Origin: Azonexus sp. | Lineage (GTDB): Bacteria > Pseudomonadota > Gammaproteobacteria > Burkholderiales > Rhodocyclaceae | Direction of reading: 5' to 3' | Assembly (NCBI GenBank): GCA_030696345.1 | Contig: JAUYSK010000024.1 | Location: forward strand, 239,566 to 303,565 | Length of the DNA stretch: 64,000 bases | Shown: positions 1-64,000 of the stretch, piece by piece | How the letters are laid out: every line of letters starts with the position of its first letter | How positions within the stretch are numbered: the stretch's first letter is position 1 | Notes under the pieces: model-generated | Databases searched by the model: none | What the model was told of the DNA's origin: nothing | Seen by the model: only the letters and a program-made list of their open reading frames with translations | Made by a program: the position numbers and the translations under genes

Positions 1-665
1 GTCTTTGGCGTCAGCAAATAGACTTTTTCCTCGACCCGAACCGGCGTTTTGATCGCCGGATCCGGGTCCGGCTCAAAAAAGCTCTCAACATGGCTGAGCT
101 GAATTTCGAAAGCACTGGCGTACAAGCCGGCAATTTCGTCGGCCACTGCGAACGCCTGTCCCTGCGTTTCGCCATCTTCCGGCTCTTCAGTGGTCAGTAG
201 CAGCATTTTGCAGGCCGCCGGCAGGATAGCCTGGAGATGTTCGAGGTAAGCCCCACGGATTTCGTCGGGCAAGGCGGTCAGCGAGGCGCGATCGAAGACG
301 GCCGAAATATCGCCGAGATCGGCCGCCGTGAGCTGGAAAAAATCACCACAGAGGATGCCGATCCGGCCATTTTCCCACAGCGTGAATTTACCAACTGGCC
401 GGCGGCTGGCCTGGAGCCGGTTTTCGCGGAAGAAGGCGCGCACCGCCAGCGGGCTCAGTTCAACGCCGATCACCGTATGCCCTTGCCGGGCCAGCCAGAG
501 CATGTCCAGACTCTTGCCGCAAAGTGGGACGAAAATCCGGTCTGCTGCGGTCAACCCCAAATTTGGCCAATAATTGACCAGATGCGGATTGACGAGTTTC
601 TGATGAAAGGCCGTATTCCGGTCGCGCCAGGACTGCTGCCAAAGTTCGTTATCGCGCCCGGTCAT
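1..665 (-). CDS. tpm: Thiopurine S-methyltransferase (3'-truncated by window edge)
   Basis: Manual minus-strand translation from ATG at 665: MTGRDNELWQQSWRDRNTAFHQ..IFVPLCGKSLDMLWLARQGHTVIGVELSPLAV..CGDFF..VFDRASLTALP. These are TPMT motifs. Absent from the ORF track because no stop lies in the window. Confidence 0.85.
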   Translation of the reverse strand, partial: MTGRDNELWQQSWRDRNTAFHQKLVNPHLVNYWPNLGLTAADRIFVPLCGKSLDMLWLARQGHTVIGVELSPLAVRAFFRENRLQASRRPVGKFTLWENGRIGILCGDFFQLTAADLGDISAVFDRASLTALPDEIRGAYLEHLQAILPAACKMLLLTTEEPEDGETQGQAFAVADEIAGLYASAFEIQLSHVESFFEPDPDPAIKTPVRVEEKVYLLTPK

Positions 666-846
666 GATGACTTTTCCGGCAAATACGACGTTGTGAATCA
701 GGAAAATGTTCTGATCGAGAAACACAACACTTCGCTAGAAGAGCAATGCTGGCCGATAAGGCACTCGCGCGGAAGGAACGGTTCAAAACCGTCCATCGGC
801 GTTGACAGTATCACCGAATCAGCCACGCCAACCGGCAAGTCAAAAT

Positions 847-862
847 TGTCGCATTCTCTACA
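847..862 (+). promoter_or_regulatory. NifA upstream activator sequence
   Basis: TGT-CGCATTCTCT-ACA is an exact TGT-N10-ACA, ~60 bp upstream of a sigma54 promoter of nif genes. Confidence 0.75.
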
Positions 863-923
863 TTTGCCTGACGCGGCAACCTCACCATCAAATAATTTCC
901 TTATATTTCATTAACTTGGGAAC

Positions 924-939
924 TGGCACCACCCTTGCT
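924..939 (+). promoter_or_regulatory. Sigma54 (-24/-12) promoter of nifV operon
   Basis: TGGCAC-CACCC-TTGCT matches TGGCAC-N5-TTGCW. RBS GAGGAG precedes nifV. Confidence 0.9.
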
Positions 940-962
940 AAGAAGACAGCGAGGAGATTTCC

Positions 963-2102
963 ATGACCAAGTCGCAATTCGTCACGATCAACGACACCAC
1001 CCTGCGCGACGGCGAACAGTCGGCGGGCGTGGCGTTCTCGCTGGACGAAAAACTGGGTATCGCCTGCCAGCTTGCCGCCATCGGCGTGCCGGAACTGGAA
1101 GTCGGCATTCCGGCGATGGGCGATGAGGAATGTGATTCGATTCGTGCCGTTGCCGCGCTCAATCTCGCCCCCCGGCTGATGGTCTGGAGCCGCATGCACC
1201 CGGCCGACATCGCCGCCTGCGCCAACCTCGGGGCGCATCTGATCGACATTTCGGTGCCTTCGTCAGACCAGCACCTGTCCTACAAGTTGAAACAGGACCG
1301 CGCCTGGTTACTGCGCGAACTGCCCAAATTCATCGGCGCCGCCCTCAACCTTGGCCTGGAAGTCGGCCTCGGCTGCGAAGATGCCTCCCGAGCCGACATG
1401 AACTTCCTCTGCGCCCTGGCCGAAGTTGCCGAACGGGCCGGTGCCCGCCGCCTGCGCTTCGCCGACACACTGGGCATTCTTGAGCCTTTCGGCACCTTTG
1501 AGCGAATCAGCCAGTTGCGCCGCAATACCGGGCTGGAAATCGAAATGCACGCCCATGACGACATGGGCCTGGCCACCGCCAACACGCTGGCTGCCTGCAA
1601 GGCCGGCGCAACGCACGTCAACACCACGGTCAACGGCCTCGGCGAGCGCGCCGGCAATGCCCCGCTGGAAGAAGTCGTGCTTGGCCTAACCAAGCTCTAC
1701 GGCATCGAAACCGGTGTCAGCCTGAAAGGTTTTCCGGCCCTCTCCAGTCAGGTGGCCAGCGCCTCTGGTCGCGCCGTACCTTGGCAGAAAAGCATCGTTG
1801 GCGCCGGCGCCTTCACCCACGAAGCCGGCATCCACGTCGATGGCCTCCTCAAGCACCCGGACAACTACCAGGGCTATGACCCGCAGGAAGTCGGTCAGTC
1901 GCACCGGATCGTGCTCGGCAAGCACTCCGGCTCGCGTGCCGTGCAGGTGGTTTATGCCGGCCTGGGATTGACCGTCAATGACGGCGAAGCCCATGCATTA
2001 CTGCCCCGGGTCCGCAACTTTGTCGCCGAACACAAGCATCCGCCGGAGTCGTCCGATCTGCACGACCTTCTGGCCTCCGTCCGGAGCCACCTCCATGTCT
2101 GA
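963..2102 (+). CDS. nifV: Homocitrate synthase
   Basis: [39 protein letters not shown] motifs; nif context. Confidence 0.95.
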
Positions 2103-2871
2103 AGCGATGACCATGACCGCCATTTCCACTGCAGCCCCGGGCCTTTGGGCAACCCTGAAGGAAGACCTGTCCTGCGTCTTCCAGCGCGACCCGGCTGCCC
2201 GCTCGACGCTCGAAGTGGTGACCACTTACCCTGGCGTCCATGCCATCCTGACCCATCGCCTGTCGCACCGCCTGTGGCTGGCTGGCTGGCGCTTTCCCGC
2301 CCGCTTCCTCTCGTTTCTTGGGCGGACGCTGACCAACGTCGATATTCACCCCGGCGCTACCATCGGCCGCCGCTTCTTCATCGACCATGGCGCCTGCGTC
2401 GTGATCGGTGAAACCGCCGAAGTCGGCGACGATGTCACGCTCTATCACGGTGTCACGCTCGGCGGGACCTCGTGGAACAAGGGCAAACGTCACCCTACCC
2501 TTGCTGACGGCGTGGTAGTTGGCGCCGGCGCCAAAATTCTCGGACCAATCCATATCGGCGCTCGCGTCCGGGTCGGTGCCAATTCGGTGGTGGTCAAGGA
2601 TGTACCGGCCGACCGCACAGTGATCGGCGTGCCGGGGCGTATCGTCGAAACCCGGATCGCCACCTCACGCCCGGAAAACGGCATCAACCTCGACCATAAC
2701 GTCATGCCCGACCCGGTCGCCAAATCGATCGCCTGCCTGATCGAGCGCATCGAAACCATGGAAAGGGAACTGGCCCAGCTACGCCACGAACCGCCACCAG
2801 CGGATCACACTGATCAATGCAACACCTGTTCGGCTGGAGACTTGTGCTGCGAGCACGAGTCCATGCACTGA
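2095..2871 (+). CDS. cysE: Serine O-acetyltransferase (nif-associated CysE/NifP)
   Basis: [28 protein letters not shown] hexapeptide-repeat motifs. Start at 2095 overlaps the nifV stop; 2107 or 2113 are alternatives. Confidence 0.9.
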
Positions 2872-2878
2872 GATCGAC

Positions 2879-3409
2879 ATGGACCTGCTCGATTTCACCG
2901 ACTGCAATCTTTACTTTGAAGATCCGCTTCCCGCCGAGGCTGAGCGTCTTATTGCCCAGGCTGCGAGTGAATACGGTGAAGACACAGCTGAAATGGCCCT
3001 GCTCCGCGCCCACCTGATGGCACCGGACAACTTGTCCGTACTCGTCGGCCTGTATCGCTACTATTTTTATCAGCATCGCCTGGACGATGCCCTGATGGTC
3101 GCTGAACGCGCCATGCAACTATCCGGCCGCCTGCTCGGTCTGGCGCCGGACTGGCGCACGCTTGATGAAGCCCGTCTTGGCACGGCTGCCGCCAACTCCT
3201 TCGGGATGTTGCGCTTTTATCTGCTGGCCCTGAAAGCAGCGAGCGTCGTGCTACTCCGTCTTGGCCAGATCGACGCCTCGCGTGATCGGCTGATCAAGCT
3301 GGCCGGGCTCGATAGCCGCGACCAGATGGGCGCCGCAAAATTGCTCGAAGTTGTCGATGCCTTTCACCACCCCGCCGATGAATCCGAAATTCAATTATCT
3401 GCAGCCTGA
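2879..3409 (+). CDS. Conserved nif-cluster helical (TPR-like) hypothetical protein
   Basis: 176-aa ORF between cysE and nifW, the position held by a nif-associated ORF in Azotobacter-type clusters. Confidence 0.7.
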   Translation: MDLLDFTDCNLYFEDPLPAEAERLIAQAASEYGEDTAEMALLRAHLMAPDNLSVLVGLYRYYFYQHRLDDALMVAERAMQLSGRLLGLAPDWRTLDEARLGTAAANSFGMLRFYLLALKAASVVLLRLGQIDASRDRLIKLAGLDSRDQMGAAKLLEVVDAFHHPADESEIQLSAA

Positions 3410-3420
3410 GGAGTACCACC

Positions 3421-3762
3421 ATGGACGATACCCTGACCTTCACCGAATCCCTCGAAGAACTGGTTTCCGCCGAGGACTTCCTCGATTACTTCGAAATCCC
3501 CTACGACCCGAGCGTGGTCCACGTGAACCGCCTGCACATCCTGCAACGCTTCCACGACTATCTCGGCAAGCAGGCGCCGAACATGCCGCCGGAAGAAGAG
3601 CAGCAACGCGGTATCTACCGCCTCTGGCTGGAACGCGCCTATCAGGATTTCGTGACCTCCAACGCGCTGAATGAAAAGGTTTTTGCGGTCTTTCAGCATG
3701 TCGACAAGCCGGGTGGTGGTTCGACCTCGTTTGTCTCACTCGACAAGGTGTTCAGAGAATGA
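3421..3762 (+). CDS. nifW: Nitrogenase-stabilizing protein NifW
   Basis: SAEDFLDYFEIPYD..VNRLHILQRF..VF signature. Confidence 0.93.
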   Translation: MDDTLTFTESLEELVSAEDFLDYFEIPYDPSVVHVNRLHILQRFHDYLGKQAPNMPPEEEQQRGIYRLWLERAYQDFVTSNALNEKVFAVFQHVDKPGGGSTSFVSLDKVFRE

Positions 3763-4217
3763 ACGGGTCACGCTGGGAACAGGGCGAAGCCGTCCGCCTG
3801 ATCCGCAACGTCCGCAACGACGGCACCTACCCTGGCATGGACCCCGGTATGCCGCTGGTTCGCCGTGGCAGTGTCGGATACGTGATGGATGTCGGGACCT
3901 TCCTTCAGGATCAAATCATCTACTCGGTCAACTTTCTCGACGAAGACCGCATCGTCGGCTGCCGCGAAGAGGAGCTGATCGGGGCCGAAGAGCCGTGGGC
4001 GCCCTCTCGCTTCGAATTTCGCGAGAAAGTCCTTTCCGCCAAGGGCTTGTCTATCAATGGCACTGTGCTGGTGCAACCGGGCGCCATCGGCGAAGTCATC
4101 AAGGTTGTGCGGGATGCCCCGGGTGGGGTGGCCTACCACATTCACTTCGACAGCCTGCTCGGCCGCGTCCTGCAAATTCCCGAAGACGCCTTGACGGCGG
4201 TGGAACCAAGGGACTAG
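3759..4217 (+). CDS. nifZ: Nitrogen fixation protein NifZ
   Basis: RNVRNDGTYPG..RGSVGYV..GTFLQDQIIYSV..VGCREEEL signature. Confidence 0.93.
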   Translation: MNGSRWEQGEAVRLIRNVRNDGTYPGMDPGMPLVRRGSVGYVMDVGTFLQDQIIYSVNFLDEDRIVGCREEELIGAEEPWAPSRFEFREKVLSAKGLSINGTVLVQPGAIGEVIKVVRDAPGGVAYHIHFDSLLGRVLQIPEDALTAVEPRD

Positions 4218-4221
4218 AACC

Positions 4222-5061
4222 ATGCGGCACGGCTACCTTGAACTGAAGATTTCCTGGGAGATTTTCCGAAAACTGCCGGAAACGCTCTCCAAACTCGAGT
4301 TCGACAAGCTGGCAAAAATCGCTGCCCGACAAAGCGCGATTGAACAGAAAATTCTGGCCAGCCCTGAAGCCGCCAATGTCGTCATTCCGGATGCCACTCT
4401 GAGCACACGCATCAGCGAAATCCGGGCGCGTTACCAGAGCGAGGACGATTTCGCCAAAGACATGAAACGCATCGGCCTCACCGAAGATGGGTTAAGGAAA
4501 ACAGTCGAGCTTGATCTGCGCGTCGAGGCACTGCTGGACAAGGTCGCCGCAAACGTCCCGCCGGTCACTTCGGTCGATGCCGAAATCTACTTTTGCCTGC
4601 ACCCGGAAGCTTTCACGCCACCGGAAAGCCGTCGGCTGCGTCATATCCTGATCACGTTCAACAACGCGAAAGAAAAACTCAAAGCGATTGCCCAGCTCGA
4701 TGTGCTGCGGTCAACGCTTGAAAACGCAACAAAATTCGGGGAAGCCGCCCAGCGCCATTCACAATGCCCGACCGCCATGAGCGGTGGCGAACTTGGCGTC
4801 GTCAAACGCCAGCAACTCTATCCTGAACTAGAACCAGCGGCTTTCGCCCTCAGCGAAGGCGAAATCAGCGAAATCCTGGAATCCCCGATCGGACTTCACA
4901 TCCTGCGCTGCGATGAAATCCAGTCCTCGGCTTCGCTGCAATTTTCTGAAGTCGAGCCGAAAATTGTCGAACGACTTAGCGACAAGCGCCGCCAGGAAGC
5001 CCAACGAAGCTGGATCAAATCCTTGTTTGCAAATACCCAGCCAGAAGCGTCGAGCTGCTAA
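4222..5061 (+). CDS. nifM: NifM peptidyl-prolyl isomerase
   Basis: Parvulin domain (RHILIT, HSQCPTAMSGGELG, ESPIGLHILRC) following nifZ. Confidence 0.92.
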   Translation: MRHGYLELKISWEIFRKLPETLSKLEFDKLAKIAARQSAIEQKILASPEAANVVIPDATLSTRISEIRARYQSEDDFAKDMKRIGLTEDGLRKTVELDLRVEALLDKVAANVPPVTSVDAEIYFCLHPEAFTPPESRRLRHILITFNNAKEKLKAIAQLDVLRSTLENATKFGEAAQRHSQCPTAMSGGELGVVKRQQLYPELEPAAFALSEGEISEILESPIGLHILRCDEIQSSASLQFSEVEPKIVERLSDKRRQEAQRSWIKSLFANTQPEASSC

Positions 5062-5067
5062 CAAAAA

Positions 5068-5325
5068 TCAGTCGTCCAACGCATCCTCGTCCGAGGAAGC
5101 ATCATCATCCTCACGAATCTCGCCAAGTGCAGCCTCGGCATTGCGCTCGAAATACAACTCGATCGCTTCGCGCAAATTCTCCAAAGCCTCTTCCTCAGTT
5201 GCACCGTCGCTGGCAACATCAATATCCAGACATCGCGCAACAATCATGTCGTCATCGGGATACAACTCATACTTGATTTTGTAAGGTACAGATTCGTTCA
5301 TGGCGGCTTGGTCTGTGCCTGGCAC
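5068..5325 (-). CDS. HicB-like antitoxin-family protein (no adjacent HicA)
   Basis: VARCLDIDVASDGATEEEALENLREAIELYF resembles the HicB N-terminal fold; acidic tail. Confidence 0.7.
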   Translation of the reverse strand: MPGTDQAAMNESVPYKIKYELYPDDDMIVARCLDIDVASDGATEEEALENLREAIELYFERNAEAALGEIREDDDASSDEDALDD

Positions 5326-5398
5326 AGCATCGGATAACTTGGATTGGCGTGCGTTGACCGAAAAATCTGGCTAGGAACCCTTGCGCGGCAATAGGTTC

Positions 5399-5486
5399 TG
5401 GCGGGAGCTCAGGGATTCGAACCCTGGATGCCTTTCGGCATGCCGGTTTTCAAGACCGGTGCAATCGACCACTCTGCCAAACTCCC
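5399..5486 (-). tRNA. tRNA-Ser(UGA)
   Basis: Cloverleaf: anticodon stem CCGGT/ACCGG around CT-TGA-AA, long variable arm, GTTCGAATC T-loop, discriminator G, encoded CCA. Confidence 0.97.
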
Positions 5487-5673
5487 AACATGCTAGCTAC
5501 AGCAAACTTCAAGGTCGGCGCGGTCAAACACTCTGTCGCCACCCTGGAAGGCGCGCATGATAGCATAAAGACAGCCGACATTACCCGACCATTTTACTCA
5601 AGAATTATTGAAACTTTTCCTCGGCTCCGTTAGTCATATTGACTGAGCAAACTTTAGAAAGGGAACAACCCTT

Positions 5674-6366
5674 ATGAACACCCACTTTGACACGACCAGC
5701 CAAGGCTCATCCGGCCTTGCCCTGCAACAGAATAGCGTTCTGCGCAACACCTACATGTTGCTTGCTGCTTCCATGATTCCGACCGTGATCGGCGCCTTGG
5801 TCGGTATCCAGTTGGAGTTCAGCTTCCTGGCAGGCAGTCCGTTCATCGCCTTCATGCTCTTCCTGGGCATTGCCTGGGGCTTCATGTACGGCATTGAGAA
5901 GAACAAGAACAGTGGAATGGGCGTAGCCCTTTTGCTGGGCTTCACGTTCTTTATGGGCCTGATGCTCTCGCGCATTTTGCAAGTCGCCCTCGGCTTCTCC
6001 AACGGCACTTCAATGATTGCGATGGCTGCAGCCGGTACCGGTGCCGTCTTCTTCACGATGGCGAGCATTGCCACCGTCAGCAAGCGCGATTTCAGCAACA
6101 TGGGCAAGTTCCTCTTCGTCGGGATGATCGTCATCCTGCTTGCTGCCGTGGCCAACATCTTCTTTCAGATTCCCGCCTTGTCGCTGGCCATCTCGGCCGC
6201 TGCCGTTATGATTTTCTCGGCTTACATCCTGTATGACATCAGCCGCATCATTCAAGGTGGCGAAACGAACTATGTCAGCGCTACCCTTGCGGTATACCTT
6301 GATGTTTACAACGTTTTCGTCAGCCTGCTGAATCTGATCATGGCCTTCACCGGCGAACGCGACTAA
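5674..6366 (+). CDS. yccA: Bax inhibitor-1/YccA family membrane protein
   Basis: VLRNTYMLLA start, seven hydrophobic segments, GETNYVSATLAVYLDVYNVF. Confidence 0.9.
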   Translation: MNTHFDTTSQGSSGLALQQNSVLRNTYMLLAASMIPTVIGALVGIQLEFSFLAGSPFIAFMLFLGIAWGFMYGIEKNKNSGMGVALLLGFTFFMGLMLSRILQVALGFSNGTSMIAMAAAGTGAVFFTMASIATVSKRDFSNMGKFLFVGMIVILLAAVANIFFQIPALSLAISAAAVMIFSAYILYDISRIIQGGETNYVSATLAVYLDVYNVFVSLLNLIMAFTGERD

Positions 6367-6386
6367 GCACTTCTGACAGGAATTCC

Positions 6387-6411
6387 AAGGGCGGCTCCGG
6401 CCGCCCTTTTT
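6387..6411 (+). terminator. Rho-independent terminator
   Basis: AAGGGCGGC-TCCG-GCCGCCCTT followed by a T-run. Confidence 0.8.
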
Positions 6412-6429
6412 ACATCCCGATGACGATGT

Positions 6430-7734
6430 TCAAGTCCGTTCGAAAACAGCGATCGATTCGACGTGCGAGGTGTGCGGGAACATATTGACGGCACCTGCCG
6501 CGACAAACCCGTAGCCTTTCTGCGAAACAAGTACTTGAGCATCCCTGGCCAAGGTCGCCGGATTGCACGAAACATAGACAAGGCGACGCGGAGCATCTTC
6601 AGCGAGTGCTTTGACCAGTTCCAGCGCACCCTCCCGCGGCGGATCGATCAACATTTTGTCGAAGCGCCCAAGTTTCCGCAGAGACTCTTCCGTGTATTCA
6701 AACAGGTTGGCCACGCCAAACTGCACTTGCTCGGAAAGCCCATTGGCCGCAGCGCCTTCGCGCCCCCGTCGCACCAACGCCTCGCTACCTTCAACCCCAA
6801 GTACGCTTGCCCCGGAACGGGCAATTGGCAACGTGAAGTTACCCAGCCCACTGAACATGTCGGCGATTCGCTCACCTGGTTGCGGATCGAGTAGGCGAAT
6901 GGCGCGACGAACCAGCAATCGATTTACCGCATGGTTGACCTGGGTAAAATCGGTTGGCCGAAAATCCAGTTCCAGATCAAATTCAGGCAAGGTGTAGGAC
7001 AAACGAGGCCCTGGTACCGGATAAAAACGATAGGCGCTATCCGGCCCCTTGGGTTGAAGATAGAAGAGCACACCGTAACGGTCGGCAAAGTCGCGCAGCA
7101 GCAGCTCGTCCTTGCCCTTGATCGGTTCGAGGATGCGAAGAAGGAGCGACGTGCAGTGCTCACCCACCGCAATGTCGACCTGCGGCAAGCGATCAGAAAT
7201 CGATAACGCAGCAAATAGTTCGCGCAGCGGCATGAGCAACGCCGAAACATGCGGCGGCAGAACCTCACAGCCTCGCATGTCAGTGATGTAGGTACTCCGC
7301 CGTTCGTGGAAGCCAATCAGCACGCCAGCTTTCTTCGAAACCTTGCGAACGCCAAGTCTTGCCCGGTGCCGATAGCCCCAGTCAGCTCCTTGAATCGGCG
7401 GCAGGATGGTTTCGGGGCGAACCCGCCCGATATGCCACAAGCTATCCTCAAGCACCCGTTGCTTGGCTGCGAGTTGTGCCGACGGCTCCATGTGCTGCAC
7501 AGCACAGCCACCGCAAATGCCAAAATATTCGCAACGCGGCGTAACCCTTGCGGTTGATGGCTTCAGAACACTTACCAGATGGGCTAGTTCGTAGCTCGGC
7601 TTTCTCCGAAAACTGGCGTACTCAACACGCTCGCCCGGCAAGGCACCATCGACGAAAATGGTTTTGCCCTCCAGACGGGTAATTCCCCTCGCCTCATGAT
7701 CCAGCGACTCGACAATCCCGATTGGCACGGTCAA
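6430..7734 (-). CDS. rlmD: 23S rRNA (uracil-1939-C5)-methyltransferase
   Basis: TRAM domain, [10 protein letters not shown] Fe-S motif, [24 protein letters not shown]. Confidence 0.95.
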
Positions 7735-7778
7735 CTCCGAAAAAGCGCGAATTCTATCAATCAGTTACACTAAGCGCC

Positions 7779-8255
7779 ATGGCACGCGAACTGATTACTA
7801 CCTGGAGTGACTATCAGGCGGCGATTGACCGGCTGCTAGCCATCGCCTCCCAGAAAATGTGCATTTACGATGAAGATCTCGGCCAACTCAAGCTGGAATC
7901 GGCAACTCGGCTGAACGAGCTGAAACGCGTCATGCATGGCAGCCATCAGGAAGCGCTGAGAATAGCCTTGCGCAACGCGATGTTATTGCGCCGGGACCAC
8001 CCAAAGCTTTGTACCCTGCTGAGCACTTACAGCCACCAAGCCATGGCCCAGCAAACCCCGGAACAGATCGCTCACTTGCGCGACAGCATGATTCTGGTTG
8101 ATGGCAGACATGCGTTGATCCGCTTTGATCGTGATCAGGCGCGCAGCAAACTCCTGATCGATGAAGCCGACGAACTGAGACCCTACTTGACCCGCTTTGA
8201 AGAAATCTGGGCAGAAGGTGGGGAACCCGTTTCAAGTACGACGCTGGGCCTCTGA
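7779..8255 (+). CDS. Hypothetical protein
   Basis: Host-like ORF. The ATG at 7779 is preferred because it avoids overlap with rlmD. Confidence 0.65.
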   Translation: MARELITTWSDYQAAIDRLLAIASQKMCIYDEDLGQLKLESATRLNELKRVMHGSHQEALRIALRNAMLLRRDHPKLCTLLSTYSHQAMAQQTPEQIAHLRDSMILVDGRHALIRFDRDQARSKLLIDEADELRPYLTRFEEIWAEGGEPVSSTTLGL

Positions 8256-8393
8256 TAGGCAACCGACATGCCGCAGCGCAGCAAAGCTGCGCCCAATAAA
8301 TAAAAATATTGCTATAATTGTCGACTGATTAGGCTGTCCCTGATCTCCCAATAATTTTTGTTTTTACTGGCTCTTGTCGATAAGGAAATCCCA

Positions 8394-8627
8394 ATGAATA
8401 AGTCACTTCTCGTTGCCGCTCTGCTTGCTGTTGCTCTGACCGCCTGTGGCAAGAAGGAAGCTCCTGCTGCTCCTGCTGCTGCCCCGGCTCCTGCTGCTGA
8501 AGCCGCCAAGCCTGCTGAGGCTGCTGCACCTGCCGCCCCGGCTGCACCTGCCGCCCCGGCTGCTGCTGATGCTGCCAAAGTTGTCGTCGAAGCTGGCAAA
8601 GCTGCTGCAGACGCTGCCAAGAAGTAA
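8394..8627 (+). CDS. Small Ala/Pro-rich lipoprotein
   Basis: RBS AAGGA; signal peptide with lipobox LTA-C; low-complexity APAA repeats. Confidence 0.8.
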   Translation: MNKSLLVAALLAVALTACGKKEAPAAPAAAPAPAAEAAKPAEAAAPAAPAAPAAPAAADAAKVVVEAGKAAADAAKK

Positions 8628-8643
8628 TTTTTCTTGTTTCAGC

Positions 8644-8670
8644 AAAAACGGGGCTTCGGCCCCGTTTTTT
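8644..8670. terminator. Bidirectional rho-independent terminator
   Basis: AAAAACGGGGC-TTCG-GCCCCGTTTTT between convergent genes. Confidence 0.85.
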
Positions 8671-8695
8671 ATTGCCACCTCAAACCAGTTTCAAG

Positions 8696-9463
8696 TCAGG
8701 CGATTTTTCGCCAGTCAAAACCTGCATCGGGTGTCGCCACCCCGATCCAACTCGCATCGCACCCCAAGGCATGAGCCAATACATCCGCGGCCAGTTCCGG
8801 CAGATTGTTGCGTTCACTAAGGTGAGCAGCAACCAGATGCTGCAAGCGGGAACAATCGATCCGGGTCAGTAATTCAGCAGCATCCGAGTTTTCGAGATGC
8901 CCATGGCGCCCCGCAATACGCCGCTTGAGCGAAGCCGGGTAAGACGAATTGGAAAGCATTTTCGCGTCATGATTACATTCGAGCACGAGCCCATCGCAAC
9001 CTGAGAGCAGATCGCGGACATGTTGGGTGATTTCACCGATGTCCGTCAGGATGCCGAGGCGATGCACAGAATCCGAGAATACGTATTGAACCGGCTCGCG
9101 GGCATCGTGGGGGACCGGAAAGGGTTGGACTTCCAGATCGCCAATCACCATTGGGCGGTGGCTATCGATGATGCGCAGATCGATTTCAATCTCAGCATCC
9201 CGACAGGAGAACCAGGTGCCGTGCGTCATCCAGACGGGCAAGGCGTACTTTCTGGCAAGACGAAATACGCCGCCCAAATGATCGCTATGCTCGTGCGTTA
9301 CTAGAATGCCGGCGAGGTCGGACGGTTGCCTTCCAAGTCGCTGCAATCGGGCTACGGTTTCCCGAAGCCCGAATCCGCAATCGAGCATCAAACAAGTGTC
9401 CCCACCCTCAACGAGCAGCGAGTTGCCCGCGCTGCCGCTGCCGAGCGAGGCAAAGCGGATCAC
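8696..9463 (-). CDS. MBL-fold metallo-hydrolase (YycJ/WalJ-like)
   Basis: SLGSGSAGN, THEHSDH, VPHDA, LECNHD, GHLEN, AHLSERNN. Confidence 0.88.
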   Translation of the reverse strand: MIRFASLGSGSAGNSLLVEGGDTCLMLDCGFGLRETVARLQRLGRQPSDLAGILVTHEHSDHLGGVFRLARKYALPVWMTHGTWFSCRDAEIEIDLRIIDSHRPMVIGDLEVQPFPVPHDAREPVQYVFSDSVHRLGILTDIGEITQHVRDLLSGCDGLVLECNHDAKMLSNSSYPASLKRRIAGRHGHLENSDAAELLTRIDCSRLQHLVAAHLSERNNLPELAADVLAHALGCDASWIGVATPDAGFDWRKIA

Positions 9464-10587
9464 TGCAATTGTTGCAGAAGCAGGCCGAGAATTTTCTTTG
9501 CAGTGTCAGACTTGTCAGTGCCGCCTTCGCTGGTGAGCACCTGAACCCCGCTTTGCGGTCCGGCATCACTGACGTAAATGCGATACTGAACCTTGGAACT
9601 GGCCAATGGCTCCGAACTCTTCCAGAACGACAGCTTGGATATCCAGCCCTCGTCCTTCTTGCGGTTATCCACATCGGGATCAACGTAGCGGACGAAATAC
9701 AGGCCGCGCGAACGGTCTCTATCCTCGACGGTGAATCCGACGCGATCAAGTGCCAGCCCGACACGACGCCAGGCCCGGTCAAAGCGCTCATAAACCTCCA
9801 GCGTACCGGCACCATCATCAGCCTTGGCCAGTTTGGCCCGCGGTTCAGCTTTGGCGGTAGCAACCGAGACTTCAGCCCGCTTCTCCTCAGAACCCAGACG
9901 TACCATCAGGCGACGAAGCATTTCGGCTTCAAGTTCAGGATCGGCCTGACGCGGCTGCCAGCGGGTATCATCCTTGGAAGACGAGGTATAAACCTCCTCC
10001 ATGCCACGATGGCTGATGAAAACATCGGTGGTTCCCGGCTCGCTACCCGGCTCAAAACGGGTTCTAAACTTATCGCGCTCACCGGTCGAATAAATCGAAT
10101 CCAACAGCTTTCCAAAGGTGCTCCGAATAATGTCATCACCAATTTTGGCGCGATTTTCCGCCCAGTCGGTTTCCATCACACCTGCATCAGGGCGTTCCAT
10201 ACCGACGATGAAACCCGTCTCCTGCCAGAAATCCTTGACGGTATCCCACAATTTATCGGCAGGCACGGCAACGACCAGCCAACGCTGGTTGCCCGAACGT
10301 TCAACGCGAACCTTATCGACTTGCGGCAGAACTGTCGTGTTCTGCGCTTGAGCCGCCGGCGTACGGTCGGCGCTGTAAGCCGAGAAGGTCGCACTACCCT
10401 TGCCTGCGGTATCAGGAACCAGAAAGCGATCGTCGCGAGCAACCTGAGAAAGATCGGGAGGCACTTCGAGCGTTGGCGCCTTTCCCGCAGATTTGTACTC
10501 GATCTTGCGGGAGTCAGGAAGCATGCTGCAACCAGCCAATGTAACAGCCAGCAGGGAAAGCACAAGGCTGGAAAGCCGACGATTCAT
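9460..10587 (-). CDS. bamC: Outer membrane protein assembly lipoprotein BamC/NlpB
   Basis: Lipobox LAG-C, LEVPPDL, GVMETDWAENRA; located downstream of dapA. Confidence 0.88.
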   Translation of the reverse strand: MNRRLSSLVLSLLAVTLAGCSMLPDSRKIEYKSAGKAPTLEVPPDLSQVARDDRFLVPDTAGKGSATFSAYSADRTPAAQAQNTTVLPQVDKVRVERSGNQRWLVVAVPADKLWDTVKDFWQETGFIVGMERPDAGVMETDWAENRAKIGDDIIRSTFGKLLDSIYSTGERDKFRTRFEPGSEPGTTDVFISHRGMEEVYTSSSKDDTRWQPRQADPELEAEMLRRLMVRLGSEEKRAEVSVATAKAEPRAKLAKADDGAGTLEVYERFDRAWRRVGLALDRVGFTVEDRDRSRGLYFVRYVDPDVDNRKKDEGWISKLSFWKSSEPLASSKVQYRIYVSDAGPQSGVQVLTSEGGTDKSDTAKKILGLLLQQLQ

Positions 10588-10601
10588 GTCTCTATACTCC
10601 G

Positions 10602-11480
10602 TCAGGCGATCACGCCGGCCTGGCGCATAGCGGCCAGGACACGAACTTGGTTGGCTTCAGTCAAGGCAGTCAGCGGCAGGCGAATACCATCAGGCATCAA
10701 ACCCAGCTTCTGAACTGCCCACTTGACCGGAATCGGGTTGGCTTCACAGAAAAGGTCGCGATGCAAGCCTAGCAGCTTGAAATGTATTTCGCGGGCCTTG
10801 GCGACATCACCAGCAGAGGCAGCAACGCACATTTCGTGCATCAGGCGCGGTGCAACGTTGGCCGTCACCGAAATATTGCCGTGGAAACCGAGCATGATCG
10901 AGGCGACGCAAGTCATGTCGTCGCCGCTGTACAGCGCGAACTCTTTCGGGGCACGGGCGATCAGGTCGCAGGCGCGGTCAAGATTACCGGTTGCGTCCTT
11001 GACACCGACGATGCCCGGCACTTGCGCCAGACGCAGAATGGTGTCGTTGGCCATGTCGGCAACGGTTCGGCCCGGTACGTTATAAAGCAATACTGGCAGT
11101 TCAACCGCTTCGGCAATTGCCTTGAAATGGCGATAAAGCCCTTCCTGTGTCGGCTTGTTGTAATACGGAACAACGGACAGCGCCATGTCAGCACCGGCCT
11201 TCCTGGCAAATTCGGTGAGCTCGATGGCTTCGGAGGTGGAGTTGGCTCCAGTTCCGGCAATCACCGGAATACGACCCGCAACGTGATCCACCGTGAGCTT
11301 GATCAATTCGCAATGCTCGTCGACATTAACAGTCGGCGATTCGCCAGTAGTGCCAACGACGACGATGGCATCGGTGCCTTCACGCACATGAAAGTCAATC
11401 AGGCTGCGCAGGGAGTTCAAATCGAGGCTGCCATCCTCGTGCATGGGCGTAACGATGGCGACAATGGATCCGGTAATCAT
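10602..11480 (-). CDS. dapA: 4-hydroxy-tetrahydrodipicolinate synthase
   Basis: [29 protein letters not shown]. Confidence 0.97.
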
Positions 11481-11558
11481 GGCCTGTTTATATAAAAAGT
11501 AATCCTCTGATTGTAACTGAAGGCCATTCAGAGCGGAAAGTCGCTTGGTGACAGTTTG

Positions 11559-12530
11559 TTATTTTTGCGCCAACCAGTGCAACAAACCGCGCCCGGACAG
11601 CATTTTTCCTTCAGGCAGAACCAATTCAGGATGACGATCCGGCGCCGCCGTCTGAAGCTGCCGTGAAAATTCGTCGAGTCTGGCGGCAACCGGGACCCGC
11701 CAGCCCAATTGCCTTAACCGCCAGCGCAGCAAGTTTTTCAATCGCGCCACCGACAAATCACGCAGCACAACAAGACGGGCCGCCTCGCCATCACCCGCAA
11801 GTTGCCAATCCATTTCGGCCAGTTCATCGAGCAAACCAGCCGCCTCGGAAAAATTTGCGGCAGCTTGAGCCAGCGCAACCTCAGCCGCAGGAAAGCGCTG
11901 GTTCAGCGAAGTCAACGCCTCATGACGCAGGAAATTACGGGTAAGCGCGGTATCGGCGTTGCTCTCGTCATCGACCCATTTCAAGCCATTGGCCCGGGCG
12001 TAAGCCTCGATTTCATCGCGGGAAACATCGAGCAGAGGACGAAGCAGTCGTCGCGCACCGAATTTGCGTTCGGCCGGCATTGCAGCCGCACCGGTAACAC
12101 CGGTTCCGCGCAGAAGGTTGAACAGGAGCGTTTCAGCCTGGTCACCCCGATGCTGGGCGAGCACTAGACAATCAGCAGGGCAATCGGCAAAGGCGGCATA
12201 GCGCGCCTGGCGGGCTGCCGCCTCCAGGCCCAAGCCAGTGTTCGTGTCTATGGCGACATGGCGGATAGCCAATGGAACGCCAATATCCCGGCAATAAACA
12301 GCGCAGAAATCAGCCCAGGCATCGGCATTGGGCGATAGCCCATGATGAACATGGATGGCTGAAAGGTTGCCGACAATGGCAAGCCGGCTCAAGAGGTGGG
12401 TCAGGACAACTGAATCGCAGCCCCCGGAAAGACCGACACAAAGGCGCTCTTCAGGCACCAGGCGGGCAGCGAGAAAAGCGCCGACCCGCTTGAGAAGATC
12501 AGCTGACAGGCTGTTCCTTGAAACGACCAT
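11559..12530 (-). CDS. tilS: tRNA(Ile)-lysidine synthetase
   Basis: SGGCDS PP-loop, [24 protein letters not shown]. Confidence 0.95.
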
Positions 12531-13467
12531 AACTCATCAGCCGCTCGTAACGCGTGGCCAGCAATTCAGCGGTCGACAGCCCCGAGAACTGCTTGAGGGC
12601 GTCCTGCAATGCTTTTTTCAGGTTCTGCGCCATTGCCGCGTGGTCGCGGTGAGCACCACCCAGCGGCTCGCTGACGATCTTGTCGATCAAGCCGAGCGTT
12701 TTCAGGCGCTGGGCAGTTATTCCCATGGTTTCGGCTGCTTCCGGCGCCTTTTCGGCACTCTTCCAGAGAATGGAGGCACAGCCTTCGGGCGAGATTACCG
12801 AGTAGGTGGAATATTGCAGCATCTGTACGACGTCGCCAACGGCAATGGCCAGCGCACCGCCGGAACCGCCCTCACCAATGATGGTGACAATCACGGGCAC
12901 CTTCAACTCGGCCATCACGTAGAGATTGCGCCCAATGGCTTCGGATTGCCCGCGTTCTTCGGCATCGATGCCGGGATAAGCGCCCGGCGTATCGACGAAA
13001 GTCATCACCGGCAGACCGAATTTCTCGGCCAGCTTCATCAGGCGCAGCGCCTTGCGATAGCCTTCCGGACGCGGCATGCCAAAATTGCGATAAATCTTGT
13101 CTTTGGTATCACGGCCTTTTTGATGGCCGATGACCATTACAGGCTGGCCATTGAAGCGGGCCAGGCCACCGACGATGGCGTGATCGTCGGCAAAGGCGCG
13201 GTCACCGTGCAGCTCTTCAAAATCGGTAAAGATCAGCGACAGGTAATCAAGCGTATAAGGGCGCTGCGGATGACGGGCCACCTGTGAAATCTGCCAGGGC
13301 GAAAGCTTGGCATAGACATCCTTGGTCAGCTGCGCGCCTTTTTTCTCCAGTCGCTCGATTTCTTCCGAGATATCGACAGCAGAATCATCCTGGACAAAGC
13401 GCAGCTCTTCGATCTTAGCTTCGAGATCAGCAATGGACTGCTCGAAGTCGAGGAAACTTGTTTTCAT
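12499..13467 (-). CDS. accA: Acetyl-CoA carboxylase carboxyltransferase alpha subunit
   Basis: [42 protein letters not shown]. Confidence 0.97.
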
Positions 13468-13658
13468 GGACAGCTCGTTTTCTAGGTCGGCGCGTATTTT
13501 ACCCTAAAGGCTTGCCGTACTAAGCCAACAATACGCGTCAGTTGCCGTTCATCGATGAATGCTGCGGTGGACTGCCTGAATCGGCAAAAATCAGACTCAC
13601 GCAGGACACCCTCCGCCGAGTTTGCTAACATCATGCGAAACCACAAAGAAAGCACGCA

Positions 13659-14837
13659 ATGCCGACTTCTGATCTTCTGTTCATTCACCCGCTACTCGGC
13701 TCGGATGATGCGTGGTCAGGCTACCGCGTCGAGTTTGCACCCGGCGAAGTCAATTGCGGAATTCTGAGCAGCTTGCGGGCGTTCCCAACGTTTGAACAAT
13801 TCGACCATCGCCATCCCTGGTTGATCCCGGCCATCCCTGGCCTGAAAAGCAGCAACCAGCCCGACGACCGCACTGTCCTCGTTTTTTCTGCCCCGACAAC
13901 GGTTGCGGAGACCGAATCGCTCAAGCAATTCGAAGCCGGCCTGCGTCAGGCGCGTCATAAACTTGCATTTATCGCCCCGCCGGATGGCAAGCTGCCGGCG
14001 ACGGGGACCTGGGACTACCTGCTGATCACCAATAGCCGTGCCAGAACCCTGCCGCCCTTCACCCTGCTCGGCCTGTCCAGTCGCACCATCCTGGTCGCCA
14101 CCGACGTCCATAGCCACGCCGACCGACAATGGCTGCAGGACAATGCCTGCACCCTCACCACCAGCGAATTCCTGGCAGCCAGATCGAATCCGGGCGCCAA
14201 GGCCGACACCACCCGGATCAAGCTGCTGGAACTGCTTGCGCTGGTCACTGCTGATGCTGACACCGGCGCCCTTGAAGCGGTTTTCCGCCAGGAATCGAAG
14301 CTTTCCTACAGTCTGTTGCGCCTGGTCAACTCGGCAGCCCTCGCGCCACGCAGCCCGATTACCAGCTTCTCCCAGGCCATCAATCTGCTGGGCCGTCGCC
14401 AGCTACAGCGCTGGCTGCAGCTCCTGGTCTATGCCGATCCAAACAATGGGCATCACCCCAATCCGCTATTGCAGAAGGCCGCAGCGCGGGGCCAGCTGCT
14501 TGAATTGCTGGCCTGCCAACTGAAGTCTCCGCCAGAAGCCGAAAATCTCGCCGATGCCGCATTCATGGTTGGCTCGTTTTCCCTGCTCAATGTTCTGCTC
14601 AACATGTCGATGGCTGAAATTCTCCAGCAATTGCCGCTCACGGAGATCGTGCGCTCGGCACTTGCCGAACATCGCGGTGCTCTGGGTGGTTTGCTGCACG
14701 CCATTGATGCCGCTGAAGCGCGAGACCTGAAAACGGCAGCGCAACGGCTAAGCGAACTCGACGTCGACGGCAAAGACTATCTTGAGGCCCAGCTGAAAGC
14801 CTTGAGCTGGGCCGCCAAAATCCGTCCAGCTATTTAG
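13659..14837 (+). CDS. HDOD-domain signalling protein (degenerate EAL-like N-terminus)
   Basis: KLSYSLLRLVNSAA..ITSFSQAINLLG, AFMVGSFSLLNVLL..LPL C-terminal pattern. Confidence 0.8.
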   Translation: MPTSDLLFIHPLLGSDDAWSGYRVEFAPGEVNCGILSSLRAFPTFEQFDHRHPWLIPAIPGLKSSNQPDDRTVLVFSAPTTVAETESLKQFEAGLRQARHKLAFIAPPDGKLPATGTWDYLLITNSRARTLPPFTLLGLSSRTILVATDVHSHADRQWLQDNACTLTTSEFLAARSNPGAKADTTRIKLLELLALVTADADTGALEAVFRQESKLSYSLLRLVNSAALAPRSPITSFSQAINLLGRRQLQRWLQLLVYADPNNGHHPNPLLQKAAARGQLLELLACQLKSPPEAENLADAAFMVGSFSLLNVLLNMSMAEILQQLPLTEIVRSALAEHRGALGGLLHAIDAAEARDLKTAAQRLSELDVDGKDYLEAQLKALSWAAKIRPAI

Positions 14838-15475
14838 CCGAAGCGACCACTCAAAAAGGGGTTGTATTTTCGCTCTTCCCCGAACGTCGACATCGTGCCA
14901 TGGCCGGGGATGAATTCGACATCATCGCCGAGTGGAAACAGCTGCTCCTTGATCGAGCGGATCAAGGTGTCGTGATCTCCCTTGGGGAAATCGGTCCGGC
15001 CGATCGAGCCATTGAACAGCACGTCGCCTACCTGCGCCAGCCGGCTTTCCGGATGGTGAAAGACAATATGGCCTGGCGTATGCCCCGGGCAATGCAGGAC
15101 ATCCAGCTCAACCTCACCAAAGCTCACCTTGTCACCCGCCTTCAACCAACGTGTCGGCTCAAAACTCTTGACATTGGGGAAGCCGAACATCTTGCTCTGC
15201 TGCGGCATGCCGTCGATCCAGAAGCGATCATCTTCATGCGGCCCCTCGATCGGCACGCCGGTTAGCTCGGCCAGCGCCGCAACGCCCCCGGCATGATCGA
15301 TATGGCCATGGGTAACCAGAATTTTGGCCAGGGTCAGGCCTTCTTCGTCAAGGGCGCTCTGAATGCGAGCAATATCCCCACCGGGATCGATGACCACGGC
15401 CTGTTTGGACTTTTCGCACCAGAAAATGGTGCAATTCTGCTCGAAAGGAGTAACCGGAATAATTGAGTAGCGCAT
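14834..15475 (-). CDS. MBL-fold hydrolase (glyoxalase II/YcbL-like)
   Basis: PVTPFEQNC, THGHIDH, PGHTPGH, GDVLFNGSIGRTD, PGHG. Start trimmed to MRYSII. Confidence 0.9.
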   Translation of the reverse strand: MRYSIIPVTPFEQNCTIFWCEKSKQAVVIDPGGDIARIQSALDEEGLTLAKILVTHGHIDHAGGVAALAELTGVPIEGPHEDDRFWIDGMPQQSKMFGFPNVKSFEPTRWLKAGDKVSFGEVELDVLHCPGHTPGHIVFHHPESRLAQVGDVLFNGSIGRTDFPKGDHDTLIRSIKEQLFPLGDDVEFIPGHGTMSTFGEERKYNPFLSGRFG

Positions 15476-15595
15476 CGCAAAGACCGAAATATGTAATCGG
15501 CGAAGATTATCGCATGGCAACAACCTTGCCCGGCGAGGCCATGCCCCTTAAACTCAAGCACCAAGAAAGTGCACTTTTTCGAGGACGACAAGAAC

Positions 15596-16444
15596 ATGCT
15601 TGACCACCCGCTACCGGACATTGAATCCTGGGTATTGCTCTTCAGCAATAACAGCCTGCCCGTGCTGCGCGTCACCAAGCGTCGACTGGATGAAATGCGT
15701 CAGGATGTCGATCGCGTCGACGCCCGTGAACTGGCCCGCATCATCCTGCAGGATCCGATCATGACCGTGCGCATGCTGGCCTTTATTCAGCCCATGCGCG
15801 GGCGCTCCCTGCAGCACGACATCACAACGATTGCCAGCGCCGTCATGATGGCCGGCATGAACCCGTTCTTCCGGCGCTTCAACGATCTACCAACCGTCGA
15901 AGGCATGCTCAAGGGACAAGATCCGCACGCCCTGCTCGGCGTCCTTCAGGTTATTCGCCGCGCCCAGCGTGCCGCTGACTATGCGCAGGAATGGGCGATC
16001 TGGCGTAACGACATCAACATGGAAGAAGTCCGCATCGCCGCGCTGCTCCATGACCTCACCGAAATGCTGATCTGGTGTTTTGCGCCCAAGCTGGGACTGG
16101 AAATTCGTGCCCTGCAACAAGCCAACCCGACAATGCGCAGCGCCGACGCCCAGACCGCGACCCTTGGCCTCACCTTCGAGGATATCCAGCTGGAACTGTG
16201 CAAAGTCTGGCACCTGCCCGAGCTTCTGCAGAATCTGATCGACGCCAGCAACGCCAGCCAGCCGCGTGTCAGGAACGTGGCCCTGGCGGTTCGCCTGGCC
16301 CGTCACTCGTCGAACGGCTGGCATGATCCGGCACTACCCGACGACTTCAAGGATATCGGCCACCTGCTGAATATCAGACCGGAAGTCGTTCGCCAGCGCA
16401 TCGGCCTGGATCCGATGCCGGCCCGCGAAGCCGAAGAAGACTAG
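15596..16444 (+). CDS. HDOD-domain protein
   Basis: LPVL..ILQDP, AALLHDL, WHLPELL motifs. Confidence 0.85.
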   Translation: MLDHPLPDIESWVLLFSNNSLPVLRVTKRRLDEMRQDVDRVDARELARIILQDPIMTVRMLAFIQPMRGRSLQHDITTIASAVMMAGMNPFFRRFNDLPTVEGMLKGQDPHALLGVLQVIRRAQRAADYAQEWAIWRNDINMEEVRIAALLHDLTEMLIWCFAPKLGLEIRALQQANPTMRSADAQTATLGLTFEDIQLELCKVWHLPELLQNLIDASNASQPRVRNVALAVRLARHSSNGWHDPALPDDFKDIGHLLNIRPEVVRQRIGLDPMPAREAEED

Positions 16445-16457
16445 GCGACGCCGCGCC

Positions 16458-18377
16458 TCAGACCGGGTTCCCGGCGCGAGCCTCAAGCTTTTCCCAACGC
16501 TCCAGATAAGCCATTAATTCGTCGTCGATAACCGCCAGACGATCAGAGGCCTTTTGCGCCGCCAGCGCATCGGTCTGATAGATGCTCGCATCCTCGAGCA
16601 GTGCACTTAGCGTGCCCTGCTCGCCTTCCAGTCCGGCGATTTTCGCGGGCAGCCCTTCGAGTTCGCGCTGCTCCTTCCAGGAAAGCTTCTCGACCTTGGG
16701 CTTGGGGGCTTCGGCAGCCTTTGCCACTGGCCTAGCTTCCGGCTTCAGCTTTTCCGCCTTCGCCCGACTGGCCTTGTAGGCGGCCCAGTCGCTATAACCA
16801 CCGGCATATTCCTGCCAGGTGCCGTCGCCTTCGGCGGCAATGGTCTGGGTGACAACGTTATCCAGGAAGGTTCGGTCGTGGCTGACCAGAAACAGTGTGC
16901 CGGTGTAGTTGGCGAGCAGTTCTTCAAGCAATTCCAACGTTTCGATATCTAGGTCGTTGGTCGGTTCGTCAAGAACCAGCACGTTGGCCGGCCGGGCAAA
17001 CAGGCGGGCCAGCAACAGGCGATTGCGTTCACCGCCTGAAAGTGAGCTGACCGGCGAGCGGGCACGTTCCGGCGCAAAGAGAAAATCTTCCAGATAGCCG
17101 ATCACATGCTTGCGGGCGCCACCAATTTCGACGAAATCCGATCCCGGCGAAATGATGTCAATCAGCGTTGAATCAGGGTTCAACTGGGTACGGAACTGGT
17201 CAAAATAAGCCACATCTATTTTGGTACCCAAGCGGACGATGCCCTCGTCAGGCTTGAGCTCGCCGAGAATCATCCGCAGCAGGGTGGTCTTGCCGGCGCC
17301 ATTGGGGCCAATGACGCCAATCTTGTCGCCACGCTGAATGCGCGTCGAGAAATCACGCACAATGGCCCGTTGACCGTAGGACTTGCTGACATGCTCCAGT
17401 TCGGCGACCAGCTTGCCGCTCTTGTCGCCAGAATCCAGTTGCAGATTGACCTTGCCCATCCGCTCGCGCCGCGCCTGCCGCTCGGCCCGCAGGATATCCA
17501 GCCGCTGAACACGAAAGATCGCCCGCGTCCGCCGCGCCTCGACGCCCTTGCGAATCCACACCTCTTCTTCCTTCAACAGCTTGTCAGCCCGGGCATTGGC
17601 CAGGCCTTCCTCATGCAGCTGTTGCTCCTTGCGCAACTGGTATTCCTTGAAGCTACCGGGGAAGTTTGCCAGCTTGCCACGGTCCAGCTCGACGATTCGC
17701 GTACAGACACGATCCAGGAAAGAACGGTCATGAGTGATGAAAAACAGCGTGATGCCGGCTTCGATCAACATGGTTTCCAGCCATTCGATGGCAGCAATAT
17801 CGAGGTGATTGGTTGGCTCGTCGAGCAGCAGCACTTCCGGCGCCACAGCCAGGGCCTGGGCCAGCGCCAGTCGCTTCTTCTGGCCACCGGACAAGCTGCC
17901 GACGTTGGCATCGGGGTCCAGGCCGAAGCGGTCGATGACCTTTTCGGCCTGCGCCTCATAGGCCCAGGCTCCGCAGGCCTCCAGATCGTGCTGCAAGTCG
18001 GACATCTTGTTCAGCAAAGCGTCGTGATCGCCCCCGCCTTCGGCCAGTTGGTGCGACACCTCGTGGTAGGCGGCGAGCAGCTTCGAGGCCTCGCCCATGC
18101 CTGAAATTACCGCTTCAAAGACGGTGACAGCCGAATCGAATATCGGCTCCTGCGGCACATAGCCGACGCGGATGCCGGGTTGCACCCAGACCTCGCCGTC
18201 ATCAAGCTTGCCGCGTCCGGAGCCGGCAGCCAGGGCCGCGAGCAGCGATGATTTACCGGTACCGTTGCGGCCGATCAGGGCAACGCGTTCGCCCGGGTCG
18301 AGCAAAAAATCGGCGTGATCGAGAAGCGGCACGTGGCCGTAGGCAAGACAAGCTGCAGAGAGTTTTAGGAAGGCCAT
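16458..18377 (-). CDS. uup: ABC-F family ATPase Uup
   Basis: Two ABC domains (GRNGTGKS/LSGGQ/DEPTNH and GPNGAGKT/LSGGE/DEPTND) plus a C-terminal coiled coil. Confidence 0.92.
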   Translation of the reverse strand: MAFLKLSAACLAYGHVPLLDHADFLLDPGERVALIGRNGTGKSSLLAALAAGSGRGKLDDGEVWVQPGIRVGYVPQEPIFDSAVTVFEAVISGMGEASKLLAAYHEVSHQLAEGGGDHDALLNKMSDLQHDLEACGAWAYEAQAEKVIDRFGLDPDANVGSLSGGQKKRLALAQALAVAPEVLLLDEPTNHLDIAAIEWLETMLIEAGITLFFITHDRSFLDRVCTRIVELDRGKLANFPGSFKEYQLRKEQQLHEEGLANARADKLLKEEEVWIRKGVEARRTRAIFRVQRLDILRAERQARRERMGKVNLQLDSGDKSGKLVAELEHVSKSYGQRAIVRDFSTRIQRGDKIGVIGPNGAGKTTLLRMILGELKPDEGIVRLGTKIDVAYFDQFRTQLNPDSTLIDIISPGSDFVEIGGARKHVIGYLEDFLFAPERARSPVSSLSGGERNRLLLARLFARPANVLVLDEPTNDLDIETLELLEELLANYTGTLFLVSHDRTFLDNVVTQTIAAEGDGTWQEYAGGYSDWAAYKASRAKAEKLKPEARPVAKAAEAPKPKVEKLSWKEQRELEGLPAKIAGLEGEQGTLSALLEDASIYQTDALAAQKASDRLAVIDDELMAYLERWEKLEARAGNPV

Positions 18378-18439
18378 GGCTCAAAATAAAAGCGGCACCC
18401 AGCTGGGTGCCGCGTTGGGAAAGAGGCGATTCTATCCGC

Positions 18440-20482
18440 TCAGGTCTGGAAGCGGGAAAGCTGTGATTGCAAGTCGCCCGCCAGACGCTGCAGATTCTGC
18501 GCCCGCTCGCTGTTCTGGGCCGCGCGGCTGCTGCTACCTTCGGCCGCCTGGGCAATGTTTTCGACCAGTCGGGCGATCTCCTGACTGGCAGCACTTTGCT
18601 CGCGCGTACTGTCAGCGATGCCGTGAACAACCTCAACCGTTTGCTGTGCCCGCTCGTCAATGATCTGCAGTGAATCGCCCGCCTCACGCGCCAGACCGAC
18701 GCTGCCCGTCATGTTGGCACTGACCGACTGCATGCGCTGAACGGCACTGCCGGTTTCCTGAAGAATGGCCGTGACGGTCGTCGAAATTTCCTGCGTCGAC
18801 ATGGCGGTTCGTTCAGCCAGCTTGCGCACCTCATCGGCCACCACGGCAAAGCCACGACCCGCCTCACCGGCCCGGGCGGCTTCGATAGCAGCATTAAGCG
18901 CCAGCAAATTGGTCTGTTCCGCAATTTCACGAATCACGCCAACCACGCTGGAAATCTGCTTGGAGCGCTCACCAAGCGACTGGATCAGGCCGGCTGATTC
19001 ATTGATATCGACGGCGACGCGTTCCAGTTCGTTCATCGCCTTCTGCACGACATCGCGCCCTGCCCCGGTCACCGCCTTGGCGTCCTCCGAGATTCTGGCG
19101 GCGTGATCGGCGTTCTCGGCCACGTGCGTAATGCTGACCGACAATTCTTCGACCGAAGCCGCAATCCCCGAGGCCGATTGCGAAGCCTGCTCGGAACTCT
19201 GCATCGCCATGTTTGCCGCACCGTGCAATTCATTGGCAGCGACACCGACCTGAGTCGAGGAGTTGGCCACACCACGCACCAGATTGCGCATGCTTTCGGA
19301 CATCAGGTTAAAGGCATGCGCAATGGCATGAACCTCATTCTTGCTATCCGGAACGGCATCCTGGGCCGAGGCACGCAAATCACCGGCACTGACTTTGGCA
19401 ACTTCCTGCACCAAATGACCCAAGCCACGCAAACGAGCGTTGACCAGCACGTAGATCAGGACAGAAAGAATCAATGCGGCCACCGCGCTGATCAAAATGA
19501 CCAAATTGCGCAGCGCACGGCTCTCTTCGAGGTACTCGTCGAGCCAACTACCGGTAACCACGGTCCAGCCCCAGGCTGTTGAGGTAGCGGCGTAGACAAT
19601 CTTCTCGCGTTCGCTGCCCGAAGCATCCGGCAATTTGTAATGAAACGCGCCGTTCTTGCGAGCGATAACCTCGGCAATCTGGGCCTTGGCCGATGGCGGC
19701 ACATCGACTTCGGAAAGCAGCTTTTCCTGGAACGTCGGATGGAGAACGAACTCGGCAACGGTCTTTTCATCGGTCGGCCGAACAATGAAGACATAGCCAG
19801 TCTTGCCGGCAACCAGGCTACCAAACTGCTCGCGGATACGCTTTAACTCTCCATCCAGCACGATTCGCACCGAATAAGCCCCCCACACCTTGCCATCCGC
19901 CCCCTTGAGCACCTTGACGGTGCTGAAATTGTATTTTCCGCCACGAATCGCCAGGCCATGATAGTCCTGCCCTGCCAGGACGGCCTTGGCTACAGGATCG
20001 TTATCGGCGATGGGCACACCATGCATCGGCTTGCCCTCCTTGTCCTTCAACAAGGTAGTCAAGCGATAGACCTTTTGATCCTTGACGACCAGCAGCGCGG
20101 CCTCTTCTCCGGTCAATTCGCGAAATGCTCGCAAAATGCGCTCGTTGCCATTGAGCACCTCATTACCCAGTTTGACTACAGGCAACTCAACATCACCGGT
20201 TTTTACCGTTCCCTGCCCCAACTCTGGCTTACCGCCAGCAGAACGAACAAAAAATTGGGACTGGCTTTCGCCGCGCACCTTGACCGCCTCGAACAGGGAA
20301 TCGAGCGTACCCGCCATCAGCTTCGCTTCATGTTGCAAATTCTGTTCAGCCACAGTGACGGCAGCGCTATCCGCCTTGCGCTGCACGATGAACGTCATCA
20401 CCGAAAAGACCAGAATCAGTGCCGCGACTGTCGCCGCAATCAATTGCTGAGCAATTGGACGACGTTGCATATAAGCAAACAT
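18440..20482 (-). CDS. Methyl-accepting chemotaxis protein with Cache sensory domains
   Basis: Two TM segments, [41 protein letters not shown]. Start moved to MFAYMQ (20482) because the longer ORF runs over the tRNA half. Confidence 0.93.
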
Positions 20483-20545
20483 GGAATTCCCCCTTTTATA
20501 GTTTTTCACTTTGGCGCAATCTATCACAAGCACCGTCAGCACCGG

Positions 20546-20560
20546 TACAATGCGCGCCTG
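20546..20560 (+). promoter_or_regulatory. Host tRNA-Arg promoter (-10 plus GC-rich discriminator)
   Basis: TACAAT followed by GCGCGCCTG, ~25 nt upstream of the tRNA 5' end; typical stable-RNA promoter. The -35 is weak. Confidence 0.65.
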
Positions 20561-20576
20561 CCGGAATGCACAGTTT

Positions 20577-20615
20577 GCCTCCATAGTTAAATGGATATAA
20601 CACGCCCCTCCTAAG
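20577..20615 (+). pseudogene. 5' half of host tRNA-Arg(CCU), disrupted by island (attL)
   Basis: GCCTCCATAGTTAAATGGATATAACACGCCCCTCCTAAG gives the acceptor 5' strand, D-arm, anticodon 5' stem and loop, then non-tRNA sequence. Joined to 62419-62454 it forms a complete 75-nt tRNA. Confidence 0.93.
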
Positions 20616-20664
20616 CAGTCACTTTTGACTATTTGCGAGGGGAAAACAGGGCAAATAATCAATC

Positions 20665-20764
20665 TAACATGTTGATTTAATTTGATTTTATGTTTAGTTG
20701 CTAAATAGCAACACTCCCATCAAATCCATTCAAATCCCGTCCCATTTCGCTACACCCCGTCCCA
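20665..20764. promoter_or_regulatory. attL arm: IHF site and putative integrase arm-type repeats
   Basis: Minus-strand AATCAACATGTTA (20665-20677) is an exact WATCAANNNNTTR. GTCCCA at 20739 and 20759. Confidence 0.7.
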
Positions 20765-20807
20765 AATTTGGTGCGCTTATAAGACAATGGCATTCTGAAA
20801 GATGGAG

Positions 20808-20832
20808 AAAAAGGAACTTGACGCAGTTCCTA
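20808..20832 (-). terminator. Terminator of island tRNA-Arg gene
   Basis: Minus strand AGGAACT-GCGTCA-AGTTCCT followed by TTTT, 12 nt after the CCA. Confidence 0.75.
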
Positions 20833-20843
20833 TTCTATGAGCC

Positions 20844-21139
20844 TGGTGCCCCCGACAGGAATCGAACCTGTACCTAACCCTTCATGCCACTTCAATTTTC
20901 ATTGCCACAATAAATTGTGTTCGTGGTCTGGACTATGCCTTAACCATAAGCAAAATACTCTTAGGTTGACCCTGTCTAGTCTCTACACCTTCCACTTCAA
21001 AAGTGGCTTGGCTCGGCATTGCCACGAGTTTGCACCCAGAGGGTTCACCGAATTTAAGGTCATTCAAGCATTGGCTTTCGCTCAATGTTGCCCAATTTTG
21101 TTTAGGAGGGGTTTGTTGTATCCATTCAACTACGGAGGC
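20844..21139 (-). tRNA. Island-encoded tRNA-Arg(CCU) with group I intron (exons 21139-21104 and 20882-20844)
   Basis: Spliced: GCCTCCGTAGTTGAATGGATACAACAAACCCCTCCT|AAGGGTTAGGTACAGGTTCGATTCCTGTCGGGGGCACCA (75 nt). All stems pair; anticodon arm AACCC-CTCCTAA-GGGTT. Confidence 0.95.
20883..21103 (-). ncRNA. Group I self-splicing intron (221 nt, no ORF)
   Basis: 5' splice site after anticodon U with P1 CCUAA/UUGGG (U-G pair); P2 with GAAA loop; P3 UGACC/GGUCA; P4 UUCGG/CCGAG; P6a CCACUU/AAGUGG; P7 GACUA/UAGUC (R motif GUGUAGAGACUAGA, S motif AAGGCAUAGUCC); P8; terminal G at 20883. Confidence 0.93.
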
Positions 21140-21148
21140 GCAGCCGGC

Positions 21149-21157
21149 ATTCTAGCA
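21149..21157 (-). promoter_or_regulatory. Extended -10 promoter of island tRNA
   Basis: TGC-TAGAAT followed by GC-rich discriminator GCCGGCTGC directly before the tRNA 5' end. Confidence 0.7.
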
Positions 21158-21263
21158 GCCTACAGCACCACTTGGAAGAACGCCAATTCCCTTTAAGGCT
21201 GACGGCACAAGGCCTCAAGCCCATAGTATTATTCGACAATTGCTATTACGCTGAGAGCTTGAA

Positions 21264-21731
21264 GTGGAAGCCAAGAAAGACCTGTTGGAGTACCTTGAAA
21301 CAAAGTATGGGAAAAAATTTATTACTCCCAAACAACTATCTCAGGAGATACCGGTTTCCTCAAAGCAACAGAGCCTTCTTCGGAAAAAAGAGCTATTTCC
21401 AATCAAGCACAAGAACATTGGAAAAAATGTTTTCTACTCCATCTATTCAGTTGCTAGCTTCATGCTAGATGAAGAAGTTCAGGAAGTTGAAAAACCAAAA
21501 TCAAAGCCCGTTGTTGCTGAAGTTGGGAAACACCCCTCCAAGAAAGAAGCCAACATTGAAGACCTTTCACACATTTTTAACATGAAAGGCTTTGTTTCCA
21601 AGTTGGAACAACAACGAGACACCATCGAGAATCTGATTCTTTTTTTCAACAGCAAGATTGCTCACGATGAACTACAACTGGATTTATCCAGTAATGGATC
21701 AGATAAAAGTCGACCAAAAGGAAAAGTTTGA
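21264..21731 (+). CDS. Putative HTH DNA-binding protein (excisionase/AlpA-like candidate)
   Basis: ITPKQLSQEIPVS..LFPIKHKNIGKNVFYSIYSVASFM resembles an HTH_17/Xis fold; located near attL. Confidence 0.5.
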   Translation: MEAKKDLLEYLETKYGKKFITPKQLSQEIPVSSKQQSLLRKKELFPIKHKNIGKNVFYSIYSVASFMLDEEVQEVEKPKSKPVVAEVGKHPSKKEANIEDLSHIFNMKGFVSKLEQQRDTIENLILFFNSKIAHDELQLDLSSNGSDKSRPKGKV

Positions 21732-21903
21732 CTCTGACCGTTGAAGAGCAGGTTCAATCAAACAATCCCATTGTGGCCGGCTGTCGTGGTGGGTTCGGCT
21801 AGTATGCAACATGACAACAGGCGCTGGAAAATGAAACAGGAACGCCCCCCCACTGGTGCGAGCTGTGGAAGTCTTCAATTCATTAAATCGTTGAATTGAA
21901 CTG

Positions 21904-23066
21904 TCAGAGCACCCCAGTCCGTTCAAACATTTTCTTCAGGTAAGCCTGCCCACCTTCGTTCATGAACAGAACATTCCGGTCTTCCAGCTCTTGTTGCTTA
22001 CAGGTTACATTCAGCAAGTCGCCAAATGCTGTCCCGGACAAGATGAATGCATTCAAGGTCAGCTTGGGGTCCCCCAGTTTTTCCTGAAGCACCTTCACTT
22101 CTTTGTATAACCCCAACTTGGGATCGGTCAGATTCATCTGCCGAATGCCCTTCGGATCAATGAAGTTCAGACACTGCTGGCCTGTTTCTTCATCTACCAG
22201 CCATAGCAGGTAGTCGGGGTAAAAATTGCCCGCCAAGGCAAAACCCAACCCCTTGGCTTTGGTATCGGCGTTGCGCAGTAGGTAAAGACTTCGCTTGCCA
22301 AGGATGGCTTTACCCAATGGCGACTGGTAGAAGGACTCCAGGTCACGGACAAACTGAATTTCACTGGGGGCATCAAAAGCCAGAGGACGCATCTTCAGTG
22401 GAACTGCACCTTCAATGGCAAACAAGGGGTAGTACAGGTGACTATCAAAGCAAATGGCAACCATCTGTCCCGCATTCCACTTGCTGGCTTCACCCAAGTC
22501 ACCCGACTTCACCAGCTCCTGAAGAACCCTGAGTTTTTTCTCGTAGGCTTCGCCGTCTTCAGTATCTTCAATCTCAAACTGATAAACCTTGAGCAGCGTG
22601 TCATCATCTTCTTTGACATTCACAATGTCGTAGAACTGACCTTCGTAGGCCGTCTTCAGTGACTTGTAGAACCGGTCCGTATAGTCCTGTAACAGACGGA
22701 TCAGGATGTCCTCTTGCTTGAGAATATCGGCAAAGCCACGAATGTTCAGTTCAGATTTCGGGATGAACAACGTGTACCAGTCATGATGGTTCAGACAAAA
22801 ATCCACCAGGCGAGCACTGTCTAGTCGCAGGTTGCTCCAGCTTCGCAGTTGCTTGAACTCTTGCACCGCCAAGTAGATGCGATCAAAGTCAAACAGTGCC
22901 ATGGTTTCACTGGCAATCTTACCCATGTGCCGAATATTGCCTTCAGGACCGGCACCGCCCTTGTCCTGACTGGCCAATGCTTCCAGCTTGGGATACAAGT
23001 CTAAGGTGATGTGGGCTTCCTTAATCTTGCCCGCAAACTCAGCAGGCACTTCGTAAAGCCACGGAT
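21904..23066 (-). pseudogene. C-terminal fragment of type III restriction (Res) subunit
   Basis: GNFYPDYLLW..FIDPKGIR PD-(D/E)XK nuclease. The N-terminal helicase part is missing and the frame begins at a junction with the SNF2 fragment. Confidence 0.75.
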
Positions 23067-23272
23067 ATGGTCTTGCCCAAGCCGACTTCATCTGCCAGTA
23101 GAACACCTTTGGACAGTGGCGACTTCAAAGCGAACAGTGCCGCTTCAATCTGGTGCGGGTTCAGGTCAACACTGGCATCAAACAGCGACTGGGACAGCCT
23201 GCCGGCATCGTTCGGCCCATGCCGCCTGGTCAGCTCATGAGCGAAATACTTGGCATGGAAGGATGTGATCAT
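23066..23272 (-). pseudogene. N-terminal fragment of SNF2-family helicase
   Basis: MITSFHAKYFAHELTRR..DLNPHQIEAA..GVLLADEVGLGKTI, with the frame ending 8 codons after Walker A. Confidence 0.8.
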
Positions 23273-23617
23273 GGCCCTGAACTGTCTAGTTATGTGTTCA
23301 ACAAGGGGACACCGCCCCCCTAGGAACCGGGCTCGTCAGCATCCGATACAACGGCACCCCGCCATTCTAAGCCACTACCCCTTGTCATAGGCAGTCTTGA
23401 CAAGATCATCATGATGAAGAAAGACAGGTTTTCAATAAAGAAAAGAATGAGAAGGCAAAAAATTGGTTTCATCTTAAGCAACTCTTACCATACCAACCAA
23501 GGAATATATCTACATGATGTCCGGGCGAAGCATTGACGCAAGAAAACTTGATGCTATGATCGATGAAGATAAGCAAACAAAATTTGATGCTTTGTTGGAT
23601 CAGACAGACTCACAACC

Positions 23618-24253
23618 TTGAAAGGAATCCAGATGATTTTTCCACAACAAACAGAACTAGATGCACTCGGCAAGAAAGTTTCCGAAGGATTGACCAAATC
23701 CGATCTAGATACACTTATCAAACTGACTGATTCTAAGAAAAAATGGCAAAATGATAGAGATGCAGAAATATCTGGAATTATTGAATCAATCAAAGAAAAA
23801 AAGATTGAGCTAACTCGTTTGATTGGCAAAGCATACACTGTTGCTGATTTAAGAACAGCAGCAGTTCATTTTGAACTAATCAAGGCTAGTGGAAAGAAAA
23901 ACATAACAAATACACAACAAGAAAGACTTGTCGTGGGAACATTTCAGCTTGCAGATTACGGTTTCACAGTTGAACCGCAAGCCGATGGCACAGTACCTTC
24001 TGAATATGAATGGGACTTCAATAACGGCCCGCGTGGCGCTTCCTGGAAGCAGAAATTTGTTCAAGCGATTATCGCCAAAGGTATTGATGACTGCATGACC
24101 AAAATCACCCCCGACTTCAAAGCATGGCTGGAGATTTCCCATCCCGATGGCCGCAACCCAAATAAGCGGATTTTTAAGAACAAAGCGGCTTTCTACAAGG
24201 CTTTTGGTCTTAAGAGTAACGGCACCCCGTCAAAGTCGAAGAAGACCGCCTAA
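23618..24253 (+). CDS. Basic hypothetical protein, possible H-NS-like N-terminus
   Basis: 211-aa ORF with its own terminator. RDAEISGIIESIKE..YTVADL pattern. The family assignment is tentative. Confidence 0.55.
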   Translation: MKGIQMIFPQQTELDALGKKVSEGLTKSDLDTLIKLTDSKKKWQNDRDAEISGIIESIKEKKIELTRLIGKAYTVADLRTAAVHFELIKASGKKNITNTQQERLVVGTFQLADYGFTVEPQADGTVPSEYEWDFNNGPRGASWKQKFVQAIIAKGIDDCMTKITPDFKAWLEISHPDGRNPNKRIFKNKAAFYKAFGLKSNGTPSKSKKTA

Positions 24254-24272
24254 CCAACACAGCACATTACAC

Positions 24273-24296
24273 AAGCCCACTTCGGTGGGCTTTTTT
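24273..24296 (+). terminator. Rho-independent terminator
   Basis: AAGCCCAC-TTCG-GTGGGCTT followed by a T-run. Confidence 0.85.
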
Positions 24297-24304
24297 ACGC
24301 GAGC

Positions 24305-24763
24305 ATGACCATGCACGGACGCCCAAGCAAACTTGAAGAATCAGGCTTCTACGCCAGCCCGAACACAGTACTCGGACAAAATATAGCCCGTTGCCTAACA
24401 GAACACGGCGAGTTCTATTTTTCCAGCAGTCAGCAAATTCTGGATGCCTTTGGGCAGGCCTTTGAACGAGCAGACACCCAGCAAGCCATAGACAACATCC
24501 TTACCTTCACCAAGCAACTCAATGATCTGGGTTGCCACATGCGCGAGTTTGGCTATCGGGTCATTGATGACAGCCAAGGTAAATATGCCTTGACCTACAC
24601 AATTGAAAGTCACCAATACGAGAACGATCCCCTATGGGTCAATGAAGTTTTTACCTTGGATACCCCGCTGATCATGCTCATCAACCAGTTCGCAAGTCAC
24701 TGGAATGACTGCTTTGAGAAGATACCGATGCGGGACATTATCAGTGTAGCGAAGGGAAACTAA
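24305..24763 (+). CDS. Hypothetical protein
   Basis: 152-aa ORF; no motif recognised. Confidence 0.55.
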   Translation: MTMHGRPSKLEESGFYASPNTVLGQNIARCLTEHGEFYFSSSQQILDAFGQAFERADTQQAIDNILTFTKQLNDLGCHMREFGYRVIDDSQGKYALTYTIESHQYENDPLWVNEVFTLDTPLIMLINQFASHWNDCFEKIPMRDIISVAKGN

Positions 24764-24779
24764 ACCGATGAGAACTTGA

Positions 24780-25919
24780 TCAAGTTTGGCATAAGTTACC
24801 GCTATCGTTTGCAAATGCCTTTACCTTCTTCTTTGGCTTATTGATGACGGATAAGTAGCCGTCAAATTTATTTTCATCAGCGACGATGTAGGCGTAGACA
24901 TCCTTGCCAAACTTTTCAGTGATTGGGTCTTTTAGACCTTCTGCTATATATCTGAATACGTGCTCATAACTTCCGTTGTCACGAAGAAGGACGAGAGCAG
25001 AAATGAATGCAAGGAGCCGCCTATGATCAAGAAGCCGAAATGCGAAACGACCATCGTTAGTCTTTCGTATCAAATACTTCTTTTTCCCTTCAGCATGGGC
25101 ATACATCAATACATTTACCCTTTTCGCGACCAGTTCAGAAAGTGTCAGGAAGTAGTCATCACGATTGAAAGAAGTCGCTTCAACAGGTACATGATCGGGG
25201 TAATCAATTTCCTGTAGCTCTTCCAAGTCATTCTGCACATGGTCACGCCACCCCCAGCCTAAATTTCTTTCATATTCCAATTTGCTAAGGGCATCTGGTT
25301 CGCCATCTAGTGACGGAAAAGATTCAGTCACAGTCAGCCGACTCTTCAAACTACGACGCAGACCGTCAGTAGGCAACGACTTCCAACGCTCAACAGAGTA
25401 ATCGGGAGACCTATCAGTAGGTCTCTTCCACATTTCTCTTGACCAGTATTTGTCAGGAATGCTGATTTCAATCAAGGCCTGGACCTTGTCAAGCAAAGCC
25501 ATAGCCTTGAACGGCATCCGTGCTCGCAAGGTCCAGCTAGGTAGATCAATCTCATCTAGCAGCTCTGTGTCCAGCACACCATAGAGCAACTGATCGTGCT
25601 TGCCGCTATTACCTGCAAGCACATCCCATAAATGCAGACCCCCAGGTCCCTTCAGCCAAATTTCCGCGCTACCAGGAAGGCTCTTCTCCACGGCGTTGAC
25701 TGTGCTGGGCGGGGGCTCCGCAAATCCAAGCTTGTACTTGGACCACAAATCTTTATCAGGGACTTCCTTTGACATACGAGCCATTTGAGCCTGGCTGACC
25801 ATCCCTGAAGACAAATAAGTGCCGTTGGATTTGGCATACGCCAGTCTCAAGCACATGGTCACCCACCTAGACCCACGGATCTTCACAATTTCCAAGACTT
25901 TTTTGCTGGTTTTTGACAT
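24780..25919 (-). CDS. Hypothetical protein with possible N-terminal HTH (regulator candidate)
   Basis: 379-aa ORF divergent from the WYL operon; SQAQMARM..LWSKYKLGFAEP is HTH-like. Confidence 0.6.
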   Translation of the reverse strand: MSKTSKKVLEIVKIRGSRWVTMCLRLAYAKSNGTYLSSGMVSQAQMARMSKEVPDKDLWSKYKLGFAEPPPSTVNAVEKSLPGSAEIWLKGPGGLHLWDVLAGNSGKHDQLLYGVLDTELLDEIDLPSWTLRARMPFKAMALLDKVQALIEISIPDKYWSREMWKRPTDRSPDYSVERWKSLPTDGLRRSLKSRLTVTESFPSLDGEPDALSKLEYERNLGWGWRDHVQNDLEELQEIDYPDHVPVEATSFNRDDYFLTLSELVAKRVNVLMYAHAEGKKKYLIRKTNDGRFAFRLLDHRRLLAFISALVLLRDNGSYEHVFRYIAEGLKDPITEKFGKDVYAYIVADENKFDGYLSVINKPKKKVKAFANDSGNLCQT

Positions 25920-25959
25920 TCATACACCCCGTACTTGTGAGCAAAAGTCTAGCAGATTT

Positions 25960-26048
25960 GATGAACGAATACGCTTTGCTAGTTCATCAGATTTATTGAT
26001 TGAGTGTGCTAGCGAATGTGATGAACGAATCGATCATATTAGTTCATC
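25960..26048. promoter_or_regulatory. Paired operators GATGAAC-N15-GTTCATC
   Basis: Two inverted repeats with identical geometry at 25960-25988 and 26020-26048, exactly 60 bp apart, between divergent genes. Confidence 0.75.
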
Positions 26049-26109
26049 GAAGTATTTTAAACAAAAGCGCAGAATGGCTTCACTTTAACAACAAACGAAA
26101 GGAAACAAA

Positions 26110-26400
26110 ATGAACATCATCAATTACGCAATTAAAGACAAGCAAATTCTTGTTGTTGTGTACAAAGGATTACCACGAATTATTGAACCACACATTGTCG
26201 GTGCCGCAAAAAATGGCAATGAGTATCTTCGTTGTTTTCAAACTGGGGGAACAAGCTGTACTGATGAATACGGCTGGAAGATCATGAATTTGGAAAATAT
26301 TCAGTTGGTTTCACTTCTTCCAAATCAGTACTTTCCTAATGCGAGAGATGACTTCAATAGAAACGATCCAGTTATTACCAATATACATGCAACGCTCTAA
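26110..26400 (+). CDS. Stand-alone WYL-domain protein
   Basis: AIKDKQILVVVY..RIIEPHIVG..LRCFQ..GWKIMNLENI..RDDFNRND matches the WYL SH3-like pattern. Confidence 0.75.
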   Translation: MNIINYAIKDKQILVVVYKGLPRIIEPHIVGAAKNGNEYLRCFQTGGTSCTDEYGWKIMNLENIQLVSLLPNQYFPNARDDFNRNDPVITNIHATL

Positions 26401-26434
26401 AAAATCTCAATCAATTACAACGAAAGGAAATGAG

Positions 26435-26800
26435 ATGAACAACAACAAACAACTAGGCGAAACTCTTATCAAATCAATGGCTAACTTATCAACCAACAAA
26501 ATCAAAGAGTCAATTCTAACGAGCTTCATGGTCTACGAGCAATGTATCCGGGACGAGGAGAGTATGCCAAGTAGTCAGTGGTTTCACTTCCATGACCTTG
26601 TGGCGCTTATGTGGGGCTACTACGGAGATCTCGACTTATATATTGACGAAATGGAAGAGCGATGGAAAACAACTTTACTAGGATTCAAGTCCCGCGCTGA
26701 TATTGAAAGTTTTGTTCAATCAGTAGGGGATAACAAAGAAGTGCATGACGCGCATCTCCTTCAAATCAAAAAACAATTCAACACCATCTACGTATATTAA
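26435..26800 (+). CDS. Hypothetical protein
   Basis: RBS GAAAGGA; 121 aa. Confidence 0.65.
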   Translation: MNNNKQLGETLIKSMANLSTNKIKESILTSFMVYEQCIRDEESMPSSQWFHFHDLVALMWGYYGDLDLYIDEMEERWKTTLLGFKSRADIESFVQSVGDNKEVHDAHLLQIKKQFNTIYVY

Positions 26801-26822
26801 TTAACTAACGAAAGGAAAAACC

Positions 26823-27227
26823 ATGCAAAAAGCGAAATTGTTTTACAGCACCAAGCCACGCCTTTTTGTCGCAAATGCCTATGCAGCGCAGATCAGGTCC
26901 GACATATCAGAGAAGATTTGCACTGGTTTTGAATGCATATCCATTGAGGAATTCTATGAAGAATGTTCACAACAAGAATTCGATGAACTCACTGACTGGA
27001 ATTATGCCGTCTTTGGCGAAGCACTTTGCAACACCGTAGATACTGCTATTGATCGTGCTTTGTATGCTGAGGAAACGTTCATAAGCGATGTCTTCAGCAT
27101 TGAGATTTGTGAGTCATTCCGCCTACCCGGACATTTTTGGGCAACTTTCTGCCTAGATGACCCAGAGCAGAAAAAAGCAAAGCTTATCCGTGAAATGAAA
27201 CGAAACGCTATTTACTACTTACCCTGA
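26823..27227 (+). CDS. Acidic hypothetical protein
   Basis: RBS GAAAGGA; 134 aa. Confidence 0.65.
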   Translation: MQKAKLFYSTKPRLFVANAYAAQIRSDISEKICTGFECISIEEFYEECSQQEFDELTDWNYAVFGEALCNTVDTAIDRALYAEETFISDVFSIEICESFRLPGHFWATFCLDDPEQKKAKLIREMKRNAIYYLP

Positions 27228-27238
27228 AAGGAATAACC

Positions 27239-27406
27239 ATGAACTATACAAATGAACTTTACTACTACACCAACCTAATCAACAGCACTGCGAAACGAAT
27301 CCGCCATGCGCGTGGCAAGAAAGCTTTGAATTTATTGCTCTCTATTCAAGACTGCATGATTGAAGAATTCATCGAAACAGTCGCTGCGATGAATGATGGA
27401 AAGTAA
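27239..27406 (+). CDS. Small hypothetical protein (55 aa)
   Basis: Manual translation MNYTNELYYY..AAMNDGK; RBS GAAAGGA; below the ORF-track cutoff. Confidence 0.55.
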   Translation: MNYTNELYYYTNLINSTAKRIRHARGKKALNLLLSIQDCMIEEFIETVAAMNDGK

Positions 27407-27409
27407 TTC

Positions 27410-27710
27410 TTCCCCAGGCACTTGGGGAAGATCTGGGGAAACGCCCCCAGGCTTTGGGGCAATTTCAACAAATCAGGAGCAATAAATCATGAACCACTCA
27501 CAATTTCAGACAATTTACCCCACTTTTACCCCAACTTCCCCAGGGCTTCCCCAGGCACATGGGGAGGGGCAATACCTTAATTCAAGGGGCTTTTCAAGGA
27601 TTTCCCCAAGTACCCCATTCTTTTTCAAATTAAGAAGAAAGGGGGGTATATACACCCCCCTTGTATGAGTTTCCGAAAAGCCTGGGGTGCTTGGGGAAGC
27701 CGGGGAAATT
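27410..27710. repeat. CCCCA/TGGGG-rich element, copy 1 (putative replication origin)
   Basis: More than a dozen CCCCA/TGGGG motifs in both orientations upstream of copG-like/rep. 27525-27707 aligns by eye to 52751-52935. Confidence 0.7.
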
Positions 27711-27813
27711 AAAAGTCAAATCTACTCAAGCTTATTGAAACTTGACAATATTTTCAAACTTGACAATCAGAAACAATCTGTTAGATGTAATCAAACCACA
27801 TAGGAGAAGTTAA

Positions 27814-27987
27814 ATGAACAAAGTAAAGAAGACACACAAATTTTTCAATGTCGTCGTTGATGACGATCTTTTGAAGGACATAAGAGACTTGCGCGAAGCT
27901 GGAGTTAATTGGCAAGCCCTTACACGCTCATTCCTTCAAGGCAAGGCTACTGAACTAAAGACAAGCCAAGTATTTAATTTGAAGTAA
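27814..27987 (+). CDS. Small ribbon-helix-helix (CopG-like) regulator
   Basis: 57 aa MNKVKKTHKFFNVVVDDDLLKDIRDLREAGVNWQALTRSFL; RBS AGGAG; tandem AAACTTGACAAT upstream (27738, 27756). Confidence 0.55.
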   Translation: MNKVKKTHKFFNVVVDDDLLKDIRDLREAGVNWQALTRSFLQGKATELKTSQVFNLK

Positions 27988-28057
27988 ACAATAAAAATGC
28001 GACTCGCCAAAGCCGCACTCAAAACCAAACAATAGCTAACAACAAGAAAGGTTCCAT

Positions 28058-29995
28058 ATGACTCTAATAAAACGAAAGGACAATGTCAATTACCTAGACA
28101 TTCTCAAGAAAGAAGAAACATACAATGCTTGCTCATCACTCAATGACAAGTCACTCATGGCTCAATACTGCGAAGAATTTTCGGATTACTTCTTTGTTGA
28201 AGACATGGGTGGAAAATCAGTAGTGATTAGCCCTATCCTTCACCAGCGTGCGAGCACCAATAATGATGGTAGCGAATCCTTCGTCAATGACTTCTCATAC
28301 TCCTATTTTTCACAGGCAGAGTTCTGCAAGTCAAAGATCAAGTCTCACTTCAAAATTGACAAGCAATACAATAAATCCACGTATCAGGTTGACGTTTCAT
28401 TCGCCAATTTCTGGCTTGAAACTCGCACTGATATTTGCACCAGCTACAAGCGCACAGTTTTTGACCCCAACCCAAAGTTTAACGATCCCCAGATCTTCAA
28501 TTTTTGGACTGGATTTGCCGATCCGATCAAAGGCGATGTCACGCCATTTCTGAACCACATTGAAAACCTTATTGAAGGCACTGCTGAGCAGAAGGCCCAT
28601 ATCATCAAGTTGATCGGCTACACCGTGAAGTTCCCACACATCCGAACCGACACGACAATCATCCTTCAAGGCAAGCAGGGTTCAGGCAAAACCACCATTT
28701 CCGAGACACTTCGCGCTATGTGTCCGAACCATACCGCTGTCGTGGATAACCTTGACGATCTCTTGACCGGTTTCAATCATGAGTACCACCACACCAAATA
28801 TTTTCTGCACGAAGAGTCAATTTTCTCTGGTGACAAGAAGACGAATGAGCAGATCAAGCCATTGATCACCGGCAACACTCGCAAGAGCAGGATCAAGAAC
28901 ATCACTTCGGTGGAAATCCAGAATTATTCATTTCACATTTTTACCAGCAATAATGACAACCCAGTTCGTATTGAGGATAGTGACCGCCGTCACAATGCCT
29001 TCACTTGCAGCAACAAGCTCATTGGCTACAAGCCTTATTTCAAATCCTACTATGACTGGCTAAACAACGGCGGCGCGAATGCTTTGGTGCACTTTTTCCA
29101 GAACGAAGTGGATTACACCCATTTTGAGCCGACCATTTCGATTGAAACTGATGCCAAGAATTTGATCAAGGCGCAGAACCTAGAGCCTGTAGAGAATTTC
29201 ATCTTCAATATTTTGGCTGGTGCGATTGACCCAATTCCCGGTGACAAACGCTACATGACCGACAACATGGAGAGCCAAGAGCTTGCCATTCCCCGCGCTG
29301 AGCTTTTTGAGCATTTTCAGTCATTCCATAAAATCCCTGGGCGCAACATCATCAATTTCAGCCAGCAGAGTTTCAATGCTCAGATGCAGAAAATTTTTCA
29401 ATTTCCTGATAGTTATACCGAGTGGAAAAGCAAAGCCATTGGACGTTACTTCAAGTTTCCCAAATTGTCTGATGCCCGCGAACGCTTTGCTCAGCATATC
29501 AAGGTCAGTGACTTCTTCAGTTTGACTTGCCCATCGGCTGCGGCTCCCGCAATTGATGATCAAGCAAATGGCGCAGAAACTGGTTTGCTATCCCTTGTGA
29601 CCCAACCGTCCAAACCATTGCCAGCCAAGAACAAGCTTGAACTCGCAAAACACAGGATCAAGCCAATCAATTTCACTATGCCTGCAAAGACCGAAATGCC
29701 ATCAGTTCAGGCTGTACCTCCAAATGCCGAATCTGGCGCAAGCGAAGTGTCGCCTACGCCCGCAGAAAAGGTAGCTGTCCAACAAGCCCAGTCTGGCTTG
29801 CACGACAGCAAGATCAAGCAGCCATTCAACGACTGCGATCCATTTGCCGACGATTTTGATGACGACCCACTTGCATGGAAGCCCCCTGCCAGCCATTCCG
29901 ACGAGTGCTGGACAGACAGCATTGCCGACAAAAAATATGTGGCACCACCAGCGAAGGAAAAATTGAATTTTGGCCGACGAGCTGTAACCCACTAA
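28058..29995 (+). CDS. Replication protein with SF3/D5-like helicase (DUF5906-type)
   Basis: FNFWTGF, Walker A GKQGSGKT, motif C IFTSN, DSDRRH; low-complexity C-terminal tail. Confidence 0.8.
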   Translation: MTLIKRKDNVNYLDILKKEETYNACSSLNDKSLMAQYCEEFSDYFFVEDMGGKSVVISPILHQRASTNNDGSESFVNDFSYSYFSQAEFCKSKIKSHFKIDKQYNKSTYQVDVSFANFWLETRTDICTSYKRTVFDPNPKFNDPQIFNFWTGFADPIKGDVTPFLNHIENLIEGTAEQKAHIIKLIGYTVKFPHIRTDTTIILQGKQGSGKTTISETLRAMCPNHTAVVDNLDDLLTGFNHEYHHTKYFLHEESIFSGDKKTNEQIKPLITGNTRKSRIKNITSVEIQNYSFHIFTSNNDNPVRIEDSDRRHNAFTCSNKLIGYKPYFKSYYDWLNNGGANALVHFFQNEVDYTHFEPTISIETDAKNLIKAQNLEPVENFIFNILAGAIDPIPGDKRYMTDNMESQELAIPRAELFEHFQSFHKIPGRNIINFSQQSFNAQMQKIFQFPDSYTEWKSKAIGRYFKFPKLSDARERFAQHIKVSDFFSLTCPSAAAPAIDDQANGAETGLLSLVTQPSKPLPAKNKLELAKHRIKPINFTMPAKTEMPSVQAVPPNAESGASEVSPTPAEKVAVQQAQSGLHDSKIKQPFNDCDPFADDFDDDPLAWKPPASHSDECWTDSIADKKYVAPPAKEKLNFGRRAVTH

Positions 29996-30000
29996 CCCCA

Positions 30001-30025
30001 AGAGACTCATCCGAGTCTCTTTTTT
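30001..30025 (+). terminator. Rho-independent terminator of rep
   Basis: AGAGACTC-ATCC-GAGTCTCT followed by a T-run. Confidence 0.8.
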
Positions 30026-30536
30026 CTGTGGAATCTTGCTGTGTTGACCACCGAATTGCATCGGCGTTGACCAGGCTATTCATCAACTTGACCAGCCCAA
30101 GTTGAACGGCAAGTCGGTGCCCAATGCTGACCTTCGCGCCATTACCTGCCGAATGGCAGGTTACAAATGTTCATCCACTGGTCGAATCCGCAAATTACAG
30201 TGGCCGCTCCACGCTAATGCCAAATGACAATTTCTTGGCCAAGCAGCCATGCGCCTTCTCTCGCTGTTCAGTCTAATTTAGATACCTTAGCGGACTGCAT
30301 AACCGGTAACCGAGTGCATGACAAATCGGTGCCCAATTAGAGGAATTAAAAGCTGAAGAATAGAATCTGGTCGCACGATCAGCCAGGATGAGATTACCGA
30401 AAAATTAGCGGGCCAGCCAGTCCTGTCACGAAGTCCGAGAGCTCATCTTTGTGGGAACAGGAAATGAGATCAATTGCTTCAAAGACAGGAAGAAATCTGG
30501 AAATCAGCTAAAAACAATATTCTGGGCCGAGCGAGA

Positions 30537-30764
30537 TTATTTTCTTCCTCGTATATTTCCGTGGGCATGCCTTATTCTCGAGGCAAGCCGCTTCGAAAAT
30601 GGCAGACGTTTTTTCCGGCGTCTCAGATAGCGCTCAAGTAACCATATGCCCAGAAAAACCGCAATAATCATTGCCCAGACGACTAAGACCTGTGCGGGTG
30701 TAGAAGCAGAGGTGCTCAAATGCTGCAACATGTCCGGCGTACCTGTATTTGGCGGGGGCTGCAA
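30537..30764 (-). CDS. Small membrane protein
   Basis: One TM segment followed by a basic tail. Confidence 0.45.
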   Translation of the reverse strand: MQPPPNTGTPDMLQHLSTSASTPAQVLVVWAMIIAVFLGIWLLERYLRRRKKRLPFSKRLASRIRHAHGNIRGRK

Positions 30765-30815
30765 AGGTAATTAGGCCGGCACGTACCAAAGACGGCCTAA
30801 TTACCGATCTTCGAC

Positions 30816-31199
30816 TTACTTCAAAACAAATCGGGCGTTGGTGGATTTGCCCGCATAATTCACTTGAGCAACAACCTTGGTGCCAGATGAAATGCTGAAC
30901 GCACCCTTGGCCGCTAGTTTGTCGCCGTCCGCTTGAAGATTGACTTCTTGAGTTTGGCTTCCTGACAGTAGTGTGACCTTTGCCGAGGCTTTCGAGACAT
31001 CGACCGGCTTGCCGTGATCTCTCAGATACAGTTGGATGCTGTCGGACTTGGCTACCAGTTCGAAGTCCATATCCTTGACTTCGGTAACAATGCCGCCGTG
31101 CAGTGGTTTGTGTTCATGACCGTGATCATGATCGCCAGCTGCTCCGACGAGGCCGGACGTTCCCAGCGCAAGGGCAAAAATAAAATGTGCAATTTTCAT
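30816..31199 (-). CDS. Periplasmic His-rich metal-resistance accessory protein
   Basis: Signal peptide, DHDHGHEHKPLHGG; located downstream of czcA. Confidence 0.75.
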   Translation of the reverse strand: MKIAHFIFALALGTSGLVGAAGDHDHGHEHKPLHGGIVTEVKDMDFELVAKSDSIQLYLRDHGKPVDVSKASAKVTLLSGSQTQEVNLQADGDKLAAKGAFSISSGTKVVAQVNYAGKSTNARFVLK

Positions 31200-31457
31200 G
31201 GCTTTCCTTTCGTGTGATAAATCTGTTGGCGCGTACTCGGCTGAAGTCCGGCAACGTTTTTTTCAACGCCTTCGGCGCCGCAATCGCCTGATTAGCAGGG
31301 CACTGTATTTCTCCACAGGCTTCCGTCTGCGTTCGTTCATTCCGATAAAAACACAAAAGCCAAAAATGACCGCGACCAGGCATAACCCGATAAAGAGCAG
31401 TTGAAACTCAAGGTGATGGTGTAGAAGGTGGCTTAGCACTTGGTGAACGGCTTTGAA

Positions 31458-31772
31458 TCAACTACCAGCAGGTTTTCCGCAGGTCGGACAGAACTTAGCG
31501 CCGGATGCCAGCTCGGTTTGGCATCCAGGGCAGCGACCAGCGTTGAAAGCCAGTCCACACTGAACGCAAGAGCTGGCGTCCGAAACGCTCGGTGCTCCAC
31601 AGTCTGGACAAGCCTTGGTCGCCGAACTTGGTGCAGGTGCGGCGGCATTCTGTGGATAGTTATCTCCCCTGGCTTGATGCTTACCACCATGCCGACCGGA
31701 GTAATCGCTACCGCCATGCTTGTCATGATGGCTGCTGGTTACGCTTCTCATGAGCTTTTCCAAGAATCCCAT
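31458..31772 (-). CDS. Double zinc-ribbon protein
   Basis: Four CxxC pairs; His-rich N-terminus. Start MGFLEK. Confidence 0.7.
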   Translation of the reverse strand: MGFLEKLMRSVTSSHHDKHGGSDYSGRHGGKHQARGDNYPQNAAAPAPSSATKACPDCGAPSVSDASSCVQCGLAFNAGRCPGCQTELASGAKFCPTCGKPAGS

Positions 31773-31870
31773 ATTGATCTCCTTCAACATCAGCGGGGAC
31801 AATCCGCAAGGAGCCAAGCTGTCATGGTGACAGGCCTGTCCGACTCCGAGCGGATCGTAAAATTACCCCG

Positions 31871-34800
31871 CTAGCTTGTCGTGGTGTCCGGTATTGCCGT
31901 AAAGTCCTCCTCGTCTGCATCCTTGCCATGGACTAGGCGATATAGCAGTGGCAAAACAAGCAGCGTCAGCGCAGTCGATGACAGGATGCCGCCGATCACC
32001 ACCGTAGCGAGCGGGCGTTGGACTTCAGCGCCAGTTCCTATGGCAATCGCCATGGGGACAAAACCGAGGGAAGCCACCAAAGCCGTCATCAGGACAGGAC
32101 GCAGGCGAGTCAGCGCCCCTTCATGAATGGCGTCATCCAGAGAGCGTCCTTCTTCTCGCAAATTGCGAATGAAGGAAATCATCACCAGACCGTTCAGTAC
32201 CGCCACGCCGGACAAGGCGATGAAACCGATGCCGGCCGAAATCGAAAGCGGAATGTCCCTCAGCCAGAGCGCGACGACACCACCCGTGAGCGCGAACGGA
32301 ATGCCGGTAAAGACCAGCAGGCCGTCCTTCACGTTCCCGAACATGGCGAACAGGAGGGTAAATACCAACAGCAAGGCTACGGGCACCACGATCTTGAGGC
32401 GTTTCGAAGCCGATTCCAGTTGTTCGAAAGTTCCGCCCCAAGCAGTCCAGTATCCGGTCGGAATTTTGACCCCGGCTAGGCCTGCCTGAGCCTCGCTAAC
32501 GAAGGAGCCAATATCTCGTCCCCGAACGTTCGAACTGACAACAACGCGACGCTTGCCGTTTTCACGACTAACTTGGTTCGGACCCGGTGCGATCTCAAGG
32601 CTGGCGACTTCACCCAAGGGAATATAGGTCGTACGTGCTTCAACCCCATTTCCAGCAGCAGCCCCCTTCGGCAAAGCGATTGGCAAACGCTTCAGCGATT
32701 CGAGATCCGAGCGCAGGTTATCCGGCAAACGCACAACAATATCGAAGCGGCGGTCACCTTCAAACATGGTTCCAGCCTCTCGGCCACCAATCGCGGTCGA
32801 GATTGCATCCTGAACATCGCCAATATTGAGTCCATAACGAGCCGTCTTCTCCCGATCGATATTCACGGTCAGCATGGGCAAGCCCGTCGTCTGTTCGATC
32901 TTGACCTCGGAAGCGCCTGGGATTTTTTCCAAGACAGCGGAAATCTTGCTGGCCGTTTCGTTCATCACGTCCATATCGTCACCAAATATCTTGATGGCAA
33001 CATCGCTGCGCACCCCGGAGATCAGTTCATTGAAACGCAACTGGATCGGCTGGGAAAACTCATAGGCATTCCCTGGCAACTTTCCAACGGTCTCCTGGAT
33101 GGCCGCCCGCAGTTCGTCCCGCGACTTCCGTGGTTCCGGCCACTCGGTTTCGGGCTTCAGCATGATGTAGCCATCAGAAATATTGGGGGGCATCGGATCT
33201 GAGGCGATTTCGGCCGTGCCAGTTCTCGCAAAGATTCTATCGATCTCCGGATACTCGGCCTTGAGCTGTTTTTCCAATTGTTGCTGCATGGCCACCGACT
33301 GTGAGAGGCTTGTTCCCGGAATGCGCAGTGCCTGGATCGCGAAGTCGCCTTCATTCAGACTCGGCACAAATTCACTCCCCATGCGCGTAGCGACCAAGCC
33401 TGAGAGAAGAACCACGACTGCCGTGAAGACTAACACCACGGGTTTGTTTGCCATGACGCCAGCCAGAACGGGCTCATACCAGCGCTTGGCTGCCCGCATG
33501 AGGAAGTTTTCCTTTTCGTCCACCTTTTCACCTATAAACAGTGCGACGGCTGCTGGAATGAAGGTGACGGAGAGGATCATGGCACCCACGAGCGCGGTGA
33601 CCACGGTAAAGGCCATGGGGTGGAACATCTTTCCTTCAACACCGGTGAGCGCGAAAATCGGCAGATAGACGATCATGATGATGAGCTGACCGAAGAGTAG
33701 AGGACGCCGTGCTTCGCGGGAAGCTGCAAAGACCTCATGGAAGCGCTCTGTTCGCGTCAATGGTCGTCCGTGATGTGCCTGAGCATGGGCTAGTCTGCGA
33801 ACACAGTTCTCGACGATGACGACTGCACCGTCAATGATGATCCCAAAGTCGAGAGCGCCGAGGCTCATCAGGTTGGCGCTAATATGGTAGGTCACCATCC
33901 CCGAAAATGTGAATAGCATGGAGAGCGGGATCACCATGGCGGTGATTACTGCCGCTCGGATGTTGCCGAGGAACAGGAACAGAATGACGATGACCAATAC
34001 GGCGCCTTCCAGAAGGTTCTTCTTGACGGTACTGATCGCTTTGTCCACCAGGACGGTGCGATCATAGACAGTCACCGCCTTGATACCTTCCGGCAGATTG
34101 CGGTTAATTTCGGCCATTTTTTGGTCGACCGCCCGCGAGACGGTGCGACTGTTCTCGCCGATCAACATGAATACCGTGCCGAGCACGACTTCCCGACCGT
34201 TGTCAGTCGCGGCGCCAGTGCGCAGTTCGCGACCGATGCCGACCTCGGCGACGTCACGGATACGAATCGACACGCCTTGAACATTGCCCAGGATGACGTT
34301 CCTGATATCCTCGATACTCCGTACCTGGCCAGGCGCACGAATCAGATACTGTTCGCCGCGCTTCTCGATATATCCAGCGCCAACGTTGCTGTTATTGCGG
34401 TCGATGGCAATCACCACATCCTGAAGGGTCAGGCCGTAGGAAGCCAGCTTTTCAGGGCTGGGTGCGACCTGATACTCTTTGGCGAAGCCACCAATCGAGT
34501 TGATCTCGGTCACGCCCGTCACGTTGCGTAATTGCGGCTTGATAATCCAATCCTGAATCTCACGCAGATCGGTCGGCATGTAAGAGGTGCCATCCGGTTT
34601 TTTGGCGCCATCCTCCGCTTCCACCGTCCAGAGGTAGATTTCTCCTAGCCCGGTCGAGATCGGCCCCATTGCCGGCGCTATTCCTGCCGGGAGTTTTTCC
34701 TTGGCTTCCTGAATCCGCTGATTGACCAGTTGGCGGGCAAAATAGATATCCGTTCCATCCTTGAAAATCACCGTAACCTGAGATAAACCATAACGAGACA

Positions 34801-35053
34801 GGGAGCGAGTTTGTTCCAGATGCGGCAGACCGGCCATGACGGTCTCGACCGGATAAGTCACCCGCTGCTCGACTTCCAGCGGTGAATAGCCCGGAGCAGC
34901 CGTGTTGATCTGTACTTGAACATTCGTGATATCCGGTACCGCGTCGATCGGCAGGCGCTGATAGTTATAGATGCCTAGCCCGGCCATGCCGAGCACGGCC
35001 AGCAAGACCAGCCAGCGGTGCTCGATGGCAAGGCGAATGATGCGTTCAAACAT
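31871..35053 (-). CDS. czcA: Heavy-metal RND efflux permease CzcA
   Basis: RLPIDAVPDITNVQVQI, ANLMSLGALDFG, RLRPVLMTA. Confidence 0.95.
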   Translation of the reverse strand: MFERIIRLAIEHRWLVLLAVLGMAGLGIYNYQRLPIDAVPDITNVQVQINTAAPGYSPLEVEQRVTYPVETVMAGLPHLEQTRSLSRYGLSQVTVIFKDGTDIYFARQLVNQRIQEAKEKLPAGIAPAMGPISTGLGEIYLWTVEAEDGAKKPDGTSYMPTDLREIQDWIIKPQLRNVTGVTEINSIGGFAKEYQVAPSPEKLASYGLTLQDVVIAIDRNNSNVGAGYIEKRGEQYLIRAPGQVRSIEDIRNVILGNVQGVSIRIRDVAEVGIGRELRTGAATDNGREVVLGTVFMLIGENSRTVSRAVDQKMAEINRNLPEGIKAVTVYDRTVLVDKAISTVKKNLLEGAVLVIVILFLFLGNIRAAVITAMVIPLSMLFTFSGMVTYHISANLMSLGALDFGIIIDGAVVIVENCVRRLAHAQAHHGRPLTRTERFHEVFAASREARRPLLFGQLIIMIVYLPIFALTGVEGKMFHPMAFTVVTALVGAMILSVTFIPAAVALFIGEKVDEKENFLMRAAKRWYEPVLAGVMANKPVVLVFTAVVVLLSGLVATRMGSEFVPSLNEGDFAIQALRIPGTSLSQSVAMQQQLEKQLKAEYPEIDRIFARTGTAEIASDPMPPNISDGYIMLKPETEWPEPRKSRDELRAAIQETVGKLPGNAYEFSQPIQLRFNELISGVRSDVAIKIFGDDMDVMNETASKISAVLEKIPGASEVKIEQTTGLPMLTVNIDREKTARYGLNIGDVQDAISTAIGGREAGTMFEGDRRFDIVVRLPDNLRSDLESLKRLPIALPKGAAAGNGVEARTTYIPLGEVASLEIAPGPNQVSRENGKRRVVVSSNVRGRDIGSFVSEAQAGLAGVKIPTGYWTAWGGTFEQLESASKRLKIVVPVALLLVFTLLFAMFGNVKDGLLVFTGIPFALTGGVVALWLRDIPLSISAGIGFIALSGVAVLNGLVMISFIRNLREEGRSLDDAIHEGALTRLRPVLMTALVASLGFVPMAIAIGTGAEVQRPLATVVIGGILSSTALTLLVLPLLYRLVHGKDADEEDFTAIPDTTTS

Positions 35054-35069
35054 GTCGTTCTCCCTCGCC

Positions 35070-36674
35070 TTAGTGGCTGTGCTCGGCGCTACCCTTGCCG
35101 AGCTCCGACTTCAGAATGAAGCTGCCCGACGCTGCATAAGAGCTTCCAGCCTTTATCCCGCTCACCACTTCGATGAATTTGCCATCGGAACGGCCCAGGG
35201 TCACCGGTTGCGCAACGAAGCCATCCGGCACCTTGATGAAAACGATACTCTTGTCACCGATTGTCTGGATGGCTTCGGAAAGCACACTGACAGGAACCTC
35301 CGCCTCGCCGGAAACGACTTCGACATTCACGAACAAGCCAGGGCGCCAGGCCATTTTCGGGTTGGCCAAGGTGACCCGCGCCTTCGCTGTACGCGTATCC
35401 TGCCCGAGTAAGGCACCAACGTAGGAGATGCTCCCTTCGGCTTTCGAGTCGAAGGCAGTCGCCTTGACAACAACCTTTTCACCCACCCGGATGACGTTCA
35501 AATCCTTGGCCGGAACGACAATCTCCGCCCAAACCGTAGACAAATCGGAAATCGTGAAAATACTGGCATCTTCCTTGACAGCCTCGCCAAGCGCGATGTG
35601 TTTTTCAACCACCATACCGTCAAAAGGGGCACGGATTTCGTAGCGATTGAGACTGCCCGAAACCGTGGCACTTGCACCGAGCGCAATCAATTTTTGCTGG
35701 TTGTTGGCAACAGCGATTTCGGTCTCCCTTAAGGTCTGTTGGGCTTGCAGGTAGTCTTGCTCGGCAGAAATTTTTTCTTCCCAGAGCTTCTTTTCCCGCT
35801 CGTACATGGATTTAGCCAGCGAGAGGCGCTTCTGTGCTGCCAGCAGTTCACTGCGTTGTTCGGACAGGCCTGTGCTCGCGATCACTGCCAGAACCTGGCC
35901 GCGCTTGACTGTCTGACCCAGATTGGCGGGAACACTCTCGACGACGCCGGCAAGACGGGGAACGACATGCGCTGTACGGTCCTCGTTGAAGCGGATTTCG
36001 CCGGGTAATTGCGCGGCAGTTTTGATTTTGGTGGGCGTGGCTTTCTGAATAACGATGGCGGCAGCCTTTACTTGCTCGTCCGTCAGTTCGATTTTTCCCT
36101 CTTCTCGCGTATCGATGAACAGGAAGGGGGTTTCGCCCAGACGCGCCGTAATCGCCGCTTCGAATACATGTGGTTCAGCAATCGGACTGGTGCTCTTCAG
36201 GTAGTCCTTCTCGGCTGCAAAGAGAATTTCCTGCTTCTCGCCGCCCGGTCGCGTCAGCGCTATCGAAACTTTGGCTGCGGTTGGTACCAGCGGCTTGTCT
36301 TGCTGGAACAACCAGACACGGAAACTCGGCTCACCGCCATCTTCGGATAGCAGCAACTCCAGGCCGAAACCATCCTCGGAAAAAAGCTTGCCGCCATGCG
36401 GTCCTGACTTCGGCGTATCCTCATGATGCTCCGAATCTCCGTGTTCCTTGGCATGGTCGTGTCCATCGCCGGCTTTGCTGCCATGATGCTCGGCATCGGC
36501 ATGGCCCTTGGCTTCGGCGTGGCTGGCGTGTTCATGCTGATCCCCGGCAGGTTTCGAGGTGCCGCTTCCCAGTATCCAGGCGCCCGCGACAATTCCTGTC
36601 GCCAGGATCACGGCAATAGCGATCCCTTGTTTTCTGGTGAGATTGAAGGTGTTCTTGTTGAAATTCATTTTCAC
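35070..36674 (-). CDS. czcB: RND membrane fusion protein CzcB (His-rich, extended N-terminus)
   Basis: His-rich linker, GPHGG domain, LPGEIRFNEDR, WRPGLFV. Confidence 0.9.
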   Translation of the reverse strand: MKMNFNKNTFNLTRKQGIAIAVILATGIVAGAWILGSGTSKPAGDQHEHASHAEAKGHADAEHHGSKAGDGHDHAKEHGDSEHHEDTPKSGPHGGKLFSEDGFGLELLLSEDGGEPSFRVWLFQQDKPLVPTAAKVSIALTRPGGEKQEILFAAEKDYLKSTSPIAEPHVFEAAITARLGETPFLFIDTREEGKIELTDEQVKAAAIVIQKATPTKIKTAAQLPGEIRFNEDRTAHVVPRLAGVVESVPANLGQTVKRGQVLAVIASTGLSEQRSELLAAQKRLSLAKSMYEREKKLWEEKISAEQDYLQAQQTLRETEIAVANNQQKLIALGASATVSGSLNRYEIRAPFDGMVVEKHIALGEAVKEDASIFTISDLSTVWAEIVVPAKDLNVIRVGEKVVVKATAFDSKAEGSISYVGALLGQDTRTAKARVTLANPKMAWRPGLFVNVEVVSGEAEVPVSVLSEAIQTIGDKSIVFIKVPDGFVAQPVTLGRSDGKFIEVVSGIKAGSSYAASGSFILKSELGKGSAEHSH

Positions 36675-36683
36675 AACGGGCTC

Positions 36684-38006
36684 CTACGGACGGCTGGGTA
36701 CAGCGGATGACATTGACTCGACGGAGCCCAGGACGCGCTCCAGTTCGGCTGCGGTCCGATGCGCATCGGACAAACTTCTAAGGTACTGGGCTCTTGCCTG
36801 AAAGAAGGTTCGTTGGGCATCCAGGACCTCCAGAAAACTAAATTTCCCCAGTTCAAATCCTTTGCTGGCAGCGTCATAGGCGCTGCGGGCGCCCGGCAAT
36901 ATTTCGCTTTGCAGGGTTTGCGCTTCAACGACCAGCGCCTTCAGACGCTCCTCATTTTGCGTTACCTCCGTGCCCAACCGAACCTCGGTCGCACTGAGTT
37001 CGTCGCGTGCCTTGTCGGCTCGTCGCTGCGCTTCAAGCACATTGCCCTGGTTGCGGTCGAAGATCGGGAAGGGAATCGATACACCCACAATGGTTTGATT
37101 GCGCCCAAGCTCTTCAACCTTTTTGGATCCCAGGCTGACGGTAACGTCAGGAATCCGTCGCGAACGCTCCAAATCGGCAAGCGCAGAAAAGCGAGCAGCC
37201 TCGTGGCGTGCACGAAGAAGCGCCGGGGAGGCGTTCAGGCGGCGGTTGATTTCTTCAGCAGAGCGGATCGACGGCAATATATCGGTACGTCCTTCGGCCT
37301 GCTCGAACCGAGGCGTCGAACTTCCCCAACTTGCGGCCAAACGCTTGCGAGCAGTTACCAGTTCTCGTTGTGCCTGGTTCAACTCCACCCGGGCGGAAGC
37401 TTCCGCCACACGAGCCTTGGTTTCTTCCACCGGAGATATCTTGCCGGCGGTCACTCGCCGTGAGGCCGCCTGGCTAGCGCGCTGGGCGAGACTAAGCAAG
37501 TCCCCGGCCTGTTGAACGCGTTCCTGAGCGACCAGAACATCGAAAAAGGCACCGATTACGGTTGCACGAACATCAAGGTGCTTGACTGACAGATCGGCTA
37601 CTGCCACCTCTCGACCCAGTTCGGCAGACGCAATGCGGGCGGACCGCTTGCCGCCGAGCTCGATCCGTTGGTTCAGCTGGATGGTCGTGGTTCGGGTAGC
37701 CTTGTTTTGCGTATCTTCGACGGAGGTTGAAATTTCGGGATTGGGCAGAATGCCCGCTTGGATTAAGGCCCCTTCGACGGCCCGCAATTCGTTGGCGGCG
37801 GCCGATAATTCCGGATTGGACGTCAGCGCGAGATCAATCGCCGCCGACAGAGTCAAGGAACCGGTTGGTTCATTGGCGAGCGCAGGAGCAAACGTTGTTG
37901 CGGACAGCGCATCTTGCATCTGCGCCGAGAGGTTGGTGCTGGCAAACACCGTGAATCCGAACAGAGTTCGGAACAACAACGTAGCAGCTAAATTTCTTGG
38001 GTACAT
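36684..38006 (-). CDS. czcC: Outer membrane efflux protein CzcC (TolC family)
   Basis: QAGILPNP, IELGGKR, GKFSFLEVLDAQRT. Confidence 0.9.
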   Translation of the reverse strand: MYPRNLAATLLFRTLFGFTVFASTNLSAQMQDALSATTFAPALANEPTGSLTLSAAIDLALTSNPELSAAANELRAVEGALIQAGILPNPEISTSVEDTQNKATRTTTIQLNQRIELGGKRSARIASAELGREVAVADLSVKHLDVRATVIGAFFDVLVAQERVQQAGDLLSLAQRASQAASRRVTAGKISPVEETKARVAEASARVELNQAQRELVTARKRLAASWGSSTPRFEQAEGRTDILPSIRSAEEINRRLNASPALLRARHEAARFSALADLERSRRIPDVTVSLGSKKVEELGRNQTIVGVSIPFPIFDRNQGNVLEAQRRADKARDELSATEVRLGTEVTQNEERLKALVVEAQTLQSEILPGARSAYDAASKGFELGKFSFLEVLDAQRTFFQARAQYLRSLSDAHRTAAELERVLGSVESMSSAVPSRP

Positions 38007-38131
38007 CCGATTCTCCAGTGATGAAACACACGTTGGGGAATCGGCGGGGAGCCATCCGGTAAGCGGAATGACACAGCTAGCGGCTCAGGCCGCAGCAAAC
38101 AGATTTGGGAAAAATGCCCCAGCCCCGCCGA

Positions 38132-38476
38132 TCAGGCGGAGACGGACCAGTTGGGACGTTCGGGCTGCTCGCCTGGCGGGGAAGTCAAAAACGAAACTGT
38201 CCGAAAATGATCAGCAGCAACACCGATTTCGGGCAGCGAACTGCTGAAGGCGGTCAATACGGCAATACAGCCCGCATGACAGACAGCACAATCATTGTCC
38301 ACGTCGGCAAGAGAAGCTGTGACAAGTTTCTCGTTATCTTCAGCGTGATGCTTGTGGTCGTGATGACCGAAGTGCTGTGACGATCCGGTTTCATGCTGGC
38401 AATAGGTCGCTGCCACCGCCCAGGAAATCTGGAGCGGCAAGATAATCAACAGGAAAATGGACAGCCAGCGACGCAT
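38132..38476 (-). CDS. czcI: CzcI-like metal-binding regulatory protein
   Basis: LPLQISWA..YCQHE..HFGHHDH..DCAVCH..PERPNW; located upstream of czcC. Confidence 0.8.
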   Translation of the reverse strand: MRRWLSIFLLIILPLQISWAVAATYCQHETGSSQHFGHHDHKHHAEDNEKLVTASLADVDNDCAVCHAGCIAVLTAFSSSLPEIGVAADHFRTVSFLTSPPGEQPERPNWSVSA

Positions 38477-38607
38477 GAGGGATATAGTAACAGATCAGAA
38501 GTGTTTAAAAGCCAAGTTTCCGGAGGGGATTGAATTGTGAGGCGACCGGATGATGACCAGCTTCCTTGCTCATCATCCGATGGGCGACACATCCCCTCGG
38601 GGCGTAG

Positions 38608-38985
38608 TTAACCACCCTGGTACAACGCGTCACGCTGCTTCTTTTCTTCCGGGGTCATGTCCATGGAAGGCGCTGGCGTGTTGTGCTGGAGTTTATCGAC
38701 GTGTTGCCATTTACCATCACGATAGGCATATTCGTGAGGAATCAGTGCCCAGCCTTGGTCACCACCAACATAGCGATACTGGCCGTCAGCGCTAACCGGA
38801 TTGCGTTTGAGGTCATCGAGTTCCTGTTGCACCTTCTGGGCGGATTTGCTGCTCGTATCGTGCGCAGGGTAGAATTTCGACGTACCCTCCGGCGTGCTGT
38901 GAATGACCGACTCGGCCAGCACCTGCCCTGACAGGGCCAATCCGGCACAGAGAACGGGGATGGAAAGTGCTTGTTTGACGTTCAT
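38608..38985 (-). CDS. Secreted hypothetical protein (metal-cluster associated)
   Basis: Signal peptide; divergent from the two-component genes. Confidence 0.65.
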   Translation of the reverse strand: MNVKQALSIPVLCAGLALSGQVLAESVIHSTPEGTSKFYPAHDTSSKSAQKVQQELDDLKRNPVSADGQYRYVGGDQGWALIPHEYAYRDGKWQHVDKLQHNTPAPSMDMTPEEKKQRDALYQGG

Positions 38986-39130
38986 GATGGAACTCCTTCA
39001 TTGATGTTTCGGTTCATTGGGTTTGGGGTATGCCGAACAACTGACTGGCATGGATGAACTATAAATAAACAGCAGTGACAGAACGCCAACAGGAAGTTTA
39101 CAAAATTGACATCTTTCGATTCGTGAAGAA

Positions 39131-39814
39131 ATGAAACTATTGGTTGTCGAAGATGAGCCAAAGCTTGCCCAGTACCTGCAAAAGGGATTGGGTACCGCAG
39201 GCTTTGTCGTTGACCTTGCCCACGACGGCGTCACTGGACTCCACATGAGTCTGGAGTTTGATTACGCGGTCATCATCCTCGACTCCATGTTGCCCGGCAT
39301 GGACGGGCTCTCCTTGTTGGCCGCCTTGCGCACCAAGAAACAAACACCGGTATTGATGCTGACAGCGCTGGGCAAAGTGGAGGACAGGGTTAACGGTTTG
39401 CAGACCGGCGCCGACGATTATCTGGTCAAGCCGTTTGCCTTTTCTGAGCTGATCGCTCGAATCCAGGGGTTGCTGCGCCGGTCGGCACCGCAGCAACCGG
39501 AAGCCCCATCGAACCGTCTTGCATTGCAAGATCTTGAAATGGACCTGGCTCGCCGCAAAGTTTCCAGGAACGGTCAGCGCATCGATCTGAGTGCCAAGGA
39601 GTTCCTGCTGCTTTCTCTATTTCTCAGGAAACAAGGCGAGGTGCTATCGCGCACCGCGATTGCCGAGCAGGTTTGGGATATGAATTTCGATAGCAATACC
39701 AACGTTGTCGAAGTTTCGATCAAGCGACTTCGTGCAAAAATGGATACGCCCTTCGAGACACAATTGCTGCATACCGTACGGGGCATGGGTTATGTCCTCG
39801 AACTGCGCGAATGA
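39131..39814 (+). CDS. Heavy-metal response regulator (CzcR/CusR family)
   Basis: Receiver domain plus OmpR wHTH ([23 protein letters not shown]). Confidence 0.92.
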
Positions 39815-41142
39815 GACCCGGCAGGATGTCCAATCCGACGCTGAGCAGTCGCCTCATACGCTGGCTCGCTTCGCTGAGTTTGGGTGTCTTGGGTTGTTTG
39901 TGCCTCGGCGTATTTTTCTCGGTCAAAGCCAACCTTGAAACACAACAGAACCTCCGTCTTGAAAAGCTCAGTTCGGCAATTCAGCACCTGTTTGAAGAAA
40001 CACCGGCACACCTACAACCGGGGTCGCTTGAACATGACCTGGAGGATCTTCTCAAAATCAATCGAGACTCGCATCTCAAGTTGATCAATCGATTGGGTGA
40101 GGCCCGCTTCATTTCGACGCCGAGTGCATGGCCGTCAAAAGCTCGTTTTTATTCGTTTACGCTCCCCGATGACGCGCAAAAGACGGATTTTGCCGTTGCC
40201 GAATTGGCTCTTGAGACTGCAACCGACGAGGCGATTCTGGAGCGCCTCGCAGCCATCCTCTGGGGGGCTGCGTTGATCGGGAGTGCCGCAATTACCCTGG
40301 GTGGTTACCTGATTGTTTATTTTGGATTGTCCCCCATTCGGAAGCTGGCAGAGCAAACACGCAGTCTCGCGATCCTTTCCCTCGACAAGCGCTTGGATAC
40401 AGAAGGGATTCCAGCCGAGTTGCAAGTTCTCGTCGATCAGTTCAACGATTTGCTGAACCGACTGGAAAAAGCCTATCAGCAACTCGAAGGGTTCAATACC
40501 GATGTGGCGCACGAATTGAGAACCCCCTTGGCGAACATCATCGCCAGCAGCGAATTGGCCTTGCGTAGCAACGACAAGGTCGAAGGCCTACGCGATTGCA
40601 TCGGTTCGAATCTCGAAGAAATGCACAGGTTGTCGGGCATCGTCAATGACATGCTGTTCCTGTCGCAAGCCGACCGGGGGGCTAAAGCCCGGCGGATGCC
40701 CGTTCAAAGTCTTGCCCAGCTCTGCGCCGAAGTGGCCGACTACTACGAAGCGGTGCTGATCGAATCCGACCTTCAATGGTCTATCGAAGGCGACGCCGCT
40801 GGCCAGTTCGATGCGGCGCTGCTCCGGCGCGTCCTGTCCAATCTGCTGAGTAATGCGGCTCGGCATGCCGAGCGCGGAAGTTCAATCGTGATTCGTATCG
40901 CCGCGGAAACTCATCGACACATCAAGCTCTCGGTGATCAATCGAGGGGAACCAATTTCTGCAGAGAGCCTGCCGCATATCTTCGATCGCTTTTTCCGCGT
41001 AGATGCCTCGCGTAGTTATGGCCACCAGAATCATGGGCTGGGCCTCGCCATCGTTGGCGCCATCGCCCGGATGCATGACGGGAAACCGTTCGCAAAGTCC
41101 GCCCATGGCGAGACCGAAATAGGCGTACGACTGGCCTGCTGA
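39811..41142 (+). CDS. Heavy-metal sensor histidine kinase (CzcS/CusS family)
   Basis: Two TMs, HAMP, HELRTPL, NLLSNA, FDRFFR, GLGLAIV. Confidence 0.9.
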
Positions 41143-41183
41143 CGGCCCCGCTGCTTTTGCCGATGACGACCAACAACGGGTCT

Positions 41184-41436
41184 TCAGTCTTTGGTTTGCG
41201 GCGCGGAGGTTCGTAACATCCGCAGACCGTTGGCGAGGACCAACAGGCTGGCGCCCATGTCGGCAAACACAGCCATCCACATGGTTGCGCTACCGAACAG
41301 CGCCAATCCCAAAAATACAACCTTGATGCCGAGCGCCAAGGGGTTGTTCTGCCAAAGCACGGCATGCGTACGTTGCAATAAACGAATCATTTCCAGAATA
41401 CGTCGTAAATCATCGCTTATGATGACGGTAGGCTAA
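41184..41436 (-). pseudogene. Degenerate C-terminal fragment of a second P1B ATPase
   Basis: SDDLRRI..LWQN..LALGIK..ATMWMAVFADMGASLLV parallels the end of the adjacent intact cadA. Confidence 0.75.
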
Positions 41437-41464
41437 TGATCCTAATTGAATGCTTGACACGCAA

Positions 41465-43696
41465 TTAACGGCGGTCTTTCAAGAGTCGCAGCCCATTAAA
41501 CACGACCAGCAAGCTAGCACCCATATCGGCAAACACGGCCATCCACATGGTGGCGCTATCAAAAATCGCCAACAGCAGGAAGATGACCTTGATACCCAAG
41601 GCCAGGCTGATGTTCTGCCAGAGCACACGGTGAGTCCGCTGCGACAGGCGGATGGTTTCCGGTACGCGCCGCAGGTCGTCATTCATGATAACGATGTCGG
41701 CGGCCTCCATAGCGGTATGGGTACCTGCGTTGCCCATGGCGAAGCCAATGCTCGCCGTGGCCAAGGCTGGCGCATCGTTGATTCCGTCACCCACCATGGC
41801 GACCGTCGTGTCCGATTCGAGCAGCTTTTGAATCGCTTCCAGTTTTTCCTGCGGCAATAAGTTGGCGCGAACGTCCTGAATGCCGGATTGAGCCGCAATG
41901 CTTGCGGCTGTAGCCGGGTTGTCGCCCGTCAGCATCACGGTACGAACCCCCAAAGTCCGCAGTTCGGCAATCGCCTCCTGCGAACTGGCCTTGATGGTGT
42001 CGGCCACCGCAAAAAGGAATAGTGGGACCTCCTCGTCGGCGAGGATGGCGACTGTACGCCCTTGCTGCTCATGCTCGGCCATCAAGGCTTCAAGTTCGGC
42101 GGAGCACTGGTTCCGTTCGTGAATCCAGCGGTGATTGCCGAGCACGTAGTTGCGACCATTCACGCTACCGAACACGCCTCGTCCCGCTTCCGCCCCAAAA
42201 TTCGTCACTTCTACAGCGCTCTGAATCGCCAAACCACTGGCAACAGCTTTGGAGACCGGGTGGTCAGATCGCCCAGCCAAGGCTGCGGCAATGCGGAGCA
42301 CTTCTGCTTCCTCGGCAGTCGGGCTGAGCATCACCTGAGCGACAAGCTTGGGACGACCTTCGGTCACCGTACCCGTCTTGTCCAAGGCGACTGCTTTGAG
42401 CTTGCGAGCTTCTTCGAGGTAGGCGCCACCTTTAATCAGGATGCCCCGACGCGTTGCCGCAGCCAGCCCACTGACGACCGTGACGGGGGTCGAGATGACC
42501 AGAGCGCATGGGCAGGCAATGACCAAAATGACCAAAGCCTTGTAGATGCTGGCCATCCAGGCCCACCCGAACAGCAGCGGGCCAGCCAGTGCGATACCGA
42601 GTGCCAGGGCAAATACAGCAGGGGTGTAGATGGCAGCAAAGCGGTCGACAAAGCGTTGGGTGGGCGCCCGCGAGCCTTCAGCTTCTTCGACGGCGTGGAT
42701 GATACGCGCTAGAACCGTATCGCTCGCCGGTGCAGTCACCTCAAACTCCAGTGCGCCGCTTTGGTTGATCGTGCCAGCAAAGACTCCATCTCCGGGGGCT
42801 TTTTCGACGGGCATACTCTCGCCGGTGACCGGCGATTGGTCGACGGCCGATTGTCCGGCAATGACCCGCCCATCCAGGGCGAAGCGCTCCCCCGGGCGGA
42901 CACGGACGATAGCGCCAATCAGCACCTCCTTGGCGGCCACTGATAGCCACTGACCGTCAGGTTGTCGTACCTCGGCCTCCTGTGGTGAAAGGTCGAGCAG
43001 ACTCTTGATCGCGTTACGCGCCCGCTCGATGGCACGAGCCTCTATCAGCTCGGCAATAGCGTAAAGCGCCATCACCATCGCCGCTTCGGGCCACTCGCCA
43101 ATGACGAAGGCTCCGGCCACGGCAACCGACATCAGGGCGTTGATGTTGAGCTGGCCGCGCAGAACGGCGCCCATGCCTTTTTTGAAAACGGAAAGTCCGG
43201 AGAGTGCGATGGCGACGCCTGCAATGCCCATCCCTAGCAACTTCCAGAAGAGGGTCTCGGGCGCGGCATACGCCACTGCCTCGGCCACAATGGCTACCGT
43301 TAGGGCGGCAATGGGTTGCAGGAACTGATTGCGGGCTTGGGCGGCATCTACCTGGACGGGCTCGCTCAGCAGTTCTGCATCGAATCCCACTTTCCCAATA
43401 GCAGCCTGGACATCAGCCCAATGCTCAGTAGGCACATCAATGCGCAGCATGCGTGCCGGTAAATCGAACGACAGGCGACGGATGGCGGGGAACCCTTCCA
43501 GGGCCCGACGAATCTCTCCTTCTTCCGTCGGGCAGTCCATCGTCGGAATACGTAGCAAGAGCTGACCAGGGATTGCATTGGATTTCTTATCTGCATCCGG
43601 TGTTTTGACGGCCGAAGAGCAGGCATGCTGACATCCGCAGCTGTTCGTCTCTTGGGTCTGTTTCGGATTGCTCTCGGGGTCATGGTAATCAGACAT
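41465..43696 (-). CDS. cadA: Zn/Cd/Pb-translocating P1B-type ATPase
   Basis: MDCPTEE metal-binding domain, TGES, CPC, DKTGT, GDGINDAP. Confidence 0.92.
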   Translation of the reverse strand: MSDYHDPESNPKQTQETNSCGCQHACSSAVKTPDADKKSNAIPGQLLLRIPTMDCPTEEGEIRRALEGFPAIRRLSFDLPARMLRIDVPTEHWADVQAAIGKVGFDAELLSEPVQVDAAQARNQFLQPIAALTVAIVAEAVAYAAPETLFWKLLGMGIAGVAIALSGLSVFKKGMGAVLRGQLNINALMSVAVAGAFVIGEWPEAAMVMALYAIAELIEARAIERARNAIKSLLDLSPQEAEVRQPDGQWLSVAAKEVLIGAIVRVRPGERFALDGRVIAGQSAVDQSPVTGESMPVEKAPGDGVFAGTINQSGALEFEVTAPASDTVLARIIHAVEEAEGSRAPTQRFVDRFAAIYTPAVFALALGIALAGPLLFGWAWMASIYKALVILVIACPCALVISTPVTVVSGLAAATRRGILIKGGAYLEEARKLKAVALDKTGTVTEGRPKLVAQVMLSPTAEEAEVLRIAAALAGRSDHPVSKAVASGLAIQSAVEVTNFGAEAGRGVFGSVNGRNYVLGNHRWIHERNQCSAELEALMAEHEQQGRTVAILADEEVPLFLFAVADTIKASSQEAIAELRTLGVRTVMLTGDNPATAASIAAQSGIQDVRANLLPQEKLEAIQKLLESDTTVAMVGDGINDAPALATASIGFAMGNAGTHTAMEAADIVIMNDDLRRVPETIRLSQRTHRVLWQNISLALGIKVIFLLLAIFDSATMWMAVFADMGASLLVVFNGLRLLKDRR

Positions 43697-43735
43697 CTGT
43701 AATCTCCGGCGGTACGTTGCCAGTATAGACCCCCC

Positions 43736-43766
43736 ATTAGAATCCCTGGAGTAGATACAGGGTCAA
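43736..43766 (-). promoter_or_regulatory. MerR-type (CadR/PbrR/ZntR) promoter-operator of cadA
   Basis: TTGACC, a 19-bp spacer, then TCTAAT, with the dyad CCCTG-TATCTACTC-CAGGG. Confidence 0.85.
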
Positions 43767-43803
43767 GACTAAAATACAGATTAAATGCAAACGGAGATGG
43801 GTA

Positions 43804-43830
43804 ATGCGTATTGGCGAACTGGCAAAGGCT
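43804..43830 (+). pseudogene. cadR: Truncated MerR-family regulator (first 9 codons)
   Basis: RBS GGAG then ATG CGT ATT GGC GAA CTG GCA AAG GCT (MRIGELAKA), divergent from cadA. The MerR-like sequence ends at the ihfB stop. Confidence 0.8.
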
Positions 43831-44110
43831 AACCCTGATCAACCAGTTCCCGAAGTTCCTTGCCAGCCTTGAAGTGCGGAACATGCTTACCAGGAACAGC
43901 CACCTTCACGCCGGTTTTTGGATTCCTGCCAATTCGCGGTGGCCTGTAGTTCAAGGCAAATGAGCCAAACCCACGAATTTCAACACGATTTCCAGTACTC
44001 AAGCTTTCAGCAATGGCGGCAAGGATTTCGCTGACGGCAAGTTCAGCATCCTTCATCACTAGTTGAGGAAATCGCTCTGCCATGCGAGTTACAAGTTCTG
44101 ATCGTGTCAT
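43829..44110 (-). CDS. ihfB: Integration host factor beta subunit (island copy)
   Basis: [47 protein letters not shown]. Confidence 0.92.
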
Positions 44111-44250
44111 CGGAAAATTTTAGCAAAGGGAGACAAAAAGCCGAATGCTCAGCACCGCTTTTCCATGAAAAAAATAATATCTTCAATGACTTGCTATTCG
44201 CATTCGTTTTTTGTAAGTCATATTCATAACCACAAAAAGGATGAGCAGTT

Positions 44251-45039
44251 ATGAAGAAGAAAGTGATTATCGTAGCCTCCGACGCAGGCAACATTGGGAA
44301 AACTTTGGTTGCCTCTGTCATTCTTGAAACCTTGAGACTGACCGAGAAAATTGATGGCTATGTCTGCGACCGAAATTTTCAGGGGCTCTATGAGCGCTAT
44401 GGGCAGAAGAACAGCAACGGTGCGTTGAAGCCGCTACACCTTCAAGACCCAGCAAAGGGAGTTGCCTTCCTTGATATTGCCAATCCAGACGAAAAATCCA
44501 AGGTGGCTAGCAGTCTTGGGACAGATTCAAACTATCTCTTGTTTGACCTTCCAGCGAACGCCACCCACCAGTTGGCAACCTGCATGGGAACACCACAAGA
44601 TTTCATCGATTTCATGGATTTCGCGGATGCCGACGTTACTTTCGTCTGCCCGATCAAAGACCAGAAAAGCATTTCGTCCTACAAGAGCTTGAAGGAAACC
44701 TTCCCTGCCGGTGCGAAGTTCATCTTGGCTATCAACGCGGGATTCATCAAGTCCACCGAGAGCAATGCCCAGTCCATCATCGACAGTTTAATTATCCAGT
44801 TTGGGCACGAGCCCCACTTTATCCTTGAGCAATCCTTGAGCCCAAGAATCTTCGACTTGCTCAAGAACAACACCCTTCGGGAAGTATTTTTACCGAGGGA
44901 AGAGCGAAAACAGGCTGATGGTTCATATTCCCCCAGCGATAGCGCATATTTGGCACAGGACAGGGGCGACCAGTTCATTTTGAACAGATTCATTCCGAGT
45001 GTTACCAAGGCCGTGGAAGAGCTTTTCTTGAACGACTGA
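44251..45039 (+). CDS. ParA/StbB/MobD-like P-loop ATPase
   Basis: Deviant Walker A SDAGNIGKT and LLFDLPAN Walker B-like motif; exact family uncertain. Confidence 0.6.
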   Translation: MKKKVIIVASDAGNIGKTLVASVILETLRLTEKIDGYVCDRNFQGLYERYGQKNSNGALKPLHLQDPAKGVAFLDIANPDEKSKVASSLGTDSNYLLFDLPANATHQLATCMGTPQDFIDFMDFADADVTFVCPIKDQKSISSYKSLKETFPAGAKFILAINAGFIKSTESNAQSIIDSLIIQFGHEPHFILEQSLSPRIFDLLKNNTLREVFLPREERKQADGSYSPSDSAYLAQDRGDQFILNRFIPSVTKAVEELFLND

Positions 45040-45154
45040 CACGTACCAAAATTCCAAGCGTTGACATCTATGCGCAAAAATTTCCCACAATGGGAACTTG
45101 TGTCACAAGACATGGCTGGGTTACAATGTTCCCAATTCACGAACAATGCAAATT

Positions 45155-45418
45155 ATGAAACTACTTGGAAGAAACCGCCTTCGGGCGCTTTATGGCTTGG
45201 ACGACCATACCGATGCATGGATGCGTAGCTGGGTGTCGGAGCTTTCGCTCGCCAACTGGAAAGAAGCAAAGGATGTTTTGTGCCAATTTCCCAGGGCACG
45301 CAATGTTTCAAATGATGTTTTTCTGTTCCCAGTTGGGCAGCACCTGCAATGCATTGAGGTTGCGATGGTCTTTACACAAGCCGTTGCCCTCGTAGTAGCC
45401 CTGAAGAGTACAAATTGA
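45155..45418 (+). CDS. HigB-like toxin-family protein
   Basis: MKLLGRNRL..W..E..ANWK..DV..QFPRA; overlaps the HigA-like gene (ATGA). Confidence 0.7.
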   Translation: MKLLGRNRLRALYGLDDHTDAWMRSWVSELSLANWKEAKDVLCQFPRARNVSNDVFLFPVGQHLQCIEVAMVFTQAVALVVALKSTN

Positions 45419-46641
45419 TGAACCGAATAGACGCTAAAGTAATCCGCTCGGAGGAGCAGCACCAACAGTATCTCTCTGAGATACAACGGCTTATCGCTTG
45501 CGAGCCGCCATCGGGAAGTGAAAATTCAGAACGCCTTGAACTTCTCTCAGTGCTAGTCGAAGCATATGAAAACCAGAAATATCCAATTGAAGCCCCTGAT
45601 CCAATTAGTGCAATCTTATTTCGCATGCAGGAACAAGGGTTAAAGCAGGCTGATCTTGTACCTTACTTTGGCACCCGTAGTCGGGTCTCAGAAATTCTGG
45701 GAAGAAAGCGTCCACTGACAGTTAACATGATTCGCGCACTTTCAAGCGGACTAGGTATATCAACTGAGACGCTTGTTGGAGTAGGAGCAACCGAGGTTGC
45801 ACAAAGTGAGAAGACCGAAGTTGACTGGGGTGGTTTTCCAATAAAAGAAATGATTGCTCGCGGTTGGCTTCAAAAGTTAGCCAACAAGGCAGTTAAATCT
45901 ACAGAAGAACTGGTACAAGGTTTCATTTCAAATGTGGGAGTGGAATTCGGTAGCACCGCTTTCCGTCGAACGATTGGTGGGGATGCATACTCACCAGCTA
46001 CAAAGTATGCGCTTTATGCTTGGTTAGCTCGTGTAATTCAAAAGGCGAGGGAGAGGAAATCTACTCTCGGAGTATTTGATCGAGAACGACTATCTGCCAC
46101 ATTTATGCGCGAACTGGCGCAGTTGAGTTGGTTTGAGCATGGCCCGGTTTTGGCAGTTGAGTACTTGGAGAAGCATGGAATTGCAGTCGTAATCGAGTCC
46201 CATCTGAAAGGAACGCTGCTAGATGGTGCTGCAATGCAAGATGAAGATGGAACACCAATTGTTGGGTTGACTCTGCGATTTGATCGTCTGGATAACTTTT
46301 GGTTTACCTTGCTCCATGAAGTCGCTCATATATGGAAGCATGTCGATCGCGAAGAGACATTCCTTGATAATCTAGATTCGTCATCTGATGACCGACGGGA
46401 AGTTGAAGCTAATCGAATTGCAAAGGAAGCCCTGATACCAAGGGTTGCTTGGAAACGCAGTGATGCATACTTAAACCCGAGCAATGTAACTGTAGATAGA
46501 CTTTCTAGGGAATTAAAGATACATCCGGCGATCATTGCCGGCAGGCTGCGCAAAGAGCGAGAAAACTATACTATTTTCAATGATTTGGTTGGGCATGGGC
46601 AAGTGCGTAAGCACTTTAATTTCACTGAGGTAGAGGTTTAA
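45415..46641 (+). CDS. HigA-like HTH antitoxin fused to ImmA/IrrE metallopeptidase
   Basis: PDPISAILFRM..LKQADL..SRVSEILGRKRPLT; HEVAH zincin motif; EVEANRIA. Confidence 0.85.
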   Translation: MMNRIDAKVIRSEEQHQQYLSEIQRLIACEPPSGSENSERLELLSVLVEAYENQKYPIEAPDPISAILFRMQEQGLKQADLVPYFGTRSRVSEILGRKRPLTVNMIRALSSGLGISTETLVGVGATEVAQSEKTEVDWGGFPIKEMIARGWLQKLANKAVKSTEELVQGFISNVGVEFGSTAFRRTIGGDAYSPATKYALYAWLARVIQKARERKSTLGVFDRERLSATFMRELAQLSWFEHGPVLAVEYLEKHGIAVVIESHLKGTLLDGAAMQDEDGTPIVGLTLRFDRLDNFWFTLLHEVAHIWKHVDREETFLDNLDSSSDDRREVEANRIAKEALIPRVAWKRSDAYLNPSNVTVDRLSRELKIHPAIIAGRLRKERENYTIFNDLVGHGQVRKHFNFTEVEV

Positions 46642-46642
46642 A

Positions 46643-47746
46643 ATGAGTCTTCTTTATGTTCCGATAATGGCGGCCAAGCGGGGTGAATTCACTGCCCTGA
46701 CGAATTTGCAAGCTTCTATCTCTGATAAAGCAATGCCGCTCTTTGAGTTGCCAGCACAAAAGCCGGACACGAAAGTATTTGAAAAGGCAATTTGTCGCAC
46801 AGCATCTGGTGCAGGAAAGGCTTGGCCCGGCCGCCCTGCCTTCTTAGACATCTCAAAGTGGAGCCCAAATGCGCGAACCGAAAGCGGCATTCACATTTTG
46901 GAGTACGCATTTTCACAGTTCAGGTCAAGTGGCGTCCATGTTCATCCAGTAGTGGGATATGACCGCTGGGATGACCCATCTTATAGCCAAGCGCTCAAGA
47001 ACATCCGTACAATGGCCCCCGTAACACCTTGCATTCGTCTTGACCGAGAGGCAATCCAAGACGACATGCTCGATGTGCCGTACTTCTCGGAGCGTATGAA
47101 TGACATCATGGCTTCACTGGAAGTTGGACCGAACAATTGCTACATATTGGTTGATTTTGGTAGTGTTTCAACAATATCCGTGCCTGACTTGATTGAAGAT
47201 GCAGAAAACGCTGTGAGTGTTCTGCGTAGTTTAGGGTTCAGCGTGGTGATCATCGCGGGTGGATCGATGCCAGCGGCGGTGAACGAAGCAGTTAAAACAC
47301 GGGATGACGAGGGGTGCATTCCGCGAATCGAAATGCTCGCTTGGAAGGCGATTTTTTCTGGAAACCAAGATCGAAACGTCATCTTTGGGGACTACATGAT
47401 TCGCAATCCAAATGCTGCTGATGGCGTAATTGCTCCACAGGCGAATGCGAAAATTCGTTACACCATCGATAACCAATTCTTCATTGTGCGTGGGCATTCA
47501 AAACAACTGGACTCATTGACCATCCAACATAAGGAACTTTCAAAAAAGCTCGTTAAGTCTGCTCATTACTTGACACCGTCCTTTAGTTGGGGGGATGGAG
47601 AAGTGCTGAATTGCAGTATTGGCGTCAAGGAAATTCGTGACCCAACTACCATGATCGCGGTAGATACCAACCACCATATCAGTGCAGTCATTTCAGAGGT
47701 CTTCGAGCACCAGCGGACAGTTGTCCCTTCGTTGGCATCAGCTTAG
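46643..47746 (+). CDS. Beta-family protein (T4 beta-like)
   Basis: YVPIMAAKRGEFTAL start, FGDY, AKIRYT, DTNHHI; recalled family pattern. Confidence 0.7.
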   Translation: MSLLYVPIMAAKRGEFTALTNLQASISDKAMPLFELPAQKPDTKVFEKAICRTASGAGKAWPGRPAFLDISKWSPNARTESGIHILEYAFSQFRSSGVHVHPVVGYDRWDDPSYSQALKNIRTMAPVTPCIRLDREAIQDDMLDVPYFSERMNDIMASLEVGPNNCYILVDFGSVSTISVPDLIEDAENAVSVLRSLGFSVVIIAGGSMPAAVNEAVKTRDDEGCIPRIEMLAWKAIFSGNQDRNVIFGDYMIRNPNAADGVIAPQANAKIRYTIDNQFFIVRGHSKQLDSLTIQHKELSKKLVKSAHYLTPSFSWGDGEVLNCSIGVKEIRDPTTMIAVDTNHHISAVISEVFEHQRTVVPSLASA

Positions 47747-47843
47747 TTAACACAGGCTGAATTGCATTCACCAGGCGAACAACCCTATTGTTCGCCTGAT
47801 ATTTGCACAAGGATTTTCCACGAAAGTTGTGATCGGTGGCGCA

Positions 47844-48551
47844 TCAGCCACATTTGGTACCAACCCCCTTGGGGTTAAGCGGCATACCAGCACCGTTCAT
47901 AAGCCGACGAACCTTGCTCAAATCCAGCCAGAGATCACCAATACTCGCACTGATTTTTTTGAAGCCAGCATAGACAGTCCGATCAAACGAGTTCAGTCCG
48001 TGGGTATCGGCAAGACTGTAGAGCCATCGCCAAACATTTTCCCAGTGGTTGTCCCAGTCCTCTGCAACTTTTGGACGGTTGGCTCCCGGCGCAATCAACT
48101 CCCCCCAGTTTGGCTCATCCCCCAACCAGGACGAGTCAGCCCAATCGTGGACATCCAAGTTCTCAGCGACCATCGCAACCGGATAGGCGGGTGGAAGTTC
48201 TACAACCTTAACCACTGATTTGAGATGTTGAGTGACAACAGCAGGCTTGGCAACTTTCTTCCGTTCATCCCGAACCAACTTCATATAGCGACTAACTAGC
48301 GCTGGATTGACCGTGCTGAATCCTACCTGATTGAGTAGCAGTGCAAGTTCCTGATGACAAACCTTGCCGACCTTCTTCCATGCAGGAAACAGTCGACTGT
48401 TCCAGTCATCATAATTTTCCCTAAATACGTCAATCAAGCGTGTCTTGCTGGTTGTGGCTACCGCCTCATGCTCAGCTTGAATAACTGCCCTGTTCAATAA
48501 CTCCTGTATAGCCATTCCACTCTCCAATTTGATTTCCTGCCATATCATCAA
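47844..48551 (-). CDS. Hypothetical DNA-binding protein (StbA/MobC-like candidate)
   Basis: Divergent from the mob operon across the oriT region; SKT..L..GF..S.Y..VR..RKK pattern. Confidence 0.5.
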   Translation of the reverse strand: MMIWQEIKLESGMAIQELLNRAVIQAEHEAVATTSKTRLIDVFRENYDDWNSRLFPAWKKVGKVCHQELALLLNQVGFSTVNPALVSRYMKLVRDERKKVAKPAVVTQHLKSVVKVVELPPAYPVAMVAENLDVHDWADSSWLGDEPNWGELIAPGANRPKVAEDWDNHWENVWRWLYSLADTHGLNSFDRTVYAGFKKISASIGDLWLDLSKVRRLMNGAGMPLNPKGVGTKCG

Positions 48552-48882
48552 TTGAAGTAAGAAAATTTTGTCATCAAATCAAGTGTTTTTGTCTTTTATT
48601 TGTCAGCAATTTGTATTGCCATTGTTTTCTGATTGTTCAACGATTGTCTTTTCGTTGTTATGCTTTGTCTCTCCTTGTTTTCCTTTGTCGCTTCGTTGTC
48701 TTCTTCTCTTCGATTTACCGTTTTGCAGCTCATAAGCACCTATCACATTAAAATGTATCTTGATGCGATAAGTGCTTTACGAATAGACACAGTAATCATT
48801 TCATAGAAATTCAATCCGTTTGTCGGATTTAACCTTGACATCACAACTTCATTTGTTACTTTGAAACCAAAAGGATCAGCAA
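48552..48882. other. Putative oriT region
   Basis: Intergenic region upstream of the RHH gene and relaxase; inverted repeat 48734-48744/48767-48777; phased array. Confidence 0.55.
48568..48699. repeat. Helically phased TTGT array
   Basis: TTGT at 48568, 48589, 48600, 48611, 48622, 48633, 48644, 48655, 48665, 48675, 48685 and 48696. Confidence 0.85.
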
Positions 48883-49155
48883 ATGAGGGAACACATACGA
48901 ATGGATGGCATCAAGGTATTTGAAGAAGAAGCAAAGCTTCTTCAGCTTGTCATGCATGAGCACAACACCAAGAATAAAAGTGAAGCATGGCGAATTGCAC
49001 TTCATGAGTACAGCAAGAACAGGAATATTACCCAGTCCTTCAGCGCATTGGAGAATGAATTTCGGGCGACCAAGGATGAAATTGTTCAGCTCAAATTAGC
49101 CATTGAAGACCTCTATTTCATCGTTCAGGCGATGAGCGGGGAGCTACTGCCATGA
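48883..49155 (+). CDS. Relaxosome accessory RHH protein (TrwA/MobC-like)
   Basis: IKVFEEEAKLL..NKSEAWRIAL; translationally coupled to the relaxase. Confidence 0.55.
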   Translation: MREHIRMDGIKVFEEEAKLLQLVMHEHNTKNKSEAWRIALHEYSKNRNITQSFSALENEFRATKDEIVQLKLAIEDLYFIVQAMSGELLP

Positions 49156-52100
49156 TGCTTCGTAACTATGCCGCCATGACCAATCTGGAATATCACGAGA
49201 AGCAACTAAACTACAACAGCACAGCGTTGCTGGCATCCATTGCCGAGAAATTTCCCGACGAGCAGGACCGCGATTTGAACGATCCCAAATTTGCCGAGTT
49301 CTTGGCCGGCAATCCCTACAACCCAAAAATCATGGGCGACCTTGCCCATAGCCTTGGACTGGATAAAAAGTTTCTTAGCCCAGAACTTTGGAAAGACCTT
49401 TCTAACGGCTGGTGCCCAGTCTCCGAATCGTCCCCCTTGTTCAGCCAGGCACAGGTCACCCCAAGGGGAAAGATGGTGCAGTTCAGGAAAACATCCACCC
49501 CGATCAATCCTGATGGAAGTTACCGTTATCCAGCCAAGGGTGAGCAGAAAAATCGACTTGGGACCGAGTTTTTATTCTGCTTTGGCGAGCGCCTATCAAG
49601 CGCCATCGCCTTACTGGCCACCGAAGACCCCAGCATAGAAAAACGCTTCAGCCAGATTTGTAATGAAGTGTTCAGGGATGCTGTCATGCCTGAAATGCTC
49701 AACTTGGCCCGTATCCGAAAAGGTAAGGACGGTACCGATTACCAGTGTGCTGCCGAGATTTTGGGTATCCCATTTTTTCATGTGGACTCGCGCTCAAAAA
49801 GTCCATTTATACATTTTCATTTTGGCTTGATGGGTGTCGCCCGTGGCTATGACGGCAATCTTTACAGCTTATGCACGGACGAGATCGGAGCCAATGCATC
49901 CGCTCTGGATGCCATTTTTATGCGACACATCAAGGAGCGTCTTGAGCAGGAATTCGGGTTTGTTTTTGAACCCGTCAAACACGACGACGATCTTGAGAAC
50001 GAACATATCCAGGACCACGAGAGCAAAACCGTTTCCTTTGATCTTCCCGAAGTGCTGATTCCCGCCAATGTCCGTGAATGGCGCTCCACCCGCGAGAAAG
50101 AGATTCAGAAAGCATTGAAACAGTCTGGAAAGACTGGCTACAAGGCTGAAGAGTTAGCTCGTCTTTCATCACGCGATGAGAAAACCGACAAATCCCCCGC
50201 GCAACTGATGGCACTTTGGAAGCAGGATTTTCAGCGTCTGAATTGGACACCAACCCAGTTCAAGCAAGAGCTCTCTCGCCACAAGGCCAAGCCCCGCACG
50301 GTTCAGCAACCACTGAGCGCTGAAGTCATAGAGGACACCTTTCTTCGCCACCACAGGGATGTAGCGATGACTGAGAACCAGTATCTCGCTCATATCCAGA
50401 AACAGCTTTTACCCTTCATGAGTGGCGATCAGGCAGAACGGCAAGCCAGCACCATCTTTGAACGGGATTGTGTGCTCTCAATGAGTAAGGAGCAGATGGA
50501 TTACTTCAAGCCATTATTGGCAGACACCATCACCGACCCGAACCAGCGTCAGTCCATGCAACTTCGGTTCATGCGAGAGGCCCGATTTCTGCACAAATCC
50601 ACGATAGCCAAGGATGCCTATATCTCGTCCAGCCTGAAGGCTCGTGAGCATGAACAGGGTTTCAAATTTGATTCCGACCAGGTAGCCAGGTTCATCATTG
50701 ACTATGAAATTCAGCAATCCAGTCCAGACCGTAAATTCAAATTTGCCAATGGACAACGAAATGCCGTTCAAATGATTTTGAGTGCCGAAGGTGCCGTTGG
50801 CAACGTATCAGGAAGGGGCGGCAGTGGAAAATCAGCACTTTTGCGATGCGCCCGTGAGTTCTATGTTGCCAACGGCTTCAGGGTCTTCGGCACATCCACC
50901 AGTTCAACCGCCAGCAAGGGACTAGCCGAATCAACAGGCATGGGTGAAAGGGATTTTCACAACACCACCAAGCTCATTCGCCTGCTCGATGAGGGCAAGT
51001 TGAAACTGGATAACAAGTCCATCCTGTTTTGGGATGAGGCCGGAATGGCAGACACGAATTCCTTTTTCCGTGTCATCCAGCACATCAATAAATCTGGTGC
51101 AAGGCTGGTTCTAGTTGGTGAACGTGAGCAATTGCAAAGCGTAGGTTTTGGTGGAAATTTCTCCCAGCTCAACAAGGAGTTCATCACCACCCCAGTTCGT
51201 GAAATCATTCGGCAGGTTGATCAATGGCAACGGGACATGGTGGAAGATTTTGCTAGTGGCCGAGCCAGCCAGGCAGTCCGCACGCTCTATGAAAACGGCA
51301 AGGTCATCATCACCCAATCCGACGAGCAGCGTCTTGCTCAGATTGTGAATGACTACCTATCAGCAACCAGCAGCGCCAAGGACAAAATCATTCTGGCGGC
51401 GACTAATGACGATATTGAGCGAATCAATCTGGCCGTCAGAAACGAGCTCAAGAAGTTAGGCAAATTGCCTGCGCAGGAAGTTACGGTTCAGTGCAAAGAC
51501 AAGCAGGAACGCGGATTTTCAAAGGGTGATCGGATTGTCTTCACCAAAAACCAGAAATCAGACGACGCCGACGCCCAACAGATCAACAACAGCGATACAG
51601 GAGAAGTCGCCGAGATTTTCATGAGCAAGCTGACCGGCAAGCCCCGCTCCATCAAGCTCAAAATGGACGACGGCAGAGAAACCATGCTGGACCTTGGAAA
51701 GACTCACGCCCTACGACATGCCTACGCGGTCACTGTGCATAAAAGTCAGGGAGTAACGAAAAATCAGTCATTTTTCTTTGTGTCGTCAAATACCAACAGC
51801 CTGCACCATGCATATGTAGCCTGTTCTCGCCACCGCCACGAATTGAAGATGTATCTCAGCGAAGAGATGGCGACCAATATGGAAAATAGGCTGGATGGCA
51901 AAGAGCCAACAGCATCTATGAAGAAAGTGGCCCAGTGGCTTGCCCGTGAGAAAAATCTAAACCTACCCACTGAAACCTTGCAGTCATTCAGTGAAACCAG
52001 AGCCTTCCTTGACCAGCACTGGAAAGCCACCACTGGCAACGACCCGTATTTATTGGACCGTTTTACCTGCATCGTGGAAATGGGAAAAACCAACTTCAAG

Positions 52101-52334
52101 AAAACCAGCCACGATTATGAAATTCTGGATGGCGACGCCAAGAACACCTATGAAGCCTTGAAGATTGCACGCGTTGAACAGATTCGCCGCGCCGCTACTC
52201 AACCTGCGCCAATCCCTGATGCGATCAAATCACGATTTGTGCAGACCAGCTTACAGGCGCAACAGCAAGCCATGTTGACGCAACTCACCATGCAGCAGAC
52301 CAAAAACCGGAAACGATCAGCCATGAGAATTTAA
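49152..52334 (+). CDS. MOBF (TrwC-like) relaxase-helicase
   Basis: N-terminal Tyr residues, HUH-like DSRSKSPFIHFH; SF1B helicase GRGGSGKS, WDEAGM, VGEREQLQSV, YAVTVHKSQG. Confidence 0.85.
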   Translation: MMLRNYAAMTNLEYHEKQLNYNSTALLASIAEKFPDEQDRDLNDPKFAEFLAGNPYNPKIMGDLAHSLGLDKKFLSPELWKDLSNGWCPVSESSPLFSQAQVTPRGKMVQFRKTSTPINPDGSYRYPAKGEQKNRLGTEFLFCFGERLSSAIALLATEDPSIEKRFSQICNEVFRDAVMPEMLNLARIRKGKDGTDYQCAAEILGIPFFHVDSRSKSPFIHFHFGLMGVARGYDGNLYSLCTDEIGANASALDAIFMRHIKERLEQEFGFVFEPVKHDDDLENEHIQDHESKTVSFDLPEVLIPANVREWRSTREKEIQKALKQSGKTGYKAEELARLSSRDEKTDKSPAQLMALWKQDFQRLNWTPTQFKQELSRHKAKPRTVQQPLSAEVIEDTFLRHHRDVAMTENQYLAHIQKQLLPFMSGDQAERQASTIFERDCVLSMSKEQMDYFKPLLADTITDPNQRQSMQLRFMREARFLHKSTIAKDAYISSSLKAREHEQGFKFDSDQVARFIIDYEIQQSSPDRKFKFANGQRNAVQMILSAEGAVGNVSGRGGSGKSALLRCAREFYVANGFRVFGTSTSSTASKGLAESTGMGERDFHNTTKLIRLLDEGKLKLDNKSILFWDEAGMADTNSFFRVIQHINKSGARLVLVGEREQLQSVGFGGNFSQLNKEFITTPVREIIRQVDQWQRDMVEDFASGRASQAVRTLYENGKVIITQSDEQRLAQIVNDYLSATSSAKDKIILAATNDDIERINLAVRNELKKLGKLPAQEVTVQCKDKQERGFSKGDRIVFTKNQKSDDADAQQINNSDTGEVAEIFMSKLTGKPRSIKLKMDDGRETMLDLGKTHALRHAYAVTVHKSQGVTKNQSFFFVSSNTNSLHHAYVACSRHRHELKMYLSEEMATNMENRLDGKEPTASMKKVAQWLAREKNLNLPTETLQSFSETRAFLDQHWKATTGNDPYLLDRFTCIVEMGKTNFKKTSHDYEILDGDAKNTYEALKIARVEQIRRAATQPAPIPDAIKSRFVQTSLQAQQQAMLTQLTMQQTKNRKRSAMRI

Positions 52335-52351
52335 CAACAAAAGGGGACACC

Positions 52352-52600
52352 ATGATTATCAGCAAGACACTCAAAACACTCACCAAATCCGAAGAAGAAC
52401 ATGAATTAAGCAGCGACATTGTTTGCCGAACTTGTGCCAATGCAATTTGGCGAGAAGGACGTATCCGACGAGTTCAGGAAGACAACAGCAATATTTTGCA
52501 ATGCTACTGCCCCGTTTTCTTTACCGTTACCTGGGCAACACAAGAACCCGTGGAGTTCACCAACTGCGATGGATTCAAAGGGATGAACGACTTGACCTAG
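52352..52600 (+). CDS. Small Cys-containing plasmid-type protein
   Basis: CRTCANAIW..CYCPVF..W..CDG. Confidence 0.6.
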   Translation: MIISKTLKTLTKSEEEHELSSDIVCRTCANAIWREGRIRRVQEDNSNILQCYCPVFFTVTWATQEPVEFTNCDGFKGMNDLT

Positions 52601-52619
52601 AACTCACAATTTCGGCCGC

Positions 52620-52935
52620 ACTACCCTGGGGAAGCCCTGGGGAGAATTCAGCTTTAGCCGGGGTAGATTCCCCATTGCCTGGGGTAATTTTTGATCAACA
52701 TGGGGAAGATCATGCATCCCCACGAACAAATCTGAATCAATTTAACAAGATTTACCCCAGCTTCCCCAGGGCTTCCCCAAGCGCCTGGGGATGGTCAAAC
52801 CCTTTATTCAAAGGTCTTTTTACGGATTTCCCCAGATACCCCATCTTTTTTTAAGTTAAGAAGAAAGAGGGGTACATATAGCATCCATACCCCCCCTTGT
52901 ACGACTTTGAAAAAGCCTGGGGAAGTTGGGGTAAC
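52620..52935. repeat. CCCCA/TGGGG-rich element, copy 2
   Basis: Same orientation and block order as copy 1 (TTTACCCCA.CTTCCCCAGGGCTTCCCCA, GGATTTCCCCA, TTAAGAAGAAAG, CCCCCCTTGTA, GAAAAGCCTGGGG). Confidence 0.8.
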
Positions 52936-53023
52936 TGAAGGATTATTTTTATCTAAAGTTTGTCGGTTCACTTGCTTTCTCTGTTTGTTTTTGTAGCTTG
53001 TACAAAAATAAGAAGGGAACATC

Positions 53024-53233
53024 ATGGAGAACAAACCAGAAAATTTCACAGAAGAATATTCAACGCTCATCCCCACAGAGATCATGGGGGACTATGAATA
53101 CAGCAACAAATCACGAATAAGACCTCCCAACAAATTCTGGGCAGATCACGGCTACAAATTAAAGTTCTTTGTTCCAGCCTTGCTGTTCATTCTGCTCTAC
53201 GCCGCAACGTTCTACCTTGAAGTAATCGGCTGA
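53024..53233 (+). CDS. Small membrane protein
   Basis: RBS GAAGGG; C-terminal TM; precedes the coupling protein. Confidence 0.55.
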   Translation: MENKPENFTEEYSTLIPTEIMGDYEYSNKSRIRPPNKFWADHGYKLKFFVPALLFILLYAATFYLEVIG

Positions 53234-53242
53234 GGGGCAAAG

Positions 53243-55801
53243 ATGAGTATCAGGAATGAACCCAAAGCCAAGTTGATGTTGCCCGGCGACCAGCAACCAC
53301 TGGACACCACATTACAGACCGTCCATGTCGGTTCAGCCATTGGCATGGGGTTACTCACTGTCCTCTGCGCCACCAGTCTCATCTTATTGCTGTCATGGGC
53401 GAACTATCCATTTTTTCCCGCTCCGCCCAGCGACCGACCACCGATTTTTCATGTTCAGGCATTCTGGCAGCTAATCGCTGGATTGATTGCCAAAGCATTT
53501 CAAGGAGAAGTGTTCAGGTTCTACCATGACTATCTGAACCAGATGATCAAAATCGGCATGGGTGAAAATCTGGTCTATCGTTGGCTGATTGCCATCGCTG
53601 GCGGGTTGGCTTTTGGTTGCTGGATTTTCTGGAAATCGTTAAAGCCCACTGGTGGCACCAGGCATGTGAAGGGCAAGGAATTACTGGAAGGCAAAGCTGC
53701 CTACCTCACCTTAAAACGGGAGTTCAATTTCCTGTCCCGCAACGGCAAGGGTTCAGGTTTGGTTATCGCTGCCGACAAGGGCTTTGATCCGAGCAAGCCA
53801 CAGCACTACACCCCCCAGCACCTAAAACCAGGCACCTTTATTGAGAAGCCTGAAACCCTTCGCCGTTCGCACGCTCTCTATATTGGTGGGACTGGACGAG
53901 GCAAGACCCAGCTCATCTACTATCTTGAAGTGGCTCAGGTCTACCAACGCATTCGTAACGGCGAACCCGTCAAACTGTTAATCGCAGATACGCCCAAAGG
54001 TGACTACAAATTTTTCTTCCATGATTTCCATGTTTATTCAGTGTCACCTCAAGATGAAGGCGGGGTTTGCTGGGCCATTGCCGAAGACTTACGAAACCCA
54101 TTGGTAGCCAATGCTTTCTGGCGAGGCAAGATTCCCGTGGAAGACAAAAATCCGATTTGGTCACTTGCAGCCGTTTCTGTTTGCACAGGGGCAACCAAGG
54201 TATTGCAGGTCTTGGCACCACGGGCGTGGAATTATGGAATGTTGGCTCATTTGCTTGGCAAATCAGGTGGAGAGTTAGCCATCATTATTGGCGAGCACTA
54301 CCCGGAAGCCCGACAGGTCTTGAACTCAGCCGGTGAAACCCTAGCCAGCGTCATGTTCAATCTGGGCACCTACACTGCCGACATCATTCAACTTGGCCGA
54401 ATCTACGACTGCTACGACACCAAAATTCCGATTCGTCAGGCGACCGCCAAGGCTTTGCAGTCATCTGGCTACCTGAATTACATCGTCAAGGACATGAGTA
54501 GCGACCTACTGGACGCGACCAACGAAACGATCCGCCAAAAAAAGGCTACCTACTTCAAAGGGGTGTGTCTGTATCTCAACAAGGCGAAATCTGGCTGGCG
54601 CTGGAAAGACTTTGCTCGTTTCGTCAAGCAACCGATTGACGAGCAGAACGAGATGATTTTTCCGTTCATCAACGGCAATGAAAAAGCCTCGCTGATGAAA
54701 CCAGCATTCATGGATGGCTGGAAAAATCTTTGTGCTGCCGTAGTTCTTCACGCCCGTGAATGGGATTTGGCTGAAGGCACAAAACGGTTATCAATCCGCT
54801 CTTGGATCATGGACGAAAATCCAAAACGAAAGGTGCTCATTCTCAAACCATCCGAGAGCTTCCCCACCCTAACTGAAGGGCTTATTAAGGGGATACTCTA
54901 CTTTGCCAATACGGTGATTCTGGGCGACCTAGCCGACAGCCGAACCCGCAGATTCCACATTCTGATTGATGAATTTCAGTCCTACGGGAACATTGAAGCC
55001 TTCACGGCACCAGCCTTGTCCTTATACCGATCAAGGGGGATCAGTATCAGTTTGGCAATGCAGGATTTGGCCCAAATCGTCAAAGTCAGCGGTCAGGAGT
55101 TCGTTGATTTCATCACTTCAAATACCGGCAGTATCTTCATACTCGGCGTGAATGACGGTTTCACCGCGAACAAATTTTCTGACCTTCTGGGCGAAAAAAC
55201 CATAGCCAAGCTCCATCGCAGTGTAAGCCACAGCGACGGTGGAAAATCCACATCCACCGACGAGCAGCACCACCAGGAAAAAGTTATGGGAGCCAACGAA
55301 TTCAACTTGCTGGGAGCCAATGAAGCCACCATGACCATTACCTATCTGGCTCTATTCGCCAAGCAGAACCCCGCTTACATTCTGACTGCCCCGATTATTG
55401 CCTACAAGACCAGAGCAGAAAGCAAACCGGCGAAATGGATTGATACATCGCCAGCTACACCCCAATTGCCCAACATGGATGATTACTGGGATGATGCACT
55501 TCAATTAAGCCAAACAACATCAACCGTGAACGCTATCAACGAGGCAGCACTTTCGACGATTAACGAGTTGCTTGACCAGCAATATAAAGGCTACGAAGCC
55601 GACCTTGAACAGGAATACGCCACCCAGACTGAAGCGGACCGTCTGGGGTTCATCCCAGAACCTGGACCATTAGCCATCTACCAGGAAAGCGACGAACAAG
55701 ATGAAATCACCGATTACGCCATGCCAAAAAAAAGGTTTGCCGATGTTCATGGTGAAGAAAATGGAAATCCTTACCGTGAATTGATGTTGCGGCAGGAATA
55801 A
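53243..55801 (+). CDS. Type IV coupling protein (TrwB/TraD-like)
   Basis: N-terminal TMs, Walker A GGTGRGKT, Walker B ILIDEF, AMQDLAQI, SNTGSIFI. Confidence 0.85.
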   Translation: MSIRNEPKAKLMLPGDQQPLDTTLQTVHVGSAIGMGLLTVLCATSLILLLSWANYPFFPAPPSDRPPIFHVQAFWQLIAGLIAKAFQGEVFRFYHDYLNQMIKIGMGENLVYRWLIAIAGGLAFGCWIFWKSLKPTGGTRHVKGKELLEGKAAYLTLKREFNFLSRNGKGSGLVIAADKGFDPSKPQHYTPQHLKPGTFIEKPETLRRSHALYIGGTGRGKTQLIYYLEVAQVYQRIRNGEPVKLLIADTPKGDYKFFFHDFHVYSVSPQDEGGVCWAIAEDLRNPLVANAFWRGKIPVEDKNPIWSLAAVSVCTGATKVLQVLAPRAWNYGMLAHLLGKSGGELAIIIGEHYPEARQVLNSAGETLASVMFNLGTYTADIIQLGRIYDCYDTKIPIRQATAKALQSSGYLNYIVKDMSSDLLDATNETIRQKKATYFKGVCLYLNKAKSGWRWKDFARFVKQPIDEQNEMIFPFINGNEKASLMKPAFMDGWKNLCAAVVLHAREWDLAEGTKRLSIRSWIMDENPKRKVLILKPSESFPTLTEGLIKGILYFANTVILGDLADSRTRRFHILIDEFQSYGNIEAFTAPALSLYRSRGISISLAMQDLAQIVKVSGQEFVDFITSNTGSIFILGVNDGFTANKFSDLLGEKTIAKLHRSVSHSDGGKSTSTDEQHHQEKVMGANEFNLLGANEATMTITYLALFAKQNPAYILTAPIIAYKTRAESKPAKWIDTSPATPQLPNMDDYWDDALQLSQTTSTVNAINEAALSTINELLDQQYKGYEADLEQEYATQTEADRLGFIPEPGPLAIYQESDEQDEITDYAMPKKRFADVHGEENGNPYRELMLRQE

Positions 55802-55996
55802 GCTACGAAAGCAAAGAAATGCACTCTAATGAAGCCGTATAGTTGCCATTGATGTATGCTATCTGGGCAACAGTTAAGATTTTGTAGTCACCGATGCTGC
55901 TAATTTTTCTATCCGGCTTGTCGCCTACTTATCTTGCTTCATCATTATCAATACATCATCTGTTATCGAACTACATCACATCAGCAAAGGGAATAC

Positions 55997-56224
55997 ATGT
56001 CAAAATTGTTCAAGGTGTGCCTTGATATTGAGGGCAACGACAGAGGCTTGGCAGTTACGACTGTTGCCGCAGATAGTGCAGATGAAGCTATTGAGAAGGC
56101 CAAAAATCATGTTGGCGTGACAAATCAAAATGTTAAGCCCAGAACGCTTATCGTGAAAGGCGTGAAGGAGGTTGGAGAAAAAGGCTGCCTCACAGACCAA
56201 TATATACCGCGTGAGTGGATGTGA
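55997..56224 (+). CDS. Small hypothetical protein
   Basis: RBS AAGGG; 75 aa. Confidence 0.5.
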   Translation: MSKLFKVCLDIEGNDRGLAVTTVAADSADEAIEKAKNHVGVTNQNVKPRTLIVKGVKEVGEKGCLTDQYIPREWM

Positions 56225-56328
56225 GGCTTGTCTGAGCTTGCCGAAATACAAACCATGATCCTGATTAAATCGATTGCCAGAAAACCAAGGTTTTTGCCGT
56301 CAATTAAGCCAGAAGGCCAGTGATTACA

Positions 56329-57351
56329 ATGGAACTCATGAGCTTTTCTGCGGCATTGAAGGCAGCCAGTCATTGCTCCAAGAAACATTTGTTGCTTGGA
56401 AACGGTTTCAGCATCGCGTGCCGCCCCGATATTTTTGTGTATGGAAAACTTTTTGAGCAAGCAGACTTTTCCAAGCTATCCCCATCTGCGAAGAAGGCAT
56501 TTGAAGCTTTAGGCACACAAGACTTTGAGAAGGTCATAAAAGCATTACGGGATGCCAAAGCCGTATTGGCTGCTTATTCAGGCGTACCACCCAAGCTGTT
56601 GCAAACTCTGGAAGACGACGCCGACGGTCTTCGCGAGCTACTTGTTCAAACTATTGCCGCCAGCCATCCTGAATGGCCTGGCGAGATTCAAGAAAACGAG
56701 TACGCTGCATGTCGGGAATTCATTGGTCATTTTGACAACGTTTACACACTGAATTACGACCTATTGCTTTATTGGGCTCAAATGCACACAGAGCAAGGGA
56801 AAGGACCATCATCAGACGATGGATTCCGAAAACCAGAAGATGACTACGAAGCCTCTTATGTCACTTGGGAGCCAAGCAACAGTCATCGTCAAAATACTTG
56901 GTTCCTACACGGTGCTCTGCATCTATTTGATGCTGGAATTGAGATTCAAAAATATACGTGGGTCAATACCGGGATAAGACTTATCGAGCAAATCCGAGAT
57001 GCCTTGACCCGTGATTACTTTCCAATATTTGTAGCCGAAGGGACTAGCGATGAAAAACTCACGCGAATTCGACACAACGACTATTTAGCAAAGGCTTATC
57101 GGAGCTTCGTCGAGATTGGCGGAGCGTTGTTTGTCTATGGGCACTCACTTGCTGAAAACGATGAGCACTACCTCAAGAAGATTGAGAGAGGGAAAGTAAG
57201 CAATTTATTTGTTGGGATTTATGGCGATCCCAACTCACCCGCAAACAAAGCAATCATAACGCGAGCCAAACGTATGAACATCCCTCGAAGGCGAACTGCA
57301 TTAGCCGTACAGTTCTTCGACGCTGCAACGGCAAGAGTCTGGGGTAAATGA
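56329..57351 (+). CDS. DUF4917 / SIR2-like protein
   Basis: HLLLGNGFSI, YTLNYDLLLYW, FLHGALHLF, IFVAEGTS, LFVYGHSL. Confidence 0.8.
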   Translation: MELMSFSAALKAASHCSKKHLLLGNGFSIACRPDIFVYGKLFEQADFSKLSPSAKKAFEALGTQDFEKVIKALRDAKAVLAAYSGVPPKLLQTLEDDADGLRELLVQTIAASHPEWPGEIQENEYAACREFIGHFDNVYTLNYDLLLYWAQMHTEQGKGPSSDDGFRKPEDDYEASYVTWEPSNSHRQNTWFLHGALHLFDAGIEIQKYTWVNTGIRLIEQIRDALTRDYFPIFVAEGTSDEKLTRIRHNDYLAKAYRSFVEIGGALFVYGHSLAENDEHYLKKIERGKVSNLFVGIYGDPNSPANKAIITRAKRMNIPRRRTALAVQFFDAATARVWGK

Positions 57352-57352
57352 T

Positions 57353-57418
57353 CACTAACTATTCGTTTGGAATACGAACCGCCAGTCGGCGGAACGTCAC
57401 GGAACTTAAGCGTTAAAC
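57353..57418 (+). other. attC-like imperfect palindrome
   Basis: CTAAC 2-3 nt after a stop codon, central CCGCC-AGTC-GGCGG hairpin, GTTAAAC directly before the next ATG; L boxes degenerate. Confidence 0.45.
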
Positions 57419-58021
57419 ATGCCAGAACTTTCGAAGGATGTTGTTGCCCTGCTTCAATACCTACTACCGGGCTTTCTTGTGGCATGGGTATTCTATGGAC
57501 TTACGTCTCACCAAAAGCCCTCACAGTTTGAGCGAGTAGTCCAAGCCCTCATATTCAGCCTTGCTGTTCGAGTTCTTGTATTCGTTGAGCGGTTAGTCCT
57601 AGAGTTTATTGGGCAGTGGAAAACTTTAAGCCCCTGGGATTCGGAAGCTGACCTTGCTTGCTCACTTCTGAGCGCAATAGCTCTTGGTGTATTGATTGCA
57701 TACACAATCAATACTGACCGTTTTCATACAATTCTGCGTAACAAAGGCCTTTCTACACGAAGCTCTCATCCATCGGAATGGTGTGGCACGTTGTCCGAGT
57801 GCGCTCGCTACGTAGTCCTCCACTTGAAGGATGACCGAAGGCTTTATGGCTGGCCGAAGGTCTGGCCTTCCGATCCTGAGAAAGGCCACTTCTTCATTAC
57901 TGTGCCTTCATGGATCGATGCAGACGGCAATGACCATCCGTTGGCAACTATTGAAGGTTTGCTTATAAATGTTGCAGACGTCAAATGGGTTGAGTTTCTT
58001 AATAAACCGGAGAATACGTAA
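57419..58021 (+). CDS. DUF6338-like membrane protein
   Basis: LLPGF, three to four TMs, VVLHLKDDRRLYGW, GLLI. Confidence 0.75.
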   Translation: MPELSKDVVALLQYLLPGFLVAWVFYGLTSHQKPSQFERVVQALIFSLAVRVLVFVERLVLEFIGQWKTLSPWDSEADLACSLLSAIALGVLIAYTINTDRFHTILRNKGLSTRSSHPSEWCGTLSECARYVVLHLKDDRRLYGWPKVWPSDPEKGHFFITVPSWIDADGNDHPLATIEGLLINVADVKWVEFLNKPENT

Positions 58022-58155
58022 TGACCACAAAACCGACTACTCCCGCATCTCCAACCCACGTCCCTAGGCCGCCTCAGAGAAGGGATCAGGCAAACGTCAA
58101 TCCGCCACCCACTTATCAAAAACCTGCGACACCACCATCGCCACCAAAAAAGTGA
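58021..58155 (+). CDS. Pro-rich micro-protein (44 aa)
   Basis: TAATG coupling to the DUF6338 stop; MTTKPTTPASPTHVPRPPQRRDQANVNPPPTYQKPATPPSPPKK. Confidence 0.55.
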   Translation: MTTKPTTPASPTHVPRPPQRRDQANVNPPPTYQKPATPPSPPKK

Positions 58156-58294
58156 TAGCGAACACGAAGCCAAGAAAAAGCCGCACATTGAAACCGCGAG
58201 GCATCTCTGAAATTTTAATGTCAAACATCCGCTATCCCTAAGTCCCAAGGAAAAACTAGGCACTCTGGCATCATTGACACAATTGCCGACATTT

Positions 58295-58897
58295 TCACAG
58301 CACCCGCTTAATCAGCTCATAGCCAAGCAGCACTATTGCCATACTGGACGACAACACCAGAGTGTCACGGGCGATCCGTTTCATTGAATAAGGACTATCA
58401 GCCATTTTCTGAAGGTATGGCTCAACCAGTTCAGGCAGCTTGGATCGCATGGTACTGATAAACAGTTGACGGCTCTTCTCTCGTATCTTTTCGTTTTCTG
58501 CATCAAGCAGATTGGCATAGCTCAGTATCTTGTCATCGTGAGCTTTTAGCAGTTCAGCGAAGCGCAGACCAATTTTCTGGATGTCTGTAACAGACCGATT
58601 GCTTTGAGCCTGAAGTTCAATCTTCATGCCATCAATGCAACTTTTCAACTTTGACTGCATGGCACCATCCAAGGATTCGGCCATTTGCCAGACAACATTG
58701 TTCATTTGCTCGACAGCATCGGGCATATCTTCATAGAGCGTTTTGATGTAGCCCATGACATAAAGAAGGGCGAAGGCTTCATCATCCGACCTTAAGCCTG
58801 CGTCGTTGATGACCATCATCATATCTAGCCTTCTCTCTTCTGGAAGCATAGCTAGGATTTTGTCCCTGAAATTCTCCTGTCCGAACTCTTTCTGCAT
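58295..58897 (-). CDS. Hypothetical coiled-coil protein with C-terminal TM (possible mobilization accessory)
   Basis: RBS GAGGA; GLRSDDEAFALL motif; C-terminal hydrophobic segment. Confidence 0.6.
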   Translation of the reverse strand: MQKEFGQENFRDKILAMLPEERRLDMMMVINDAGLRSDDEAFALLYVMGYIKTLYEDMPDAVEQMNNVVWQMAESLDGAMQSKLKSCIDGMKIELQAQSNRSVTDIQKIGLRFAELLKAHDDKILSYANLLDAENEKIREKSRQLFISTMRSKLPELVEPYLQKMADSPYSMKRIARDTLVLSSSMAIVLLGYELIKRVL

Positions 58898-59030
58898 GGA
58901 TTTTCCTCGTTTAGATACAACATAAGAAATTCATGCGGAAACACAAGGGGGAAAGACTCCGTTCTTCTGAATATATTTGACATGCTAATTTTTACAGTTA
59001 TAGGTAGATCATAACTATAAGGAAAACAAC

Positions 59031-59927
59031 ATGACTACCAAACCAGTAAAAATTCAGACAGGGGAAAAAGATGATGTATCCATTACTGACGATCCAGAAA
59101 ACCAAAGATACATAGTTAATTTACCTAATTCATACGATGTCTATTGGGCATTTTCAAGCAAAGATGAAAAACATGCTTTTGCCAAACGAATAGAGCAATC
59201 CGATATCAAGCGTGCCGTATTTGAAATTCCGATTGAAAATATTTCAACGGATGAAAAAATCAAGAACATCAACTTCAAGATAAGTGCGGCAAGAGGCTCC
59301 GCGAAAGAAATCACAACAGAACGGGAATCTATGGAATCAGTGTTGTCCTTCAACCAGGTGCGCGATAACAAGACTATCGCCTTCATCTACAAAGCTCCCA
59401 CTAAAGGCTTTGCCGTAGGTGAAATTCTGCACAGCGGGAAGTATTTTGTGGCTCAGTCAGCAGGCGAGAACGACGAGAAAATTTTCATCCGTGTCATCCA
59501 CAGCACTAAGTTGCTGCAAGGAAAAGATGAATTCGCCAACCGTGAAGAAGTCCTAAAGCAGAAATTTCCAGTCGGTAGCCAGAAATATCTTCGCTATGAC
59601 GATAACGGCAGGATTACCGCGAAGGACTACCAACCAAAGCAACTAGCCACAACTGGTGTCCCAGAGCTCACCACTGATCAGCGCGAAGCATTGAAGACAT
59701 ATAGCGAGAAACACGGGCAGTCATGGAAGAGTAAGTTGCATGTGGCCTGGACCAGCGGCAGCTACAAGGGACTAGACACCCAGCAATCAGCATTGCTCCA
59801 ACAGGTTCGTAATCAATTCGGGCCAGAATGGCTAACCGACTTGAAAACTGACGACCTTTACCCTGAATCTGCTCAAAGACCTGCAACAACCAAGACCAAT
59901 CGAAAGTCACAGGGCCAATCAATATAA
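59031..59927 (+). CDS. KfrB-domain protein
   Basis: GEILHSGKYFVAQSAG..IH..L KfrB-like pattern plus a C-terminal WKSKL..W..LLQQVRNQFGPEWL domain. Confidence 0.6.
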   Translation: MTTKPVKIQTGEKDDVSITDDPENQRYIVNLPNSYDVYWAFSSKDEKHAFAKRIEQSDIKRAVFEIPIENISTDEKIKNINFKISAARGSAKEITTERESMESVLSFNQVRDNKTIAFIYKAPTKGFAVGEILHSGKYFVAQSAGENDEKIFIRVIHSTKLLQGKDEFANREEVLKQKFPVGSQKYLRYDDNGRITAKDYQPKQLATTGVPELTTDQREALKTYSEKHGQSWKSKLHVAWTSGSYKGLDTQQSALLQQVRNQFGPEWLTDLKTDDLYPESAQRPATTKTNRKSQGQSI

Positions 59928-59930
59928 AAC

Positions 59931-59948
59931 AAGCCCCGATAGGGGCTT
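59931..59948. terminator. Bidirectional terminator
   Basis: AAGCCCC-GATA-GGGGCTT between convergent genes. Confidence 0.7.
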
Positions 59949-59953
59949 TATTG

Positions 59954-61012
59954 TCACATGCTCATTGCCACCGATTTTTTGGCATTGGCAATCGCACCTT
60001 GAACTAGCTCTTGTGCTTGTTCAGCACGTAATTCCTGAGCCATCTTGTAAGCAGTCAGATGTTCCATCTGGAACTCTGTCGCCTTAGATGCCTGATTTGC
60101 TGCCTTCGTTATCAAGGTCTTGTCATCCTTCAACGCACCTAGCCAGGACTTAAGATATGCAGCGTGGTTCTCATGGCTAGAAGGGTTATGGGGGATGCCT
60201 AGCTCAATAGCCATAAATGAAGAAGTAAGTTCCGCAATCAATTCTTCCTTGGCATATTCGGACGTTCCAAAACCGTTACCCATTTTCCTGCCTAGCGCTG
60301 GACCGGTGCTGTGTCCAAATTCATGCAACAAGGTATCACTGTATGCGTCCGTGCTTTTGAACAAGCTTGGATCTGGCATGTGAACCAAATGCTTGGAGGA
60401 AGAATAGTAGGCACGAGACACACCTGAGTGCTCAACCTTCAAATCGGTTCTTTCCTGCAAAGCCTTAGAAAGAAGCTCAAGTTCATCAAGCGGCTTTACT
60501 TCTTTTGTTACTTCTATGTATGGTGGCATATTCTCAATAGATGAACAATTGAATACTGGATACCATTTGAATCCTATCTTTTGGCTACCATCATCATTGA
60601 GAACAGGCAATGCTTTACCTTGCTCACTCTTCATGATGTTACCTTCACTATCTTTCTGATAAGCAGGAACAACTTTCATAACGAAGGCCGCGCGACTTCC
60701 TTTGCGGATATGTAGCGGAGTGTCCAATATTCTTGACATTTCCTGCATTTGAACAAAAGTCATCCAGCGTGGATCACTGAACTCTTCAGCCATGAGAGCA
60801 GCCACATTGCCACCATGATACTTCTCACCAGTCAATGCATTCTTCGGCCACTCTTCACAACTGAAAAATGGCTTTTCCCACTTCAAACCGTTTTCTTCGC
60901 AAAGTATTGCATCTTCTATACGAGCAATAAACTTGTTAGTCAATTCTTGCTGATAGTCACGTTCTTCAGTTTTATCGTTTGATGTCTTTCCGTAATTTTT
61001 CTTGTAAGCCAT
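59954..61012 (-). CDS. ardC: ArdC-family ssDNA-binding antirestriction protein
   Basis: PKNALTGEKYHGGN, RWMTFVQ, VFN, LLHEFGHST, YAKEELIAE, HAAYLKSW. Confidence 0.9.
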   Translation of the reverse strand: MAYKKNYGKTSNDKTEERDYQQELTNKFIARIEDAILCEENGLKWEKPFFSCEEWPKNALTGEKYHGGNVAALMAEEFSDPRWMTFVQMQEMSRILDTPLHIRKGSRAAFVMKVVPAYQKDSEGNIMKSEQGKALPVLNDDGSQKIGFKWYPVFNCSSIENMPPYIEVTKEVKPLDELELLSKALQERTDLKVEHSGVSRAYYSSSKHLVHMPDPSLFKSTDAYSDTLLHEFGHSTGPALGRKMGNGFGTSEYAKEELIAELTSSFMAIELGIPHNPSSHENHAAYLKSWLGALKDDKTLITKAANQASKATEFQMEHLTAYKMAQELRAEQAQELVQGAIANAKKSVAMSM

Positions 61013-61088
61013 TTGAAACCTTATAGTTATTAGTAATAACTATAAGAAATTAAAAACAAAAGTCAAGCAAACCATTTGAAACAAGAAC

Positions 61089-62279
61089 CTAGACAAGCTC
61101 AAAAATACTTCTATCCTCCGTAACCTCACCACCAAGAGAAGCCCAAATTCTTTCACCAGTATCATTCTTTCTCAACTTCAGATAGTTCAATATTGTCTTG
61201 TGTTCAATATGCCCCGTAATCTTCATAATTGTTCCATCGGGCAAATCAGTGAACATAAAATAATGAGAAATACCTGTATGCCTGAAGATATGTGGTGAAA
61301 TATCTTTTACTTCAGCATTTTTGGCAACAACACGAAATACAGCATAAAAAGCACTTGTTGATTTCCAGAATGGAAATACCAAATCATCATCTTTAGCGTT
61401 GCCACGTCGAGGAATAATGTGCTCCTTTACCAACTTGTAAAAGTTTGGCTGAAGAGGAACAAACCTATCAAATACACTCTTCTTACTCCTAGTTTTCTGA
61501 TGCTCCTTTGGAATGAAAATATGTGAAGAACTGGGCAACTTTTCACTAAATACCAAATCTTTCCAACGACACTTTAGGGCTTCGCCCATTCGCATACAAC
61601 TATAGATTTGGAAGACAATCATTTCCTTTAGCACTTGTTGATTGACATAACTCTTATCAGTTGCTTTCAACAACCTTTGAATTTCATCATCTTCAAGCAT
61701 TCTATCTTTTGGATTGTCCCAAGCGCCTGGAGGCTGATTGTTATCAAAAGGACGTGTATCCATTTGATAATCATTTTGTTTAGCATGCCACTCCAAAGCG
61801 GTCTTAATGTGATAGTAGAGCTTTCTAACTGTTCCAGCAGAGTAAGTTTTTTGAACCCACTCACCATCTTTCAGAACTTTCCCACCATTGAATAGAGGAT
61901 GCTCTTTCTTCTTATTGGCTTGTGGTGGAATTGATTGACTCAGTTTCTTATCAAGGTATTTCCCAAAGGTCTTTGTGTTGAATTTCTCAAACACAACGCC
62001 ACCAATTTCCTTGATTAACCTTCTCATTCCTGCCTTTTTGGCTTCATTGATTTTTCCATCATCAATGTATTCTTGGAATATATCCTTGAGATACAACTTC
62101 CTAACCTTGTGAATATCAAGGTTCTCACCATTCAAGATTTGTGCTTCTTTTTGGATTATCCAGTTATCAGCTTTTTCCCTTGTATCAAAGGTGTCAGTGA
62201 GATTTACACCCTTCTTCCGAACCTTTGCCTGAAAGGATTTTTTTCCATCTTTACCAACTCTGTCGACGACTGACCCCAT
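61089..62279 (-). CDS. int: Tyrosine integrase
   Basis: Catalytic R (SCMRMGE), K, HIFRH, GH..Y; N-terminal arm-binding-like segment; adjacent to attR. Confidence 0.92.
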   Translation of the reverse strand: MGSVVDRVGKDGKKSFQAKVRKKGVNLTDTFDTREKADNWIIQKEAQILNGENLDIHKVRKLYLKDIFQEYIDDGKINEAKKAGMRRLIKEIGGVVFEKFNTKTFGKYLDKKLSQSIPPQANKKKEHPLFNGGKVLKDGEWVQKTYSAGTVRKLYYHIKTALEWHAKQNDYQMDTRPFDNNQPPGAWDNPKDRMLEDDEIQRLLKATDKSYVNQQVLKEMIVFQIYSCMRMGEALKCRWKDLVFSEKLPSSSHIFIPKEHQKTRSKKSVFDRFVPLQPNFYKLVKEHIIPRRGNAKDDDLVFPFWKSTSAFYAVFRVVAKNAEVKDISPHIFRHTGISHYFMFTDLPDGTIMKITGHIEHKTILNYLKLRKNDTGERIWASLGGEVTEDRSIFELV

Positions 62280-62300
62280 AATCTCGCCTAGTCCTTTCTT

Positions 62301-62378
62301 GTCCCGTATAATCCGATTGTCCCATTTTCGTCCCAAACGGTAAAATCTGGAACTTGAAAGCAGTATAACGTATTGATT
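62301..62378. promoter_or_regulatory. attR arm: GTCCCR repeats and IHF site
   Basis: GTCCCG at 62301, GTCCCA at 62319 and 62330. Minus-strand AATCAATACGTTA (62366-62378) is an exact IHF consensus. Confidence 0.7.
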
Positions 62379-62407
62379 TTACTAATTTAACAAGAAACTT
62401 CAGCGCC

Positions 62408-62454
62408 CCCCTCCTAAGGGCGAATTGGTGGTTCGATTCCACCTGGGGGTACCA
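62408..62454 (+). pseudogene. 3' half of host tRNA-Arg(CCU) (attR)
   Basis: CCCCTCCTAAG-GGCGAATTGGTGGTTCGATTCCACCTGGGGGTACCA: T-arm, acceptor 3' strand and CCA, with no D-arm upstream. Confidence 0.93.
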
Positions 62455-62497
62455 GTTAGTCTGTTCCGCAGCCCGCCCCCTCCGCCAGAATTTCCTC

Positions 62498-63274
62498 ATG
62501 AAAAAGTGCGCTACAACTCCCCGGCACGCCGTCGACATCAGCGAAGAAGCTGGCGTGAGGCAATTGCACTTTGGCTCGGACTGGGTGCAGGGCGCCATGC
62601 GCATTGCCCGTCCGTGGTCGCTGGAGCTGGCCTATACGCGGGAAATGATGGCGGGCTTGTTGCTGCGCCCGGAAAGTCGCTGGCCACGCCATGCCTTGTT
62701 GATCGGGCTTGGGGCCGGGTCGCTGGCTAAATTCATTTATCGCAACCTGCCTGATTGCCGGATCACCGTTGTTGAAATAAATCCGCAGGTTGAGTTCATC
62801 GCCCGCCAGTATTTCAAGCTACCCGATGACCCAAAACGACTCGACGTCGTGATCGGCTGTGGTGCCGACTACATGCTGAGTGGGGACCGCCAGTTCGATT
62901 ATCTTCTGGCCGATGGTTTCGACCCCGATGCCCGGGCCGGGGCGCTCGACACCCTGCCCTTTTACCAGGCTTGCCGCAGCCGCCTTAGCGAGCGTGGGCT
63001 ATTCTGCGCCAACCTGCTCGGCCGCAACAAAAGTTTCCAGGGCAGCGTCGACCGCATCAAGGCGGCCTTCGATAATCGGGTTGCGGTATTTCCGTCCTGC
63101 GACAGCGGCAACACCATTGCCTTTGCCACAGGCGGCGACGCCGTTGATGTCTCGCTCGAGGAAATGCGCCAGCATGCTGCCAGACTGAAGAAGGAAACCG
63201 GCCTCGACCTCGGGCCAATGATGGGCCGCCTGCAACTGGCGCAGCCCTTGCCGGATGGTCATCTGCTCATTTAG
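62498..63274 (+). CDS. Spermidine synthase-like SAM-dependent methyltransferase
   Basis: LHFGSDWVQGAM, LIGLGAGS, VVEINPQV, ADGFD. Confidence 0.85.
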   Translation: MKKCATTPRHAVDISEEAGVRQLHFGSDWVQGAMRIARPWSLELAYTREMMAGLLLRPESRWPRHALLIGLGAGSLAKFIYRNLPDCRITVVEINPQVEFIARQYFKLPDDPKRLDVVIGCGADYMLSGDRQFDYLLADGFDPDARAGALDTLPFYQACRSRLSERGLFCANLLGRNKSFQGSVDRIKAAFDNRVAVFPSCDSGNTIAFATGGDAVDVSLEEMRQHAARLKKETGLDLGPMMGRLQLAQPLPDGHLLI

Positions 63275-63421
63275 CAGACATTTTTGACCTTGCATCGCCA
63301 GCGCCTTGGGCTATAAATAAAGTAATCCTCCACCGACAATAACGACAAGGCGGATAGCACAAGGATAGCGCCTTGGCATTGTTGCCAGCGCTGATCATCT
63401 GGCCTACCTGAGGAGGAGACC

Positions 63422-63688
63422 ATGCTGTCCATACAAGATGTTATCGACTATTGCGATCTTGAGCGCGGCGAAATCGAGGCCATTGCCGAACACGAGCACA
63501 TCCCGGTAACCATCGCGGCCGAAATGAGCGAGTACTTGCTCGGCTCACCCGAAGGTGTTTATCGCCTGCATTCGATGATTATCGAAAACATGCAGCAAGC
63601 GCTTGACGCCGGGCATTACGAACATGTGCGGGATCTGGCTGAAACCTATCAGCATCTGCAACGGACGCACCCAATCCCGACTCACTGA
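63422..63688 (+). CDS. Hypothetical protein
   Basis: RBS GAGGAGGAG; DYCDL..EIEAIAEHEHIP. Confidence 0.75.
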   Translation: MLSIQDVIDYCDLERGEIEAIAEHEHIPVTIAAEMSEYLLGSPEGVYRLHSMIIENMQQALDAGHYEHVRDLAETYQHLQRTHPIPTH

Positions 63689-63804
63689 TTATTCCTCTCC
63701 CCTCGAGGAATTGCCGGCCCTGCGCCGGTTCGGGCCCCGGTTCCATGCCGGGGCCTCCCTTTTGAAAAAGGGTCGTTTTTTGCCGTTGACCGCAGCAACC
63801 GGCC

Positions 63805-64000
63805 TCAGTTGCTCCGGGGTTGGCCGAAACCATGTTCGACGGCATAGAGCGCCACCTGGACCCGGCTGCTCATGTGCAGCTTCTTGAAAATGTTCTGCAC
63901 GTGAATCTTGACCGTGCTCTCGGCCAAGTCAAGCTTGCGGGCAATTTCCTTGTTGCTCTCACCCAGCGCCAGCGAGGCAAGAATGTCGCGCTCGCGCGGT
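63805..64000 (-). CDS. NarL/LuxR-family response regulator, C-terminal part (5' end outside window)
   Basis: PRERDIL..GESNKEIARKLDLAESTVKIHVQNIFKKL..SRVQVALYA. Confidence 0.9.
   Translation of the reverse strand, partial: PRERDILASLALGESNKEIARKLDLAESTVKIHVQNIFKKLHMSSRVQVALYAVEHGFGQPRSN

Follow-up and report, generated by a model that had tools for sequence, protein, structure and literature searches.

A mobilizable island that splits the tRNA-Arg(CCU) gene of its Azonexus host and carries an intron-bearing replacement belongs to an apparently undescribed proteobacterial family

The closest described precedent is the tRNA-dependent lysogeny of Fionnbharth and other subcluster K4 and cluster L actinobacteriophages, in which a tyrosine integrase uses an attB within a host tRNA gene, putative arm-type sites flank a common core of about 10 bp, and neither attL nor attR restores a tRNA (Guerrero-Bustamante and Hatfull, 2024, PMC10865867). 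Canonical tRNA-targeting islands and prophages also combine a tyrosine integrase gene near one end with a tRNA target and core direct repeats, but they bring the 3' (or 5') portion of the tRNA with them, by which the gene is regenerated (Islander, PMC4383910). Group I introns in tRNA-Arg(CCU) genes occur in Agrobacterium and other Alphaproteobacteria and in Bartonella (BbgpI; PMC7717549, citing Paquin et al., 1999); they are small, ORF-less, placed in the anticodon loop adjoining the CCU anticodon, and missed by standard tRNA finders, while the Azoarcus tRNA-Ile intron is assigned to IC3 (PMC3984707). In addition, a hypothesis of Randau and Soll (2008; cited in PMC3488258) holds that archaeal tRNA genes are guarded against integration by introns or by being split, because a gene interrupted in DNA loses the integrase target while its RNA product is preserved.

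In the 64,000-nucleotide stretch of Azonexus sp. DNA analysed here (the window), an integrative mobilizable element of 41.8 kb (20616-62407) is inserted in the tRNA-Arg(CCU) gene of its Azonexaceae host (Table 1). It shares with the actinobacteriophages all the features listed above, whereas it is no temperate phage: it carries a relaxase and a coupling protein and no phage structural genes, resides in Proteobacteria, targets the anticodon loop of tRNA-Arg(CCU), keeps its replacement gene directly beside attP and, in one clade, houses a group I intron in that gene, its dependence on the tRNA being presumptive. Unlike canonical islands, its family brings along only the 9-12-bp core and leaves two dead gene halves. 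The intron-bearing tRNA-Arg(CCU) genes known so far share the traits listed above with the one in the window but are chromosomal host genes, whereas here such a gene is cargo of an element that destroyed the host's intronless copy. The archaeal hypothesis, as cited, concerns host genes with protein-spliced introns, in contrast to the presumably self-splicing ribozyme in a mobile element's gene considered here, for which protection is hypothetical.

Table 1. Features of the island and its borders (positions in the window)
Feature	Position	Strand	Remarks
Host tRNA-Arg(CCU) promoter-like site	20523-20551	+	ATCACA-17-TACAAT, consensus scan
Host tRNA-Arg(CCU) 5' half	20577-20615	+	Nucleotides 1-39: acceptor strand, D arm, 5' anticodon stem and loop
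attL core copy	20605-20615		11-bp common core CCCCTCCTAAG
Imperfect palindrome starting in core	20605-20640		CCCCTC..AGTCA / TGACT..GAGGGG, read from sequence
Two YGTCCCR repeats	20738-20764	+	Candidate arm-type integrase sites (P' arm)
Intrinsic-terminator-like hairpin and T run	20812-20831	-	Scan; 3' of cassette tRNA
Cassette 3' exon	20844-20882	-	Nucleotides 37-76 including CCA; ARAGORN intron option
Group I intron, IC3-like, no ORF	20883-21103	-	221 nt, after anticodon nucleotide 36
Cassette 5' exon	21104-21139	-	Nucleotides 1-36
Putative cassette promoter TTCCAA-17-TAGAAT	21149-21177	-	Read by eye; -10 box 9 nt upstream of tRNA
Conserved protein of about 150 aa	21264-21731	+	N-terminal helix-turn-helix-like segment; excisionase-like by position
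Truncated type III restriction enzyme fragment	21904-23106	-	Cargo remnant; PADLOC REase_III
DUF5906/VapE-like primase-helicase	28058-29995	+	Pfam
Metal-resistance cargo	31871-43696		RND efflux trio, two-component system, P-type ATPase; Pfam
PD-Lambda-2 B and C anti-phage defence genes	45415-47746	+	Cargo; PADLOC, E 1e-188 and 6e-140
TrwC-type relaxase with helicase domain	49152-52334	+	Pfam
Type IV coupling protein, TraG/TrwB-like	53243-55801	+	Pfam
ArdC-like anti-restriction protein	59954-61012	-	Metallopeptidase domain; Pfam
Tyrosine integrase, 396 aa	61089-62279	-	PF00589; mechanical ORF extends to 62336
Three YGTCCCR repeats	62300-62335	+	Candidate arm-type sites (P arm)
attR	62408-62454	+	Core copy 62408-62418, then host tRNA-Arg(CCU) 3' half through CCA

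Within the window the exact 11-mer CCCCTCCTAAG occurs only at 20605 and 62408, and the minimal core across the family is CCTCCTAAG (tRNA positions 31-39). Neither ARAGORN nor Rfam (at the gathering threshold) called a complete tRNA at the island ends, and the rejoined halves were called as tRNA-Arg(CCU) by ARAGORN, in agreement with the first-pass annotation, which had the host gene cut in its anticodon loop and incomplete at both ends. The comparison it proposed with island-free relatives gave the expected picture: in 60 Azonexaceae species the intact gene has an identical 5' part and the junction-spanning 38-mer is unbroken; in many of them the gene lies between homologues of the MCP and spermidine-synthase-like genes of the window, and the island-free relatives join both flanks exactly. 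The attR-type junction is also present in 26 related loci. Relatives conserve the TACAAT box in front of the intact gene; in the window the putative promoter to which it belongs is left to drive the orphaned 5' half only. At the place of the palindrome in the window, the related locus L114 has a perfect 14-bp inverted repeat, CCTCCTAAGCAGTC-ATTTTA-GACTGCTTAGGAGG. All five YGTCCCR motifs clustered at the two island ends lie on the plus strand, against 22 on both strands of the whole window, and GTCCCA repeats also occur near the att ends of related islands such as L117 and L121.

Homologues of the integrase measure 381-431 aa, and their alignment retains invariant R, K, H-x-x-R, H, and Y residues. 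The excisionase-like protein has no Pfam match; it has 243 homologues, and in each of the contexts examined it adjoins a tRNA-Arg(CCU) cassette. The restriction enzyme match covers only profile positions 739-1125 of 1154, and in L114 an intact Mod and Res pair occupies this position. The metal-resistance cargo has a G+C content of 55-59%, versus 40-47% for the island backbone. No type IV secretion genes were found in the island, which therefore appears to be mobilizable and not self-transmissible.

About 230 bp inside attL, beside the P' arm and between attP and the excisionase-like gene, lies the replacement cassette (21139-20844, minus strand), a tRNA-Arg(CCU) gene that is complete in itself, having a putative -10 box and a terminator-like hairpin of its own. 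With its intron option, ARAGORN returned precisely the two exons (21139-21104 and 20882-20844) and the intron (21103-20883), and spliced cassette sequences were called as tRNA-Arg(CCU). Of the promoter-tRNA-terminator unit that the first-pass annotation had described, the tRNA is thus confirmed by ARAGORN and the terminator by a scan, while the promoter, which the consensus scan did not call, was read by eye; its -10 box, TAGAAT(G)CCG, is the sole promoter part conserved in relatives (L103, L089, L108, and L114). The 221-nt group I intron was likewise recognized correctly. Although RF00028 matches it with 33.3 bits (E 1.4e-6), below the gathering score of 50, the fold consensus of 11 homologues has compensatory changes in 41 of 83 pairs and recovers P1-P6, P8, and P9 with covariation, and the two strands of the anticodon stem, which the intron separates, pair with each other, four of the five pairs showing compensatory changes. 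The 5' splice site has a U.G pair and the intron ends in a terminal G. Its core sequences (AAAUUCGG.GAA, GCCGAGCCAAG, AGAGACUAGAC, and AUAGUCC) are near-identical to those of the Azoarcus intron.

Related loci indicate that this arrangement is not confined to the window. The family is found chiefly in Betaproteobacteria, with some members in Enterobacteriaceae, and a lone tRNA-Arg(CCU) 3' half stands beside an integrase in 23 of 27 related genomic loci, spread over many betaproteobacterial genera, as it does in L105-L107; in L141 a tRNA-Arg(UCU) gene is split likewise. Every visible attL end has a replacement cassette about 200-240 bp inside it. Most relatives carry it without an intron, with six distinct anticodon stems among these intronless cassettes and with hosts that include Diaphorobacter, Limnohabitans, Deefgea, Zoogloea, Ralstonia, Achromobacter, and E. 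coli. These comparative data turn split-and-replace, at first a single case, into a trait of a family, and the islands apparently form a large proteobacterial family that was not previously described.

We favour, with a probability of roughly 70%, the reading that a mobilizable element inactivates the host tRNA-Arg(CCU) gene, that its own cassette complements the loss, and that the intron is a neutral inheritance of one clade. Evidently, the island's tyrosine integrase joined its attP to the anticodon loop of the host gene by recombination. With just 11 bp common to attP and attB (9 bp family-wide), no tRNA is restored at either junction, and the host gene is left inactive. The cassette would restore AGG decoding, in which case integration would depend on the element's own tRNA, and the intron would have to self-splice for a mature tRNA to form. 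Most likely the intron was inherited with the cassette inside one clade of the family: the intron-bearing cassettes (window, L117, and L121) all cluster within one integrase clade of a crude UPGMA tree built on identities, so that descent is sufficient to explain them, and the intron has diverged about as much as the exons. As intronless cassettes are common, the intron is not needed for this lifestyle, and it is probably tolerated because it is phenotypically neutral. The cassette itself may not be essential either, as tRNA-Arg(UCU) can read AGG in some bacteria, and another tRNA-Arg(CCU) copy may exist in the source genome beyond the 64-kb window.

The cassette might instead serve mainly the island's own translation, the loss of the host copy being incidental and tolerated. 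The A+T-rich backbone uses AGG more often than the host genes of the window (6.9 versus 2.5 per 1000 codons), so that the element would bring an extra tRNA-Arg(CCU), and tRNA-Arg(UCU) is generally known to be often able to read AGG. However, throughout the family the isoacceptor is always that of the destroyed gene, and relatives of only 10.7 kb with few genes keep the cassette. Moreover, in L089 and L103 an intron-bearing cassette persists at the native locus in island orientation although the island is lost and the native gene and its -10 box are absent, which argues that the tRNA is needed. We therefore consider this explanation improbable, and it is in any case compatible with complementation. 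Far less credible still is the idea that the tRNA gene with the intron is native to the host, or that the 42 kb are a composite of unrelated insertions. The G+C content inside the region is heterogeneous (40-59%), and homologous introns do reside in plain tRNA-Arg(CCU) genes of the chromosome away from any island, including genes of Burkholderiales. Yet the cassette and its neighbouring ORF accompany the attL junction across hosts and samples (L102, L108-L113, and L114), complete relatives of 8-11 kb repeat the layout att-cassette-xis ... int-att, and such an origin is already contradicted by the exactly joined flanks of island-free relatives and the confinement of the core to the two ends.

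The first-pass annotation went further and gave the intron a function as an anti-integration shield. In a generalized form of this idea, a replacement tRNA must keep the loop CUCCUAA, the crossover region of the integrase, and so the cassette would be a pseudo-attB about 230 bp from attP; the intron, by taking G39 and the 3' stem arm out of the DNA site, would guard it from the island's own integrase or that of a superinfecting relative, and intronless cassettes would reach the same end by altering anticodon-stem pair 30-40. As a necessity the shield is not supported, since homologous islands of the same architecture commonly carry intronless cassettes and the actinophage systems function with intronless phage tRNAs (PMC10865867). 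The claimed break of the core in DNA is real insofar as G39 and the 3' stem arm are displaced, but the loop stays in place and the mask is thin: because AAA are the first intron bases, the sequence in the cassette DNA is CCCCTCCTAAA, in which 10 of 11 core bases (8 of 9 in the family core) survive. Homologous introns in chromosomal genes far from islands likewise speak for descent. The survey of integrase relatives, with introns confined to one clade, leaves a correlation that could come down to only two independent events, and nested integration into a cassette was not seen among about 50 loci, so that the threat itself is hypothetical.

We regard the generalized shield as doubtful but possible, on account of the stem pattern and the archaeal idea cited above. 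Pair 30-40 is A/T in all six distinct stems of intronless cassettes, whereas position 30 is G/C in 14 of 14 distinct host 5' halves and position 40 is G/C in 10 of 12 distinct host 3' halves (A in none). C30:G40 is kept in four of the five stem types of cassettes or cassette-like genes with an intron, although their islands are equally A+T-rich. However, two natural attB sites (L125 and L137) have T at position 40, and A/T there is no absolute bar. This pattern fits selection against attB-like cassettes, of which the intron may be one of two possible solutions; as a hint of integrase-related selection, it weakens the part of our preferred reading that treats the intron as a pure passenger. With a deliberately strict pattern, intron-bearing tRNA-Arg(CCU) genes looked rare, at 3 loci in 185,579 species representatives, and three island lineages nevertheless have them. 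Besides, the Zoogloea-type intronless cassette equals the intron-bearing chromosomal gene of L063 in the 5' acceptor strand and D arm, and nearly so in the T arm, the two differing mainly in the anticodon stem (TCTTC/GAAGA versus ATCCC/GGGAT).

The host tRNA-Arg(CCU) gene is split within its anticodon loop into two halves that lie at the ends of the 41.8-kb element, as the first-pass annotation had claimed, and both halves carry the 11-mer core CCCCTCCTAAG, which has exact matches in the whole window at these two half-tRNA sites only. The sequence after attL, the left end with the host 5' half, reads CAGTCACTTTTG..., and the sequence before attR, the right end with the 3' half, reads ...ACTTCAGCGCC; neither junction was called as a tRNA, and no complete tRNA was found at either one by ARAGORN with default settings or by Rfam at the gathering threshold. 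After the halves had been rejoined by script, ARAGORN called tRNA-Arg(CCU). The 38-mer across the rejoined junction is intact in 60 species-representative genomes, nearly all of them Dechloromonas, Azonexus or Ferribacterium (Azonexaceae), and the flank order is conserved, with an ABC-F ATPase gene (-), often an MCP gene (-), tRNA-Arg(CCU) (+) and a spermidine-synthase-like gene (+) (for example in L003, L013, L019, L020, L028, L029, L033, L042, L050 and L058; L-numbers denote related loci or contigs compared with the window). The intact gene that island-free relatives were expected to carry between the MCP and spermidine-synthase-like genes is thus present, and the intact junction together with the conserved flank order identifies the 41.8 kb between the halves as an insertion into a conserved site. 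The G+C content is 40-59% in the island against about 59% in the flanks. Within the window, the part of the source genome that was analysed, default tools detect a single tRNA gene, an ordinary tRNA-Ser(UGA) at 5399-5486 (-).

Features of the island, its ends and its tRNA cassette (window positions)
Feature	Position	Strand	Basis	Remarks
Host tRNA-Arg(CCU), 5' half	20577-20615	+		Acceptor strand, D arm, 5' anticodon stem, loop; ends CCCCTCCTAAG, then unrelated DNA
Hairpin and T run downstream of cassette tRNA	20831-20812	-	Scan
Cassette tRNA-Arg(CCU)	21139-20844	-	ARAGORN intron option	229 bp inside attL
Cassette 5' exon	21139-21104	-	ARAGORN intron option
Intron	21103-20883	-	ARAGORN intron option	221 nt, after position 36
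Cassette 3' exon	20882-20844	-	ARAGORN intron option
Type III restriction enzyme fragment	21904-23106		PADLOC	C-terminal third only
PD-Lambda-2 B and C defence genes	45415-47746		PADLOC
PDC-S21 defence candidate (DUF4917)	56320-57351		PADLOC
Tyrosine integrase	61089-62279	-	PF00589	Adjoins attR half-tRNA; equal layout in relatives
Host tRNA-Arg(CCU), 3' half	62408-62454	+		11-mer core, then 3' anticodon stem, variable region, T arm, acceptor strand, CCA

The island-borne tRNA-Arg(CCU) unit that had been proposed about 230 bp inside attL was also recovered. This cassette was missed by default ARAGORN and by Rfam at the gathering threshold; it was detected only with the ARAGORN intron option, and its intron with a local E-value Rfam scan. 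A TAGAAT box, conserved as a -10 box in relatives, precedes the tRNA 5' end by 9 nt, but a consensus scan called no promoter upstream of the tRNA. RF00028 matched the intron over the full model length with 33.3 bits (E 1.4e-6, 901-nt scan), which is below the gathering score of 50, and the claim of a 221-nt group I intron was borne out by covariation. RNAalifold of 11 homologous intron-bearing tRNA-Arg(CCU) genes gave the acceptor, D and T stems, the anticodon stem across the intron, and P1, P2, P3, P4, P5, P6, P8 and P9; compensatory changes affect 41 of the 83 pairs in these sequences, including four of the five anticodon-stem pairs. P7, a pseudoknot and hence outside the RNAalifold prediction, is invariant in the 11 sequences, a U.G pair is found at the 5' splice site (CCU/AA, cut at the slash, pairs with UUGGG), and all 11 introns have a terminal G before AAG. 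From this covariation, including that of the anticodon stem across the intron, we conclude that the intron is a genuine IC3-like group I intron and that the gene bearing it is under selection for a working tRNA; the anticodon-stem covariation is also an indirect hint that the intron would splice itself out to give mature tRNA. Group I introns of tRNA-Arg(CCU) are a known family, described as self-splicing in Alphaproteobacteria (PMC7717549, and Paquin et al., 1999, as cited there).

Seven metagenome contigs (L102, L108-L113) contain the same attL end, with identities of about 93% at the DNA level and 90% for the neighbouring ORF, and L114 contains it with 62% identity of that ORF. In all of these a split Azonexaceae 5' half is followed at the same spacing by an intron-bearing cassette, and the host flanks differ. 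The anticodon stem shows a compensatory difference, AACCC/GGGTT in the window versus ACCCC/GGGGT in L108. Another contig (L104:113-428) has a cassette 98.5% identical to that of the window, in which the P7/P3 core of the intron contains a 20-bp tandem duplication (GGTGTAGAGACTAGACAGGG) that may be either an assembly artefact or a ribozyme-inactivating mutation; this contig is without window 22072-29754. Short-read contigs break repeatedly inside the tRNA T arm (L105:1-30, L106:1-30, and the ends of L115 and L116), as would be expected when the cassette and the host half share T-arm sequence, and assemblies will probably often fragment such islands and fail to show them.

The integrase has few close relatives, with 25 homologues at E 1e-20 or better in a sensitive word-seeded search. 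Three relatives, with 94% (L106), 65% (L105) and 50% (L107) integrase identity, have before the integrase gene island DNA, CCTCCTAAG and a tRNA-Arg(CCU) gene reduced to its 3' half. A search with the single integrase sequence returned no related loci; with A1, an alignment of integrase homologues, a search of 185,579 species genomes yielded 27 loci, from Burkholderia, Cupriavidus, Undibacterium, Polaromonas, Hydrogenophaga, Diaphorobacter, Limnohabitans, Duganella, Deefgea, Azonexus and others. The same half-tRNA junction was present in 23 of the 27, with no complete tRNA called there, and the family-wide common core is CCTCCTAAG, comprising C31, the loop and G39. In Delftia tsuruhatensis (L141:~3000-3250), an integrase relative of 35% identity lies beside a lone tRNA-Arg(UCU) 3' half with the junction CCTTCTAAG, which extends splitting without rebuilding to a second arginine isoacceptor.

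Seen from the cassette end, islands of about 10-11 kb with both ends in one locus (L123 from Diaphorobacter caeni, L124, L126, and L138 from Deefgea salmonis) have a tRNA-Arg(CCU) without an intron that lies about 200 bp inside attL and runs opposite to the split host 5' half. The same intronless cassette occurs in L125, where attL lies beyond the locus, and L142 and L143 have intronless cassettes as well. Intron-bearing cassettes were found in L121 (Polaromonas), with exons of the Burkholderiales type, and in L117 and L133, with the orientation of the host half. A conserved protein of about 150 aa with an HTH-like N-terminus (window ORF 21264-21731, +) adjoins the cassette in every context examined, and its profile, built from alignment A3, has 243 homologues, with Enterobacter, Ralstonia, Achromobacter, Comamonas and Variovorax among the named hosts. 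All contexts of these homologues that were examined, namely an E. coli draft genome, a Zoogloea-type island in at least three host backgrounds, Ralstonia pseudosolanacearum, Achromobacter insolitus and several wastewater metagenomes, combine a split host tRNA-Arg(CCU) 5' half with an intronless cassette. The split gene in the E. coli draft genome is argW (contig L144:2560-3000); when the attL-cassette region of this member was compared with 5,426 complete E. coli genomes, the island was found in none and only the host flank matched. The cassette 5' exon had no match in viral contigs. Every attL end seen across the family has a cassette. In one Zoogloea-type island (L149:2460-2560), CCTACTAAG takes the place of CCTCCTAAG in the orphaned host 5' half, with a second integrase gene immediately outside; this may reflect decay of the dead half or use of a secondary site.

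Two contigs carry such a gene without an island. In L089 (1667-1973, Azonexus sp. GS9) and L103 (2482-2782, a metagenome contig), an intron-bearing tRNA-Arg(CCU) 75-79% identical to the window cassette occupies the conserved ABC-F/tRNA-Arg locus (compare window 16458-20615) of two other Azonexaceae and is oriented as in the island, opposite to the native gene. The native upstream sequence persists, whereas the native tRNA has been lost together with its -10 box, and in L089 low-G+C DNA lies on the other side of the gene. It looks as if the cassette outlived its island here and replaced the native gene. Together with the retention of the cassette throughout the family, these two cases hint that the element tRNA is needed.

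The reading of the first-pass annotation that the element splits the host gene and supplies a replacement is therefore strongly supported and, from loci at both island ends, generalised to the family. Destroying the target tRNA gene while carrying a replacement is the habit of these elements, the replacement gene always being placed between the presumed P' arm and an excisionase-like gene. This resembles tRNA-dependent lysogeny of actinobacteriophages, in which the core is short, no tRNA is rebuilt and lysogens are viable only with a phage-encoded tRNA of matching isotype, and whose prevalence outside actinobacteriophages is given as unknown (PMC10865867). As in that system, the window element and its relatives have a tyrosine integrase with an attB overlapping a host tRNA gene, no tRNA is rebuilt at attL or attR (the core being 11 bp here), and an element-borne tRNA is present, here the cassette tRNA-Arg(CCU). 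In contrast to the actinobacteriophages, the vehicle is a mobilizable island with a relaxase, a coupling protein and ArdC, integration hits the anticodon loop, and the position of the replacement gene is the one just described; unlike canonical tRNA-regenerating genomic islands, there is no intact gene at either junction. Literature searches gave no earlier account of an integrative element whose replacement tRNA contains an intron. On the sequence comparisons presented here, we class the system as a likely case of tRNA-dependent integration, a known kind of process, in proteobacterial islands, with an intron-bearing replacement gene in one clade. This would extend a phenomenon described in 2024 to mobilizable islands of Proteobacteria, in a family of at least 243 marker-protein homologues with members in Ralstonia, Achromobacter, Enterobacter and E. 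coli. As standard island finders assume a regenerated tRNA and standard tRNA finders miss intron-bearing genes, such islands, and with them the cell's only tRNA-Arg(CCU), are likely mis-annotated.

What the intron does for the cassette is less certain. It had been claimed to mask the att core, much as in the Randau-Soll idea that an intron destroys the integrase's DNA target; the intron, which starts with AAA, does displace G39 and the 3' stem arm from the DNA site, but the cassette DNA reads CCCCTCCTAAA, keeping 10 of the 11 core bases and the whole 7-nt loop. The intron finds no support as a necessary shield, since homologous islands commonly have intronless cassettes. A milder and rather doubtful version holds that the intron keeps the cassette from resembling the target of its own integrase, with a stem change as the alternative solution, and it draws on the anticodon-stem pair 30-40. 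When L115, L123-L126, L138 and L142-L162 were compared with host halves, all six distinct intronless cassette stems (AGAAC/GTTCT, GGTTC/GAATC, AGGTC/GACCT, ATTTC/GAAAT, TCTTC/GAAGA and CGATC/GATTG) were A/T at this pair, whereas 14 of 14 distinct split host 5' halves had G/C at position 30, in a small and phylogenetically structured sample for which A+T bias is a possible confounder; position 40 of 12 distinct host 3' halves was G/C in ten, T in two and A in none. Intron-bearing cassettes and cassette-like genes mostly keep C30:G40 (four stem types, AACCC, ACCCC, ACTCC and ATCCC), with A:T only in a fifth (L117/L133). Besides, the intronless cassette of the Zoogloea type and the intron-bearing L063 gene agree in the D arm and the 5' acceptor strand and nearly agree in the T arm; their main difference is in the anticodon stem. 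A+T mutational bias is a possible cause of A/T at pair 30-40, yet the acceptor and T stems of intronless cassettes stay G+C-rich, and intron-bearing cassettes keep C:G although their islands are equally A+T-rich. The pattern is what one would expect if cassettes were selected against likeness to attB beside the crossover, by a stem change or an intron as alternatives, and pair 30-40 is a possible determinant that lets cassettes escape their own integrase. The replacement loop, which is unavoidably the crossover sequence, would then be hidden from the integrase either by A:T at pair 30-40 or by an intron after nucleotide 36, a reading to which we assign a probability of roughly 0.3.

Several observations weigh against the need for an intron as a shield. 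Beyond the core bases kept in the window cassette and the commonness of the intronless state, the attB sites of type-A integrases are constant in a 9-bp core only, and their own intronless cassettes contain that core. In a crude, approximate UPGMA tree, the integrases of intron-bearing cassettes (window, L117, L121) group in one clade with L105-L107, apart from the intronless type-A group. The divergence of the exons is similar to that of the intron, and homologous introns occur in ordinary Burkholderiales chromosomal genes without island signs (L061-L063). That these three are hidden island cassettes was considered and rejected, as the G+C content is homogeneous and no half-tRNAs or arm repeats lie nearby, and they were treated as chromosomal. 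Given the distribution in one clade, the common intronless state and the chromosomal homologues, descent of a neutral intron with its cassette is sufficient. The intron is real but optional, and a shielding role, unproven, would be at most one of two solutions. Natural intron-plus and intron-minus cassette pairs with cognate integrases offer a test bed for the tRNA-intron protection idea. If the two-solution reading is true, a group I intron of a bacterial tRNA would have an adaptive role for the first time, and these islands may spread intron-bearing tRNA-Arg(CCU) genes that now and then take the place of the native one, as seen in L089 and L103. The island family also points to a way in which mobile elements could substitute their own gene for a host tRNA gene and disseminate a group I intron.

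At the island ends, YGTCCCR repeats form two clusters, at 20738-20764 and 62300-62335, with five copies in total, each of them on the + strand (22 in the whole window on both strands), and from their position and similar repeats in relatives they fit arm-type integrase sites; arm-site assignments, like those of promoters, rest on consensus and conservation. A palindrome that includes the core lies on the island side of attL (20605-20640), imperfect in the window, and L114:23-70 has at the same place a perfect 14-bp inverted repeat, CCTCCTAAGCAGTC-ATTTTA-GACTGCTTAGGAGG. It was rejected as the true crossover site, being outside the attP/attB identity block.

Pfam searches further identified an ArdC-like protein, a TraG/TrwB-type coupling protein, a TrwC relaxase and a DUF5906/VapE-like primase-helicase. 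No type IV secretion genes were found among ORFs of at least 90 aa; with integrase, relaxase and coupling protein present, the element is filed as, and looks, mobilizable rather than self-transmissible. The Pfam-annotated ORFs include no phage structural genes, so the element does not qualify as a temperate phage. A metal-resistance block at 31871-43696, with an RND metal-efflux trio, a two-component system and a P-type ATPase, is host-like in G+C (55-59%) and AGG content (2.3 per 1000), compared with 40-47% and 6.9 per 1000 in the island backbone, and was probably acquired later. Where the window has the type III restriction fragment, its relative L114 carries an intact Mod and Res pair.
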